Assembly (NCBI GenBank): GCA_031429095.1
Contig: JANOYY010000049.1
Location: 9,712-73,711, forward strand
Direction of reading: 5' to 3'
From: Acidimicrobiia bacterium
Lineage (GTDB): Bacteria; Actinomycetota; Acidimicrobiia; Acidimicrobiales; JANYDT01
Length of the DNA stretch: 64,000 nt
Below are positions 1-64,000 of this stretch, piece after piece. A program made the position numbers and the translations under genes. The stretch's first letter is position 1; each line of letters opens with the position of its first letter. The notes beneath the pieces were generated by a model. The model was not told where the DNA came from and ran no database searches. It worked only from the letters and a program-made list of their open reading frames with translations.

Positions 1-2
1 AA

Positions 3-344
3 GTCCTGCGCCGAATAAGTTCGGCGCTTGCTTCGAACTGCTCCGCCGTCTACTCGCTTCCCGGCATGTACACCTTCAACGCAATGGCCAACCTTCCGAT
101 TGCCACCGGGTACAACGCCACAATTTGGACGTCGTTGTTCACCGACGCAGACCAGAAGCGGGCAATCCAACAGCTCAGCGAACACGAACGGCTTTGTATC
201 GTGCGTAATGATTTCGTTCTGAAGTTCTGGACAAAACAGGCACTTCCGAACGGCCCCCTACTCGACTACGTCAACACCTTCGATCAAGAGTTGACATCAA
301 TCGGTGGCTACTCGATCTCCGTGCGCCCCACGTCGGGCGACTAG
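3..344 (+). CDS. C-terminal part of a hypothetical protein (gene starts left of the window)
   Basis: Frame open from base 3 (VLRRISSALASNCSAVYSLPGMYTFN...) to TAG at 342-344; no recognisable family motif. Confidence 0.6.
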   Translation, partial: VLRRISSALASNCSAVYSLPGMYTFNAMANLPIATGYNATIWTSLFTDADQKRAIQQLSEHERLCIVRNDFVLKFWTKQALPNGPLLDYVNTFDQELTSIGGYSISVRPTSGD

Positions 345-363
345 GAGAGCGGACTTCGTTTCA

Positions 364-777
364 ATGTTTCCGCAGGGAACGCTTCTGCAATGCTTTGATC
401 ATGTCTGCAGCATCGACGATCGAACGGCGTGGGTCGCGGAGGTCGATGGTCGGGTGGTTGGATATGCCATTTCATCGATTGTGGACGTAGAGGGCCATCT
501 CGATCAGGTGAGCCTCGAACGTGGTGCGGCGGGGCAAGGAATCGGAGCTCGACTTATATCGGAGGTAATCCGATGGTCAAAAGAATCTGGATGCACGTCG
601 CTGACCCTCACAACGTTTCGCGATGTGGCCTGGAACGCGCCGTACTACGCCAGGCTCGGCTTCTCGGTTCTCGCCGACAACGAATGCGGTCCACAACTGC
701 TCGAACTGCGAGCCATGGAACGTCAGGGGGGAATCGAAGTGCGACCCCGCGTCGCGATGCGTCTACAGCTTTCGTAG
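364..777 (+). CDS. GNAT family N-acetyltransferase
   Basis: Acetyl-CoA motif GQGIG and LTLTTFRDVAWNAPYYARLGF; start uncertain (304 or 364). Confidence 0.8.
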   Translation: MFPQGTLLQCFDHVCSIDDRTAWVAEVDGRVVGYAISSIVDVEGHLDQVSLERGAAGQGIGARLISEVIRWSKESGCTSLTLTTFRDVAWNAPYYARLGFSVLADNECGPQLLELRAMERQGGIEVRPRVAMRLQLS

Positions 778-1524
778 TCCGGTGATGAGGAGCGACTGGC
801 TCAGCGCGCGTAATACCCGCATCCGCTCCAGTTTCGCGCCCACCCGAACGACTGGCGCTACCAGCGCCATCGGTGTCGCAGGAAGAAGAAAGTCTCGGTA
901 CGACACTTCGACATTGGTGAAACCTGCCGACGTGAACTTGGATTTGGCAAAGCTCTTGGTAAACGCGTTCTCGTCTGGCTCAAGATGAGTAAGTGAACGT
1001 AGTTTCTCGACGTTGAACGCGAGGAACACATACGGGTTGGCCTTGTTCGGCTCGATGAACGCAAACGAACCGCCGGGCACAAGAAGCTTCTGAAAGAGTT
1101 CGATCGTGCGCGCCAAGTCGTAGACCAGGTGATGCACGATGCCGTCACCGTAGATCGCGTCGTACGATCCCGCTGACGTTTCAGCTAGGTCCGAAACCGA
1201 TGACCACACGAAGTCAACCGATCGGTTTCCGAGGTTCGCGAGCTTCGCTTGCTTCGTGAAGAGCTGAGAAAGGTCCAGCCCGGTCACATGGCATTTCGTT
1301 GCGCCAGCGACGGTGGCTGCCTTGTTTCCCCTGCCGCTTCCGATTTCCAGAATTCGACCGCCCGGCTTCACGCAGAGGGATTCGGCGAGAAGTTCGGCAC
1401 GACGCTTGGTTCGAATCGCCGTCGAGGGCGAGTCCTGCCAGAGTTGGTTGTAGCCTCGTTCGTCGCGTCGGGACGCGCCCTGCCGGGTGCCCTGTTTCGG
1501 TGTGAGCGCGGATAGGAAGTTCAC
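763..1524 (-). CDS. Class I SAM-dependent methyltransferase
   Basis: ILEIGSGRG, GLDLS, YDAIYG..IVHHL, LLVPGG; directly downstream of the GT2 gene. Confidence 0.9.
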   Translation of the reverse strand: MNFLSALTPKQGTRQGASRRDERGYNQLWQDSPSTAIRTKRRAELLAESLCVKPGGRILEIGSGRGNKAATVAGATKCHVTGLDLSQLFTKQAKLANLGNRSVDFVWSSVSDLAETSAGSYDAIYGDGIVHHLVYDLARTIELFQKLLVPGGSFAFIEPNKANPYVFLAFNVEKLRSLTHLEPDENAFTKSFAKSKFTSAGFTNVEVSYRDFLLPATPMALVAPVVRVGAKLERMRVLRALSQSLLITGLRKL

Positions 1525-1525
1525 G

Positions 1526-2584
1526 TCAACCTCGGATCAGCTGTGGTTCGGAATCGAGGCGTTCGGTCTCGAGCGCGCGTTCTCGGGTTCCAGCAACGTA
1601 CGGGGTTCGTGACGGTGGATTCGTGATTTCTTGAACCACGTAGGCCGGGCGTCGTTTCACCTCGTCGTAGATGTGGGCCAGATACGACGCCACGATTCCA
1701 AGGCAGAGCAGTTGGATTCCACCAAGGAACAACACGACCAACAGCATCATGGTGAATCCTCGCGGAGCCGACGAGATGCCAAGCCCCCATGCGACAAACT
1801 GTGCAGCGGCCAGCAGGAAGGAGACCCCGACCACAATCATCGCTAGTACGGAGATGACGTCGAGCGGTTTGTGCGAGAACGAAATTACTGCTCGCCGAGC
1901 CCACCCGAGGTTACGCACAAAGGAATTCGTGGTCCGTCCGTACTTTCGTTCCGGCCGCACGTAGGGGACCGAGGTTTGCGAGTAGCCGACCCATGCTCGA
2001 AGTCCGCGCATGAATCGATGGACCTCAGGCATTGCATTCATCGTGTCGACGACACGGCGATCGATCAACGAAAAGTCCCCGGCGTCGAGGGGAATGGTGA
2101 TGTAGCTGGCCCGCCGGAAGATTCGGTAGAACGTTTTGTACATCACGTTCATGTACCACGGCGCTTCGCGGCGCACCCGCTGGCCGACCACCACGTCAAA
2201 GCCCTTGCGCCACTCCTTGACCATCTCCGGGATGATTTCCGGAGGATCTTGCAGGTCCCCGTCGAGCAGGACGACGGCGTCACCGGTAGCAATACGCATG
2301 CCGCTGGTAAAGGCGCTCTGCGAGCCGAAGTTGCGGGCATGGCGGATGGCGACCACGTCGCGGTGCCGTGCGCAGAGATCGGAAAGAACGTCGTCCGCGT
2401 TGTCAGGACTGGCGTCGTTGACGAAAATGACTTCGGGTTCGCAACCGGCTGCGTTGATCGACGCAACGAGCCGCTCGTGCATTTCATTCACGGCCGGGGC
2501 ATCGCGGTAGCACGCAATGATCGCCGAGATTCGGGGCCGTTCGGGGAGTGGGGCTCGGCGTGCGCCATTCGATGCGGAGGTCAC
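1526..2584 (-). CDS. Glycosyltransferase family 2, polyprenol-phosphate glycosyltransferase (GtrB/ArnC-like)
   Basis: FVNDAS.D, RNFGSQSA, DGDLQDPPE, AGDFSLIDR, two C-terminal TM helices. Confidence 0.92.
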   Translation of the reverse strand: MTSASNGARRAPLPERPRISAIIACYRDAPAVNEMHERLVASINAAGCEPEVIFVNDASPDNADDVLSDLCARHRDVVAIRHARNFGSQSAFTSGMRIATGDAVVLLDGDLQDPPEIIPEMVKEWRKGFDVVVGQRVRREAPWYMNVMYKTFYRIFRRASYITIPLDAGDFSLIDRRVVDTMNAMPEVHRFMRGLRAWVGYSQTSVPYVRPERKYGRTTNSFVRNLGWARRAVISFSHKPLDVISVLAMIVVGVSFLLAAAQFVAWGLGISSAPRGFTMMLLVVLFLGGIQLLCLGIVASYLAHIYDEVKRRPAYVVQEITNPPSRTPYVAGTRERALETERLDSEPQLIRG

Positions 2585-2844
2585 AGTCCTTTTGTCGACA
2601 CACGGCGGGTAGTTCTAAAGGCCTACGGCAGTTCGAACGCTGGCGAGCGAGCGCCGCACGGCGTGAGCCGACTACGAGCGCAGGCCAGCGAACTCGGCTC
2701 GTGAGTCAACGCCGTAGCGAGGAGCGGCGAGGGCGAGGGCAATCAGGAAGAGAAGTGCGAAAACCAGCGTCATGTGAATCAGTTCTTTCGATTAATGTTA
2801 CAAAGATCATCGCATTTTCCAATCGATAAGGGAAATACATAAAA

Positions 2845-3816
2845 ATGAGATCTTCTATCTCAAATATCGATCTTCCGTTGGGTGTCGAAATTCGACACCT
2901 CGCCGCCCTGGAAGCAATCGCCCGGACCAATTCCTTCTCCCAAGCCGCTGCGCAGCTGGGCTACGCCCAGAGTGCCGTGTCACAACAGATCGCCACCCTC
3001 GAAAAGGCCATAGGTCATCAACTGGTCGAACGCCCGGGGGGCCCACGCCCGGTCTCGCTCACCGAGGCGGGCCGGGTCCTCCTGCGCCACGCAAGACACA
3101 TCACCGCGCGGCTCGGGGCGGCCAAGGCAGATCTCGATGCACTCGCCGCCGGCGAGGCCGGCGTGTTGCGGGTGGGGACGTTCCAGTCGGCCAGCACCCG
3201 TCTCTTGCCCCCAACCCTGTCACGGTTCCGTCGCGACTGGCCTCATGTGTCGATCGACCTTCGCCAAGAAGCGCCGGGTGTTCTTCTCGACGATCTGGTT
3301 CGCAACGGTCAAATCGACATCGCGTTTGCCGATACTTCCGACGTTGGTGATCCCCTGCATTTCGTCCATCTGATCAACGATCCGTATGTCGTCATGATGG
3401 CACCGAACCACGCGCTTGCGTCGAGCGATTTCATCGACTTCGCCGAACTCGAAGACCTCCCGATGATCATGGCATCGACCGAAGATAAGTGCACAATCGA
3501 AATTGACAGTGCGTTGCGGAAGGCCGGTGCGTCACCAAACCTCGTGTTTCGCGGCGACGACAACCTCACTTCACAACGCCTGGTTGCCAATGGGTTGGGT
3601 GTCGCAGTCATCCCCATGTTGGCGGCAGAGTTCGGTGTCGCCGACGCCATCGTGAAACTCGTTCCCGTTCGCCCTGCGATGATGCGTCGGATCGGCATCA
3701 TCTGGCATCGCGACCGTCAGCTGTCCCAGGCGGCGCGCGCTTTCATCGATGTGGCGCAACAGGTGGCAGCGGCCGTTCATCTGCCCGATGCGCCTGCGCT
3801 CTCCGTCGCTGGATAG
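2845..3816 (+). CDS. LysR family transcriptional regulator
   Basis: HTH SFSQAAAQLGYAQSAVSQQIATLE, LTEAG, substrate-binding domain. Confidence 0.95.
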   Translation: MRSSISNIDLPLGVEIRHLAALEAIARTNSFSQAAAQLGYAQSAVSQQIATLEKAIGHQLVERPGGPRPVSLTEAGRVLLRHARHITARLGAAKADLDALAAGEAGVLRVGTFQSASTRLLPPTLSRFRRDWPHVSIDLRQEAPGVLLDDLVRNGQIDIAFADTSDVGDPLHFVHLINDPYVVMMAPNHALASSDFIDFAELEDLPMIMASTEDKCTIEIDSALRKAGASPNLVFRGDDNLTSQRLVANGLGVAVIPMLAAEFGVADAIVKLVPVRPAMMRRIGIIWHRDRQLSQAARAFIDVAQQVAAAVHLPDAPALSVAG

Positions 3817-3851
3817 CCTCAGCAGACGAATCGCTGGTCATCGCAGCGCGT

Positions 3852-4685
3852 TCAGGAGGGCACCATCGAACACAGCGCGACGACCCGCGGCAGTTGGCGA
3901 TTGCTTGCTCGGACGACGAGCCCGATGCGCATAAACGGAAGCCGTTTCGGTGGGGCAAGTTCTCGAAGCCGCTGCCGCAGAGCCGACGCTTCCACGACCA
4001 GTCTCGGCACAATCCCAATGCCTGAACCGAGCGCCGCAAGTGCGACAACTTCTTCGTGCGAGTCGGTCTCCTGAACCTCAAAACTAGGCAGAGATCTTCG
4101 ACACCAGCGCTCAGCGAGTTCTCGGGTGAGGCCCTGCTTCGGCAGGATGATCTGCTGATCTGCCCACATACGATTGTCAGGTGAGCAGACCGCAATGAGT
4201 GGCGTCGTGGCAACCTCGGCGGCCCAGAGTGTTTTTGGCAGACCTTTCGGCAGCGGGGCGATCGCCGCATCAACCGAGCCGTCGAGAACGGCATCGATGG
4301 CCGCGCTGGCCGGACCAGTCTGAAGTCGCAATCTCATCGACGGATAGAGCCGACGAAATGACGCCAACAACTCCGGGACAATCGTCTGCGATGCCGTAAC
4401 CGTGCAATAGATGGAAAGAGTCTCGTCAGCTGCCGCGCCGGTGCCGGCGAGCTCGCGCCATCGATCGACGATGTCACGAATCTCGTCGACCACGGGAATG
4501 GCTTCGTTCGCGAGATGCACGGAACGCCCTTCTCGGATGAACAGCGCACGGCCCAGCTCCGATTCGATTCGCTGAACAGAGCGCGACACCGTGCTTTGGC
4601 TGACGTGTCGAGTTCGCGCTACCGCCCCAAGATTCTGGACATCAGCGGCTGCAACGACCACGGCGAGGTCAGCGATCGAAACCAT
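3852..4685 (-). CDS. ilvY: LysR family regulator, IlvY-like
   Basis: LSIYCTVTAS, LQTG, HEEVVALAALGSGIGIVP resemble IlvY; divergent from ilvC. Confidence 0.7.
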   Translation of the reverse strand: MVSIADLAVVVAAADVQNLGAVARTRHVSQSTVSRSVQRIESELGRALFIREGRSVHLANEAIPVVDEIRDIVDRWRELAGTGAAADETLSIYCTVTASQTIVPELLASFRRLYPSMRLRLQTGPASAAIDAVLDGSVDAAIAPLPKGLPKTLWAAEVATTPLIAVCSPDNRMWADQQIILPKQGLTRELAERWCRRSLPSFEVQETDSHEEVVALAALGSGIGIVPRLVVEASALRQRLRELAPPKRLPFMRIGLVVRASNRQLPRVVALCSMVPS

Positions 4686-4687
4686 TG

Positions 4688-4733
4688 ATGCGATTCTTGC
4701 ATGAATGACGGACGAAAGTTGCGCTAGTCGAAT
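4688..4733. promoter_or_regulatory. Tandem LysR (IlvY-type) operators
   Basis: ATGC-N7-GCAT (4688-4702) and TTGC-N7-GAAT (4719-4733), both T-N11-A, 31 bp apart between ilvY and ilvC. Confidence 0.55.
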
Positions 4734-4808
4734 GAGCCGGGATCAGGCAAACTGGAATCTTCATTTCCCGACCCACTCGCGTGACACCTGCATTCGAAGG
4801 AGCCCATC

Positions 4809-5840
4809 ATGGCAACCGTCTATTACGAAAAAGATGCTGACCCATCCATCATCCTCGGCACCAAGGTCGCAATCCTTGGCTACGGCTCCCAGGGCCACGC
4901 ACATGCGCTCAACCAGAAAGAGTCCGGTGTCGATGTCGTTGTCGGGCTTCGCGATGGCTCCTCATCAAAGGCAAAGGCCGAGGCGGCAGGACTCAAGGTC
5001 ATGTCGATGGGCGACGCTTCTGCGTATGCCGACCTCGTCATGATCACCCTTCCCGACACGGACATTGCCGAAGTGTTCGATCGCGACGTCGCCCCCAACC
5101 TCACGCCCGGACAGGCTGTGGCCTTCGCCCACGGACTCAACGTGCGCTTCGAACTCGTGAAGCCAGCCGCCGACATCGACGTCATCATGATCGCCCCCAA
5201 GGGCCCGGGCCACCTCGTGCGCCGCACCTACACCGAGGGTGGCGGTGTCCCCGCGCTCATCGCGATCCACCAGAACGCGTCCGGCCGAGCGAAGGAACTA
5301 GCCCTGTCATATGCCTATGGCATCGGCGGAGCACGCGCCGGGGTCATCGAAACGACCTTTGCCGAAGAGACTGAAACGGACCTGTTCGGCGAGCAGGTCG
5401 TGTTGTGCGGCGGACTCACCCGCCTCGTGCAGGCCGGCTTCGAAACACTGGTCGAGGCTGGATATCAGCCTGAAATGGCCTATTTCGAGTGTCTCCACGA
5501 AGTGAAGCTGATTGTGGATCTGATGTACGAGCAGGGCATCAGCGGCATGCGCTACTCCATCTCCACCACTGCGGAATACGGTGATCTCACGCGCGGCCCC
5601 CGAATCATCACCGACGACACCAAGGCTGAGATGAAAAAGATCCTGGCCGAAATCACCAGTGGAGAGTTCGCCGCCGAATTCATCGGGGATTACAAGAAGG
5701 GGGCCCCGAACTTCAACGCACTTCGCGCCGCTGGAAAGGCGCACCCCATCGAGAAGACGGGCGCAGAACTTCGCGCAATGATGCCGTGGATCTCTGCGGG
5801 CAAGCAGAAGGTTGAAGATGCCGCCGGTGGTTCCAACTAG
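4809..5840 (+). CDS. ilvC: Ketol-acid reductoisomerase
   Basis: [34 protein letters not shown]; RBS AAGGAG. Confidence 0.98.
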
Positions 5841-5863
5841 CTCGTGCGGGTAGCGTGAATGGC

Positions 5864-6823
5864 ATGAAGATTCGTCGCCGTTTCGTCGCGGCACTCCTGA
5901 CCGCCGGCGTCCTTTTGGACGTCGGCGGTTTCGCGTCGGCGAACAACGAGCGGCCCGTTGCGACGAAGGACCACTGGCACGCAGCATTCGGGGTCTGGAG
6001 TTGCAACCGCTGGCTGGCGCCGATCCCCGAGGGCGAAGATCCGGCTGGCATTCATACTCATGGCGATGGGCTCATCCACATTCACCCCTTTGACGAACGC
6101 GCCGCAGGGTCGAAAGCCATCCTTCGACGGTTCTTGGAAGCAACGTTTTTGTCAGTGGACGCAAAGCGAATAGAGATTCCCAAGCAGGCTCCGCTGCTTG
6201 CCGGGAGTGACTGCAAAGGAAAGAAGACCGAAATCACCGCCGTCGTTTGGCGATCGGTCAAGGATCGACAACCGGTGGTTGTTACCAAAGACATCGGATC
6301 AATTCGATTGGCCGACGGCCAAGCTATTGCGCTCGTCCACGCGCCGAAGGGAACCATCCCCTCCCTACCTCCATCGATTGACGAACTCGTGGAGCCAGCC
6401 GATCTCCCGCTTCCGGATCTCCCGTCGGAGGTGTTGGGGACGCTCCCTTCACTGCCCAAACGGCCAGCCCTCGACGTATCCGGCGACGCACCGCTGACCC
6501 TCACGAGCAAGGATCTGATCATTGGCAAGGGGGTAGAGCTTACAAAGGGTAAGCGCGCATATATGCGTTACGTCATGTATCACTGGCGAACCAGAGAAGC
6601 GCTGGCCGAGTCTTGGAATGCAGCCGAGCAGCCGTATGCCCTCGCTCGTTTCGGAAAGAAGCGAAACCTGCCCGGCATCGACAAGGGAATGACAGGAATG
6701 AGGGTCGGAGGGTTTCGCCGCCTGGTACTACCGCCATCGGAGGCCTTCGGAAAGGAAGGCAACGGGCCAATTCTTCCGTCCGACACGATCGTCTTCTACG
6801 TGCAACTCGTCCACGTAAAGTAG
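5864..6823 (+). CDS. Exported His-rich domain fused to FKBP-type peptidyl-prolyl isomerase
   Basis: Signal-peptide-like N-terminus, DHWH..GIHTHGDGLIHIHP, C-terminal GMRVGGFRRLVLPPSEAFG..IVFYVQL; start 5855 or 5864. Confidence 0.8.
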   Translation: MKIRRRFVAALLTAGVLLDVGGFASANNERPVATKDHWHAAFGVWSCNRWLAPIPEGEDPAGIHTHGDGLIHIHPFDERAAGSKAILRRFLEATFLSVDAKRIEIPKQAPLLAGSDCKGKKTEITAVVWRSVKDRQPVVVTKDIGSIRLADGQAIALVHAPKGTIPSLPPSIDELVEPADLPLPDLPSEVLGTLPSLPKRPALDVSGDAPLTLTSKDLIIGKGVELTKGKRAYMRYVMYHWRTREALAESWNAAEQPYALARFGKKRNLPGIDKGMTGMRVGGFRRLVLPPSEAFGKEGNGPILPSDTIVFYVQLVHVK

Positions 6824-6832
6824 TACGTACAC

Positions 6833-7465
6833 ATGGAGTTTGAACAAGTCGTTCGATCCCGTCGGATGGTCCGAGACTTTCGGCCACATCCAGTCGAACC
6901 GGCGCTTGTCGATCGCATTCTCGATCTCGGCCGCCGGGTGCCCTCTGCGGGGTTCAGCCAGGGGATCGATTTCATCGTTCTCGAAGGCAAAACACAAACT
7001 GCTCGGTTCTGGAATTGCACGCTTCCCGAAGAGAAGCGACCGAGTTTCCCCTGGCCCGGTTTGTTGAACGCTCCCGTATTGATCCTGCCGATGGCTGATC
7101 AGCGCGCATATCTTTCTCGCTACTCTGAGCCCGACAAGCGTCACGCTGGCCTCGGCGACGCCGCCGATTCCTGGCCAGTCCCGTACTGGCACGTCGACAC
7201 CGGCATGGCCGCAATGGTCGTCCTCCAGGCTGCTGTCGACAACGGTCTTGGCGCGCTGTTCTTTGGGATCTTCTCGAATGAGGACGCCCTCCTGCGTGAG
7301 CTCGGCGTACCGACCGATGTGCGGCCGATCGGGGCCATTGCACTCGGGCATGCCACGGACGCCGCTTTGACAACGAAGATTGAGGCCTCAGCAAAATCTC
7401 GGCCGAGGCGTCCTCTTCACGATGTGATCCATCGCAACGGCTGGAACTCCACGCCGCGGGGATGA
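6833..7465 (+). CDS. Nitroreductase family protein
   Basis: RRMVRDF, PSAGFSQG, GLGALFFG, GAIALG. Confidence 0.9.
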   Translation: MEFEQVVRSRRMVRDFRPHPVEPALVDRILDLGRRVPSAGFSQGIDFIVLEGKTQTARFWNCTLPEEKRPSFPWPGLLNAPVLILPMADQRAYLSRYSEPDKRHAGLGDAADSWPVPYWHVDTGMAAMVVLQAAVDNGLGALFFGIFSNEDALLRELGVPTDVRPIGAIALGHATDAALTTKIEASAKSRPRRPLHDVIHRNGWNSTPRG

Positions 7466-7466
7466 A

Positions 7467-8279
7467 TTAGCCCGGCGTTGCCTCGGTGCGTAGGGTCACC
7501 ATAACCCCGTAGTGGTCCGATGGCGTGACGCCGTTGACGTCATTCGTTCCAACCAACTCAATAGCCAGGGGTTTCCCAAGGCCTTTGGGTCGCGGCCACG
7601 ACAGGAGGATGTAGTCGAGCCGACGGTTTGGCCAGGTTGCGTCCGCGAGGTAGGGGTTTCGCGATGACCAGGTGTAGCCCGAACCATCGCCGGCCAACTC
7701 CCAGCAGTCCTGAAAGACGAGCCCCGGCGCCAGGGGCGCTGTCCGACCAGTAAGTGCACGTATCTCATCACTATCTGGGACAGCATTGAGATCACCACAC
7801 AGGACTATCGGGAACGAAATTTCCGGATCGGGTCGCGAGTCCGTGCAGTGCTGGGCAACAGCGCGTAATTGTCGCAACCGGAGCTCGGACTGATCGAAGA
7901 GGTAGTCAATATGCGTGCATGCAACGGGCATCACTCCAAATGGTGCTGCAAGCGACGCGAGGAGCAATGATCGGTGCCCGGGTGCACCGGACTTTCCGGG
8001 CAGCGCAAAGTTGTCAATTCCAAGAATCGGCCACCGGCTCAAGATGGCGTTGCCGAACGAATAGCCCTGCCAATATGGCGACGGTGTTCGCCCATAGGAC
8101 ATTCCGAGGGCTTCGGCGAGTTCTCCAACCTGATCGACTCCTCCTTCGGAAGCCCAGACTTCTTGAAGGCAGATGACGTCAGCGTTTGCGTTCAGCAGCG
8201 TTTGACGAATGGCCGTCGCACGTTGTTCCCACGGACCGAAACGCCACCAAAGGTTCCAGGTCAGAACACGGACGGGCAC
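7467..8279 (-). CDS. Endonuclease/exonuclease/phosphatase family protein
   Basis: TWN, CLQEV, GDLN, RLDYI, PSDHYGV; start reassigned to GTG 8279, 6 nt after a TACGAT -10. Confidence 0.9.
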   Translation of the reverse strand: MPVRVLTWNLWWRFGPWEQRATAIRQTLLNANADVICLQEVWASEGGVDQVGELAEALGMSYGRTPSPYWQGYSFGNAILSRWPILGIDNFALPGKSGAPGHRSLLLASLAAPFGVMPVACTHIDYLFDQSELRLRQLRAVAQHCTDSRPDPEISFPIVLCGDLNAVPDSDEIRALTGRTAPLAPGLVFQDCWELAGDGSGYTWSSRNPYLADATWPNRRLDYILLSWPRPKGLGKPLAIELVGTNDVNGVTPSDHYGVMVTLRTEATPG

Positions 8280-8665
8280 AACTCCATCGTAGGCCGCGCC
8301 GACGATTCGCAATTGTCGGTCCCCGACCAACGAGCCAGAGCCATTTGCACACGCCCCGACGCCCGCATGGGCGTGTCTTCCTCGGCGAGTTTCGCCCGCT
8401 GTTCGTCCCCGACCTCGGGCGCGCACGAGCCATCGGCTCGCAACACCCTCCACCACGGAACTTCGTGGCCATAGAGCGACATCATCCGGGCGACCAGACG
8501 GGGACCGCCGTGTCCGATGTACTCCGCAATGTCGCCATAGGCCATGACCTGTCCTGGAGGAATCGCATCAACGGTATCGAGCACCAACCGAGCAAAAAGA
8601 GGCAACCCCTGCCGCGTGCTCTGCGCGGCATCAATCACTGCATCCGGTCGCGGTCGTTTGGCCAC
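8261..8665 (-). CDS. Alkyltransferase-like (ATL, MGMT family) DNA-binding protein
   Basis: IPPGQVMAYGDIA and PWWRV (Trp replaces the catalytic Cys of PCHRV). Confidence 0.88.
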   Translation of the reverse strand: MAKRPRPDAVIDAAQSTRQGLPLFARLVLDTVDAIPPGQVMAYGDIAEYIGHGGPRLVARMMSLYGHEVPWWRVLRADGSCAPEVGDEQRAKLAEEDTPMRASGRVQMALARWSGTDNCESSARPTMELCPSVF

Positions 8666-8674
8666 GGCCTGACT

Positions 8675-11491
8675 TTAGGGCTTCATTTCCAACTTCAAGT
8701 TGTGAGATCCGCTGTTATTGCGGAACTCGATCATCAGCCGATGCGAGCCGACAGGAGTGTTGGTCGTAAGAACTCGCACCCCGGCGTTCAAGGTCCAATC
8801 GTCCATGATCTTTCGTCCGTCAATGTAGATCCGCATCCCGTTGTCGACCTCGGCGAGGAACGTGGTCATGCCGCCAGCAAACACGACGTCACGTTCGATC
8901 TGCGCCGAAAGCACATCGCCCCCACGAACATTCCTGCCGTTCAGGAACTCGGGCCCCCTTTCGCAGCCGGTGGTATCGAGGGTGGTGATGTCGATATCGC
9001 CGTAGGTACCCGCGAACAGGTTGTAGGGCACCGGGTCGTAGAGCCGATATCGCCAGGGGTCTTTCGCCGGACAATCCGTGGGAGCCCACGGTCCCGGCAA
9101 GAACGTGGAGCCATCTTCGAAGACTGCCCACAGAGACGCAAGGAACTCGTGATCGAAATACTCAATCGTGATCCGATGCCAATCGTCGGCTGCTGCGAAC
9201 ATCGGAATCTCGACTTCACCGCTCGAATGGTTCGTCCACTGTTCGTGGATCAGCAAACCGTTGAGGTACACACGAACGCCATCATCATGGCGCAGCCGGA
9301 GCACGGCCTGGCCGGTCGTGAATTTGAAGTCACGCACCGCGCGCATCCCGAAGTCATTCGCAACCCCCGGAGCCGGGCCGAACAGGCTGATATCGAAGAA
9401 GGTTGAAACACACTCGCTGGCCAGTGGTATCCCGGTAGCGAGAGGGTCGTATACGCCTTCGGGCGCACTGCCCGTTGCCGGGGCGGCGTAATATGCAGCG
9501 GCCCACTGGTCCACTGGGCAGCCGGTCGGCACAACGGTGGTCGTCGTGGTCGTCGTCGGCAGCGTGGTCGTCGTCAGCAGCGTGGTCGTCGTGGTCGTCG
9601 TCGGCGCCATCGTGGTGGTGGTGGTGGTCGTCGGCAACGTGGTCGTCGTGGTCGTCGCCGGCAGCGTCGTGGTGGTGGTGGTCGTCGGCAACGTCGTCGT
9701 TGTCGTGGTCGGCGCCAACGTGGTCGTCGCGGGTGTCGTCACCACCGGCGCAACGGTCGGCGGAAACTCCAACAACGGGCTTGTGGTTGTCGTTACCGCA
9801 GTAGTCGTAGGTTCACTTAAGGTTGTCGATGTTGTCGATGTTGTCGACGCTGTAGCCGTTGGGGATGGTGTCGGCTTTACCGTCGTGCTCGGCTTCACTG
9901 TCGTGGGCACCTTGGGTGTCGTGGTCGGCTTGATCGCCGGTACTGGCTTGATCGTGGCGAACGACAATTCCTCCGGTTCCAGTGCAACGCCGGGCACCGT
10001 CGCCGGCGGCGCGGTCGAAGCCGTGACGTTCGTGGAAGGCACCGGCGCAGTCGCCGGAAGCGTCACCTCGATCGCAGGAGACCCCAATGGTTCCGAAACA
10101 ACGGTCATGAAAGTCATTGCCTCGGTGAACTCTTCGCTGGTTCCACCCGCTTCGGAGACAACCAGGAACGTGTCACCGTCGGGTACGGGATCGGCGGGTG
10201 CCCCTGACTTCGTTCGCGGTCGCTTCGTCGGGTCAACGGGACCAAGAACCTTGATCAGATCCTCAAGGGTGGGGGTCGGAACGGAATCAACGGGGGCTTC
10301 AAAGGCCAGTGCCTCAGGCCGGGGTGCTTCCACAATCACCGGGGCCTGGGGCGTGAAAAGCTCGGGGTTGGCGCTCGACCCTACGATCATCGCCGGCAAG
10401 ATGGCGATCGGGGCGGCCGCGCTCGCCACCGGCCCTGCCACGCTGCGTACCGTCGAGCTCACGATCTGACCGACGGACGGGCTACTCATCAATCCATCGA
10501 GAATCGTCCCAAATATTCCCGTTGAAACGCGGGCTCGTGCACTGACACCGACCTTCACCATGGCCCGGACGACGGCCGGGTCGAAATGCGTGCCTGAACA
10601 GCGGACGAGTTCTTGGCGCGCGGCTTCATGGCTCATGGGTTTCTTATACGAACGAGTTGCCGTCATAACCTCGAAGGAATCGGCTACCGCGACAATTCTT
10701 CCGGCCAACGAGATTTGTTGCCCCCGTAGGCCAAGTGGGTATCCGGACCCGTCAAACTTTTCGTGATGTTGTGACGCCGCCAACACCCAGTCACCCAACC
10801 ACGCTCGAAGCGGTCCAAGACGTGCCACCGCGGCATCGGGATGTCCTTTAATGACCTTCCACTCTTCGTCCGAAGGCCTACCGGGCTTGTTCAATATCTC
10901 CCGAGGGACCGTCAGCTTTCCGATGTCGTGAAGCATTGCGCCCCACCGAAGCAGGTTCCGATCGTGCTCGGAAAGTCCCATCTCCTCTGCAATGACCTCT
11001 GCGTAGGCGCGGACTTTTTCGGAGTGTCCACGGGTCCGCCGATCGTGGCGATTCAGCGCCTCGATGAGCGAAAGCACTTGCACGGCAGCTTCCTGGGGTG
11101 TGCTGGAAACACCCGACTCCTGAAACTCCCGGACGACATCAGCGGTTTTCGTGTTCCCGACCCGAAGCGCCAACTTCATCCGGTTCGGAGCCTCTTCCGG
11201 AAACGAGAGGTTGATCAGGCACAGCGTGGACAGCGGGAGGTACCGCTGGGTTACTTTGGCGACCACGGACGATACGACGGACGCAAGGGCAAACATCTCC
11301 GCGTACCATGCATATCGCATGATTCGCGAGCCGAACGATGGGTTCACAAGCTTGCGGGCAGCAACGGTCGATACGAGTCCCACAATGATCGGAATCGCCC
11401 ACAGGGCGAATCGGATCGTGAACGCAAGGACGGGGCGCCGACGCCACGACTTCGTGGCCTCGCCGCCTTCCGTCGCCCGTTCCGAATTCAC
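8675..11491 (-). CDS. Membrane HD-GYP phosphodiesterase with Pro/Thr stalk and two PA14-like domains
   Basis: Two N-terminal TM helices; HSEKV, HDIGK, HHEKFDGSGYP, VADSFEVM; Thr-rich linker; HDDGVRVYLNG and VDNGMRIYIDG. Confidence 0.88.
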   Translation of the reverse strand: MNSERATEGGEATKSWRRRPVLAFTIRFALWAIPIIVGLVSTVAARKLVNPSFGSRIMRYAWYAEMFALASVVSSVVAKVTQRYLPLSTLCLINLSFPEEAPNRMKLALRVGNTKTADVVREFQESGVSSTPQEAAVQVLSLIEALNRHDRRTRGHSEKVRAYAEVIAEEMGLSEHDRNLLRWGAMLHDIGKLTVPREILNKPGRPSDEEWKVIKGHPDAAVARLGPLRAWLGDWVLAASQHHEKFDGSGYPLGLRGQQISLAGRIVAVADSFEVMTATRSYKKPMSHEAARQELVRCSGTHFDPAVVRAMVKVGVSARARVSTGIFGTILDGLMSSPSVGQIVSSTVRSVAGPVASAAAPIAILPAMIVGSSANPELFTPQAPVIVEAPRPEALAFEAPVDSVPTPTLEDLIKVLGPVDPTKRPRTKSGAPADPVPDGDTFLVVSEAGGTSEEFTEAMTFMTVVSEPLGSPAIEVTLPATAPVPSTNVTASTAPPATVPGVALEPEELSFATIKPVPAIKPTTTPKVPTTVKPSTTVKPTPSPTATASTTSTTSTTLSEPTTTAVTTTTSPLLEFPPTVAPVVTTPATTTLAPTTTTTTLPTTTTTTTLPATTTTTTLPTTTTTTTMAPTTTTTTTLLTTTTLPTTTTTTTVVPTGCPVDQWAAAYYAAPATGSAPEGVYDPLATGIPLASECVSTFFDISLFGPAPGVANDFGMRAVRDFKFTTGQAVLRLRHDDGVRVYLNGLLIHEQWTNHSSGEVEIPMFAAADDWHRITIEYFDHEFLASLWAVFEDGSTFLPGPWAPTDCPAKDPWRYRLYDPVPYNLFAGTYGDIDITTLDTTGCERGPEFLNGRNVRGGDVLSAQIERDVVFAGGMTTFLAEVDNGMRIYIDGRKIMDDWTLNAGVRVLTTNTPVGSHRLMIEFRNNSGSHNLKLEMKP
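9533..9905. repeat. Low-complexity Thr-codon repeats encoding a T-rich stalk
   Basis: Repeated gtcgtcgtggtc units encoding (L/A)PTTTTTTT blocks on the - strand. Confidence 0.9.
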
Positions 11492-11498
11492 CAGGAAT

Positions 11499-11526
11499 AC
11501 ATCGACAAGACCCGTTTATTTCTTGA
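11499..11526 (-). promoter_or_regulatory. Sigma-28 (WhiG/FliA)-type promoter of the HD-GYP gene
   Basis: Minus strand TCAA-N16-GTCGATGT ending 7 nt before the GTG start. Confidence 0.55.
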
Positions 11527-11558
11527 TTGTCGTCGACGGTATTGGCCCACAATGGACC

Positions 11559-11587
11559 GAAAGCCCCACCGATTTCGCGGTGAGGAC
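11559..11587 (-). terminator. Hairpin downstream of sdhB
   Basis: Minus strand CCTCACCG-cgaaat-CGGTGGGG followed by CTTTC. Confidence 0.5.
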
Positions 11588-11595
11588 ATGTTCAT

Positions 11596-12381
11596 CTATG
11601 AGCGGCTGAGCATGCGCCGATTCTTGAACTTCGACTTGATGTAGTCCTTGTTCATCATCGCAATCCAGTCGATCGAGATCGACTTCGGGCACGCCTCCTG
11701 GCACTCACCATGGTTCGTGCAGGAGCCAAAGAACTGCTCCATCGTCTCCACCATCGCTTCGGTTCGCTTGTACCGCTCGGCCTGGCCCTGGGGGAGCAGG
11801 TTCATATGGGCAAGCTTGGCACTGGTGAACAGGTTCGCCGCGCCGTTGGGACACGCAGCGACGCAAGCTCCACAGCCGATACAGGCCGCGGCATCCATGG
11901 CTGCGTCGGCCACCGGCTTCGGAATCGCAATGAGGTTTCCGTCCGGCGCACCACCTGACGCCACAGTGATATAGCCGCCGGCTTCAACGATCCGATCGAA
12001 GGACGAACGGTCAACCATCAGGTCTTTAATCACCGGAAACGCTGTGGCTCGCCACGGTTCGATCGTGATAGTGACACCGCTTCGGTACTGGCGCATGTGC
12101 AACTGACACGCCGTAGTGCCTTTCTGCGGCCCGTGCGCCTGACCGTCGATCATCAACGAACATGTGCCGCAAATGCCTTCCCGGCAATCGTGATCGAAGG
12201 TGATTGGCAGCTTGCCCTCGTCGTTCAAGCGCTCATTGAGAACATCGAGCATTTCGAGAAAACTCATGTCGGGCAACACTCCCTCCACGACATAGTCCTC
12301 GAATTGACCCTGAGCAGTTGGGCCGTCTTGACGCCACACCCGAAGGCTGATCGTCATCGTCTCTCCGTGTGGCGCGTTCAC
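11596..12381 (-). CDS. sdhB: Succinate dehydrogenase/fumarate reductase iron-sulfur subunit
   Basis: [33 protein letters not shown]. Confidence 0.96.
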
Positions 12382-14309
12382 TTGTAGCTCCTGACTGCTG
12401 GCTTCACGAACTCAAACGTGAGTTCCTCTTTGTGTTTGGTTCCCAATGCCATTTCTCCGTTGAACTCCCAGGCCGAGACGTGGGCAAAGTTCTCGTCGTC
12501 GCGTTTTGCTTCTCCGTCTTCGTACTGATGCTCGGTACGGAAGTGGCCGCCGCAGCTCTCTTCACGGTCGAGGGCGTCTTGGCACATCAGCAAACCAAGG
12601 CCAAAGAAGTCGTCGACTCGACCCGCCCGCTCAAGCGACTGGTTCACGGATCTGTCGTCGCCGAGCACTCGAAGGTCGGTTTTGAACTCTTGGTGGAGCG
12701 CCGGAATCTCAGACAATGCTTTCTCGAGACCCGTCTTATTGCGTTCCATCCCGCAGTAATCCCACATGATGTGGCCCAGTTCGCGGTGAAAGTGATCAAC
12801 CGACTTTCGACCTTTGACCCCGAGGTATTGCGAGAACCGACCCTTCGCATGACTAACCGCAGCGGTAAACGCGTCGTGAGTCGTCGGCACCGGCTTCGTG
12901 TTGAGCTGGGGGGCGAGATAATCGCTGATCGTGTACGGAAGCACGAAGTAACCGTCGGCCAGACCCTGCATGAGGGCTGACGCGCCCAAACGATTTGCAC
13001 CGTGGTCGGAGAAGTTCGCCTCACCTGCGGCGTACAGACCGGGAATGGTGGTCATGAGGTTGTAGTCGACCCAGAGCCCGCCCATTGTGTAGTGCGATGC
13101 CGGGTAGATACGCATCGGAGTGTTGTAGGGGGATTCGCCGGTGATGCGCTCGTACATCTCCATGAGGTTGTCGTAGCGCTCGGTAACCTTCTCAGGTCCG
13201 AGTCGGCGCAACGAATCACCGAAGTCGAGATACACACCGTTCTTGAGCGGCCCAACGCCACGGCCCGAGTCGACCTGTCGTTTCGCGGCACGTGACGCGA
13301 TGTCACGTGGCGCAAGGTTGCCGAAGCTGGGATACATCCGCTCCAGGTAGTAATCGCGCTCGTCTTCGGGAATGTTCTGCGGCGCACGCTCCTCGCCGAC
13401 CGCTTTGGGCACCCAGATGCGACCGTCGTTGCGCAGCGACTCCGACATGAGCGTGAGCTTGGACTGGAACTCGTCACTCTGTGGAATGCAGGTGGGATGA
13501 ATCTGTGTGAAGCAGGGGTTCGCGAAGAGCGCACCCTGGCGATGGGCCCGCCAAGTCGCTGTCACATTGCACTGCATTGCGTTGGTGGAAAGGAAGAAGA
13601 TGTTCCCGTAGCCACCGGTCGCCAGAACGACCGCATGTGCACTATGTGCGCTTACCTCACCGGTGCGAAGGTCACGGGCAATGATGCCGGCAGCCTTGCC
13701 GTCGACGGTGACAACGTCGACCATTTCGGTCCGGTTGTAGAGCTTGACGGTTCCGAGATGGATTTGCTGGGCGAGCGCAGAGTACGCCCCGAGCAAGAGT
13801 TGCTGGCCGGTCTGACCCTTCGCGTAGAACGTCCGGCTTACTTGCGCACCACCGAACGAACGGTTGTCGAGCAACCCGCCGTACTCCCGGGCAAAGGGCA
13901 CACCTTGCGCAACGCACTGGTCAATGATGTCGACCGAAACCTGGGCGAGGCGATGGACGTTCGATTCACGCGCACGGAAATCGCCGCCCTTCAACGTGTC
14001 GTAGAACAGCCGGTGGACCGAGTCACCGTCGCCGTGGTAATTCTTCGCAGCGTTGATACCGCCCTGCGCTGCTATCGAGTGAGCTCGACGGGGCGAATCG
14101 TGAAAGGTAAAAATCTTTACGTTGTAACCGAGGCCGCCGAAAGTCGCAGCGGCCGAAGCTCCCGCAAGTCCGCTTCCCACGACGATGATGTCGAACTTGC
14201 GTTTGTTGGCTGGGTTCACCAGCTTGACATTGAACTTGTGGTTGTCCCACTTCTCGCTGATCGGGCCAGCGGGGGATTTGGCGTTGAGGTCGTACGTCTT
14301 CGTGCTCAT
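12378..14309 (-). CDS. sdhA: Succinate dehydrogenase/fumarate reductase flavoprotein
   Basis: [31 protein letters not shown]; start reassigned to MSTKTY. Confidence 0.96.
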
Positions 14310-14323
14310 CTCGGTGCCCTTTG

Positions 14324-15085
14324 TCAGATCTTTACAATGCCAGCGAGGACGGCGACTGGGAAGCTGACGTTCCCGGCCACAATGAGCCCGGAAATTCCCA
14401 TGGCAAATGCTCGCTTGAGTTTGTTGAATTTCGGATTGTTCAGGCCGAGGCTCTGAAAGAAGCTCCACGCCCCGTGGAAGAGGTGCGTGCCGAGCGCCAG
14501 GTTCGCAACGATGTAGATGATCGCAACGAATGGCCGACTCAGACTGTGATCGATGTTGGCGTAGACGCGTCCCCGGCTCCAGGAGTCCGATGCCGCCGGG
14601 CTCGCACCCCAGGTGAGATCGGCAAGGTGGAAGATCAGATAGAGGAATACGATGACGCCGCTTACTCGCATCGTCCGGCCGGCATAGTTTGCAGCGATGT
14701 AGTCACGCTTGGAGGCGTAGTTCACCGTGCGGGCTTTCCTATTCATGATGGTCAGGCTGAACGCGGCGTGCATATGCAGCGCGAACGCTCCAATCAATCC
14801 GATGCGGCTAATCCACAACAAGACGTGATTTGGAAGAATCGGGGAACCGATTCTGCGCAAAAACTCTCCGTATTCGTCGATATGGTACGCGTACTCACTT
14901 GTCGCTGGCATGGCGCCGAGGTACATCTTCAGGTTCCCGATCATGTGACCGAGAGCGAAGAGGATGAGGAAAACCCCGGTGATGGCCATGGCGTACTTCT
15001 TGCCGACCGCTGATCGATACAGCTCCACGAGGAATGGTGTTTTTCTCACCCTCGGCGCGCCGGTTGTCGTTGAAACGTTTGCCAT
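14324..15085 (-). CDS. sdhC: Succinate dehydrogenase cytochrome b subunit (single large anchor)
   Basis: [34 protein letters not shown]; about five TM helices. Confidence 0.92.
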
Positions 15086-15292
15086 GGGATCCTCCGGCGT
15101 CGTATCGACGCCACCGATGGGGCTTATCTTCGGAAAGAAACGGTAGGAGAATTCCTTCGTTTCCAGCGATAAAGCTACTCCTGTCGATGGAGACATCCGT
15201 AATCGTCGGACGGATTCTTTGACCGCGTTTTGCCGTCAGGTCATTTGGCGTTCAAAGTCGTCAGACGTCTTCGTGAGTCCGAACCGATCCAC

Positions 15293-15319
15293 CGGTCCGC
15301 GGCGAAACGCCGCGGACCG
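15293..15319. terminator. Perfect 12-bp hairpin
   Basis: CGGTCCGCGGCG-aaa-CGCCGCGGACCG downstream of the 552-aa gene. Confidence 0.6.
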
Positions 15320-15343
15320 CGCCCGTAGTGTTTCCGGACTTGC

Positions 15344-17002
15344 CTATTTTACGCCTTCGAAGAATTCTCGTCCCCGATCGAGTTCAGCTGCATAAATCGT
15401 CGCGTACTCACCCATTCCCTCCCTGACGCCCTGTCGGATCAGTGCAACGGCGGAATCCTCATCGAGTTTCTCGAGTGCACCCACCCGCTCTTCGAAGGTG
15501 TCGCCTGCAAACACATTCCGCAGGATCGAATCGGCGATACCCCCGAGCACCATGATTTCGATACCTTCCGGGCTCGGGCAACTCAGGCACGGGTTCGGCT
15601 TCGGCGCAAACTCGAGCTTTCGTGGCGCTTCTCGAAGGTACTCCTCGATAAAGCGGTCAAGGAGTTTGCGGTCCAGATCCTTGAGATGATCGAGTACGAA
15701 AAGCGTTACCCAGCAGGGCCCGAGATGTCGGAGCAAGTGCTGGCGAAGCGTCAACCCGAGTTCGAAGCGGCTTTGTTCGAACGCATACTCCTCGATCCCG
15801 GGGTAGGCAAAAAAACTCTCGACGAGGGTGGCCGTGAAACCAAGATAGATATGCGACGCCGGAGCAAGCCAAAGCGCCAGGTTGAGGTAGTAGCGCTTGA
15901 TCTTCTCCCAGTTTGGGCCTCCGGTGGCTTCGAGCTGTGTGATGTTGATGTTCATCCAGTGGTGCCACGTCGAATCGGCGGCGACACGACCGATCCCAAC
16001 GCGATGTCCGTCGTAGACACTGATCATCGAAAACCGTTTCGCCGGCGAGTCACCCTTGGCGTGTTGCAATGGCGGGTCGGCAAGAGTTCGTCCGCGTGCA
16101 ATCACGAACGGCAATGATCGAATTCCAAAAGCTGTTGGATACTCGTCTCCTGCGACGCCGTTGAAGTTATAGGTGTTGCCCAAAGTTATGGCGGCAAGAT
16201 TCACGTCCGGCTGAACCACGTGGTCGAACACGACACCTTCGTGCGGATGATCCGGCATCACATCGATTGGTCCGAGCGCTGGATGACAGAGCACGGGGTG
16301 GGGTCGACGATGGATCGTCCACGGAAAGTGGCGATGCGTGTACCACGCTACCCACTCGATGTTCTGCGGCAAGGTGTCGCCTTGGCGGTCAAAGGCAATG
16401 ACGTCGGTACCGGCGATCTCAGCTGCCGTAAACGGCCGATTGGTGTCGATGCGAGCCTCGCCGCCTACCGGAGGCACACCTTGGGCGTTGCTCCATGCCC
16501 GCATGGTGCCGATTCGCGGCATACGACTACAGAGCGCCTCGCCCAACGTCGCATGGTCGCCGGTGGCAAAGAGTCCCCCGCCGTTGTTCATCCACGTTGT
16601 CAGCGAAGCGAGTTCGTCGTCCTGGGTGATCGGGCCGCTCGCCCCGAAACACCAAATCTGGTCGTATCCATCGATCACCTGGGCGCCGCCCGGCAGAACA
16701 CTGTTGAATCGAAAGCCCACATACTTTGCCGCAGTGCCCGCCGGGTTCGCAACGATGCTGAATTGCCCTACGTTGTGCACGGCCACGTCGGCGTGAAAGT
16801 GCCAGAGGCCAACGTTGCTTTCTCGCAGCAGTCGGATAACGCGTTCGATTCCGAACTCGTCCGGTCCGGGAGAGAGGCTGATGCCCGCATCGACAACTAC
16901 GAGAATTTTTGAGTGGCGAAAGCGAAACTTCTTGACCAATAGCTCGTTGAGCGCGGGACGAGCGAAATCAACGACGTTTGAGTTCTCCAGATTGAAGTCC
17001 AT
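15344..17002 (-). CDS. Hypothetical protein, possible GATase/ThuA-like fold with His motifs
   Basis: 552-aa ORF with RBS GGAG; YDQIWCFG, GGGLFATGDH, PDHPHEG, DSTWHHW. Confidence 0.8.
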   Translation of the reverse strand: MDFNLENSNVVDFARPALNELLVKKFRFRHSKILVVVDAGISLSPGPDEFGIERVIRLLRESNVGLWHFHADVAVHNVGQFSIVANPAGTAAKYVGFRFNSVLPGGAQVIDGYDQIWCFGASGPITQDDELASLTTWMNNGGGLFATGDHATLGEALCSRMPRIGTMRAWSNAQGVPPVGGEARIDTNRPFTAAEIAGTDVIAFDRQGDTLPQNIEWVAWYTHRHFPWTIHRRPHPVLCHPALGPIDVMPDHPHEGVVFDHVVQPDVNLAAITLGNTYNFNGVAGDEYPTAFGIRSLPFVIARGRTLADPPLQHAKGDSPAKRFSMISVYDGHRVGIGRVAADSTWHHWMNINITQLEATGGPNWEKIKRYYLNLALWLAPASHIYLGFTATLVESFFAYPGIEEYAFEQSRFELGLTLRQHLLRHLGPCWVTLFVLDHLKDLDRKLLDRFIEEYLREAPRKLEFAPKPNPCLSCPSPEGIEIMVLGGIADSILRNVFAGDTFEERVGALEKLDEDSAVALIRQGVREGMGEYATIYAAELDRGREFFEGVK

Positions 17003-17155
17003 GATGCATCTCCGTTCGAATGTCAGTAGTAGGACCTTCGCGGTTCGTCACAGGAACTGAGCACAAACCGTCGTGTCACAGAGTCCTGTCGCTGCGGCCA
17101 GATACAACGAAGAGTCAAAAGTTTCGATTCAACTGCGACGGGTCGCCGCAAAAAA

Positions 17156-19339
17156 TCAAACGAAACGACTCATATACCGATTCGTCGCCGTAGCTTCGGG
17201 GTGGGTGACCGTCAGGTCGAGGAGGAGGTGCGGATCAACCACACCGGGCCGGTGTTGGGCTGACGGGTGAGCGGGTGACGGGAGGACGATGTCGACCGCC
17301 CCGATTCTCGTCACAGCATCGGCCGCAATGTCGCCGGTCCACTCCCAGCGATGCAAGCCCCCGGGCCACTGCAGCACGGCAAGCACAACCGCATCTCGCA
17401 GAACGTGTCGGACGTCGGAGACGACGTGGACATCGAGGGCCAGTGTGTCGTGCACAGAAACGACGGAAGGCAACCGATCGGCGGTCACGATGACGCGACG
17501 ACACGCGTCGGCGACGGCCTCGTAGCCGAGTTTGGCGCGGCGGTCGTGACCGAGCACCGACCACGTGATGGCGAAATGGTCGAGGGGGTCGTTCAGCATG
17601 AAGAACGCAAAGCCCCCGTTCGGGCGGTACTTGATCCGGCGGAGTTCTTCGATGTGGCGCCGAAGCAGGTTCGCCTGGTACTCCTGCGTCGCCTGCTTCC
17701 AGTCGCTGTAGTGCACGAAGTTCGATGGATTGACATCGGCGTTGCGTTCGAAGAACGTCTTCTGGAGCGAGTGGTGTTTCCCGAGATGGTCCCAGTCGAG
17801 TTCGGGCCAACGCGACGCGTCGATGAAGTCATCGGTCACCGGAATCGACTGCGATCCGAACTCGCTGATGAAACGCGCCATGCGAGGCACGGAACGCAGC
17901 AGCGTTGGAAGATCACGTTCACTCCCGTGATACCAACCGAAATAGACGTGCGTGTCAGTCCCACCCGACGTCGGCCCGGGTAGCACACCCGAATGGGCGG
18001 TTACCGGCCGGGAAGGATCGGCTTTAGTAAGCGCACGATGTATTCCCAGGTCGAGAACCGATTTGTTCCATGTGGGTAGCTGCTGAAGAAGCAGGTACCG
18101 GGCGATCATGTCGGCCGCCTTTTTCGGCGAGCCGTTCACCGCTTCGGGATTGACATCGAGTGCGAGGGGTTCGTTGTGACCACACCAATGAATGATCGAG
18201 GGATGATGCCCGTGTAGATCAACCAACTCACCGGCCTGACGGATCGCCTGTTTCCGCACGCTTCGCGCATAGCCCCACTGCAGCGGCATGTCCTGCCACA
18301 CCATCATCCCGAGCTCATCGGCGGCGTCATAGAACGCCGGATGCGTCACGTGTGCATGGACTCGCACGAAATCAAGCCCGGCGTCTTTCGCCAGCGCAAG
18401 GTCGCGGTGCAGTTCGTCATAGGTCGCATCGCCTATCGCCATCCGCGTGGGGCCGACGTTTGCGCCCTTCAGGTGCATTCGTTCGCCATTGATCTCAAAG
18501 ATCCAATCGTGGCTGCGTACCTGTCGGAGGCCGGTGCGTCGACGGCGTTCGTCGGACACTTCACCGGTTTCGGGATCGATGATCTCCACGGCTAGCGACG
18601 TCAGGTGCGCTTCACCGAGCGACCACGGCCACCAGAGCCTCGGACGCTCAATGGTAACTCGCCATTCGACGCGATTCGAGCCGCTGGCCAGTTGGTGCTC
18701 TTCTTCGTCGAGCGTATCGCCAACGGATGATCGTATGCGTACAGACCGAGCCGTCGTGCTATCGAGAACTGCCCGGATTGCCAGAACCGCCCGTTCGCGG
18801 TTCGCTTCCAGGCACACGACCCTGAGACGAACGATCCGAACGGGTCCAGTCTCAAACACCGAAACCGGACGCCAAATGCCACCGGGGTTCCAGTCTGGTT
18901 CGATGCAGTCCCAGTGCTGGAAGACACCGGTGAGATTGCGTTTCGCCGTACGAGTCCGCTGCGGCGCACAAGTCACCTCGACGCCCAGGAGATGCTCGGT
19001 CTCCTGCTGGAGCGCTTCGGTAATCTCGAAGGTATGAGGAACGTAGTAACCCTCGGTGTCACCGAGATATCGACCGTCGAGCCACACGTCGCCTTGATAG
19101 AAAATGCCTTCGAATCCCAGCCAGGCCCGACGACCGGCGGTGGGGGTCGGAGTGTGGAACCAAGTCCGCAAAAGGAGCGCGTCGTCGTTTTCTGCGAAGG
19201 CGGACTCGTTGCGCCAATGCCCGGGAACCGTAACGGCGTGCCAGACCGAGTCAGCAGCGTCGTCGATCTCCGCGGTTGCGAAGACACGACGTAACTCGTC
19301 GTTGGCCACCGCGGCCCGCCACTGTCCTCCCAAATCCAT
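17156..19339 (-). CDS. Glycoside hydrolase family 2 (beta-mannosidase-like)
   Basis: LGFEGIFY, GGIWRPV, LKGAN, HPSIIHWCGHNEP (acid/base), FISEFG (nucleophile). Confidence 0.9.
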   Translation of the reverse strand: MDLGGQWRAAVANDELRRVFATAEIDDAADSVWHAVTVPGHWRNESAFAENDDALLLRTWFHTPTPTAGRRAWLGFEGIFYQGDVWLDGRYLGDTEGYYVPHTFEITEALQQETEHLLGVEVTCAPQRTRTAKRNLTGVFQHWDCIEPDWNPGGIWRPVSVFETGPVRIVRLRVVCLEANRERAVLAIRAVLDSTTARSVRIRSSVGDTLDEEEHQLASGSNRVEWRVTIERPRLWWPWSLGEAHLTSLAVEIIDPETGEVSDERRRRTGLRQVRSHDWIFEINGERMHLKGANVGPTRMAIGDATYDELHRDLALAKDAGLDFVRVHAHVTHPAFYDAADELGMMVWQDMPLQWGYARSVRKQAIRQAGELVDLHGHHPSIIHWCGHNEPLALDVNPEAVNGSPKKAADMIARYLLLQQLPTWNKSVLDLGIHRALTKADPSRPVTAHSGVLPGPTSGGTDTHVYFGWYHGSERDLPTLLRSVPRMARFISEFGSQSIPVTDDFIDASRWPELDWDHLGKHHSLQKTFFERNADVNPSNFVHYSDWKQATQEYQANLLRRHIEELRRIKYRPNGGFAFFMLNDPLDHFAITWSVLGHDRRAKLGYEAVADACRRVIVTADRLPSVVSVHDTLALDVHVVSDVRHVLRDAVVLAVLQWPGGLHRWEWTGDIAADAVTRIGAVDIVLPSPAHPSAQHRPGVVDPHLLLDLTVTHPEATATNRYMSRFV

Positions 19340-19443
19340 CGCACGACCGTACTGCTCCGAAACGAGATAGCTGCGTCACTGTCGATAGTGTGATTCCGAT
19401 TCCCAGTTCGATCCGTACGAAAACCCCATTTCATACGCAATGA

Positions 19444-19758
19444 ATTCCACCTGAGTTCAACAACGAGCTCCTGAAGTACGACCTCACCGACGGCAGCTGC
19501 GTCCCCCACTCCTTCGGCACCGGCCGTCAACCTGGCGAAGGCGTGTTCGCGCCCCTGGTTCCTTCTGGTTCAGACAAGCCCGCCGAAGACGATGGTTGGG
19601 TCATGACGTTTGTCTACGACCGGGCCACCGACCGCAGCGAGTTGGTCGTCCTTGACGCGAGCAATTTCGATGGGCCTCCCGTGGCCACCATCACCGTTCC
19701 TCGACGCGTACCGTTCGGTTTCCATGGCACCTGGGTCCGGGCATCGCAGCTGCCGTAA
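19444..19758 (+). pseudogene. C-terminal remnant of a carotenoid oxygenase (RPE65 family)
   Basis: ELLKYDL...PGEGVF..EDDGWVM..PRRVPFGFHGTW; only ~105 codons after in-frame TGA at 19441. Confidence 0.8.
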
Positions 19759-19829
19759 ATACCCGACGTTGGGAAGAATCGGTTCGCCACACGAGGAGAT
19801 TTGACCGAACGTCGCGGGTTGGAGGCGGT

Positions 19830-20513
19830 TTACGCCAACGCGGGCCCGGCGAATCGGTCGACCGTTGCGAAGCTCGCGACGGACCTGCGGGTCAGCTTGT
19901 TATTTTGGTGTTCGGGTACACCGAGCGCGATAAGCGACGCTATTGCCATGTACTTCGGAAGGCCGAGCACCTCTTGAGCTTGTGGTTCACGGCGAACGAG
20001 GAACGTCGTCATCACGCCGCCCAGCCCTTCAGTTCGTGCCGCCAGCAAAATGTTCTGAGTGAACGGATAGATGCTGGCGCCGCTGGCGACGCCGATGCGA
20101 TCGAGCTCGGTATCGACCGAAGCGACCGCGCGCAGGTCGACGGCAACCACCAAAAGGACCGGAGCGTTCTCGATACCATCCATGAACGGCCAGGGCCGGT
20201 TCTCCAGCGCTTCAACGGCCAGGTCCATACCCGGCGGCGGACCGGGCCAGTTCCCAGTTTCGTCGGCGGCAAACGGCCTCACTCCCGCTTTCGTCATCGC
20301 CGCATATTCGTTCCATCCCATTCGCGCCAGCGATCCGATTTTCTGGCGCACCGCAGGGTCTTTCAGCACGATGACGTGCCAGCCCTGCTGATTACCGCCG
20401 CTCGGTGCGAACCGGGCGGCATCAAGCACACGGGCGAGCGCATCGTCGGCCACCGCAGCGTTCCGAAATGCCCGCACTGATCCGTTCGTTCGCATCGCGT
20501 ATAGAAGGTCCAT
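19830..20513 (-). CDS. Nitroreductase family protein
   Basis: SVRAF, APSGGNQQGW, QNILLAARTEGLG; start reassigned to MDLLYAM. Confidence 0.9.
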   Translation of the reverse strand: MDLLYAMRTNGSVRAFRNAAVADDALARVLDAARFAPSGGNQQGWHVIVLKDPAVRQKIGSLARMGWNEYAAMTKAGVRPFAADETGNWPGPPPGMDLAVEALENRPWPFMDGIENAPVLLVVAVDLRAVASVDTELDRIGVASGASIYPFTQNILLAARTEGLGGVMTTFLVRREPQAQEVLGLPKYMAIASLIALGVPEHQNNKLTRRSVASFATVDRFAGPALA

Positions 20514-20648
20514 GGCGGAGACGGTACTCCTTGCCTGGCCCTCGGGGCTTCCGGAACGTCGCTCAGGAGCCACTCGACGGTCCACTCGACGGTCCTGCGC
20601 GAACATGCGAGGATCAAAAGCACCCAACACACAATCTAGGAGAACCAC

Positions 20649-21203
20649 ATGGATCCGATCGCGACTTTCACAGCAGCATGCAACGAAGCAAAATCTGTGC
20701 TTGCAAACGTCGGGCCGGATCAGTGGACAAACCAGTCCCCGTGCTCAGAATGGGACGTCCGAGGCGTCGCAAATCACATGACCGGTGGTGCGCTTATGGT
20801 CGCTGCGGCGATCAGCGGACAACCTATGCCCCATACCGAGGATTTCGTCGGCGACGATCCGGTTGGCGCATTTGGCAAAGCTGTCGACGCTGCGGTGGCT
20901 GCGTTCAATGCCGACCCGAGTGTCCTTGGACGCACCGTCACGCTCCCATTCGGCGAGATGCCGGGCGGCGCAGTAGCAGGGATATTTACCAATGACGAGT
21001 TCGCGCACGCCTGGGATGTGGCCAAGGCGACTGGTCAGAGCACGGACCTCAATCCGGTTCTCGCCGAGGGTTGCCTTGCCGCCGCGAAGCAGTTCATTGG
21101 TCCGGACTTCCGTAAGCCTGGCATGTTCGATGCCGAGACCACGGCCCCCGATGGGGCATCGGCTGCGGACCGGCTCGCCGCGTTCATGGGCCGCACCGTC
21201 TGA
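20649..21203 (+). CDS. TIGR03086-like DinB/MDMPI metal-binding protein
   Basis: SPCSEWDVRGVANH, EFAHAWD, DRLAAFMGR; RBS AGGAG. Confidence 0.85.
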   Translation: MDPIATFTAACNEAKSVLANVGPDQWTNQSPCSEWDVRGVANHMTGGALMVAAAISGQPMPHTEDFVGDDPVGAFGKAVDAAVAAFNADPSVLGRTVTLPFGEMPGGAVAGIFTNDEFAHAWDVAKATGQSTDLNPVLAEGCLAAAKQFIGPDFRKPGMFDAETTAPDGASAADRLAAFMGRTV

Positions 21204-21230
21204 GGCCCGCAGCCGCGCGTTCAACCCGCG

Positions 21231-22031
21231 CTAGCTCAACTTGATGGCGAGGTCGAGTGCCTCGGCCACGCCATCATGTTCGACGTCGGTCACCACATAG
21301 TTGGCCACTGAAATCGCGTCGGGGTGTGCGTTGCCCATCGCAACGCGGTGCCCGGCGACTTCGAGAGCGGAGACATCGTTTTGCCCGTCGCCGACCATCA
21401 TCACCTGCGAAAGATCGAGTCCCAGCAACGATGCGAGGGACCGTACTCCCGACGCCTTCGAAACCGACGCGTCGGTGATCGACACAAAGTGATGGCCCAT
21501 GATCATCGGTGATGTAGCCGACGAGGCGACACACCCATCGGGCACCTGTGACGTGGCAAGGTCGACATCAGCGTCGGTCACGATGTACTGCGCGCGTAGT
21601 GGTTCGCCTCGGAGGGCGCTGAGGGCGCGTTGCGCGAACGGCATTCCCAACAACGCGGCGTGGGCGACCGTTACCTCGCGAGCGTCGTCGACGACGTAAT
21701 CCGTGTCGGCGTAGACCTCGAATACCCAGTCATGTTCGAGCGCAATCGCGGATCCTTGAGCGACGGCGCCGACCGGGAGTGGCGTCGAGTGCTTCTGACC
21801 GGTGCCTGTGTGCATGATCGAGGCACCCGTTTGAAACATGTGCCACCCATCGGGGTCAAGTCGACCGGCCCAGTCCCATGCCGAACCGCGTCCGAGACGC
21901 GCCGTGCAGATCGCGAGATGGATTCCGGCAGCCCGAGCTCTGTCGGCCGCCTCCCACACACCAACCGTGGGATTGCCGGTATGGCCGACCAGCGTTCCGT
22001 CGACGTCGAGACAGACCAGACCGAGAGGCAC
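21231..22031 (-). CDS. Cof-type HAD hydrolase
   Basis: DVDGTL, CTAR, SKASG, GDGQND, AMGNA. Confidence 0.92.
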   Translation of the reverse strand: MPLGLVCLDVDGTLVGHTGNPTVGVWEAADRARAAGIHLAICTARLGRGSAWDWAGRLDPDGWHMFQTGASIMHTGTGQKHSTPLPVGAVAQGSAIALEHDWVFEVYADTDYVVDDAREVTVAHAALLGMPFAQRALSALRGEPLRAQYIVTDADVDLATSQVPDGCVASSATSPMIMGHHFVSITDASVSKASGVRSLASLLGLDLSQVMMVGDGQNDVSALEVAGHRVAMGNAHPDAISVANYVVTDVEHDGVAEALDLAIKLS

Positions 22032-22177
22032 CGGGCAACGCTAGCGCTAGCGGCCGAAACAGAAATCCGATACTCGCAGAAGCTTCGGCGAAACATCCCC
22101 GGGCTCTCAACCACCCTCAAACCACCTCAAACCAAACGACAACGGAAATCGCTTCGTAAAACACCTACATTCGCGAT

Positions 22178-22990
22178 ATGGACCTTCACGAAATTGTCGA
22201 TCTGACCCGCTACCCCATCGATGGGTCCAAAACCACTGCGCTCGCCCACCTCATCGAGGCCTGTCAAGGCGAGTTGGCGGCAGTCGGCGCATCGGTGTTG
22301 GAAGGGTTTGTCAGACCCGAGGCCATCGCCCGGATCGTTGCGCACGTCGACCCGCTGGCACCGCTCGCATTTCACAAGGTGAAGCAGCACAACGTCTACC
22401 TGGAACCCGACGACCCCTCGATGCCCGAGAACCACCCCCGCAACGCCAAAGAGACGACCACTTCAGCCACACTCGGAAATCACCACCTTCAGAATGCCGC
22501 AGATCTCCAGGCGCTATACGCCGCCGACGCGTTCAAGGCCTTCGTTGCTGCGACGCTCGGTTACCCGAAGTTGTTCCCTTACGACGACGCGGTGTCCGGG
22601 GTCAACGTGCTCTTCTATCCACCGCGCACGACCCTCGGCTGGCACTTCGACAACTCGACCTTCACCACCACGCTGATGATCCGCGAAGCCGATGCCGGCG
22701 CAGCGTTCGAGTATGTCCCGTTCTTGAGGACCGATACCGATCGGGCGTACGACGCCATCGCTGCGCTGCAGTCGGGTGAGCGGACCGGGGTGAGGCAATT
22801 GCACCAGAGCGATGGCACGCTGGTCCTCTTCAAGGGATCACGCACCGTTCACCGGGTGACCCCCGTCGAGGGGCCCACAACACGCTTGCTGGCGGCAATG
22901 ACGTTCTCACCGCAGCCAGGTGCACGCCTCGCACCCATCAACCAGAAGACCTTCTACGACTACACAGCACCCGACAACTCAATGTCGTGA
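22178..22990 (+). CDS. Fe(II)/2-oxoglutarate oxygenase, BesD/HalD-like family, hydroxylase-type HxD
   Basis: GWHFD, FEYVP, LFKG..VHRVTPV..R. Confidence 0.75.
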   Translation: MDLHEIVDLTRYPIDGSKTTALAHLIEACQGELAAVGASVLEGFVRPEAIARIVAHVDPLAPLAFHKVKQHNVYLEPDDPSMPENHPRNAKETTTSATLGNHHLQNAADLQALYAADAFKAFVAATLGYPKLFPYDDAVSGVNVLFYPPRTTLGWHFDNSTFTTTLMIREADAGAAFEYVPFLRTDTDRAYDAIAALQSGERTGVRQLHQSDGTLVLFKGSRTVHRVTPVEGPTTRLLAAMTFSPQPGARLAPINQKTFYDYTAPDNSMS

Positions 22991-23101
22991 CGAGCGGCGT
23001 TCACGACGCGCCCGACGCCCGGTGCAAACAGCGCGAGTTCAGGACCGAACCCAGTGCAGAATTGAGAAGTTGTGCCGGGCATGCGGATAGGGTCTCTATT
23101 C

Positions 23102-24523
23102 ATGGCCTCTGAACCATCGGCAAAACCATCGGCTACCACGCTTGGACAGCTTCGAGCGTCGGGTTGGGTATCGCGGAGTGTGAAGGAGGAGATCCGGTCG
23201 CACGCGGTGGCGAAGATCAAGGCCGGACAGCCAATGTTTGAAGGGGTTCTCGGTTACGAAGACACCGTCCTCCCGCAGATGGAGAATGCCATCCTCGCCG
23301 GACACGACATCATCTTGTTGGGCGAGCGCGGACAGGCGAAGACTCGCATGATTCGTTCGATGACCGGACTGCTCGATGAGTGGATGCCGATCGTTGCGGG
23401 TTCAGAGATCAACGATGATCCGTACAACCCGAGCAGCAAACACGCCAAAGACCTTGTTGCGCAAGAGGGCGACCACACGCCGATCAGCTGGGTGCACCGC
23501 AGTGAGCGGTACGGCGAAAAACTAGCCACTCCTGACACCTCGATAGCCGACCTCATCGGCGAGGTCGATCCGATCAAGGTCGCCGAGGGCCGCTACCTCT
23601 CCGACGAGCTCACGCTGCACTACGGACTCGTGCCGCGAACGAACCGCGGCGTCTTTGCGATCAACGAGCTTCCCGATCTCAGCGAGCGGATTCAGGTTGG
23701 TCTGTTGAACGTCTTGGAAGAACGAGATGTGCAGATTCGCGGTTACAAGATTCGACTCCCGCTCGATGTTGTTCTCGTGGCATCTGCCAACCCAGAGGAT
23801 TACACAAATCGCGGTCGGATCATCACCCCGCTGAAGGATCGATTCGGCGCTCAGATCCGAACGCACTATCCGCTTGAGACGTCGATCGAGCGACAGGTTG
23901 TGGCGCAAGAAGCAATGGCGCCTGCTGGCGACATTGAAGTCCGCATGCCCGACTACATGAGCGAGATAATCGCCACCTTTAGTCAGCTCGCCCGGCAAAG
24001 CCCGCACGTGAACCAGCGTTCGGGTGTGTCCGTGCGTCTGACCGTAGCCAACCACGAGACGCTCTGTGCTGCCGCCGTTCGTCGGGCGTTGCGACGCGGC
24101 GAGACGCTGGCTGTCCCACGCGTCAGCGACCTCGATGCCTTGATGGCGAGCACCCAGGGCAAGATCGAGATCGAAGCCCTCGACGAACGCGAAGGCTCCG
24201 TGGTCGAGAAACTTTTGAAAGCAAGTGTACTTACGGTCTTCAAAGAAGCGGTCCGTATCGAAGACCTCCGTAGTGTCTTGCAGGGCTTTGAGGCCGGAAT
24301 GGTCATGCACGCCGGCGACGATCTCACCTCTGCCGATTACACGGCGGCCCTCAACAGCGCCGACGCCGAACCGATGCGCGACGCGGTGCGGGCCCTCGTC
24401 GGGGCGAAGGCGTCGCCGCAGGAACAGGCCAGCGCCGTGGAGCTCATTCTCGAGGGTCTGCATCTCAGCAAACGTCTGAACAAGGACGCGGCCGGCAACA
24501 AGGCCACGTACCGCGGTCGCTAA
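23102..24523 (+). CDS. Mg-chelatase/MoxR-like AAA+ ATPase
   Basis: GERGQAKT, AINELPDL, ASANPEDYTNRGRIITPLKDRFG. Confidence 0.9.
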   Translation: MASEPSAKPSATTLGQLRASGWVSRSVKEEIRSHAVAKIKAGQPMFEGVLGYEDTVLPQMENAILAGHDIILLGERGQAKTRMIRSMTGLLDEWMPIVAGSEINDDPYNPSSKHAKDLVAQEGDHTPISWVHRSERYGEKLATPDTSIADLIGEVDPIKVAEGRYLSDELTLHYGLVPRTNRGVFAINELPDLSERIQVGLLNVLEERDVQIRGYKIRLPLDVVLVASANPEDYTNRGRIITPLKDRFGAQIRTHYPLETSIERQVVAQEAMAPAGDIEVRMPDYMSEIIATFSQLARQSPHVNQRSGVSVRLTVANHETLCAAAVRRALRRGETLAVPRVSDLDALMASTQGKIEIEALDEREGSVVEKLLKASVLTVFKEAVRIEDLRSVLQGFEAGMVMHAGDDLTSADYTAALNSADAEPMRDAVRALVGAKASPQEQASAVELILEGLHLSKRLNKDAAGNKATYRGR

Positions 24524-24617
24524 GCCTGTCGGGGCAGGGTCGGACCTCGGCGCGCACCAAGGTCCGGTGAACAACGTCCGGGACGACAACGCGTACCCAC
24601 GAGTACACTCTTCAACT

Positions 24618-25079
24618 GTGAGTACCAAGCTTTCCCGAGAGGCGCACGATCGACTTCGCGCCGAATTCGACGATCTGTACACCCGCGGCCGGGTCGATAT
24701 TGCCCGCAAGATCGAAGCAGCCCGGGAAATGGGCGATCTCTCCGAGAATGGTGACTATCACGCCGCCAAAGAGGAACAGGGCCGTATGGACGGCCGCATG
24801 AAGCAGATCATGTTGATCCTCGACAAGGCCGAAGTCGTCGACAACGTCGACACCAGTGAGGTCAGCGCGGGTTCCGTGGTGGAGATCCGCTACGAGGGCG
24901 ACGACGACACCGAGAAGTACCTGGTCGGATCTATCGAAGAGCGACGCGATGGTCTTGATGTGGTTTCAGCCGAGTCACCCCTCGGCGCGGCCCTTCTGGG
25001 ACACAAACCCGGCGAGACGGTGACCTATCAGGCCCCGGGCGGCATTCTCAAGGTGGATATCGTCAGTATCAGCGCGTGA
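24618..25079 (+). CDS. greA: Transcription elongation factor GreA
   Basis: GDLSENGDYHAAKEEQ, SPLGAALLG; GTG start after TACACT -10. Confidence 0.95.
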   Translation: MSTKLSREAHDRLRAEFDDLYTRGRVDIARKIEAAREMGDLSENGDYHAAKEEQGRMDGRMKQIMLILDKAEVVDNVDTSEVSAGSVVEIRYEGDDDTEKYLVGSIEERRDGLDVVSAESPLGAALLGHKPGETVTYQAPGGILKVDIVSISA

Positions 25080-26860
25080 TCCGCCTGGCCGATCACGCAG
25101 CCATCGGCGACGGCGCAACTACGGCGCTCGTTGCCAGCAACGGGGCGATCGATTGGTGGTCACCGGGCGGGCGGGCGGGCGCGCCAACCTGTTTTTCGTT
25201 GCTCGACCAGCGCTGCGGTGGGGAGATCCGACTCGGCCCAACGCGCCCGGATTGGACGGGCGCGCAAACGTTCAGCGACGACGAAGCACCTGTACTCACC
25301 ACCGCGTTCGAAACTGCCGACGGCACATTCGAGGTGGTCGACCATGTTATTGATACACAAATAGTTCGTATACTTACCGTGCTGCGCGGCACGGCCGATG
25401 TAACCCTCGCCGTTCGGCCCGGTTACGCATTTGGCTTGCCCCGAAGAATCGAGCGCTGGTCCAACGGCGTCGCGTACGGCGACGTGCGGATCGAGGGCAC
25501 CGAAACCGATGTGAACCAGACCCTGCGAGCGGGCGATCGCATCGTGGTTACCGTGTCGCCAGCCGGACAACGGGGCGTGACTCGCCAGGGAGTGGATCGC
25601 CCCCATCCGACCATGGGTGAGGCACTGGCCGAGCAAGCGCGGGTTCGTGCCTCGTGGCGTAGCGATGTCGGCTCGGTGGAGTTTGACTCCGATCTCCGTT
25701 GGGCCGTGCTGCGGTCGGTGCGAGCCTTGCGCCTACTCACGGTGTCAACAAGCTCCGATTCGTGTTTACTCCGTGCACTTACTACATCGCTTCCGGCGCG
25801 TGCCGGCAATGAGCGCAATATCGATGAGCGTTTCGCATGGCTTCGCGACAATGCACATGCGGTGCGCGTGTGGGATCGGCTCGATCGTCGCGATTGGTCC
25901 GGTCCGCATCGCGAATGGCTCCATGAGCGCGCTGCTGATGCGCTTCCGCTTTCCCCGGCCTATCAGCCCTCCGGAGAGCGTCCGGGGTCAGAGGAAGAGC
26001 TGGCGCTTGCTGGATGGCGGGGCAATGGTCCTGTACGGGCGGGAACTCGGGTCGGTTCTGCCCTCGACCTTGGTGCGATGTCCGAACTTTCGCTCGAGCT
26101 CGACGACCGCCATTCCTGGAAACGCCTGGAACGTTTGGGCGACTGGTTGGCCGACCACGCCTCCGATGCCGACGCGGGACGGTGGGATTCGCGAGCCCGA
26201 AACCACCGTCACGTCGAATCAGCGTTGTCCGTACGGGCCGCGCTCGATGCTCTCATCGCTACGGCGCGACGTCGAAACCCAATCGATCCGGTGACCGACA
26301 CGTGGACGCAGGCCGTACGTGAGCTCGATGTGTGGTTGGCGACCGAAGGCCTATTCGGGGTCGACGCCAGCGCAGGCTTTCGTCGCACCGGAAGCACGCC
26401 GCACGAGCGAGCCGGACGGACCGGTAAGACCGGAGCTGACGATTCTTCCGATGCTTCGCTGCTGCGTTGGATCTGTGAGGCGTCGCTGCCAACGCTGCCG
26501 AGCGATAGCGACACTGAGGCCGCGCATCGTGCACGGGTCACGCTTGAGCAAACGTTGCCACAGCTCACGGAGTGGCCATATGTGCACAGACATTTGCCTC
26601 ACGTCGACGATGGCTTCCCACCTTTGCAGGGTGCCGATCTGTGGGCGTCGTTCACGATGGTATCGGCACTCGCTCGTTTCGATCGATGGGAGGAGGCGCA
26701 CGGCCGGATGGAAGCGCTTTTGCGGACGCTTGGGCCGACACATATCGGCGCCACTCATGTGGATCCGATGACCGGTGATCTGCGCGGCAACCTGCTCGCT
26801 GCGCCGATGCACCTAGCGTTGATCGATGCCGCCGCTGCTTTGGCGCGCGGCCCTCGTTAG
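25076..26860 (+). CDS. GH15 (trehalase/glucoamylase-like) protein with degenerate catalytic motifs
   Basis: AAIGDG.T.ALV..G.IDW, TTSLP, WLRD, LRGN; GTGA overlap with greA. Confidence 0.78.
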   Translation: MIRLADHAAIGDGATTALVASNGAIDWWSPGGRAGAPTCFSLLDQRCGGEIRLGPTRPDWTGAQTFSDDEAPVLTTAFETADGTFEVVDHVIDTQIVRILTVLRGTADVTLAVRPGYAFGLPRRIERWSNGVAYGDVRIEGTETDVNQTLRAGDRIVVTVSPAGQRGVTRQGVDRPHPTMGEALAEQARVRASWRSDVGSVEFDSDLRWAVLRSVRALRLLTVSTSSDSCLLRALTTSLPARAGNERNIDERFAWLRDNAHAVRVWDRLDRRDWSGPHREWLHERAADALPLSPAYQPSGERPGSEEELALAGWRGNGPVRAGTRVGSALDLGAMSELSLELDDRHSWKRLERLGDWLADHASDADAGRWDSRARNHRHVESALSVRAALDALIATARRRNPIDPVTDTWTQAVRELDVWLATEGLFGVDASAGFRRTGSTPHERAGRTGKTGADDSSDASLLRWICEASLPTLPSDSDTEAAHRARVTLEQTLPQLTEWPYVHRHLPHVDDGFPPLQGADLWASFTMVSALARFDRWEEAHGRMEALLRTLGPTHIGATHVDPMTGDLRGNLLAAPMHLALIDAAAALARGPR

Positions 26861-26875
26861 TGCAACGTTTCACCG

Positions 26876-26901
26876 GGCGTTCTACGCTCGCGTAGAACGC
26901 C
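26876..26901. terminator. Perfect 12-bp inverted repeat (terminator or operator)
   Basis: GGCGTTCTACGC-tc-GCGTAGAACGCC. Confidence 0.5.
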
Positions 26902-26933
26902 GATGTTGCGCATGATTCGATTCGAGGAGACCC

Positions 26934-27332
26934 ATGACCGCTGTTCCGGAAATAATCACCCGCTTTTTCTCAGCATGGTCCGAACGAAACCCTGAACTGG
27001 CCGTCGCCGAAGTCACCGACGACGTCACGATCCGGGACCCATACGGTATAAACGTCGGCCCAAAGGTGCTTCACGAGCACATTGAGATGATCATCCGAAG
27101 GTTCGACTTTTCGCCCGCCATCATTCGGAACTGCTTTGTCGACGGAGACCTCTCCGCCGACGCCCGCCTCGCCTTCCTTGCCGAATGCCCCATGACCGGA
27201 CGGTCGTCGAAGGTCGCCGGGATCAGCACCGGGTTCGAGGCCGCCGTGTTCGTCCAGCTACGCGGTGGCAAAATCGCGCAATGGAACGAGTACTGGGACC
27301 CGGCCCCACTCGCCCGAGCCCTGGCAGGCTAG
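26934..27332 (+). CDS. SnoaL/NTF2-like protein
   Basis: FFSAW, DDVTIRDP, GGKIAQWNEYWD; RBS GAGGAG. Confidence 0.85.
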   Translation: MTAVPEIITRFFSAWSERNPELAVAEVTDDVTIRDPYGINVGPKVLHEHIEMIIRRFDFSPAIIRNCFVDGDLSADARLAFLAECPMTGRSSKVAGISTGFEAAVFVQLRGGKIAQWNEYWDPAPLARALAG

Positions 27333-27450
27333 GTTCGTTCTGGCTGTGCCAGCGCCGCTTCTCGACCACTCCACCCGTGCTGCGCTAGTCGGCGCTAGTC
27401 GGGCGACGAAGCGGGCTGGTTGGTGGTGCGGAGCGGGAGTTCGGGGAAGG

Positions 27451-27595
27451 ACTGCAACCAACTCGAGGGTCATTTGCATCCAACTCGAGGGTCATTTGCA
27501 ACCAACTCGATCTGTCGAGCACGAAAAATCACACCAAAAGGCCGAGTTGGATGTAGACGGTTGGAATTGGAATTGGAGTTGGAGTTGGATGTAGT
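27451..27595. repeat. Composite 22-bp tandem repeat with nested inverted repeats (MITE/REP-like)
   Basis: TGCA(A/T)CCAACTCGAGGGTCATT x2.6 (27453-27510); inverted copies GAGTTGGATGTAG at 27544 and 27582; TTGGA(A/G) hexamer run between them. Confidence 0.75.
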
Positions 27596-27677
27596 GGAGT
27601 TCGTTGCCCTTGCGACCCGAATGGACAATCACCGCTGGTCAAGAACCCCACGACCGCAGTTCCGGAAAGGAACCACC

Positions 27678-28124
27678 ATGCCCCGCACCCCTGAAGGCCA
27701 ACACGTCGTTACCGCATACCTTTGTTGTCGAGGAGCCTCCGATGCGATTGCGTTCTACGCGGACGTCTTCGGGGCAGTCGAAATGGGCCAACGCTATGTC
27801 GACCAGAGCGATGGTCGCGTGGGACATGCCGAGTTTGCGATCGGCGATACCCGTTTGATGATCAGCGATGAGTACCCCGATTACGCAGCGGTGTCGCCAC
27901 AAACACTCGGTGGAAGCCCCGTCATGTTGAACGTGTATGTCGACGACGTCGACGACGTGTACGCACGTGCGGTCGCAGCCGGTGCCAGCGGGCTGCGGCC
28001 GCCGGAAGACCAGCCCTACGGGGCGCGTATGGGCGTAATCACCGACCCATGGGGTCATCGTTGGTCGGTCCAGACACTTACCGACGGCATCGAGCGCGAT
28101 GTCGAGGGCTTCGACCGTACGTAG
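27678..28124 (+). CDS. VOC/glyoxalase (PhnB-like) protein
   Basis: AIAFY..VFGA, GHAEFAIG, ISDEYP, TDPWGHRW; RBS GAAAGGA. Confidence 0.9.
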   Translation: MPRTPEGQHVVTAYLCCRGASDAIAFYADVFGAVEMGQRYVDQSDGRVGHAEFAIGDTRLMISDEYPDYAAVSPQTLGGSPVMLNVYVDDVDDVYARAVAAGASGLRPPEDQPYGARMGVITDPWGHRWSVQTLTDGIERDVEGFDRT

Positions 28125-28218
28125 CGAGGGCGCTGCTTAGTGGTCGGCTGGCTGCGAGGGACTACCGAGGTGGGACAACGGCACCACGTTGTGGTGCCGT
28201 TCCGGTACCCTCGGAGGG

Positions 28219-29130
28219 GTGGAAACGACGGACGCACCGAAACAGCAAGCGAACTCCGGTTTTGCTGAGACGCCTCGGCTCCCCGACGGTCGAGAAGTAA
28301 TGTTGCCCCGGCGAGGGACCACTTTCATCCGAGAGATTCCGGCATCGGCGTCGGAGCAGTTGGCACCGACCATCATCTTGATTCACGGCTGGACCGTCAC
28401 CACCGACTTGAACTTCCACGCAGTGTTCTATCCGTTGGCCGAGCAAACGGGTTCTCGCGTCATCGGCATGGACCAGCGGGGTCACGGCCGAGGAATCCGC
28501 CCCCGAGCGCTGTTTCGCCTCGATGAGTGCGCTGACGATGTTGCGGCATTGATCGACGTGCTCAAGCTTGAGCGTGTCATCGTCGTTGGATACTCGATGG
28601 GGGGCGCCATTGCGCAATGGCTGGCGAAACGACACCCGGAGAAGCTCATGGGTGCGATCTTCTGCGCAACCACGTGTCACTTCGGGCCAGAGGAGAAGAA
28701 GGTCGGGATGTGGGACTTCCTCATGCCTGCGCTGGCAACCGGTCTCACGGTCATGCCGTCCTCGATGCGACACGCAGCGCTGTCGCGTGTCGCCATGTTT
28801 CGCCGCACTGAGGAGGTGCCGAACTGGATGCGCGAGGAAGCCGGTCGCAGCGACCCCGCGATGATCGTGCAGGCAGGCATCGTGATCGGCAAGTTCGACG
28901 CACGACCGTGGTTGAATCGGCTCACACTCCCGACGGCGGTCGTGAAGACAACGACGGACACAACGGTGTCACCACGACGCCAACAGGTACTGATCGACGG
29001 CCTCCCGAACGTGACTGTCCATGAGTGCGACGCCGATCATCGCGCCGCTGTCTCGCATCCGAGACGATATGTACGCGCAGTGGTTGAAGCGATCGCGTCG
29101 ATCCAGGCTCGTGTCCCCAACAGCGTTTAG
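28219..29130 (+). CDS. Alpha/beta hydrolase
   Basis: LIHGW, DQRGHG, GYSMGG, C-terminal Asp and His; start uncertain. Confidence 0.88.
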   Translation: METTDAPKQQANSGFAETPRLPDGREVMLPRRGTTFIREIPASASEQLAPTIILIHGWTVTTDLNFHAVFYPLAEQTGSRVIGMDQRGHGRGIRPRALFRLDECADDVAALIDVLKLERVIVVGYSMGGAIAQWLAKRHPEKLMGAIFCATTCHFGPEEKKVGMWDFLMPALATGLTVMPSSMRHAALSRVAMFRRTEEVPNWMREEAGRSDPAMIVQAGIVIGKFDARPWLNRLTLPTAVVKTTTDTTVSPRRQQVLIDGLPNVTVHECDADHRAAVSHPRRYVRAVVEAIASIQARVPNSV

Positions 29131-29846
29131 GGACGTGACCAACCAGCGGCGATTTCGATGGCGACCGCCGCTTTACGAACTACGTCTCCATATCGCACGC
29201 CCGGTTCTCTCGTTGTTCGCTCAATTGGGCCACTAACGCTCACTGCCGCGCGCACGGCACCCGATGAATCAATAATAGGTGCACTTACTGATGCGACGCC
29301 GGCCTCGCGTTCGCCGACGCTCTCGACCCAACCGTGCGGAATCGGGTCGCCCCGCAGGACCCGGCCGGCGGATCCGCGATCAAGCGGCAGACGGGCACCA
29401 ACCGAAACGATCGTTCGCAACCCATGAGGCGATTCGACCGACTCGACGCATAAGCGCGCCGCACCGTCGACAACGTAAAGCTGCGCCGACTCGCCGGTAG
29501 CTTCCACGATGGCGCGCAGCGCCGGGCGCGCAATCTCGCCCAGGGGGAGGCCGCGAGCAGCGATGCGACCCAACTCGACGAGACGCCCACCGAGACAGAA
29601 GCGCCCCAGCGAGTCGCGTCGGACCAGTCCGTGCGCCTCAAGCGACGTCGCCAGGCGATGCGCGGTCGCACGATGGAAGCCGGTCGCAGCAACGACACCG
29701 GCCAATGTGAGCGGCTCGATACTGAGCGCATCGAGCAGGGCAGAGGCCTTGTCGATGACACCGACATCACTCGTGGGACTCGTGGGACTCGTGAGGCCCG
29801 CCGGGCCCACCGGGCCTACCGGTGCACTGGTACGATGGTCCGACAC
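29127..29846 (-). CDS. IclR family regulator (NdgR/LtbR-like), divergent from leuC
   Basis: VGVIDKA, RATAHRLA..L, TGESAQLY, ERE.GVASVSAP, SGPIER; conserved actinobacterial position. Confidence 0.9.
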   Translation of the reverse strand: MSDHRTSAPVGPVGPAGLTSPTSPTSDVGVIDKASALLDALSIEPLTLAGVVAATGFHRATAHRLATSLEAHGLVRRDSLGRFCLGGRLVELGRIAARGLPLGEIARPALRAIVEATGESAQLYVVDGAARLCVESVESPHGLRTIVSVGARLPLDRGSAGRVLRGDPIPHGWVESVGEREAGVASVSAPIIDSSGAVRAAVSVSGPIERTTREPGVRYGDVVRKAAVAIEIAAGWSRP

Positions 29847-29858
29847 GTAAGAACTGTA

Positions 29859-29873
29859 TCTCACATAATGAGA
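29859..29873. promoter_or_regulatory. Palindromic operator, likely IclR site
   Basis: TCTCA-CATAA-TGAGA between the IclR gene and leuC. Confidence 0.6.
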
Positions 29874-29932
29874 CGCGGCGAGACGGTGGGCACTTTTGAC
29901 CGCAGCGAGAAAATCATCCGCGAGAGGACCCG

Positions 29933-31348
29933 ATGGGCAAGACACTGAGCGAAAAGATCTGGGATCGCCACCTCGTACGGGCCGCCGACGGCGAACCCGA
30001 CCTTCTCTACGTGGACCTTCACCTGGTCCATGAAGTCACCAGCCCGCAGGCCTTCGACGGGCTCCGGATCACCAACCGCAAGGTTCGCCGCCCTGATCTG
30101 ACCGTCGCCACGATGGACCACAACGTGCCGACCGACATCGCCGGTCTCGGCATGCACAACATCGATCTGGTGACCGATGAGGTCAGCCGAATTCAGATGC
30201 TCAAGCTCCAGGAAAACGCGACCGAGTTCGGTGTGCCGCTCTTTGCCATGGGCGACAAGCGTCAGGGCATTGTCCACGTCATTGGACCGGAGCAGGGTCT
30301 CACGATGCCGGGCATGACGATCGTATGCGGCGACTCACACACCTCAACCCATGGTGCGTTTGGAGCGATTGCCTTCGGCATCGGCACGAGCGAAGTCGAG
30401 CATGTGCTGGCCACCCAAACGCTTCCCCAGACCAAGCCCAAAACCATGGCGATCAACGTGAACGGCGTCGTGCCGAAAGGCGTCACGCCCAAAGATGTCG
30501 TGCTCGCAATCATCGCCAAGATCGGCACTGGCGGCGGAATGGGCCACATAGTCGAATACCGCGGCAACGTGTTCCGCGAGATGTCGATGGAAGGCCGTAT
30601 GACCGTGTGCAACATGAGCATTGAAGGTGGTGCAAAGGCTGGTCTCGTCGCACCGGATGAAACTACGTACGCATATGTAAAGGGCAAACCCTATGCCCCG
30701 AAGGGAGCCGACTGGGACGCCGCCCTTGCCGACTGGACGACACTGGTCACCGACGACGATGCCGTGTTCGACAAGGTTGTCGATATCGATGCGTCAACCC
30801 TTGAACCACACGTCAGCTGGGGAACCAATCCAGGTCAGACTCTGCCAATTACCGCTACGGTCCCGGACCCGTCGACAATTACCGACCCGGTCGAGCGCGA
30901 TGCCGCCGAGCGGGCGATCCAATACATGGGACTCACCGCCGGTCAGACGATCAAGTCGATCGAGGTGAACACCGTGTTCATCGGTTCGTGCACGAACAGC
31001 CGCATCGAGGATCTCCGTGCTGCCGCCGCCGTATTTCGCGGACGCAAGGCGAAGGCGGGTATCCGGGCATTGGTCGTGCCGGGAAGCTTCCTCGTCAAGG
31101 AACAGGCCGAGTCGGAGGGTCTCGACAAAGTGTTCCTCGATGCCGGTGTCGAGTGGCGCCAACCAGGCTGCTCCATGTGCCTCGCCATGAACCCGGACAA
31201 ACTGGACATCGGTGAACGTTCGGCATCGACGTCGAATCGAAACTTTGAAGGACGTCAGGGCCGCGGTGGTCGCACCCACCTCGTGTCCCCCGATGTGGCC
31301 GCCGCGACCGCCATTGCCGGCCACCTCGCCACACCCGATGATCTCTGA
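29933..31348 (+). CDS. leuC: 3-isopropylmalate dehydratase large subunit
   Basis: [50 protein letters not shown]. Confidence 0.98.
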
Positions 31349-31402
31349 TCCATTCGGGTCTCGCCACGATTCCTACGCGCACTGAAGAACGGACAAGAAA
31401 TC

Positions 31403-31993
31403 ATGAAAGCAGTACAGGTCATTTCCGGTACAGCGGTGCCCCTCGATCGTTCCGACGTCGACACCGATCAGATCATTCCCTCCGACTGGCTGAAGCGCAT
31501 CGAGCGAACCGGGTTCGGCAAGGGCCTCTTCGGCGAATGGCGCGACGATCGCAACTTCGTTCTGAACAAGGAGGAATACGTCGGGGCGACCATTCTGGTG
31601 GCCGGTCCGAACTTTGGAACCGGCTCCTCACGTGAGCACGCGGTCTGGGCGCTGGAGGACTACGGATTTCGCGCGGTGATCTCTCCACGATTCGGCGACA
31701 TCTTCAGCAACAACGCAACCAAGGTCGGACTCGTACCGGTACAGGTGGACGCAGCATTTGGCGAGCAGCTCCTGCGCGCCGTCGAGGCCGACCCGACACT
31801 TGAGATAACGATCGATGTGGAACGTCGAACTGTGAGTGCACCTAAGATTGGGTTGGAAACGACTTTCCCGATCGACGACTTCACGCAGTACCGTCTCCTC
31901 AACGGTCTCGACGACATCGGGCTAACGATGCGCAACGACGACGCTATTGGAACCTTCGAGACATCTCGGCCTGCCTGGGCTCCGAAAGCCTAA
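31403..31993 (+). CDS. leuD: 3-isopropylmalate dehydratase small subunit
   Basis: DVDTDQIIP, FGTGSSREHA, LLNGLDDIG. Confidence 0.98.
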   Translation: MKAVQVISGTAVPLDRSDVDTDQIIPSDWLKRIERTGFGKGLFGEWRDDRNFVLNKEEYVGATILVAGPNFGTGSSREHAVWALEDYGFRAVISPRFGDIFSNNATKVGLVPVQVDAAFGEQLLRAVEADPTLEITIDVERRTVSAPKIGLETTFPIDDFTQYRLLNGLDDIGLTMRNDDAIGTFETSRPAWAPKA

Positions 31994-32033
31994 CGTCGAT
32001 CATAGAAGTCCCTCTCATCGTTAGGGTTTGTCG

Positions 32034-32081
32034 CACCATTCGTGCCATTCGTGCCATTCGTACCATTCGCACCATTCGTGC
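32034..32081. repeat. 9-bp tandem repeat x5
   Basis: (CCATTCG-TG/TA/CA)n between leuD and the CAP gene. Confidence 0.85.
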
Positions 32082-32086
32082 TCGCG

Positions 32087-32114
32087 TCAAGTTTTTGGCG
32101 GGGCATGCCGATGC
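32087..32114 (+). promoter_or_regulatory. Sigma-28 (WhiG/FliA)-type promoter
   Basis: TCAA-GTTTTTGGCGGGGCAT(16)-GCCGATGC, 34 nt before ATG 32149. Confidence 0.6.
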
Positions 32115-32148
32115 TGTTCCCCCGGGGATAGGCGCAAAAGGAGAGACC

Positions 32149-33345
32149 ATGCGCAGAGCTCAAGTTGTTCAGCTGTTCCTTGTTGTCCCGTTCGGTGGTG
32201 CGCTGGCCTTCGCAGGGGGGACCGCTGCACACTCATCATCGACCAGGTCGGCCACGTCGACCACGTCGACACGGTCGACCTCCAGCTATTGCAGCGTGGC
32301 GCAATCCGAATTCGGTGGACCCACACGGGTCCTGAATTTCGATGTGACGACGACACCATTCACAATTGGCGCCGCTGCCATTTCTGATCTTCAAACCAGC
32401 CTGCTGCGAACCAAGCCGGTTGCGCCGTTGGACGTCATCCCCACGTACAACTCAAGTCTCGCTGCGCTTCGCTCCACCGGGAACGCCTGGAGAACGATGA
32501 AGACTGCCAGGAACGAGTCTCGACGAACATCTGCACGCATACGTTTTACCCAATCGAACGCAACCCTGCGCCTGGAAACCGACAAACTTCGCGTCCAGGT
32601 AACAAGCGCGTGTTCAACGTTTCGTGTGGCCAGCCCACCGGCTGCGCCTCCGGTGCAGGTGGCTCCAGTGAGGGCACCTCCGTTGCCCGCAGCGCCCGCG
32701 CCCTTTACTCCCGTGCCGTCCACTCCAGCGCCGTCCACTCCCGTGCCGACCGTTGTTGTCGTGGCGGTTCCGGTCACACCGAATCCGCCGCCGCAAGCGC
32801 CGCCCGCCGCGGCGGCGACTCCGGTCGCGGCGACTGCTGTCACGCCCGTCCTCATATCACCGGTACCTGTTTCGCCCGCACCGGCGCCCCAACCGCCGTC
32901 TCCGCAACCGGGCCCGCAACCGGGCCCACAACCGAGTCCACCGCCCAGCGGCAACGCCACGTCATGGTTGGCGTTCGTGAACCAGGCACGTGCGCAGTCT
33001 CGGGCATGTGGAACAACGGTGTTCGCTGCTGCCCAGCCGCTTGCGTGGGATACGAGGCTCGAAGACACAGCGCGAGGCCATTCCGCATATCAGGCCCAGA
33101 TTGGACAACTCACCCACACGGGCACCGGAGGTAGCCAGGCCGGCCAACGAATCACCACCGCCGGATTCACCTGGAGCTACTGGGGAGAGAACATCGGTTG
33201 GAACTACCCGAATGCAGCCTCAATGCTTCAGGGGTGGCTCACCTCGCCCGCCCACTGTTCTCAGATCATGGACTCCCGGTTTACCCATGTCGGCTGGGCC
33301 AACGTGTCGGGCTACGACACCATGAATCTCGGTCGGGTCGCCTAA
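32149..33345 (+). CDS. Exported CAP (SCP) domain protein with Pro-rich linker
   Basis: Signal-like N-terminus, Pro/Ala linker, VNQAR..CG, HS, GENIG, WLTSPAHC..IM; RBS AAGGAG. Confidence 0.88.
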   Translation: MRRAQVVQLFLVVPFGGALAFAGGTAAHSSSTRSATSTTSTRSTSSYCSVAQSEFGGPTRVLNFDVTTTPFTIGAAAISDLQTSLLRTKPVAPLDVIPTYNSSLAALRSTGNAWRTMKTARNESRRTSARIRFTQSNATLRLETDKLRVQVTSACSTFRVASPPAAPPVQVAPVRAPPLPAAPAPFTPVPSTPAPSTPVPTVVVVAVPVTPNPPPQAPPAAAATPVAATAVTPVLISPVPVSPAPAPQPPSPQPGPQPGPQPSPPPSGNATSWLAFVNQARAQSRACGTTVFAAAQPLAWDTRLEDTARGHSAYQAQIGQLTHTGTGGSQAGQRITTAGFTWSYWGENIGWNYPNAASMLQGWLTSPAHCSQIMDSRFTHVGWANVSGYDTMNLGRVA

Positions 33346-33367
33346 GCACCGGCTTTACGTGCGACGA

Positions 33368-34195
33368 CTAGAACAACGACTCGATCACTGCGGCGACACC
33401 GTGATCATCGTTGGACAGCGTCACCTGATTCGCCAGTGACTTGATCGTGTCGTGAGCATTCGCCATCGCAACACCGTGACCCGCCCACGCCAGCATTTCG
33501 GCGTCGTTCGGCATGTCGCCAAAGGCCAATACGCGCTTTGACGCAATCCCCTCACGTTCACAAATCCACTGCAACGCCGTCGCCTTCGACACATTCGGAG
33601 CCATGACCTCAAGGAGCGTCGTGGCACCGGGCACCGGCACCGCAGAGCCGAACGTGAGGCTCCCGATACCCGCGACGGCTTCACCGAGTGCCGCATAACG
33701 GTCCGCGCTGATGTCGGGGTCCTTGAACAGCACCTTGAGAATCGAGGTGTTCAACAACGCTTCGACCGGCTCGATGCGGTAGTCAGCCGGGATCGCCCAA
33801 CTCGGTACGTAATTCGGCTCATGACCAAATCCTTGAGGACCGTCGATCGCAAACGCCGCTCGCGGGCTGACCGAACGAATGGCCGCGACAATCGCCAAGG
33901 CGTCGTCGGGCGATACCAACGAAGTGTGAAGCACGCGCTCATGGTCATCGTTTATCGAAAGATCGAGGATTACCGCACCGTTGGACCCGACTGCGTAGCT
34001 GCGATGTCCAGTCTCTTCAGCGACGGGTTCGATCCAACGAGGCGGACGCCCAGTAGCGAACACGAAGAACGCGCCCGAATCAAGCATTCGCCGAATGGCG
34101 GAATGAGTACGCGCGCTTATTGAATCGGACGTGGACAGTAGCGTGCCGTCGAGATCCGAAGCAACCAGATCAAACCCACGTCCGCCGTTCGTCAT
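33368..34195 (-). CDS. Cof-type HAD hydrolase
   Basis: DLDGTL, ATGR, SKATAL, FGDMPND. Confidence 0.92.
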   Translation of the reverse strand: MTNGGRGFDLVASDLDGTLLSTSDSISARTHSAIRRMLDSGAFFVFATGRPPRWIEPVAEETGHRSYAVGSNGAVILDLSINDDHERVLHTSLVSPDDALAIVAAIRSVSPRAAFAIDGPQGFGHEPNYVPSWAIPADYRIEPVEALLNTSILKVLFKDPDISADRYAALGEAVAGIGSLTFGSAVPVPGATTLLEVMAPNVSKATALQWICEREGIASKRVLAFGDMPNDAEMLAWAGHGVAMANAHDTIKSLANQVTLSNDDHGVAAVIESLF

Positions 34196-34207
34196 AGGCA
34201 GAACAGC

Positions 34208-35779
34208 CTACGCTTCGTCGATCACATCAACGGCGGTGATTCCCGCGGTTGACCTCAGCTCTTCGACGGCAGCACCCGGTACGGGACCCTCGGTATCGAG
34301 CATCATGAGCGCACTTCCGCCGGTCGCCGAACGTCCAAGCGCCATGTTGGAAATGTTGACCTCATGCGCCGCAAGGGTCATCCCCACGGCACCGATCATG
34401 CCCGGGCGGTCATCGTTGCGGACAACGAGAAGGTGCTTCGACGGCGGGACCTCAACGTAGTGATCGTCCACCATGACGATGCGCGGCTCCATCTTCAGGC
34501 CAGCCAGCGTCCCCGCAATCGAGTGCCCACACGACGATCGGAGCGTGATCTTGTTGCGATAGTCCTCGCTGTGTGAGGTCTTGGAGTCGGTGATGACGCA
34601 TCCGGCGGCTGCCGCTAGTTGCGGCGCATTCACGTAGGAGACAGGTTCCGCCGACCGATAGCCGAACAAGCCCTTCATGACGGCGAGGCGAAGGATCCGG
34701 GTGTCGTATCCGGCGATCTGTCCAGCAAAGCTGATGTCGAGCGTTGCCATGCCACCGCGGCAGATACCGGCCATCAAGCGACCCAACCGTTCGGCCAACG
34801 GCAGCAGCGGACGAATTGTCTCGCTCGCCTCGGCTGCATCAACGTTCACCGCAAAGGGTACGAACTCACCGGCCAGCGCAAGCTGGACCATGTCAGCAAT
34901 CGTGTCGCCGGCTTTGTCTTGGGCTTCGCGCGTGGAGGCACCCAGGTGGGGAGAAACAACGATCGACGGCAACGTAAACAGCGGTGAATCGGTGCAGGGT
35001 TCTTCGACGAATACATCGAGGCCGGCACCGGCAATCTGGCCCGACGACACAGCGTCGAAGAGTGCCTGCTCGTCAACGATCCCGCCGCGAGAGGTGTTGA
35101 TGATGCGCAGATCAGGCTTGGCAATCGCGAACATGGCAGCGTCGATGATGCCTGTCGTGTCCTTCGTTTTCGGAAGATGTACTGAAATGAAATCGGACTG
35201 GCGCATGCAGTCTTCAAGGGTCACGAGCTCAGCGCCAAGTTGTGCAGCGCGCTCGGAACTGATGAACGGATCGAACGCGATCACCCGCATGTCGAACGCC
35301 GCGCACCGGGCGGCAACAAGCGCACCGATTCGACCGAGCCCGACAATCCCTACGGTCTTGCCGTGCAGTTCGACACCCTCCCACTTCGAACGCTCCCACT
35401 TCCCGTTCTTCAGGGCGGCGTGCGCTTGCGGGGTATTACGAGCAGTTGCGAGGATCAGCGACATGGCCTGTTCGGCGGCCGAGATCATGTTCGACTGCGG
35501 TGCATTGACGACCATCACGCCACGCGCCGTTGCGGCGGGCACGTCGACGTTGTCGAGACCAATGCCGGCACGTCCAACGACACTCAGCACGTCGGCGGCC
35601 GCAAGCACCTCGGCGGTCACCTTCGTGGCCGAGCGAATGATCAGGGCCTCGGCACCTTTGATTGCATCCAGCAATTGCGCGGGGGAAAGACCTTCCCGAA
35701 CGTCGACGGTGTGGCCAGCCTTGCGGAGCTGCTCAAGGCCGCGTTCGGCGATTGTCTCGGTGACCAGGATACGTGCCAT
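34208..35779 (-). CDS. serA: D-3-phosphoglycerate dehydrogenase (with ASB and ACT domains)
   Basis: GRAGIGLDNVD, GLGRIG, PHLGAST.EAQ, DRPGMIG. Confidence 0.96.
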   Translation of the reverse strand: MARILVTETIAERGLEQLRKAGHTVDVREGLSPAQLLDAIKGAEALIIRSATKVTAEVLAAADVLSVVGRAGIGLDNVDVPAATARGVMVVNAPQSNMISAAEQAMSLILATARNTPQAHAALKNGKWERSKWEGVELHGKTVGIVGLGRIGALVAARCAAFDMRVIAFDPFISSERAAQLGAELVTLEDCMRQSDFISVHLPKTKDTTGIIDAAMFAIAKPDLRIINTSRGGIVDEQALFDAVSSGQIAGAGLDVFVEEPCTDSPLFTLPSIVVSPHLGASTREAQDKAGDTIADMVQLALAGEFVPFAVNVDAAEASETIRPLLPLAERLGRLMAGICRGGMATLDISFAGQIAGYDTRILRLAVMKGLFGYRSAEPVSYVNAPQLAAAAGCVITDSKTSHSEDYRNKITLRSSCGHSIAGTLAGLKMEPRIVMVDDHYVEVPPSKHLLVVRNDDRPGMIGAVGMTLAAHEVNISNMALGRSATGGSALMMLDTEGPVPGAAVEELRSTAGITAVDVIDEA

Positions 35780-35890
35780 GCCCCAACGCTAGGCGGATTG
35801 GTCTGTACGAAACGTACGGGCCGACCATGGCCACCGTCACGCGTGGGCGAGCGGGCGCCCTCGTCACGCCACCCGCTAGCGTTGTCAACC

Positions 35891-36877
35891 ATGACCACCT
35901 GGCTTCTCACCGGCGGTGCCGGCTATATCGGCCCCCACATCGCCCGTTCTTTTCTGGCGTCGGGTCGAAACATCGTGGTCCTCGACGATCTGCGAAATGG
36001 CTTCGTCGAAAACGTTCCCGAGGGCGTCACACTGGTACAGGCCACGACCCGAGATGGTGATGCGGTCGAAAAGACCCTCCGCGATTTCGGAGTTGACGGT
36101 GTCGTTCACCTGGCGGCGTTAAAGGCGGTTGGCGAGTCGGTGGAGCATCCTCTGCGGTACTACCGGGAAAACCTCGATGGCATGCTCACGCTCCTCGAGC
36201 GCATGGAATCCGTCGGTGTCCGCAAGATGGTGTTCTCGTCGTCGGCGGCCGTATATGGCGACGTTGCCGTAGAGACGGTGACCGAGGAGACGCCGCGCGT
36301 CCCAACGAGCCCGTACGGTGAGACGAAGCTGCTCGGTGAGTGGATGATGAAGGCACTCCATATTGCTGGCCAGCTCGATGCAGTCGCATTGCGGTACTTC
36401 AACGTGGGCGGCTCCGGTGCACCAGAACTGGGCGATCGTGGCGTGAACAATCTCATTCCGCTCGTGTTTCGCGCCCTCGAAGCAGGGAAGGCACCGCTGA
36501 TCTTCGGTGCCGACTGGCCGACGCATGATGGGTCATGCATCCGCGACTACATCCATGTCGTTGATCTGGGCGAAGCTCATCTTGCCGCCGCCGCAAAGTT
36601 GGAAGGCCTGCCCAACGGCGAACGTCTTCTGCGCACATATAACATTGGCACCGGCGAAGGGACTTCGGTAATTGAAGTCATCAACGCTGCGCTGCGAATC
36701 ACCGGCATCGACATCGACCCGGAAGTCGTCGCCCGTCGGGCTGGCGATCCGGCACGCGTCGTGGCCGATCCGTCGGCGGCTCATCGCGACCTGAACTGGA
36801 AAGCCGAACGATCACTCGACGACATGGTTTCATCAGCGTGGGACAGCTGGCAGCACCAGCGGGCAACAAAGAACTAG
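35891..36877 (+). CDS. galE: UDP-glucose 4-epimerase
   Basis: TGGAGYIG, KAVGES, SSSAAVYG, YGETK, LRYFN, RDYIHV; start reassigned to MTTWLL. Confidence 0.93.
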   Translation: MTTWLLTGGAGYIGPHIARSFLASGRNIVVLDDLRNGFVENVPEGVTLVQATTRDGDAVEKTLRDFGVDGVVHLAALKAVGESVEHPLRYYRENLDGMLTLLERMESVGVRKMVFSSSAAVYGDVAVETVTEETPRVPTSPYGETKLLGEWMMKALHIAGQLDAVALRYFNVGGSGAPELGDRGVNNLIPLVFRALEAGKAPLIFGADWPTHDGSCIRDYIHVVDLGEAHLAAAAKLEGLPNGERLLRTYNIGTGEGTSVIEVINAALRITGIDIDPEVVARRAGDPARVVADPSAAHRDLNWKAERSLDDMVSSAWDSWQHQRATKN

Positions 36878-36883
36878 GTACGC

Positions 36884-38083
36884 TTAACTTTCACGCAATA
36901 GGGCGTTGATCCGGCCAACGCCTTCGGCAAGATCACTGTCCCCCAGTGCGTAGGAGAGACGGGCATAGCCCGGAGCACCGAACGCTTCACCGGGAACGAT
37001 CGCCACCTTGGCGTGTTCGAGGATCAAACTGGCCAGTGTCAGCGATGAGTCGACCACTGTTCCGCGAATCGTGAGACCAATCGCACCCTCCACGCTCGGG
37101 AAGGCATAGAACGCTCCTTCTGGTTCGATACACCGAAAGCCCGGAACCTCCGAGAGGAGGCGCTGGATCGTGAGTCGACGCCGGTCGAATGCTTCTCGCA
37201 TCATGGCAACGGCGGAAAGGTCACCGTTGAGTGCGGCCACGGCGGCCCGTTGCGCAATGTTGTTAACGTTCGACGTGGCGTGGCTCTGCAGGTTAGTTGC
37301 GGCCTTGATCACATCGGGAGCGCCGATCATCCAGCCCACTCGCCATCCCGTCATGGCATAGGTCTTGGCAACACCGTGAACGATGACCAGTCGGTCGCCA
37401 AGCTCGGGCACCAGTGTTGCGATCGATGAGATCTGGCGATCACCATACAATAAGTGCTCATAGATTTCGTCGGTCACGACCCAAAGGTTGTTCTCGGCGG
37501 CCCACGTACCGATCGCGTGCACTTCCTCCGGTGAATACACCGCGCCGGTCGGGTTCGATGGCGACACGAAAAGAAAGATCTTCGTACGTGGCGTCCGTGC
37601 CGCTTCAAGTTGGTCGACCGTCACCTTGAAGCCGGTCGAAATATCGGAGTTCACATAGACGGGCTTGCCGCCCGCCAACTGAATCGCTTCGGGGTAGGTG
37701 ACCCAGTAGGGCGCCTGCACGATCACTTCGTCGCCCGGATCGCACAGCGTCGCGAAGGTGTTGTAGACCGCCTGCTTTCCGCCATTGGTGATCAGCACGT
37801 TTGCCGGCGTGCACGCATACCCCGAGTCGCGCTTGGTCTTGAACACCACCGCCTCCTTGAGTTCGGGCAGACCCCCGGCCGGTGTGTAGCGATGCATCGC
37901 CGGATCTTTGGCAGCGACGATCGCCGCCTCCACGATCTCGTCGGGGGTTGCGAAGTCGGGTTCGCCTGCGCCGAAGCCGATGACCGGTTCTCCTGCGGCC
38001 TTGAGGGCCTTGGCCTTCGCGTCGATCGCCAAGGTTGCGGACTCCTGAATGGCACCGATACGGGCAGAAATTCGTGAACTCAT
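36884..38083 (-). CDS. Class I PLP aminotransferase (aspartate aminotransferase)
   Basis: [32 protein letters not shown]; start reassigned to MSSRIS. Confidence 0.93.
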
Positions 38084-38256
38084 AGGATCGAAAGCCTTAC
38101 ACGTCGCGAGGCGCGGAGGCGTACACATTCCGTGACTTTGGCATTTGGCTGAAAACAGACACTGGCCACGATCACGGCCTGTGTTGACTACCAGGTCGTT
38201 GGGCCTGGTTTTGGGTGCGGTGGGTGGTTCCGGATGTTCATTGTCACTCTGGGTGA

Positions 38257-38284
38257 TCAAAGCGGTGTGTGTGAGTGTCGATTT
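38257..38284 (+). promoter_or_regulatory. Sigma-28 (WhiG/FliA)-type promoter
   Basis: TCAA-AGCGGTGTGTGTGAGT(16)-GTCGATTT, 45 nt before ATG 38330. Confidence 0.5.
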
Positions 38285-38329
38285 TGTAATTGGCGTACAC
38301 GGCGCTTCAACGGCTCAGTAAGGACACTC

Positions 38330-41300
38330 ATGGCAACGGGATTGGTTTTATCGGCACGCGTCGTTTTTCGACGTTTCATTTCGGGTTTGATTCGGAAACG
38401 ATCGCATCGCATTCGCCTCGTTGGTTTGATGATCGCAGCATGCACGGTCGCAACCACGGCAATGGTAAGCGTACCTACAGTAGCGTCGGCGCAGACCGCG
38501 GCGCCGTCGGTGACGGTCACCTCACCGCTGGCGGGTTCGTGCGCAACAACAAGTACCCGCAACCTGCAGGCATCGTTTAGCGGAACTGGGACGGTCGTAC
38601 ATGTCGTACTTCTTGAACGGCGCATGGGAGAAACAGGTAAACGGGGCGACCGGGCTATGGAACTGGACTGGTGTCATGGTCACGGAACATATTCGATGGT
38701 CGCGAAGCAACCCTGACCAACGGCACGGTTGTCACGTCCCCCGCAGTGTCATGGTCACGCCTCACGACCTGCCCCGCTACAACAACCACGACTACAACAA
38801 CCACGACCACGACAACGACAACAACGACAACAACGACAACAACGACAACAACGACGACGAGGCCGCCGGTCACGACCACAACAACGACAGTTCCGGTTGG
38901 GACAACCACAACCACACTGCCCGGAAGCGCGCCAATGGTTCGCGGAGTCCGCATCACTTCTCCAACGGACGGCGGTTGTTACGCAACGTCGACTTGGGCA
39001 TTCAAAGCCAACGTCGTCGGTGATCTCGCTGCGACCGAAGTCCACTACTACACCGCCCTGAACGGGGCATCGACCTGGGAATGGGCCGGCTACTCGACCG
39101 CCTCACCGTGGACATTCACCGAAAACTACGTATACGGCACCTACCGCCTCAAAGCAATCGCGACACTCACCGATGGCACAACCGTGACCTCACCAGAAAT
39201 CAACTGGACCCGAGGCGCAACATGCACGTACGAACCCCCGACGACCACCACCACCACCACAACCACGATCCCGAGCGCACTCGGTGCCGTGACATTCCTG
39301 TCGCCACTCCAAGGAACATGCACCACCAACCCCGTCGTCACACTCAGCTCCACCATTTGTGGCAACTGGGTTCGCCTCCAGCGTTACCAGCGTCCAATAC
39401 ACAATCGCAGGAATCGACTACAACATCGCCGCCACCGCAACCGGACCATCACCATTCACCACCACCGCCAACCTCGGAGCCGCGCAGTACGGCACCTACC
39501 GCATCTACGCCACCCCAACATGGTCCGGACCCACCACCACCACACCACCATCACCACCCCTCACCTTCACCTACGCCCCAACCTGCACCCCAACGACAAC
39601 AACAACCACAACAATTCCGGTCACGACGGCCACGACGACGTTGCCGCCCGCGGCCGCTGCTCTTACTTTGAGCGTTCCAACCAACGTTGTTCCCGGTGAA
39701 TTGATTACCGGTTCAGTCACGAATGTCTTGCCGAGCGACACGATCACTGTGGCTTCGGGAGCGACGATCGTACAGACGTTGGTGTCGTCGGCGTCGATCT
39801 CGTTTCGTGCACCCGCGGCCGGGACCTATAGCGCATCGGTGTCACGTAACGGCACAACAATGTCGTCAGCGGCCTTAACCGTCGCCGCGCTCCCGAGCCT
39901 CGCCGTGAGCGGAAGTATGAAGGAAGGCTTCCCGCTCAACGCCACGATCGCCGGGCCACTCGATGCGAGTGACCGCGTACGCATCGATACCCTCGGCCAA
40001 GCCGAGATTTGCGCCGCATGTACCGATCCTGCGGTCAACAAACCAGCGGCCCGAGCGTCACGTTCGCGAACACACCAAAAACCGGAACATACCAGGTACG
40101 CGTACTACGACGTGATCAAAGCATCGCGTTACAGACCATCACGATCGATCCGCTCCCGAAAGCAACGTTGACGCTGTGGCGAGTCCAAGATGTGAGCCCC
40201 GCTACGGGATGTACCCAATTGTGGTCGAACGCCAACGGCAACTACTCAACAACCTACGAAGGCCCACTCGTCATCGGAGTCGACTACCACTCGACCGTGG
40301 ACGGCAACGTGCAACAGCACTGGAAAGGCAAAACACGTAAACCAGGCGTCGACATGCCCCGTGAACCCGGCAGAACCAATCCCATATGACCTCGCGAACT
40401 TCAAAACGCCAACGTGGTGGGCGAAAGCCTTATACGTAACCGTCGCCGGGTACACACCACTCGCGGGTGACAACGTCATATACGGTCCCGGGCCCGGCGG
40501 CACACCACTAACGACCGGAACAAACGCTTGGTTCACACCCGCCACGCTCGCACTAGGAAACGGCGACTCCCACGTCACGTTCTCCTACCGCACCACAATC
40601 AACGGATCCCCCGTGATCATCGGGCAACTCGCGACGATCATTCGGCGCTCACCTGTCATTGGCAGTCCGGTCTGTGTTGTGTCAGCGCAAACCGCCATGG
40701 CTTTGATCGGCACCACCGCACTGCCACCGCACTGCCATCGCACAGCTGGACCACCATCGGAGACTGCTCCAACCCCATCATCATGTTCCTCGCACCAGGA
40801 ACCGGTGAAGAACTCCCCGGACAACGCAACCCCGACGGCACCCCCAAAGCCAACACCGACCCAACACGCAACAACCCAACCAACCCCAACGCACCACCCC
40901 CGGTTGTTTACAGTGCCCCCATTCCTCGATACGCATTCCTCGGGGAAGGGGTTCCGGCAGCCATCGAGTCCGCGAACTCGGGTACTTGTCTCTCCTTCGA
41001 TGCCTACTGCACTTTCTTTGTCCCCGAACTTGCCGGGGCCGGAATGTGGCTCCACCCCGCCGAAGACCCGTCGCTCTGTGTGACCGCTCGCTCGGGTTCG
41101 GTTTACCTCGACGCGTGTATTGAAACCCCAGTCAACGACTCTCAGCTTTGGGTCGACCGCCCAGAAGCCGATGGCATCGCGTTCACACTCCGCACCCGAG
41201 CAAACTTTGCGTCCTGCCTCAAAACCGCTACAAGTTTCGGCTCGTGTACCGACCCGGCCACCCAATGGGTCGGCACGCCCGGAGGGGACACCCTCGGATC

Positions 41301-41481
41301 CCAGGCGACCGTATCGAGCGCTCCGGCCTCGGCTCCTGAACCGAACGGTTCTCTCCACCTCCCGTCTACGTTCCATTGGCATCATCCAACGGCAAATGCG
41401 TCGTCATGTTTCCGGCTGGCGGACGACCAAAGACATATTTCTCTAAATCAAAGCGGTCCTCCGGGGTTGACGCGGCAGTGA
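38330..41481 (+). pseudogene. Multiply frameshifted large exported protein (Ig-like repeats, Thr linkers, ricin-B-like C-terminal part)
   Basis: RBS AAGGA; signal peptide ending ASA-Q; repeated (T/L)SP..G.C..GTY..ATLT.GT.VTSP modules spread over successive frames (ORFs 38234, 38601, 38671, 39359, 40009, 40361, 40528); SLCV..LDAC..SQLW. Confidence 0.75.
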
Positions 41482-41695
41482 TCCCTGTCTGTGGTTCGAG
41501 GGTTCTCGACTGGTGACCCTGTTGGGTCGTGCCGGCGGGACCCGAAAGAGCTTTTGCTCTTGTGTGTGCTGATCGGCCTGACGAATGCGGTTTGGGGTGA
41601 AGGTGATCGGGTATCTCGACTCGCCCTGATCGAATTGCGTAAGCCCGCGGACCAGTATCGCGTCGTACAACGACGCGTTACCGGCCCGACCGGGT

Positions 41696-42907
41696 TCAGC
41701 GGGCGAACAACACTTGTGGTGGCGGTGGACTGTTCGCGGTGCGACCGTTGGGCCACTCAAAGATCAGACTCGCGTGGTCGCGGTCCCATCGGATCTTTAG
41801 CTTCTGTTTGTGGACGTAGCGGTGATGAAACTTGCAAAGCGCACATAGGTTCGTGAGCTCGTGCGTTCCACCATTGGAACGTTCCTTTACGTGATGAACG
41901 TCCGTCCACCGCGCCGGACGATGACAGCCGGGATACCGGCAGCACAGATCGCGCGCCAGGACCACACGACGATTCCGTGCCGGAACCACCGACGTCGGGG
42001 TGCCCACATCGAACGGTGTTCCGTCGGCGCTTAGCCACACGCTCGTGGTCACGCAATCACAAAGCAACATGTCTCGCGTGAACGACGACAACCGAACCAT
42101 CTGCGACGTGTGCGCAATCCCCGAACCGGCATCGACGGTGACGGTGACGTGTGGCCGTTCCCCGCCAACGACCATACGGCCTTCGTTCGCGAGCGACTCG
42201 TGCGCGATATCGATGAGTGCATCGTGTCGACGCTGCGCCGGGGTCCGGTTGTCACCCTCACATGGTTTTGGCATCGCTGCCTCAAGTGCTTTCGACAACG
42301 CCTCACCACCAAGCGGATCAAGAAGGCCGTTGAGGATCCACATCCCGCCCGGCGTCGGTGACAGCTGAACCCGGCGTACCTCTTCGTGTTCTTTCTCCGA
42401 TGTCGGGTCCCCGAGCGCGTCGTCACAGTGCGATACCCACAAAGCGACGGTTTGGCGAAACTGTGTGAATGACAGTGTCTGCGCCCACCCCAACACGATG
42501 CCCGAGTCGCGGTCGAGAAACGACAGCCGGGCTTTCGTGAGCACGTGCGCAACGACACCTACGTGTGAGATACCGATTGTGCCAGCGTCAATCGCGTCGG
42601 ACCACCCGGCGAGTTTGGTGAGCACTTCGGCATGCGCGACTCGATGCTCACCCTCGGTCGGCCGGGCATGAGTGTTGTGCACCAACCATTCCGAAATGCT
42701 GCGGTATCCGTCGTCACGAATCATCGGCGACTTCGAGAACGAAGCAACGATACGTGTACATATCGTATCGAATCGATCCACGAGAGCTCGTGCAGCCGTT
42801 ACGTTCGCCGCTGTCACGACAGCGCCGTTTTGCAGGCTGGTGACAGCCGACAGTGCCGCAGACTCGGCAAGCGCAAGAGAGTGGTCGAGGGACGATTCCA
42901 CGTGCAC
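41696..42907 (-). CDS. DUF222 / HNH endonuclease (REP13E12-like)
   Basis: RTPAQRRHDAL, RPHVTV, RDLCCRYPGC..DVHH..GG..LTNLCALCKFHH; true start may be GTG 42901. Confidence 0.9.
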   Translation of the reverse strand: MHVESSLDHSLALAESAALSAVTSLQNGAVVTAANVTAARALVDRFDTICTRIVASFSKSPMIRDDGYRSISEWLVHNTHARPTEGEHRVAHAEVLTKLAGWSDAIDAGTIGISHVGVVAHVLTKARLSFLDRDSGIVLGWAQTLSFTQFRQTVALWVSHCDDALGDPTSEKEHEEVRRVQLSPTPGGMWILNGLLDPLGGEALSKALEAAMPKPCEGDNRTPAQRRHDALIDIAHESLANEGRMVVGGERPHVTVTVDAGSGIAHTSQMVRLSSFTRDMLLCDCVTTSVWLSADGTPFDVGTPTSVVPARNRRVVLARDLCCRYPGCHRPARWTDVHHVKERSNGGTHELTNLCALCKFHHRYVHKQKLKIRWDRDHASLIFEWPNGRTANSPPPPQVLFAR

Positions 42908-42938
42908 ATCATACGACCACCTTCGAACGTATGTTCGT
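42908..42938 (-). promoter_or_regulatory. LexA SOS box plus -10 of the DUF222-HNH gene
   Basis: TCGAAC-GTAT-GTTCGT (42923-42938), one mismatch to actinobacterial TCGAAC-N4-GTTCGA; minus-strand TATGAT at 42908-42913. Confidence 0.75.
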
Positions 42939-43096
42939 ATCCGATGGCGAAACGCCCGAAAACCCCAATCTCACCCGTCGCTTTCCCCTGCACCTTCGGC
43001 GAAGTACCTCCAAACAAGGTCCAGTGAACAGGAGTTGCCCTCGTTCCAGATAGCCGCGAGATTCACCGCCTACCGAGACTTTTCCTTCGTCCGTTT

Positions 43097-43651
43097 GGCC
43101 TGATTTTGAGTGCTGTGGGTAGTTCAACGTTCCTTTTCAGGATTGGTCCGCGAACGATCACATCCCATTCGCCTCGTTGGATTGTTGATCGCAGCATGCA
43201 CGGTCGCAACCACGACAGTAATAAGTGTACCTACAGCAGTTTCTGAACCAATCCCATATGACCTCGCGAACTTCACAACGCCAACGTGGTGGGCGAAAGC
43301 CTTGCACGTAACCGTCGCCGGGTACACACCGCTCGCGGGTGACAACGTCGTGTTCGGCCGCGGGCCCGGCGGCACACCGATAACGACCAGGCACAAACGT
43401 TTGGTTCACGCCCAGCTCCTTGGCCCTACCGAACGGTGACACACACATCACGTTCTCCTACCGCACCACGATCAACGGATCCCCCGTTTCGTCCCCGAAC
43501 TCGCTGGCGCCGGAATTTGGCTCCACCCGCCGAAGACACCGCGCTGTGCGTGACCTCTGGGTCGGGGTCCGTCTACCTCGACCCCTGCACCGAAGGCCCT
43601 GTCAGTGACTCCCAACTCTGGATCGACCGCCCCGAAGACGATGGCATAGCG
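43097..43651 (+). pseudogene. Internally deleted second copy of the 38330-41481 gene
   Basis: 43097-43244 ~ 38339-38485; 43245-43487 ~ 40373-40614; 43488-43651 ~ 41017-41181. Confidence 0.85.
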
Positions 43652-43685
43652 GCTCTTCGCGGCGTTGTGGGTGAGAAGGTCGTCT

Positions 43686-45880
<2,195 letters not shown>

Positions 45881-45897
45881 CACCTCGGCGAGAACGT

Positions 45898-46302
45898 TCA
45901 CGCTGCCTTCGCTGCTGTTGCTGCCTTTTCCTGTGCCGCGACTTCAAGGCGGCGACGCTCCATCGCCTGTTCCTCGAGTAGCTCTTCGTGCCAGTGTGCT
46001 CTGGCTCGAACACGGATCGCCTGCTCGTTGTGGGCTCGTGCGATGTCGGCATAGAGACCTTGCTCTGCAAGTCGGAGTTCCTCGATCAACCGAGCGACAT
46101 CGCGTTGCAACGCCTCCTCGGACTCGTCGAACTCGACTCGTTTCGCGCCCCGCCATTGATCACGCGCGCTGACCAGCGGGCCGGCCAGCACTGCGTCGCG
46201 CGTTTCGAGAACTTCGCGAGCGAGCCGACACTCCGCGATCGCCGCTTCGGCTCCGGTGAAATCGAACTCCACATCATTCCAATTCGGTTGCCACGCTGGC
46301 AT
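45898..46302 (-). CDS. WXG100-like helical hairpin protein
   Basis: Helix-WRG-helix (ARDQWRGAKRVEF); RBS GAGGAGG. Confidence 0.6.
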   Translation of the reverse strand: MPAWQPNWNDVEFDFTGAEAAIAECRLAREVLETRDAVLAGPLVSARDQWRGAKRVEFDESEEALQRDVARLIEELRLAEQGLYADIARAHNEQAIRVRARAHWHEELLEEQAMERRRLEVAAQEKAATAAKAA

Positions 46303-46392
46303 GGTGCCTCCTCAGGTCGGACTCCATCGTGACGGAACACCCCGTGAAATGGGAGGGGACAACTGCGCGATGAGTCGGCCAACTAGGAGCGA

Positions 46393-48030
46393 CTACTTTG
46401 GCTCGCGCACTCCAGCCGACGTCAAGACGTTCAACGCTGCGTAGCTCACAAAGAGCGCGACGGCCAACGACTTCAACAGCATCGGTCCGGGGGCGTTGCC
46501 CTGGTTGAGTGTGCGACGGGCCAGGAACATCGGCAACCCCACCGAAGCAACAGCCAGCCCGGGAAGCGACGCCAGTCGAGCAAATCCAAGCTCAGGTGTC
46601 TGAATCATCATCATGAACGGTGGCGGTCCGAGGGCAACGCTGAGGGCCGCAGCCAGCGTCCCTGAAAGCGCCCACACCAGGCCGATGCCCAGCGCTGCGC
46701 CGAGTTCATTGGTGCGGAGCGCACCACCGAACACAGGCGCGCAAAGCCAGCCCACGGCCGCCCCGATGAGGCCCACCGTGATCAACAGGAGAGCCGGGAT
46801 GATGATGAGCCGATTGGCGAGCCTTCCGCGATGACGCGGGTAGCTGGCCAACAGCGTGAGATGGTCAGCGTCTTGTGACAGCGGTTCCACGACGTCGAGT
46901 CCGGCGAGAAACGACGCCAGACCGGGCAGGAGAAATAGCGGCAGGGCGCCCTGCCATCCGGCTTGCGCAGCAACACCAGCAACCATAGCAATCAGTAGTA
47001 AGCGCACGAACCTTCGCGCCGGCCACCTAGCGAGGCTACGCGCGGAGCGCACCAGAACAGCGCGTTCCACGCCCTTTCCCGATGGGATACGGACCCACGG
47101 ATGCAGACGATGAACTTCGGAGTTGAGCTGGCGTCGAACCAGCACAACCGCACGGAGGTCCTGTGTTGTCACGGCAAATCGAAGCTGTCCGACCAACGCG
47201 GCGCGTTGTTGCGCTCGCTCGACGTTGACCCCGCCGCAGGAAACGATCGCCAACGAACACAGCACCCCCACGATCACCACAGTGATCAGCAACGCCAGAC
47301 CCGGCGAAATCATATATGCACTTGTTACTTTCGACGCCGGAAGCGCGACAAGTGATCCTCGGCCGAGAACGGTGAGCGGTGCGGGAAAGCTCGGTCTCCA
47401 GATGTTGGCCAACGTGAGCAGGCTCAAAACGAACGCTGCCGATTGTGTCGGAAGGGACCGTAGTCGTCGGCCACTCGCAACAAGGGCCGCAGCCATCCAG
47501 AGCGCGCCGCTCATTCCCCCAAAAAGAGCGCCGACGAGTGCCCATCGAACTCCGCCACCGGGCACAAACGGCGACGTGAAACGTCCCGCAACGGCACCGA
47601 CCCCCGCGCCGATGAAGATCCCCCGACGAAACTGTTGCAACGCCGGATAGCGAAGGATCCGCTGCCGCGGCAACGGCGAACCGAGCACGTGTACGAGCTC
47701 GGCATGCTCCATCGCGATTGGGCCACCGCGAAGACCGGAGCGCAGGCCGCCCCACACCATCGTCGCCAACACACCACCTGCCGCAACAGGTGCCCACCGC
47801 ATGAAGCTCATGAGACCAGGAGCGTCGAGCGGACGCGACCCCAACGTCGCAATGACCCACCACACAAATCCACCGACGCAAATCGTGAACACATAGACGC
47901 GGTAAATCGCATCACTCCAGTGAATGTCGGACAACCGGTGACGGCGTCGGGCCTTACGCAGGTCCGCGAGCGCCGCCCAGCCAACCTCGTTCGTTGCGAT
48001 GTTGGACTTCGTGGACAGCGACGACATCAA
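46393..48030 (-). CDS. Multi-TM ABC exporter permease-like protein
   Basis: About 12 hydrophobic segments; overlaps the ABC ATPase stop codon. Confidence 0.75.
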   Translation of the reverse strand: MMSSLSTKSNIATNEVGWAALADLRKARRRHRLSDIHWSDAIYRVYVFTICVGGFVWWVIATLGSRPLDAPGLMSFMRWAPVAAGGVLATMVWGGLRSGLRGGPIAMEHAELVHVLGSPLPRQRILRYPALQQFRRGIFIGAGVGAVAGRFTSPFVPGGGVRWALVGALFGGMSGALWMAAALVASGRRLRSLPTQSAAFVLSLLTLANIWRPSFPAPLTVLGRGSLVALPASKVTSAYMISPGLALLITVVIVGVLCSLAIVSCGGVNVERAQQRAALVGQLRFAVTTQDLRAVVLVRRQLNSEVHRLHPWVRIPSGKGVERAVLVRSARSLARWPARRFVRLLLIAMVAGVAAQAGWQGALPLFLLPGLASFLAGLDVVEPLSQDADHLTLLASYPRHRGRLANRLIIIPALLLITVGLIGAAVGWLCAPVFGGALRTNELGAALGIGLVWALSGTLAAALSVALGPPPFMMMIQTPELGFARLASLPGLAVASVGLPMFLARRTLNQGNAPGPMLLKSLAVALFVSYAALNVLTSAGVREPK

Positions 48031-48692
48031 CGAGTCGCGTCGGCCACTTGGTCCGCGGTGAGAACCCCGTTCGCGGCGATTGTTCCGTCACGGAGCGCAA
48101 TGCAGCGATCCGAGCGTTGAACGAAGGAGTGCTCGTGGGTCGACACGATCACGGTCGCTCCGTCGGCCGCGGTGGCAGCGAGCAGCTCTATGAGTGCCGA
48201 TCGACCCGATTGATCAAGGCCCACGAACGGCTCATCCACGAGGAGGAGATCGAGCGGTCGAACGAGCCCAATCGCCAGGGCCGTCTTCTGACGCAGGCCC
48301 CGGCTGAAGCGCACCGGCAGATCATCTTGTCGGGCGCAGAGTCCGAGAAGATCGATGAGTTGTTCGGCCCGCGGCTGCCAGTCCTCGTAGTCGTGCATAC
48401 GAGCTATGTACTCAAGATGTTCGATCACACTGAGGTCGTCGTAGAGCACCGGGTTATCGCTCACGAAGCTCACCGATCGACGCGCCTGCACCGACCCGGG
48501 AGCGGAGCCCGCGATAGTGATCGTGCCCTCCTCAAGTTCGAGTTGGCCAGCGATCAAGCGCAGAAGCGTCGACTTTCCCGCACCGTTGGGTCCAACGATC
48601 GCCACGGTTTCGCCCTGCGCAACTTCGAGAGAGATGTTGCGTAACACCTCGTGAGAGCCGTAGGACTTCGAGACGTTTTCGACATGCAACAT
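48027..48692 (-). CDS. ABC transporter ATP-binding protein
   Basis: GPNGAGKS, FSRGLRQK, LLVDEP, STH. Confidence 0.95.
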   Translation of the reverse strand: MLHVENVSKSYGSHEVLRNISLEVAQGETVAIVGPNGAGKSTLLRLIAGQLELEEGTITIAGSAPGSVQARRSVSFVSDNPVLYDDLSVIEHLEYIARMHDYEDWQPRAEQLIDLLGLCARQDDLPVRFSRGLRQKTALAIGLVRPLDLLLVDEPFVGLDQSGRSALIELLAATAADGATVIVSTHEHSFVQRSDRCIALRDGTIAANGVLTADQVADATR

Positions 48693-48753
48693 GGGTTACT
48701 GACGGTACTCGCCATGGAGACAGCGGCGGGGCAGTCTGTCCACCATGAACGAT

Positions 48754-49458
48754 TTACAAGCTGGGGACGAGATCCCACCGCATTGCACCGTGGGGGTAGC
48801 GACGAAGCGAGCGAATCATCCGCCGACGCCCACCGTCGGGCAGTTCCATTTGGATCGGTGCACGCAACAGTGCAACACGGCCCGCTTCAGGATCGTCGAT
48901 GGTGAGTTGCGTCGGATCGGCCAGACCCCAGGTGTGGCGACGCGACCCCGCGGTGTCGATTTCGAGTTTCTGAGAATCGATCTGCAGATCGCCTGATACC
49001 CGGCAGTCCATGCCATAGCCCTCGAAACCGGGACCATCGACCAGAAAGATCGGCTCAGAACGCTCCCACTCGAGGTCGAAGGCGAGTCCGACCTTGTCAC
49101 CGCGTTCCGCACGCCAAGCTTCCATGGGATCGTCGAATCCGACGGCGAAGGCCTCCATGGCAACGGTCCAGTGGTCGAACGGGGTCTCACAGATCGCATG
49201 CGACCACAGTCCGCCGCCGCGAATCTCCAGTGGCCAGTCAGGTTTCGGGGCTTCAAGGTCATGTTCGCGGCAGAGCACGAAGGGCAGACCCTTGCGCACC
49301 ACGGCGGCCCAGAACCAGGTTTGGTGCAGATTGGGGTAGATCGACAGGCGGGTGAACATAGCCATTGTCGCATCGAGAACGGCGAACTCGAACTCCCAAA
49401 TCTCTGCCCACCACGGATCGTCGGTGGGATCGTGACGACGATCGTCGTCTGTTCGCAT
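48754..49458 (-). CDS. Hypothetical protein (possible AttH/lipocalin-like fold)
   Basis: DD.RH..W.E.W.F, CETPFDHW, FDLEW, RRHTWG; TACGAT -10 6 nt before ATG. Confidence 0.7.
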   Translation of the reverse strand: MRTDDDRRHDPTDDPWWAEIWEFEFAVLDATMAMFTRLSIYPNLHQTWFWAAVVRKGLPFVLCREHDLEAPKPDWPLEIRGGGLWSHAICETPFDHWTVAMEAFAVGFDDPMEAWRAERGDKVGLAFDLEWERSEPIFLVDGPGFEGYGMDCRVSGDLQIDSQKLEIDTAGSRRHTWGLADPTQLTIDDPEAGRVALLRAPIQMELPDGGRRRMIRSLRRYPHGAMRWDLVPSL

Positions 49459-49523
49459 GGCTACATCGTAGGTGCTTTTATGATGTGACGATCACTCCAA
49501 GCGATAACCGAGGTTCGGGTCCT

Positions 49524-49549
49524 GGTGCCAACGCGATCGAGTTGGCACC
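49524..49549 (-). terminator. Hairpin downstream of mdh
   Basis: GGTGCCAAC-N8-GTTGGCACC. Confidence 0.55.
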
Positions 49550-49569
49550 GGTGCGAACCGTACGGTTGC

Positions 49570-50559
49570 TTAGAGGAGGCCGAGGGCCGTAACTTCTTCG
49601 AGTTCCTCTTGGAGCTCTTTGGTGGTTATTGCGATCTTGCCCTTGGCGAAATCATCGAGGGGAAGACCTTCCTTCACCTTCCAGGTCGTGCCGTCGGTGA
49701 CGATCGGGAAGCCGAATTGGAGACCTTCCGGTACGCCGTACTCCCCACGGGAGATCACGGCCAGCGACGCAACTTCGTCGGGCGGCGTTGGATTCCAGAT
49801 GCTCGTGACCGAGTCGATGGCCGCGTTGGCCGCCGAGGCAGCCGATGAAAGCCCGCGGGCCTCGATGATCGCCGCGCCACGCTTTTGAACCGTCGAGATG
49901 AAGTCACCGTCGAGCCACGCGTGATCGGAGATGACGTCGAACACGGGCTGGCCATTGATCGTGGCGTTGCGGGCATCGGGGTACTGGGTCGCCGAATGGT
50001 TGCCCCAAATCGTGGTGTGCTTCACGGCAGTGACGGGCACGCCGGCCTTCGCGCCAAGCTGCGCCTTGGCCCGGTTCTGATCAAGACGCGTCATTGCGAA
50101 GAAGCGCTCGGCCGGGATGTCCTTGGCGTTCGCACGGGCGATCAATGAGTTCGTGTTACACGGGTTGCCGACAACCACGACGCGAACGTCGCTCGCTGCG
50201 TTCGCCGAAATCGCCATGCCCTGCGGTTTGAAGATTGAGCCGTTGGCGCTGAGCAGATCGCCGCGCTCCATTCCGGCCTTGCGGGGCATGGCGCCAACGA
50301 GAAGGGCCCAGCTGGTGTCTTTGAACGCATGGTTGAGATCCGACGTTGGCTCCATGCCCGCCAGAAGCGGAAATGCGCAGTCGTCGAGTTCCATACAGAC
50401 ACCGTTGAGCGCCTTGAGCGCGGGCTCGATCTCCAACATACGCAGGATTACTGGCTGATCCGGTCCGAGAAGGTGACCGGAGGCGATCCGAAACAGGAGT
50501 GAATAACCGATTTGGCCGGCAGCACCGGTCACCGTGACATGGACAGGAGGTTTCGTCAT
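49570..50559 (-). CDS. mdh: Malate dehydrogenase
   Basis: [44 protein letters not shown]. Confidence 0.97.
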
Positions 50560-50640
50560 AACGGTTCTAGGATAGAGCGCTTCGAGACCCGATTCCGCAT
50601 TCGCCGGACCGCGCGATCAACGAGACGGACTACGTACCAC

Positions 50641-52020
50641 TTAGGTCGCCGCCCTCAACGCAGCTGCCTTGGCATCTCGGATACACGCCGGCAGCCCGAT
50701 TCCACGGTAGGACGCTCCGGCGAGCAACAGGCCTGGCAGAGAGTCGCAGTGCCCCTCGATACGACGAACCAGCGCCGAGTGTCCGACGTCGTATTGCGGG
50801 AAACCGTCGATCCACCTGCTCACCGCAACCTCCGTCGGTCGCGTTCGAATATCAAGCACACTTACTAACTCCTCATGAAGTGCGTCGACGAGTTCGGCAT
50901 CGGACATGCCCATGAAGCGCTCGTCACCATCGCGACCCGCCGACACTCGGATGATGACATAGTCACCCGTATCGAGGTGGGGCCATTTCTGACTCCACCA
51001 ACTTGCGGCAGTCATCAGGTGTCCATCGCAGCGAGCGACCAGCATGCCGCTCCCATCGGGCAACGACACTGCATTCCTCGGATATGCAAAAAGGGTCAAG
51101 GCGACCGAAGCCGTGCGAATACTGGACAACTCCATCGCCAGCTCAGGCGACACAGCTTGAAGAAGCGATGCCGTGCGCACCGCGGGCAACGCCATAACGA
51201 CACTGCGTGCACGAAACACCTCCGAACCCACCGAAACCTGCCACTCATGGTCGATGCGATCAAGCGCCGACACCGCAGCGTTAACGCGAACCCGGGCCCC
51301 GAGGACCTCGACCAACGCCGACACCAACTGATGAACGCCGCCGCGAGGAGTTAGGAACACCGGACGCTCCTCCGACACACCGATCTGCCCCCGCAAAGCT
51401 ACGACATGGTTGCGCAACGCGGCCATCAGATCCTGCTCCTGTACCGCGGCAAACAGCTCTGCTGATGCGCTCCGCAACGAAAGTGACGTGCAGTCGCCGG
51501 CATTTATGCCACCGAGAAGAGGATCGACAAGGCGCTCGACCACCTCTGGCCCGAGATGCGCCCCGATACCTTCGGCCACCGAAACATCATCGAGCGCAAA
51601 CGCATCACCCGAACGACCGGCCAGAGCGCGTGCAAGACCGTCGGCCGACAGCACGGACGATCCGGAGAGCGCCTCGGGATCGCTCGGGACACCGAGCACC
51701 AAGCCACCCGGGAGAGGATGCAACAAATCGCCCGACCACAACCACGCCCGACCTGTCGCTGGGGCGACGAGGTCGTCGGACAACCCCAAATCTGCGGCCA
51801 GGTCAACGCCACCCTCGACCCGCGCCAAAAAGGCATCCGGCCCCGAGTCGATCTCACGGCCGCAGAGACGGACCGAAGCGACTTTCCCGCCAGCCCGGGG
51901 ACCTGCTTCAAGGATCAGCACCGACGCATCAGGATTCTCCTTCAGCGCATAGAACGCAGTTGCGAGCCCAGTGATCCCGCCCCCGATCACCACTACATCG
52001 TGAGCGAGGGCGCGATCCAT
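50641..52020 (-). CDS. hemY: Protoporphyrinogen/coproporphyrinogen oxidase (HemY)
   Basis: IGGGITGL, DSGPDAF, PLLGGINAG, PQYDVGH, GIGLPAC; follows hemE. Confidence 0.9.
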   Translation of the reverse strand: MDRALAHDVVVIGGGITGLATAFYALKENPDASVLILEAGPRAGGKVASVRLCGREIDSGPDAFLARVEGGVDLAADLGLSDDLVAPATGRAWLWSGDLLHPLPGGLVLGVPSDPEALSGSSVLSADGLARALAGRSGDAFALDDVSVAEGIGAHLGPEVVERLVDPLLGGINAGDCTSLSLRSASAELFAAVQEQDLMAALRNHVVALRGQIGVSEERPVFLTPRGGVHQLVSALVEVLGARVRVNAAVSALDRIDHEWQVSVGSEVFRARSVVMALPAVRTASLLQAVSPELAMELSSIRTASVALTLFAYPRNAVSLPDGSGMLVARCDGHLMTAASWWSQKWPHLDTGDYVIIRVSAGRDGDERFMGMSDAELVDALHEELVSVLDIRTRPTEVAVSRWIDGFPQYDVGHSALVRRIEGHCDSLPGLLLAGASYRGIGLPACIRDAKAAALRAAT

Positions 52021-52028
52021 CGGCGTGC

Positions 52029-53084
52029 CTAACGACGCTCGGTCGAGCTGTGCACCTGAGCGACAATCGACGACAAAACGGTCGGGTCCGTCTGTGGCAG
52101 CACACCGTGACCCAGATTGAAAATGTGTGTACCACCGGCCGCGGCAGCATCGTCGAGGACACGCGAAACCGCGGACGCCACAACCGTAGGTGCACATAGC
52201 GCAATGGTCGGGTCGAGATTTCCCTGCAGCGGAGTTGACGCTCCGACCCGGTCGCGGGCATCGGACAACGAAACCCGGCAATCGACTCCGATGACGTCGG
52301 CACCCGCTTCCTTCATCAACCCGAGAAGCTCGCCCGTATTAACTCCGAAGTGCACACGAGGAACTCCGAGATCGGCGAGCCCGGAAAACACTTTGGCAGT
52401 CGCGGGCAGGACGAACTCGCGGTACTCCGCTTTCGACAAGATACCGGCCCATGAGTCGAAAAGCTGCACCGCACTTGCGCCGGCCTCAACCTGCGCACGC
52501 AACGTCAAAAGCGCAATTCCGCTGAGCGAATCGAGCAAGGCGAACCACGTTTCGGGATCACCATGCATCAGTGTCTTCGTGTGCTCGAACTCTTTGGACT
52601 TTCCGCCTTCAACCAGGTAGGTCGCGACTGTGAACGGCGCGCCCGCAAACCCAATCAGCGGCACACCCATGGTGTCGAGTTCCACAACGGCTCGTTGCAC
52701 CGCCTCGATCACGTAGGGGACGTGAACGCTAGGCTCGAATCCCTCCAGGCGGGAAACATCAGCGCGCGTACGAAATGGTTGTTCGATCACTGGACCGCGG
52801 TTCGGCTCGATCGAGATTCCCGGACAGAGCGCCGAAACGCTCGTAATGATGTCGGAGAAGAAGATTGCCGCGTCGACCCCGTGACGCCGAACCGGTTGGA
52901 GCGTCACCTCGGCCGCCAACGCCGGGTCGTGAATCATCTGGTCAAAGGTTTTCCCCTCACGCAAAGCCCGATACTCCGGCAGCGAGCGGCCGGCCTGACG
53001 CTGAAACCACACCGGCGTGTGTGAGGGCATCTCGCCACGACACGCAGCAAGGTACGGGGAACCGACGAGCGCCGACCGACTCAC
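52029..53084 (-). CDS. hemE: Uroporphyrinogen decarboxylase
   Basis: PVWFQRQAGRSLPEY, FSDI, GFAGAPFT, QLFDSWAG, FNLGHG. Confidence 0.97.
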   Translation of the reverse strand: MSRSALVGSPYLAACRGEMPSHTPVWFQRQAGRSLPEYRALREGKTFDQMIHDPALAAEVTLQPVRRHGVDAAIFFSDIITSVSALCPGISIEPNRGPVIEQPFRTRADVSRLEGFEPSVHVPYVIEAVQRAVVELDTMGVPLIGFAGAPFTVATYLVEGGKSKEFEHTKTLMHGDPETWFALLDSLSGIALLTLRAQVEAGASAVQLFDSWAGILSKAEYREFVLPATAKVFSGLADLGVPRVHFGVNTGELLGLMKEAGADVIGVDCRVSLSDARDRVGASTPLQGNLDPTIALCAPTVVASAVSRVLDDAAAAGGTHIFNLGHGVLPQTDPTVLSSIVAQVHSSTERR

Positions 53085-54973
53085 CGGGCACCGACCGCTT
53101 CCACGGCTCCGTCATCATCGGCCGACCGCAGAAACTGAGTTTCGTAAAGGTCGCGGTAGAGGCCATCACGGTTCACCAAGTCATCATGGCGGCCACGCTC
53201 CACGATCTGCCCGCCGTCGATGACCAAAATTTCGTCGGCCGCCTGAATCGTGGAAAGGCGATGTGCGATCACCAACGATGTTCGCCCGAGAAGCGCGGTC
53301 GAAAGCGCGCCCTGTATTTGTACTTCCGTCTCGGAGTCGAGATGCGCGGTGGCCTCATCGAGAATGACAAGCCGCGGGTTCTTCAACAACACCCGGGCGA
53401 GCGCCAAACGTTGCTTCTCCCCGCCGGAAAGTCGGTACCCTCGTTCGCCCACTGTCGTGTCGTAGCCGTCGGGCAACGAGTCGAGCAGTTCGTGGATTTG
53501 GGCCGCCTTGGCCGCAGCCTGCAGTTCCTCGAGCGTGGCATCGGGCTTGGCGTAGCGAAGGTTGGCGGCAATGGAATCATGGAATAGATGCGCATCTTGG
53601 CTGACCACCCCAACCGTGTCACGAATCGACTGGCCCAGCAGTTCGCGTACGTCGGTACCGTCGAGGAGGAGCGTCCCTTCAGTAACGTCGTACAAACGAG
53701 TCACCAAAGAAGCGAGCGTCGACTTTCCCGCGCCGCTCGGACCTACCACTGCCGTCATGGTGCCGGGCTCTATGGCAAAGTCCAAACCCCGCAAAACCCA
53801 GCCCGACGGATCGTTGGCATGCGCTGGCGCGCCGGTTTCGAGCGATGGGACCGATACATCGGATCCACCCGGGTAACGGAACCAAAGATCACGGGCCTCC
53901 ACACGAAGCCCGACGCCCGGAGCCGCCGCCGGAAGCGGTTTCGCATCGGACCGTTCGGCCACCGAGATTGGGGCATCGAGCACCTCGAAGACCCGCTCGA
54001 AACTGACGAATGCCGTCACGAACTCGATGCGTGCCGACGCCAACTCCGTCAGCGGACTGTAGAGCCGTTGGACCAGTGTCGCTAATGCAACAACTGTGCC
54101 CAGCTGCATCGTTCCACGAAGCACTTCACGGGCACCCCAGTAGTAGGCCAGCACAGATGCAAGCGCGCTTACCAATGACATTGCGATCATCATCGGCATG
54201 CCCGCCATAGCTCGGCGCACGCCGACCTTGGCCACATCGTCTGCGGCCAGAGCAAACTGGTTCGACTCGATATCGGGTCGGCCGAAGAGCTTCACTAACA
54301 AGGCACCCGAAACGTTGAACCGCTCAGTCATGACGGAGTTCATCGCCGCGTTCTTGTTCATCTGTTCGCGGGCGATCCGCTGCGTGATAGCACCAGCCTT
54401 CTTGGACAACCAGATCAGGAGCGGTACCGCGAGAAGGGACACGACGGTGATCTTCCAGGAGAGCTTGATCATGTACACCAGGGTGAAAATCACCGTGAGC
54501 AGGTTGAACATCAACGTCCGCAAGATGAACGTGTAGGCAGCCTGCGCACCGACGACGTCGGAATTGACGCGGCTCATGAGAGCGCCCGTCTGCGTCCGAG
54601 TGAAGAACGCGATCGGAAGCTTCTGAATGTGGTCGTATAGCGCCTTGCGAAGCTCCGCGATCACACCCTCGCCCACCACCGAGGAGCTGTACCGAAGCAC
54701 AACTCCGAGCAGCGCGTTCGCTACCGCTGCAATGACAGCGAAAACCGTCAGCCGAAGGAGCAACCCGCGATCGCCCTTTGGAATAGCCTCATCGATGATC
54801 TGTTTGAAGATCGCGGCAGGCACGATTCCGAGCAGGGCCTGAAACGCCACGGCAAACAGATAGACACCCATCTGCTGGCGGAACTTGCGCCCTAGCAGCC
54901 AAGCCCGACGGACGACAGCTCGATCGATTTTCGTCCCTTTTGGCGGGAGCATTCCTGGATGAATCATGTGCAC
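53081..54973 (-). CDS. ABC exporter, fused permease and ATPase
   Basis: TMD then GPSGAGKS, LSGGEKQR, ILDEAT, IAHRLST. Confidence 0.95.
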   Translation of the reverse strand: MHMIHPGMLPPKGTKIDRAVVRRAWLLGRKFRQQMGVYLFAVAFQALLGIVPAAIFKQIIDEAIPKGDRGLLLRLTVFAVIAAVANALLGVVLRYSSSVVGEGVIAELRKALYDHIQKLPIAFFTRTQTGALMSRVNSDVVGAQAAYTFILRTLMFNLLTVIFTLVYMIKLSWKITVVSLLAVPLLIWLSKKAGAITQRIAREQMNKNAAMNSVMTERFNVSGALLVKLFGRPDIESNQFALAADDVAKVGVRRAMAGMPMMIAMSLVSALASVLAYYWGAREVLRGTMQLGTVVALATLVQRLYSPLTELASARIEFVTAFVSFERVFEVLDAPISVAERSDAKPLPAAAPGVGLRVEARDLWFRYPGGSDVSVPSLETGAPAHANDPSGWVLRGLDFAIEPGTMTAVVGPSGAGKSTLASLVTRLYDVTEGTLLLDGTDVRELLGQSIRDTVGVVSQDAHLFHDSIAANLRYAKPDATLEELQAAAKAAQIHELLDSLPDGYDTTVGERGYRLSGGEKQRLALARVLLKNPRLVILDEATAHLDSETEVQIQGALSTALLGRTSLVIAHRLSTIQAADEILVIDGGQIVERGRHDDLVNRDGLYRDLYETQFLRSADDDGAVEAVGAR

Positions 54974-55084
54974 GGTGTTCTCCAGGTTACCGGCGCCCTC
55001 AACAAAAGCGTTCCGAACCCACCCTCACACCCGAGCGAACCCAGCGCTCGACTCACCGCGGCCGCCCGGCGTACCATTGCACCT

Positions 55085-55858
55085 GTGAACCACCCACCAC
55101 TTCATTCGACCGACACGCCCACCGAAACCGGCACCGTCGAAGAGATTCGGCTTCAGCGTCGACGTGATACCGCGATTGGCTACCGCATCTTTGGGGCCTA
55201 CGGTTGGGGTTCCACTGGCGACGGTCATATCAGCGCACGTGACCCTGAGCTCAAGGACCATTTCTGGCTCGCCCGCTACGGTGTTGCGTTTGCGCACATG
55301 ACTCTCAACGACATCGTGCTTGTAGGACCAAACGGGAACGTGGTCGACGCCCCGGGCGGCATCGATACCGGCATCAACCCCGCCGCCTACCTGATTCACT
55401 GGCCCATCCACGAAGCAAAGCCGGAGATCGTTGCCGCTGCGCACACCCACACGGGATACGGCACACCGCTGTCGGCCCGTAGGGAGCGGATCCTCCCGAT
55501 CTCCCAAGAAGCGTGCGCCTTCTTCGAAGACCACGAAATCTTCGACGACGAAGAGCTCGACATCATCAGCCTCGACGGCGGAAAGCGCATCGCCGCAGCG
55601 CTGGGCAGTGCCCGTCACGCCATCCTCGCCAACCACGGGCTCCTCACCACGGGGCAAAGCGTCGGCGAAGCAGTTGGCTTCTTCGTCACCATGGAACGAG
55701 TCGCCGAAGCGCAGATGAAGGCCGGCGACGGCGCCAAAGCGATCTCCGACGACGGTGCCCGCGCGGTCAAGCGATCCGTTGGCCCCGGTGCGTCCGGATG
55801 GCATCAGTTCCAGTGGTTGGCCCGACGCCACGTGCCTGAGCTCAGCGTCCTCGGCTGA
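55085..55858 (+). CDS. Class II aldolase/adducin family protein
   Basis: GHISARDP, INPAA..IH, AHTH, ANHG; start uncertain. Confidence 0.9.
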   Translation: MNHPPLHSTDTPTETGTVEEIRLQRRRDTAIGYRIFGAYGWGSTGDGHISARDPELKDHFWLARYGVAFAHMTLNDIVLVGPNGNVVDAPGGIDTGINPAAYLIHWPIHEAKPEIVAAAHTHTGYGTPLSARRERILPISQEACAFFEDHEIFDDEELDIISLDGGKRIAAALGSARHAILANHGLLTTGQSVGEAVGFFVTMERVAEAQMKAGDGAKAISDDGARAVKRSVGPGASGWHQFQWLARRHVPELSVLG

Positions 55859-55889
55859 TCCTCGCTGATCCTCGGCTGATCCTCGCTGA
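55848..55889. repeat. 10/11-bp tandem repeat x4 at the aldolase stop
   Basis: (TCCTCG(G)CTGA)n. Confidence 0.8.
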
Positions 55890-55914
55890 AAAAGGTGAAC
55901 CAGCTGGACGAGGT

Positions 55915-56077
55915 GACATGCAGGCAGGCTCACTGACCGGCCAGGTCTTCTGAATCAGGTCCAAACGCGACTCCCAGATCGCGGCGGGGCCTTTACTTTG
56001 CTTGCAGAGGGGCCGATGTCTCATCTACAGGCCACGTTCAGGCCGCGAACCATCGTGGGTTGGTTTCCTGGCGTGAC
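55915..56077 (+). ncRNA. Candidate 6S-like structured RNA (strand tentative)
   Basis: Nested pairings CATGCAGG/CCTGGCGTG, GGCTCAC/GTGGGTT, CGGCC/GGCCG, TGAAT/GTTCA, GGTC/GGCC, an asymmetric internal bubble and a terminal GGCC hairpin. Confidence 0.45.
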
Positions 56078-56143
56078 AGGTGTACTAGCGTCGCTTATCC
56101 CCATAAAACGCGATCGTGGGGATACGAGAGGAGACCGCAGATA

Positions 56144-58429
56144 GTGGCTGCCCATCCTGAATTTGAGGCGGAACAGGCGCACATCACTCGCGCGTACGAC
56201 TGCCTGGACCAAATGCGTACTTCGGCGCGACTTCTCCAACACTCCATCGAAGCGGACTCGGGGGGCACCCACCAGGCGCGGCTGGAACGCGATGTCGTCG
56301 AGGAAAAGGCACTCGGACGTCTCTCCAAGTTGCAGTTGGGCAGCGAATCTCTTGTGTTCGGACGCATCGACCGCAAAGGAAACGACGGCCCCGACTCGGG
56401 CGAACGCTTCTACATCGGCCGCCTCCCCGTTTCCGACAGGCAACAGAACCCAATCGTTATCGACTGGCGCGCTCCGGTCGCCGAAGCGTTCTACCGGGCA
56501 ACCGGCCGCAAACCTCTGGGCCTGGAACGACGCCGCCATTTCGCCACCGAAGAATCCAATCTCATCGGCATCGACGACGAGGTGTTCGACATCGAACGGT
56601 TGGAGTCGACCCAGACCGGACTTGTCGGAACCGGCGCCCTCCTTGCTGCACTCGGACGGGCCCGCAGCGGCCACATGCGAGACATCGTCGCCACGATCCA
56701 GTCCGAGCAAGACGAAATCATCCGCGGCGACCTCCAGGGCATCCTCGTCGTGCAGGGCGGACCGGGCACGGGGAAGACCGCGGTCGCCCTTCATCGTGCG
56801 TCATATCTCCTCTACACACATCGTTTCCCCCTCGAACGCCAAGGTGTGCTCGTCGTCGGACCGAACCGAACCTTCATCCGCTACATAGCCCGCGTCCTTC
56901 CCGCCCTCGGCGAAACCGGCGTCGACCTGGCTGGAATCGACGACCTGTACAGCGACGTGACACCGAGCGCGCTGGAATCGCATCGTGTTGCGCGGGTCAA
57001 GGGCGACATCCGTATGACCAAGGTGGTCCGACGTGGCGTGTCGACTCGCCAACGCGGCATGCGCGACGGGCTGACCGTGGGGTTTGGGCTGGTGAACCTG
57101 ACAGTGACGGCCGCCGAAACCGCCGAACTCGTGGCGATCGTCAAACGCTCGCATCGTGTGCATAACGCGTCGCGCAAGCACCTCCAATCCATCCTTATCG
57201 AACGGCTCTATCAGCGGTACCGAGAGGCCATGGCCCGAAAAGGACTCGTCGTGGTGGGCGAAGGAGTCCAACCGTTCGAAGACGTTGCGGATCAGCTCAA
57301 GCGTCACCCCGATGTGAAGTTGGCCCTTGATCGCATGTGGCCGTTGCTCTCGCCGCAAATGCTGCTGCGCGACCTGTTCTCTAAACCGGCGCTCATCGCT
57401 GCGGCGTCGCGCGACATCCTCGACGAATCCGAACAACGGTGCCTGGTTCGAGACCGGGGCGACTCGCTCGACGACGTCGCCTGGACATCATCGGACATTC
57501 CGCTCCTCGATGAAGCAGGGCAACTGCTTGGACCCCTCCCGAAACAAGGAACCCTTATTGGTGTGGACGGCGTCGTGATCGCGCACGTCGATGAGGGAAT
57601 CCGCACCTACGGTCACATTGTGATCGACGAAACCCAGGACCTCAGCCCCATGCAACTTCGTATGGTGTCTCGACGCTCACTCGGCGGCTCGATGACCATC
57701 GTCGGCGACATCGGCCAAGCTACCGGCATGTGGGCCCCCGACAGTTGGGACCAGATCCTGTCGTACCTTCCGACCCGAATGGGCCGCAAACCGCCCCGCC
57801 AGGTCGAACTCACCGTTGGATACCGCACACCGGCCGAGATCATGGCCGTTGCCGCGAAGGTGCTAGCCGTTGCGGCACCTGAACTGACCGTGCCTCGATC
57901 CGTGCGTTCCGTCGGTTACGAGCCCCTCGCCTTTGCCGCGACGTCACAGACGCTGATTCCGACCGTCGTCGAGCAGGTCAACAAGATGCGCGACCGCCTC
58001 GTCGAGGGAACGATCGGGATCTTGTGCCCCGATGATCGCGTCGACGAGATCCACGCCGATCTGCAAGCCGCCGGCATTACGTTCGAACCGATCGGCGGTA
58101 ACGGGGATGGAGCGGCAGTGCTCGGCGTACGGATGGCTAAGGGGCTTGAGTTCGACGGGGTGATCCTCGTCGAACCGGCGATCGTCGCCGAAGAGAGCGC
58201 CCAGGGCCTGCGCGCCCTCTTCGTGGCCATCACCCGTCCAACGCGGGCGCTGACAATCGTCCATTCACTGCCACTTCCGCCGTGCATCACCGACGCATTC
58301 GACGACGAAGGTCGGGCCATGGACGCAGCCGCGAAGCCACCCGCTTCATCGCCGACTCCGCGCGTCGTTCCGCTGGCCGAACCGGTCGGCGTTTCTGTGA
58401 CGCCGACCGAACCGGGACGGCTGTTCTAA
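56144..58429 (+). CDS. helD: HelD-like RNA polymerase recycling helicase/ATPase
   Basis: FGRID, YIGR, IDWRAP, RDIVATIQ.EQD, GGPGTGKT.VALHR, DETQD, KGLEFD; TAGCGT -10 at 56086. Confidence 0.85.
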   Translation: MAAHPEFEAEQAHITRAYDCLDQMRTSARLLQHSIEADSGGTHQARLERDVVEEKALGRLSKLQLGSESLVFGRIDRKGNDGPDSGERFYIGRLPVSDRQQNPIVIDWRAPVAEAFYRATGRKPLGLERRRHFATEESNLIGIDDEVFDIERLESTQTGLVGTGALLAALGRARSGHMRDIVATIQSEQDEIIRGDLQGILVVQGGPGTGKTAVALHRASYLLYTHRFPLERQGVLVVGPNRTFIRYIARVLPALGETGVDLAGIDDLYSDVTPSALESHRVARVKGDIRMTKVVRRGVSTRQRGMRDGLTVGFGLVNLTVTAAETAELVAIVKRSHRVHNASRKHLQSILIERLYQRYREAMARKGLVVVGEGVQPFEDVADQLKRHPDVKLALDRMWPLLSPQMLLRDLFSKPALIAAASRDILDESEQRCLVRDRGDSLDDVAWTSSDIPLLDEAGQLLGPLPKQGTLIGVDGVVIAHVDEGIRTYGHIVIDETQDLSPMQLRMVSRRSLGGSMTIVGDIGQATGMWAPDSWDQILSYLPTRMGRKPPRQVELTVGYRTPAEIMAVAAKVLAVAAPELTVPRSVRSVGYEPLAFAATSQTLIPTVVEQVNKMRDRLVEGTIGILCPDDRVDEIHADLQAAGITFEPIGGNGDGAAVLGVRMAKGLEFDGVILVEPAIVAEESAQGLRALFVAITRPTRALTIVHSLPLPPCITDAFDDEGRAMDAAAKPPASSPTPRVVPLAEPVGVSVTPTEPGRLF

Positions 58430-58446
58430 GAGGTTTGGCTCCTCTC

Positions 58447-58836
58447 ATGACCCCCGACGAACTTCCGCCCGGCGCACTCGCCTTCATGACCGCTCCTGGG
58501 CTTGCGACGCTCACCACCATCAGGGCCGATGGCACTCCCCACGTCGTCCCCGTGGGATACACCTATGACGAGGCCGCAAAGGTCGTCCGGGTGATCTGCA
58601 GCGACGGCACCCAAAAGGTCATGAATGCGCAACAGGGCGGCCGCGCAGTCGTGTGCCAAGTCGACGGCGCCCACTGGATCTCGCTCGAAGGTCGCGTTCG
58701 GGTGGTCCGAGACCCCAACACGATTGCCGATGCCTGCGATCGTTACTCCCGTCGGTACCGGCCACCTCGCGACAATCCCGGCCGCGTTGCCATCGAAATC
58801 ACCGTCGATCGAGTCCTCGGACGCTTTCCCGACTAG
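58447..58836 (+). CDS. Pyridoxamine 5'-phosphate oxidase-like (F420-dependent PPOX class) protein
   Basis: ATLTT.RADGTPHVVPV, QVDG..W.SLEG, RY. Confidence 0.85.
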   Translation: MTPDELPPGALAFMTAPGLATLTTIRADGTPHVVPVGYTYDEAAKVVRVICSDGTQKVMNAQQGGRAVVCQVDGAHWISLEGRVRVVRDPNTIADACDRYSRRYRPPRDNPGRVAIEITVDRVLGRFPD

Positions 58837-58984
58837 CTTCGACCGAAGCCGCAACGGCGCGCGTTTTCGGGGTGCTTCAGAAGCCGCTATCCTTGTCAGG
58901 CTTTCGTCCGTGGTCCTCAACGGGGCTCGGACAGCTGCTCCTTCGGTACTTTGCCCGAAGTCGTCATAGAGAGAGTGTTGCGCC

Positions 58985-59434
58985 GTGCGTACGTTCAGCC
59001 CCAAACAATCCGACATCACCCGTGCCTGGCTCGAGGTCGACGCCACGGGGATGACCCTTGGTCGTTTGGCCACTGAGGTGGCAGCGCGACTACGCGGCAA
59101 GCACAAGGTGATTTTTTCACCACATGTCGACACCGGCGACCACATCATCATCGTGAATGCCGACAAGATCGCTCTCGATATCAAAAAGGGCGCACAGAAG
59201 CGCTACTACCGGCATTCCGGTTACCCGGGTGGGCTTACCAGCCGCACGTACACGGAGTTGCTCGAAACGAAACCGGATGAGATGGTGCGTATCTCAGTTC
59301 GCGGAATGCTCCCCCACAACACGCTGGGCCGTCAGATGCTTTCAAAGCTCAAGGTCTACGCCGGTCCCGAGCATCCGCACATCGCTCAAAACCCAACGAA
59401 GATCGATTTCCCACAAGCCCGTAAGGGCTCCTGA
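58985..59434 (+). CDS. rplM: 50S ribosomal protein L13
   Basis: LGRLA..LRGKHK..PHVDTGD, HSGYPGGL, GMLP. Confidence 0.99.
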   Translation: MRTFSPKQSDITRAWLEVDATGMTLGRLATEVAARLRGKHKVIFSPHVDTGDHIIIVNADKIALDIKKGAQKRYYRHSGYPGGLTSRTYTELLETKPDEMVRISVRGMLPHNTLGRQMLSKLKVYAGPEHPHIAQNPTKIDFPQARKGS

Positions 59435-59471
59435 GCAACCGCGCCTGTCACGAAAGAATTAGGAACACACG

Positions 59472-59864
59472 ATGTCAAAGCCACTCGTTCAGGCCACCGG
59501 TCGCCGTAAGCGTGCCGTAGCTCGCGTCAGCCTTCGGGCCGGCAGCGGAAAGATCACTATCAACGGCCGCACCCTTGAGGAGTACATCCCCTCGGAACTG
59601 CTCCGCATGATCGCAACTGAGCCGCTTAAGGTCACCGAAACCTCTGAAACCTACGACATCGACGTCACGATGGACGGAGGCGGTATCTCGGGTCAGGCCG
59701 GCGCCCTTCGTCTCGGCATCGCGCGTGCGCTTATCGACCTCGATGTTGAGCGTCGACCATCGCTCAAGAAGGCTGGCTTTTTGACCCGTGACGATCGCAA
59801 GAAGGAATCGAAGAAGTATGGCCTGAAGAAGGCACGTAAGGCTCCCCAGTACTCGAAGCGCTAA
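59472..59864 (+). CDS. rpsI: 30S ribosomal protein S9
   Basis: [31 protein letters not shown]. Confidence 0.99.
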
Positions 59865-59908
59865 CGAGCGCTCAGTTTCATCGGCTCTCGGGCCGATAGC
59901 GAACATCT

Positions 59909-61252
59909 ATGAGTCTGCAATTTGGCACCGATGGTGTACGTGGAGTGGCAAACAGCGAACTGACGCCCGAATTCGTCACCGCACTCGCCCGCGCCGCCGC
60001 ACGGGTGCTGGGGGGAACGTCGGTCCTGGTCGGACGAGATACTCGCCGATCAGGTTCACTGCTGCTCGCCGCGCTCACGGCCGGCTTTTGCGGTGAAGGC
60101 GTGGACGTCATCGACCTCGGTGTGCTCCCGACGCCGGCGGTCGCCCACGCTGCCGTTGCTCGAGGCAGCGTCGCCGCAATGATTTCTGCGTCACACAATC
60201 CCTTCGAAGACAACGGCATCAAGTTCTTCATGGCGGGGGGGCGCAAGCTCGACGACGCGATCGAAGGGAGGATTGAAGCCGCACTCCATGCGATATTGGA
60301 GGGCGAGAGCGCGAGTGCTACAACTCCCATCGGTACACAGGTCGGTCAGGCATCGGTCGATCTTTCTGTCCTCGAGGACTACATGGCGTCTGTCACCGCC
60401 GTTCTCGAAGGACGTCGTCTCAACGGAATGCGGGTGGTTCTGGACTGCGCGAACGGAGCAACGTCAACGGCAGCACCCGAAGTGTTCCGCCGACTCGGTG
60501 CATCCGTAACGGTCATCCACGCGTCGCCGAATGGCACCAACATCAACGCTGATTGTGGATCGACGCACCCAGCCAGTCTTCAGGGGGCGGTTCGAGCGTC
60601 GAATGCCGACCTCGGCTTCGCCTTCGATGGCGATGCCGACCGCATGCTCGCCGTCGACCACAACGGCGAACTCGTTGATGGTGACCAACTCATGGCGATG
60701 ATGGCGCTCGACATGCGCTCGCGAAACCGCCTGGCCGCCGACACCGTCGTCGTGACCGTGATGACAAACCTCGGTTTCAAACTCGCGATGCGCGACGCCG
60801 GTGTCAACGTGGTCGAGACGAAAGTCGGCGATCGATACGTTCTCGAATCGATCGAGGAAAACGGCTACAGCCTCGGCGGCGAGCAGTCGGGCCACCTGAT
60901 TCTTCGAGATCACGCGACAACCGGCGATGGCACGCTCGCCGCCGTGGTCATTGCAGACCTCGTACAACGATCGGGCAAGCCTCTCGAAATGCATGCCGCC
61001 ACGATGACTCGGTTGCCGCAAGTACTGAAGAACGTGAAAGGTGTCGACCGCTCACGGCTCGACACGGCGACAGAACTCTGGGACGAAGTTCGCTCCATCG
61101 AGGAAAGCTTTGCCGGGCAGGGACGGGTGCTGATTCGCCCCAGCGGCACCGAAGCTCTCATCCGGGTCATGGTCGAGGCAGCGACTCCGGAGTTGGCGAC
61201 CTCAGCGTGCGACCGTCTTTGCGATACGGTCATCCGTACCCTCGCCCTCTAA
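59909..61252 (+). CDS. glmM: Phosphoglucosamine mutase
   Basis: FGTDGVRG, ISASHNP, DGDADR, GGEQSGH, RPSGTE; follows rpsI. Confidence 0.97.
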   Translation: MSLQFGTDGVRGVANSELTPEFVTALARAAARVLGGTSVLVGRDTRRSGSLLLAALTAGFCGEGVDVIDLGVLPTPAVAHAAVARGSVAAMISASHNPFEDNGIKFFMAGGRKLDDAIEGRIEAALHAILEGESASATTPIGTQVGQASVDLSVLEDYMASVTAVLEGRRLNGMRVVLDCANGATSTAAPEVFRRLGASVTVIHASPNGTNINADCGSTHPASLQGAVRASNADLGFAFDGDADRMLAVDHNGELVDGDQLMAMMALDMRSRNRLAADTVVVTVMTNLGFKLAMRDAGVNVVETKVGDRYVLESIEENGYSLGGEQSGHLILRDHATTGDGTLAAVVIADLVQRSGKPLEMHAATMTRLPQVLKNVKGVDRSRLDTATELWDEVRSIEESFAGQGRVLIRPSGTEALIRVMVEAATPELATSACDRLCDTVIRTLAL

Positions 61253-61272
61253 AATCGCGAAACGAGCGAGAC

Positions 61273-63972
61273 CTATCGTTCGAGCCTGCCGCGACTGGGA
61301 AAGTTCAAAACACGGTCGTCTGGAACGAGCGGTTGCTCCGGTGGAGTCATCTCCAATTGTGCATCGTCGTCGATACTTTGGCGAAGTACTTCAAGGTTGA
61401 TACGGGTCGTGCACGTGTCGGGGTGATCGACGCCGAGAGCTCGCTCCAAATCGATAAGTACACGTTCGGTCAACTCGATCGCCTCAACGGTCCGGCCTAC
61501 CGACCACAGGCATGTCGCGAGGTTGGCTCGCGTATTCAGGGTATCTGGATGGTCATTGCCGAGAACCCTGACAAGGTCGCCGATAACCTGCTCATTGGCT
61601 TCGATCGCTTCCGTGAATCGTGACGTCGACCAGTAGCAGGTGGCGAGATTGGCTCGCGTGGTCAAGGTGTCCGGATGTTCCAAGCCGAGAACCTCGTCAC
61701 GAGCAGCAAGCACCAATTCCAACATCGAAACTGCTTCGTCACTGCGCCCCGACGCCCAGAGACACGTCGCAAGGTTCGCACGGGTGGTGAGCGTCTCCGG
61801 ATGATCGGTACCCAGAACGCGGCTTCGCGCCTCCAGCACCTTTTCGTTCACGCCAACTGCATCATCGACGCGGCCGATTGCCTGGTACGACGACGCCAGG
61901 TTGGAAAGACTTGTCAGCGTGTCGGGGTCTTCGAGTCCCACAATGCGCTCATAGCTGTGCACAATCGCCTGATTGAGTTCCACGGCATCGTTTGTCCGTC
62001 CAGCGGCAAGATACGCCGCAGCAAGATTCGACCGCGTGGCGAGTGTGTCGAGGCTCTCGGCACCGAGCGCTCGTTCGTGCTGACCGAGCACTTGTTGGCT
62101 CAAGGCAATCGCTTCTGTCGGTCGTCCGGCGGTCAGGTACGCGGCAGCAAGATTCGACCGTGTACTTAGTGTATCGGGATGCGATTCTCCCAAGATTCGT
62201 TCGAGCTGCGCAAGGAGGTGCGCGAGTACCAGAAGACTTTCTTCCATCCGGGCCGGCGAACGGTACACTAAGTTCGCATATGTTTCGTTTATCGACCGTA
62301 TGACAGCGGCGAGACTGTCTCGCGCCGACACCGTGTCGGGATGATTGTCGCCAAACATACGTATGTGATCTGCCAAGACCTTTTCGTTCAACGCGAAGGC
62401 TTCGGGGTACCGACCAGCCGACTGGTAAGCCAACGCTAGATTCGAACGAGTGGTGATCGTGTTGGGATGATCGGTCCCCAGGATGCGCTCGTGATCGACA
62501 AGCACCCGTTCCATCAGTGCTACTGCCTCATTATGTCGGCCCGCTGATTGGTACGACGTCGCCAGATTTGCGCGAGTGGTAAGCGTGTAGGGATGGTCCG
62601 CACCCAGGATTCGCTCACGGTCGGCTACCACCTGTTCGAGCAAACTTAGGGCCTGGATCACCCTACCGGCCGACCAGTAGCCCGACGCCAAATTCGCCCG
62701 CGCCGTCAGGGCGTCGGGGTGATCGGCATTGGCCATGATCGCAAGTTCGGTTCGCATCCAAAGGCTGCGATGAACCTCAAGGGGTGCTTCGCGAAAGGGG
62801 AGGGCACGCAGGGCGAGCGCAAGCACGCGAAGGAGACCTGGGAAACGCGGCGCTACGCGATTGAGAAAGCTCAGGACTTCGAGCGAAACCCGAACGTCAC
62901 CTTCGGTCGTCAGCCATACCGCTGCGCTGCGACAGAGTGCGCCATTTATGTCATCACCCAACTCGGGGTCGGAGTCTGCGATGAAACGGCCACATCGGGA
63001 AAGTGTCGCGTGCATACGAACTCCCCAGATCCCACCACCAGAGGTCCTTAAAACCGAAATCAGTCCGCCTGTTTCAAGTTCCTCTATCGCCTTGATTTGA
63101 ACCGGCAGGTTCGCGAAGTTCGGAAGGAGCTCGATGGGAACGGGACCGGATCCGCACTGGGCGATCACATGCGCGAGGAGTTGTGCTCCGTGGCCGTGCC
63201 CTACAGCCAGGTGCCATAAATCGAGAAAGGTCTGATCCGAGGAAGCGTCAATGTCGGGACGAAGTGGAGCAACAAGATGTCGGATCCGATCCTCGAAGTC
63301 GGGCAGCGCTTCATCAATGTGGCGGAATCGGGCAACCATTCCGAGCGCGAGGGGTTGACACGCAAAGTGAGTTGCGAGCCGATGAAGGGCATTCATGGCC
63401 CCGGGGTACGAGTCGCGATCGTCCGAGAGCAGGTCGACAACTTCGTCTCCGTTCATCGGGCCGACATCGATCTTGCCGTCGCTGAAGCGACGCCCGATGA
63501 CCGGATTGCCGGTGGTGATAATCACCTCACCGCCGGCTCCGCGGCATGATCTGGGAATCAGACCTTCGATCGCGTCGTCACCGCTGTTGAAGCCATCAAG
63601 GACCATGATCCATGGAGCGGCGAGATTCTCAACGACCGAGCGAATTCGCCGGGTCAACCCCTCCACCGACTCGTTTTCGATGGCCGGGAGTTCCAGCTGC
63701 ATGCGCAGTTCCGAGACGGTGACCTCCAATCGATCGGGGTCGATCCACATCACCGAGAGGTTCGGGCGCGTGCGCAAACGTTCCTGGACGTAGTGCACCA
63801 CCAGCTGCGACTTCCCCATCCCTCGGTCGCCGAGGAGGACGCGCACCGAAATGCTGCTCCCGGATGGTGACACGCGTGCCAGTTCGGTGGTCCGAGGAAC
63901 ATAGCGATCGAGGAGCGGGGGGAGCAATCGTTGGACCAACGAGCCACCGCGAATCTGCGTTTCTATCGTCAC
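61273..63972 (-). CDS. STAND NTPase (NB-ARC-like) with kinesin-light-chain-type TPR array; may be 5'-partial
   Basis: GDRGMGKS, WIMVLD, IITT, QPLAL, MH; about ten 42-aa LG.DHP.TL..R.NLA repeats; frame open to the window edge. Confidence 0.88.
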   Translation of the reverse strand: MTIETQIRGGSLVQRLLPPLLDRYVPRTTELARVSPSGSSISVRVLLGDRGMGKSQLVVHYVQERLRTRPNLSVMWIDPDRLEVTVSELRMQLELPAIENESVEGLTRRIRSVVENLAAPWIMVLDGFNSGDDAIEGLIPRSCRGAGGEVIITTGNPVIGRRFSDGKIDVGPMNGDEVVDLLSDDRDSYPGAMNALHRLATHFACQPLALGMVARFRHIDEALPDFEDRIRHLVAPLRPDIDASSDQTFLDLWHLAVGHGHGAQLLAHVIAQCGSGPVPIELLPNFANLPVQIKAIEELETGGLISVLRTSGGGIWGVRMHATLSRCGRFIADSDPELGDDINGALCRSAAVWLTTEGDVRVSLEVLSFLNRVAPRFPGLLRVLALALRALPFREAPLEVHRSLWMRTELAIMANADHPDALTARANLASGYWSAGRVIQALSLLEQVVADRERILGADHPYTLTTRANLATSYQSAGRHNEAVALMERVLVDHERILGTDHPNTITTRSNLALAYQSAGRYPEAFALNEKVLADHIRMFGDNHPDTVSARDSLAAVIRSINETYANLVYRSPARMEESLLVLAHLLAQLERILGESHPDTLSTRSNLAAAYLTAGRPTEAIALSQQVLGQHERALGAESLDTLATRSNLAAAYLAAGRTNDAVELNQAIVHSYERIVGLEDPDTLTSLSNLASSYQAIGRVDDAVGVNEKVLEARSRVLGTDHPETLTTRANLATCLWASGRSDEAVSMLELVLAARDEVLGLEHPDTLTTRANLATCYWSTSRFTEAIEANEQVIGDLVRVLGNDHPDTLNTRANLATCLWSVGRTVEAIELTERVLIDLERALGVDHPDTCTTRINLEVLRQSIDDDAQLEMTPPEQPLVPDDRVLNFPSRGRLER

Positions 63973-64000
63973 GTCCTTCGAGGGCTGTCCGGTGGTTGCT

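Follow-up and report, generated by a model that had tools for sequence, protein, structure and literature searches.

In Streptomyces venezuelae, WhiG drives sporulation through three targets only (whiH, whiI and vnz15005), and its anti-sigma factor RsiG carries ExxxSxxRxxxQxxxD motifs (Gallagher et al., 2020; PMC7005675). The same report gives the 16-nt spacer (N16) as the feature that distinguishes WhiG promoters from flagellar ones, which have N15. Classical flagellar sigma-28 (FliA/SigD) promoters have the same -10 core, GCCGAT, combine it with an A-rich T-A-A -35, and serve flagellar and chemotaxis genes. A (RsiG)2-(c-di-GMP)2-WhiG regulon has been described in Rubrobacter radiotolerans (Schumacher et al., 2021; PMC8325347). 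Like the organism studied here, this actinobacterium does not sporulate and encodes both WhiG and RsiG, and its promoters were found by an intergenic consensus search. There, 12 promoters were confirmed by start-site mapping, and five DGC/PDE genes as well as pilus genes are among the reported targets, implying c-di-GMP feedback. More recently, a phylum-wide prediction has proposed the WhiG2 consensus T(A/C)AA-N16-GCCGATAA (Denis et al., 2026; 10.64898/2026.01.14.699351). As described in this preprint, the last three -10 bases are highly variable and were omitted from the query, T(A/C)AA-N16-GCCGA, and one mismatch in the -10 core, as in GTCGA, was permitted. The predicted WhiG2 target class with the widest distribution is c-di-GMP metabolism, WhiG2 is paired with RsiG, and flagellar clusters are linked to WhiG1 only. 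In the main text of the preprint, Acidimicrobiia, Microthrix, Iamia and leaderless promoters have 0 occurrences each, and its supplementary tables may list such genomes.

In this study, we analysed a window of 64,000 nt from a non-flagellated sediment bacterium of the Acidimicrobiales, together with the rest of its genome and those of its relatives. Our results indicate that three motifs of this window are very probably promoters of a WhiG regulon (sigma-28 family, WhiG2-type). The pattern itself agrees with the published WhiG2 consensus, and control of c-di-GMP enzymes by WhiG has been reported in the sources cited above (PMC8325347; 10.64898/2026.01.14.699351). To the work of Denis et al. 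our analysis adds controls with other spacings and with a reversed pattern, the geometry of the many putatively leaderless members, and a family-wide count.

Three motifs of the window and the genes behind them

The three motifs are intergenic and each is oriented toward a gene (Table 1). Thus, the coordinates, strands and placement proposed in the initial annotation, which read the motifs as sigma-28 promoters of a surface and c-di-GMP regulon, hold in the window sequence. The 8-mer that forms the -10 element lies 7 nt from the start codon at site 1 (GTG 11491), 34 nt at site 2 (ATG 32149) and 45 nt at site 3 (ATG 38330). At all three sites the -35 TCAA fits the T(A/C)AA of WhiG2, and the N16 spacer fits the WhiG2 spacing. 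The -10 core is GCCGA at site 2 and GTCGA at sites 1 and 3, which therefore carry GTCGAT rather than GCCGAT, a single mismatch at position 2. The TAA ending of GCCGATAA is kept at none of them, the sites ending in TGT, TGC and TTT, respectively. Within the window, TCAA-N16-GYCGAT occurs four times against 0.39 expected from 100 shuffles, only one of which reached four; the fourth match, at 4909, falls within a coding frame.

Table 1. Predicted promoter motifs of the window and the genes that they face
Feature	Position	Strand	Description
Site 1, WhiG-type promoter (predicted)	11526-11499	-	TCAA-N16-GTCGATGT; -35 TCAAG, -10 GTCGATGT
Site 2, WhiG-type promoter (predicted)	32087-32114	+	TCAA-N16-GCCGATGC (= TCAAG-N15-GCCGATGC)
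Site 3, weaker WhiG-type motif	38257-38284	+	TCAA-N16-GTCGATTT (= TCAAA-N15-GTCGATTT)
Gene 1, 938 aa	8675..11491	-	HD-GYP and PA14; Pfam HD_5 7.3e-37, PA14 3.1e-9
Gene 2, 398 aa	32149..33345	+	Signal peptide, Pro/Ala-rich linker, C-terminal CAP; Pfam CAP 1.2e-13
Gene 3, secreted repeat protein	38330..41481	+	Signal peptide, poly-Thr linkers, FnIII/Ig-like modules

The description of the three products as an HD-GYP/PA14 protein, a CAP protein and an Ig-like surface protein, all exported or in the membrane, agrees with Pfam, the translations and a predicted fold, with the reservation that the frame of gene 3 is broken. In the translation of gene 1, N-terminal transmembrane segments are followed by the HD-GYP domain, another transmembrane segment, a long Thr/Pro stalk and PA14. 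Both the HD and the GYP signature motifs are present, and by domain and signature residues the protein is a putative c-di-GMP phosphodiesterase. On the other hand, the frame of gene 3 is interrupted several times in the window, and in the ORF list its parts fall in several different frames. None of its five fragments matched a Pfam family. A 96-aa module of this protein is predicted to fold as a beta-sandwich (pLDDT 81) and resembles FnIII-like modules with a TMq of 0.66-0.74.

Spacing and start-codon geometry across the genome

The assembly comprises 5.01 Mb and is estimated to be 96.9% complete. We found that 34 of the 76 genomic matches to TCAA-N16-GYCGAT are intergenic, whereas spacings of 12-15 and 17-20 give only 3-10 intergenic sites among 21-72 matches each. 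Pooled over these eight other spacings, the intergenic share is 49/369 (Fisher p 4e-9). Other -35 elements are also enriched at N16, with 5 of 13 TAAA and 7 of 10 TTAA matches intergenic, and for all three -35 variants the excess is confined to N16. The GTCGAT form of the -10 found at sites 1 and 3 is itself enriched at this spacing (10/35 intergenic). Taken together, TCAA, TAAA and TTAA at N16 yield 46 intergenic sites, about 8 of which would be expected by chance from the other spacings. Among the seed sites, position 5 is G in 21/29 and position 27 is G in 19/29, and the -10 shows a genome-wide preference for ending in TG(A/T).

These intergenic counts depend on crude ORF-based gene calls made here, by which the CAP gene was mis-called. 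Two further tests are independent of those calls. Among the 99 matches to T[ACT]AA-N16-GYCGAT anywhere in the genome, coding sequence included, 17 are followed by an ORF of 150 aa or more whose start codon lies 5-9 nt past the 8-mer, and in 10 of these 17 the distance is exactly 7 nt; at six other spacings, 0-1 such cases were found. Likewise, this genome contains 17 copies of the pattern TCAA-N16-GYCGAT-N9-RTG, against 0 for the reversed control. The pattern recurs in 18/18 same-family genomes at 5-25 copies per genome, for a total of 220 against 2 in the control. Enrichment of the motif is therefore seen ahead of genes and at a single exact spacing, and not in coding or shuffled sequence, as the initial annotation had anticipated. 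As a group the three motifs are not chance matches, and site 3 is the weakest of them.

The distance of 5-9 nt in 17 cases indicates that many of the WhiG-type transcripts are probably leaderless. In agreement with this, TANNNT stands exactly 6 nt ahead of the start codon in 281/3577 gene calls, which points to leaderless transcription being common in this genome and also bears out the suggestion that its ordinary genes use TANNNT -10 boxes. Their predicted leaderless form, at a fixed 7 nt, sets many of the WhiG-type promoters here apart from those of Rubrobacter. Since the 7-nt rule is seen genome-wide, transcription from site 1 is predicted to start at the G of GTG 11491, giving a leaderless mRNA. 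At site 2 the predicted start lies near 32122, which would leave the mRNA with about 27 nt of 5' leader that contains GGAG as the ribosome-binding site, and at site 3 it is predicted near 38292.

Fixed-spacing bipartite motifs can also be operators, and the pattern could in principle be a transcription-factor binding site or another non-promoter element that happens to stand upstream of envelope genes. We regard this explanation as highly improbable. The motif is not palindromic, and its orientation relative to the gene is strict. Moreover, the 8-mer is held at 7 nt from start codons in parallel to TANNNT at 6 nt, a behaviour that argues for the -10 element of leaderless genes rather than for an operator.

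Conservation of the sites and strain variation at site 3

The same-genus genome G002 has retained sites 1 and 2 despite diverged spacers. Ahead of the gene 1 orthologue, the start codon GTG comes 7 nt after TCAAG-N15-GCCGATGT, in which the spacer sequence differs, and the same TCAAG-N15-GCCGATGT lies 33 nt ahead of the start codon of the gene 2 orthologue. In the second same-genus genome, G001, no motif was found near leuD. Across HD-GYP-related loci, the window's own included, the strict motif is absent in 16/20.

The site 3 locus has no orthologue in either of these two same-genus genomes. In G001 the same flanking genes are present without the 6.5-kb segment 38260-44750 between them, and in G002 this segment is replaced. 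Variation was also apparent in contigs from other runs: in one contig of X4, an extra GT at 38264, within a spacer that contains a (GT)4 run, would lengthen the site 3 spacer to 18 nt, and in one contig of X5 positions 38163-41455 are skipped. It is possible, if on the doubtful side, that sites 1 and 2 are real promoters and that site 3 either matches by chance or has decayed as a promoter, ahead of a decaying, strain-variable gene. Besides the variable segment and the split frame of gene 3, this explanation is consistent with the share of intergenic sites expected by chance, with the TCAAA of site 3, where most seeds have G at position 5, and with its TTT ending. However, the site is intergenic, correctly oriented and 45 nt from a start codon that is preceded by a ribosome-binding site, and the gene product, with its signal peptide, poly-Thr linkers and Ig-like modules, belongs to just the class that is overrepresented in the regulon. 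In addition, indels between the window and other assemblies are found in the gene 3 region. Such indels would shift the frames of gene 3, and the breaks may thus be assembly or strain artefacts.

A WhiG sigma factor, its putative RsiG partner and the candidate regulon

The genome contains one gene of the WhiG/FliA family, as the promoter reading had called for, and this gene (C68) scores 273.7 bits on TIGR02479, above the curated cut-off of 189.6. Among solved structures, its closest relative is WhiG of S. venezuelae in complex with RsiG (6pfv_A, E 2.4e-93), a sigma factor with which it has the N16 spacing in common (PMC7005675). The search for an anti-sigma gene, rsiG or flgM, was equally successful: an RsiG homologue of 178 aa (L053:1557-2093, minus strand) matches 6pfj_T over residues 24-177 with an E of 3.6e-14. 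It carries one exact ExxxSxxRxxxQxxxD motif of the kind described for Streptomyces RsiG, and the second motif, when aligned with 6pfj_T, shows H where Q is expected. This putative twin-motif form differs from the single-motif, dimeric RsiG described in Rubrobacter; the same report lists twin-motif RsiG in 3/4 Acidimicrobiales species (PMC8325347). The homologue is present as a single copy in 18/18 same-family genomes. Among 31 genomes (30 relatives and this one), WhiG was found in 31 and RsiG in 28; because all 30 relatives searched have WhiG, there is no sigma-less genome among them to serve as a natural control. Flagellin (PF00669) was not found in this nearly complete genome. By this and by its co-occurrence with RsiG, the sigma factor fits the WhiG2 clade rather than the flagellar WhiG1, and in both spacing and flagellin content the genome differs from classical flagellar sigma-28 systems.

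CGAT-like -10 elements are known for some actinobacterial ECF sigma factors, and four further sigma genes of this genome score 100-112 bits on the FliA/WhiG model, under the cut-off. A real promoter class read by another alternative sigma factor, either one of these four SigB/SigF-like group-3 proteins or an ECF sigma, seems improbable to us. The T(A/C)AA -35, the exact N16 and the GCCGA core correspond throughout to the WhiG2 consensus as published, and c-di-GMP, pilus-like and envelope targets are the classes reported for WhiG in Rubrobacter and phylum-wide. From this likeness to the published consensus and the presence of the sigma gene we infer that WhiG reads these motifs; the transcription starts, the control by RsiG and c-di-GMP, and the sign of the feedback are further inferences. 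Altogether, the sigma gene, the RsiG homologue, the spacing enrichment and the regulon content all favour a WhiG-like sigma factor, as first proposed from the window.

With respect to content, the predicted regulon comprises no fewer than about 38 promoters, a number that may rise to about 90 when GYCGA is accepted as the -10. These predictions from sequence compare with the 12 mapped promoters of Rubrobacter and with the three targets of Streptomyces. Proteins encoded downstream of the motif are enriched in hydrophobic segments (34/46 vs 1285/3290 in the background) and in Thr/Pro stalks (5/46 vs 41/3290). Pfam families among the downstream genes include SLT/LysM, sortase, Wzy_C (twice), YkuD, TadE, SdrD_B, DUF2334, GGDEF and EAL, together with housekeeping-looking genes (ClpP, ETF-alpha, NMO, ferredoxin and NUDIX), and no sporulation regulators were seen among the targets. 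The targets are mostly envelope, polysaccharide and adhesin-like functions plus a TadE/TadG-like pair, whereas Rubrobacter is reported to have a type IV pilus cluster (PMC8325347). The motif also precedes both HD-GYP genes of the genome and part of its 20 GGDEF genes, 6 with the strict pattern (background 47/3420) and 9 with the relaxed one (background 136/3420). Hence, c-di-GMP enzymes are among the predicted targets here, as in Rubrobacter and in the preprint, and there are many of them, unlike in Streptomyces. The proposal of a membrane and c-di-GMP regulon is in keeping with these enrichments. The further suggestion of positive feedback through a phosphodiesterase would hold only in part: both HD-GYP genes have the motif, but cyclase-type GGDEF genes carry the same promoter.

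Based on these data, the proposed recognition sequence of WhiG-RNA polymerase consists of T(C/A/T)AA(G) as the -35, a spacer of exactly 16 nt and G(C/T)CGAT(G) as the -10, and transcription would start about 8 nt past the 8-mer. At site 1 and many other members this start would coincide with the start codon, giving leaderless mRNAs; from sites 2 and 3, short leaders that include a ribosome-binding site are expected. If the switch works as it does in Streptomyces and Rubrobacter, the RsiG homologue would keep WhiG inactive at high c-di-GMP, and falling c-di-GMP would free it. The products would be mainly envelope and secreted proteins, plus those of 6-9 of the 20 GGDEF genes and of both HD-GYP genes. 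The output of WhiG may therefore act back on c-di-GMP both ways, positively through phosphodiesterases and negatively through cyclases.

Whether this family of Acidimicrobiales has expanded the RsiG-c-di-GMP-WhiG switch to a large, mostly leaderless, envelope-remodelling regulon, including about half of the c-di-GMP enzymes, is in our opinion evenly balanced. If true, such a regulon would comprise 40-90 promoters, compared with 3 in Streptomyces and 12 in Rubrobacter. Its envelope targets would include adhesin-like proteins with Thr/Pro stalks, polysaccharide and peptidoglycan enzymes, a sortase and a Tad-like pair. In that case, c-di-GMP would act by way of WhiG, as the hub, both on the cell surface and on c-di-GMP metabolism itself, and this in bacteria that do not swim and do not form spores.

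Predicted WhiG-type promoters and their probable leaderless geometry

The motifs of the three predicted promoters of the initial annotation, here called sites 1, 2 and 3 after the genes that they precede, were all confirmed in the sequence at the positions and on the strands proposed, and each of them is intergenic and directed at a gene. The 8-mer forming the -10 element lies 7 nt from the start codon at site 1 (GTG 11491), 34 nt at site 2 (ATG 32149) and 45 nt at site 3 (ATG 38330). Over the whole window, TCAA-N16-GYCGAT is matched four times, where 100 shuffles lead one to expect 0.39 matches; one shuffle also attained four. The match other than the three sites (4909) falls within a coding frame.

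Features of the window discussed in this section and below
Feature	Position	Strand	Description
Site 1	11526-11499	-	TCAA-N16-GTCGATGT, read from sequence
Site 2	32087-32114	+	TCAA-N16-GCCGATGC, read from sequence
Site 3	38257-38284	+	TCAA-N16-GTCGATTT, read from sequence
Gene 1	8675-11491	-	938 aa; HD-GYP and PA14 domains (Pfam)
9-bp repeat	32036-32081		5.1 copies, 89% matches
Gene 2	32149-33345	+	Signal peptide, Pro-rich linker, CAP domain (Pfam, translation)
Aminotransferase gene	36884-38080	-	Flanks the island
Strain-variable island	38260-44750		About 6.5 kb
Gene 3	38330 to about 41481	+	Signal peptide, poly-Thr tracts; several overlapping frames; frame-broken surface-protein gene of the island
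DUF222-HNH endonuclease gene	41696-42907	-	In the island
Partial copy of gene 3	43110-43735		In the island; second copy of signal peptide and a later segment
358-aa gene	43686-44762	-	In the island
serC	44756-45880		Flanks the island

Across the genome (5.01 Mb in 190 contigs, GC 0.61, an estimated 96.9% complete), in which the window occupies positions 9712-73711 of contig C49, the same motif has 76 matches, compared with 21-59 at spacings of 14, 15, 17 and 18. Gene calls were our own and crude (codon-usage scoring with greedy choice; 4253 genes over 86% of the genome, the CAP gene being a known mis-call), and they leave a non-coding fraction of 0.18. By these calls, 34 of the 76 matches are intergenic, against 3-10 per spacing at eight others (49 of 369 in total; Fisher p 4e-9). 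Hence, the motif is enriched upstream of genes genome-wide, and at one exact spacing. The only alternative -35 tetramers with a peak at N16 were TAAA (5 of 13 intergenic) and TTAA (7 of 10), and the -10 variants carrying the signal were GCCGAT (24/41 intergenic) and GTCGAT (10/35). The resulting strict motif, T[ACT]AA-N16-GYCGAT, yields 46 intergenic sites, with about 8 expected from other spacings. The relaxed motif, T[ACT]AA-N16-GYCGA, has 54 matches at N15 and 37 at N17. The size of the predicted regulon therefore depends on the -10 rule: GYCGAT gives about 38 sites over background, and GYCGA about 90 over the level seen at N15 and N17. Of note, a near-identical promoter and GGDEF-EAL gene start occurs twice, at or near contig ends (C130:43844-43871 and C162:83986-84013). 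Probably the assembly has divided a single locus, or the second copy is a recent duplicate; the count of 46 may thus contain one duplicate.

Start codons of ORFs of at least 150 aa were found 5-9 nt past the 8-mer in 17 of the 99 strict matches, coding ones included, and exactly 7 nt past it in 10, site 1 among them. In this test, which is free of gene calls, spacings of 13-15 and 17-19 gave 0-1 such start codons. As the initial annotation had noticed, ordinary genes use TANNNT boxes: of 3577 called start codons, 281 have such a box at a distance of exactly 6 nt upstream, the background at other distances being about 10-25, and 85, 50 and 62 start codons have it at 7, 8 and 9 nt. This excess suggests that leaderless transcription is common in this bacterium, where it would appear to serve a large share of genes; the 7-nt rule would then place the motif where a -10 element should lie.

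In this genome, the leaderless form TCAA-N16-GYCGAT-N9-RTG has 17 matches. We counted 5-25 per genome in 18 same-family genomes (220 in total; backwards-read control, 2) and 0-5 in each of 12 genomes belonging to the order's other families (26 in total; control, 1). A further 150 genomes across the phylum, including four flagged unpublished that were used in this tally only, mostly hold 0-4, with a maximum of 9. The high number of predicted leaderless WhiG-type promoters is thus a trait of the family. Moreover, several matches in G002, a genome of the same genus, and in G003, another relative, are plainly orthologous to sites of the genome under study, such as the promoter of an SLT/LysM gene.

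The candidate sigma factor, a putative anti-sigma factor and c-di-GMP enzymes

A single gene of the genome scores above the curated cut-off for the FliA/WhiG family (273.7 bits against 189.6); four other sigma factors reach 100-112 bits. The best solved relative of its product is Streptomyces venezuelae WhiG from the RsiG complex (6pfv_A, E 2.4e-93), true FliA proteins matching with E 1e-49 or weaker, and the closest named relatives come from Acidimicrobiales metagenome-assembled genomes, Rhabdothermincola and Candidatus Microthrix (67-72% identity). The published RsiG motif, ExxxSxxRxxxQxxxD, was searched in all frames of the genome and gave five matches. One of them, a 178-aa RsiG homologue on contig C84, matches S. 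venezuelae RsiG (6pfj_T, E 3.6e-14, residues 24-177) and, more weakly, single-motif RsiGs; its first motif is exact and its second, as aligned, has H for Q. Homologues of both regulators expected from the promoter assignment are thus encoded. No flagellin was found in the genome at its estimated completeness, and a flagellar regulon was rejected on this ground.

Each of the 31 genomes searched (30 relatives and the genome under study) has WhiG, so that the relatives searched offer no natural control lacking it. The RsiG homologue occurs in 18/18 same-family genomes and in 9 of the 12 from other families of the order; twin-motif RsiG has been reported in three of four Acidimicrobiales species (PMC8325347). 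Upstream of whiG and rsiG no WhiG-type motif, even relaxed, was found that would indicate autoregulation. On contig C68, whiG is flanked upstream by an ORF for a XerC-like tyrosine recombinase (L001 320-1270) and downstream by a small secreted ORF (L001 2290-2829) whose sequence, taken by itself, looks M23-peptidase-like.

The motif itself agrees with the published WhiG2 consensus, T(A/C)AA-N16-GCCGATAA, in which the last three bases are variable and the central CGA is required (Denis et al., 2026, preprint, 10.64898/2026.01.14.699351). Spacing, -35 and -10 core coincide; our genome departs from the consensus in preferring TG(A/T) after GCCGA. WhiG promoters have an N16 spacer, compared with N15 in true flagellar ones (Gallagher et al., 2020, PMC7005675). 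On the agreement of -35, spacing and core, the motif class matches the WhiG2 type.

The genome has 20 GGDEF-domain genes. The strict motif stands just upstream of 6 of them, against 47 of 3420 background genes, and the relaxed motif upstream of 9, against 136 of 3420; the span scanned was somewhat longer for GGDEF genes than for the background, and all GGDEF matches lie upstream of the start codon. Among the five GGDEF proteins found first, three keep the GGDEF signature, two of these being fused to EAL-like domains, and two are degenerate. A second HD-GYP gene (C29, start codon 98627, + strand) follows TCAAG-N15-GCCGAC by 6 nt with a GTG start, a WhiG-type promoter whose -10 variant, GCCGAC, the strict pattern misses. 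The initial annotation had proposed a positive loop in which WhiG would drive a phosphodiesterase, c-di-GMP would fall and more WhiG would be freed. This loop is plausible, given that the gene for the predicted HD-GYP phosphodiesterase carries the motif. However, the targets of cyclase type (GGDEF) would oppose it, acting in the opposite direction alongside it.

The three window loci and their conservation

In translation, the product of gene 1 has hydrophobic segments at the N terminus and keeps both the HD and the GYP signature intact; it also has one more hydrophobic stretch and a long stalk rich in Thr and Pro. We scanned 20 loci with HD-GYP relatives, spread over this genome and 19 relatives out of the 30 searched, and found the strict motif upstream in four: gene 1, its G002 orthologue (75% identity), a relative in G007 (48%), and an HD-GYP gene of G001, the other same-genus genome (39%). 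The motif was not found at the other 16 of these 20 loci, many of which are catalytic-domain-only matches or are cut by contig ends. In the G002 orthologue the promoter reads TCAAG-N15-GCCGATGT, followed after 7 nt by GTG, and its spacer is wholly different. The G002 orthologue of gene 2, the CAP gene, keeps the same motif 33 nt before its start. In G001 there is no motif beside leuD. Sites 1 and 2 are very probably functional. A 9-bp repeat ends 5 nt upstream of the -35 of site 2 and was not found in the orthologous G002 region; it may represent an array of regulator-binding sites or have arisen by slippage.

The five fragments of gene 3 matched no Pfam family. One 96-aa module is predicted to form a beta-sandwich (single-sequence model, pLDDT 81) resembling the FnIII-like modules of CbhA and the Ig-like domains of the adhesin SiiE (TMq 0.66-0.74), and for this module the label Ig-like is fair. 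We compared window positions 38000-43600 with contigs of four public DNA runs, here numbered with an X. Inside gene 3, these contigs differ from the window by small indels: X4, for example, by two letters past 38596 and by one past 38978, and X1 by one past 38704. Further indels lie near 41334-41338 and 41622, and divergent ends at 38668-38682. Some of these indels would alter the open frames, so the breaks in gene 3 may stem from differences between strains or from faulty assembly, and not from decay; a pseudogene verdict was not adopted, since indels at the break regions differ in other assemblies. One X5 contig omits 38163-41455 entirely, and another joins 43398 back to 40676.

Gene 3 belongs to a strain-variable island between an aminotransferase gene and serC. 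In G001 the island is absent and the aminotransferase gene directly adjoins serC; in G002 a different gene takes its place. Hence, neither genome offers an orthologous locus for site 3. In one contig of X4, a run of a different study, an extra GT at 38264, within the (GT)4 run of the site-3 spacer, would lengthen the spacer from 16 to 18 nt; this may reflect no more than variation between strains, or a promoter of variable length. Site 3 is the least certain of the three sites because of this 18-nt spacer and the variation of its locus, a non-preferred base after TCAA, and the roughly 8 of 46 sites expected by chance; on balance, we lean modestly towards its being functional.

Content of the predicted regulon and relation to known WhiG systems

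Pfam was searched with the three window genes and, separately, with the ORFs downstream of the other 43 of the 46 intergenic sites, of which 25 matched a family and 18 none. The matches include c-di-GMP genes (three GGDEF, two GGDEF-EAL), envelope genes (SLT/LysM, sortase, two Wzy_C, L,D-transpeptidase [YkuD], TadE, SdrD_B, DUF2334, Spherulin4 and PA) and three ABC ATPases; the ClpP, ETF-alpha, NMO, ferredoxin and NUDIX genes are likely false positives. By simple hydropathy, a hydrophobic segment is present in 34 of the 46 downstream products, compared with 1285 of 3290 in the background, and 24 of the 46 have one within the first 70 residues (background, 661/3290). Thr/Pro-rich stalks occur in 5/46, against 41/3290. 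On contig C137, a TadE-like and then a TadG-like gene (871 aa; L162 5625-8657) stand behind TAAAC-N15-GTCGAT, whose 8-mer is followed by the start codon at 6 nt. Both genes lie inside a haem-biosynthesis cluster (hemA, hemC, hemD, hemB, hemL-like), and no full pilus cluster or other Tad genes were found near them.

In Rubrobacter, 12 WhiG promoters have been mapped, three in a pilus cluster and five before genes for diguanylate cyclases or phosphodiesterases (PMC8325347). The same source describes the WhiG2-RsiG pairing, the motif T(A/C)AA-N16-GCCGA, non-flagellar surface targets and control of these enzymes with implied feedback, features that are predicted across eight actinobacterial families (Denis et al., 2026). 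Acidimicrobiia, Microthrix, Iamia and leaderless promoters are all absent from the main text of that preprint, whose supplementary tables may include such genomes. In the WhiG/RsiG literature examined, we found no WhiG regulon for Acidimicrobiales. Control by WhiG2 of both c-di-GMP enzymes and surface structures other than flagella is thus in print, and the gain here is one of breadth and detail and not of a new mechanism. What the present genome adds is an unusually large and clean predicted regulon, a leaderless geometry and a family-wide spread.

Near-identical DNA to the window is present in freshwater-sediment metagenomes. Acidimicrobiales are widespread and barely cultured, and their relatives include the sludge filament Microthrix. 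For this order, our results provide a concrete and testable map of the predicted role of WhiG, a sigma factor probably under c-di-GMP control. The exact spacing of the motif, together with the 7-nt distance to the start, is an unusually clean signal that could help to identify genuine start codons and members of the regulon when metagenome-assembled genomes are annotated. Altogether, these data suggest that c-di-GMP switches the surface and adhesion properties of these sediment bacteria en bloc.
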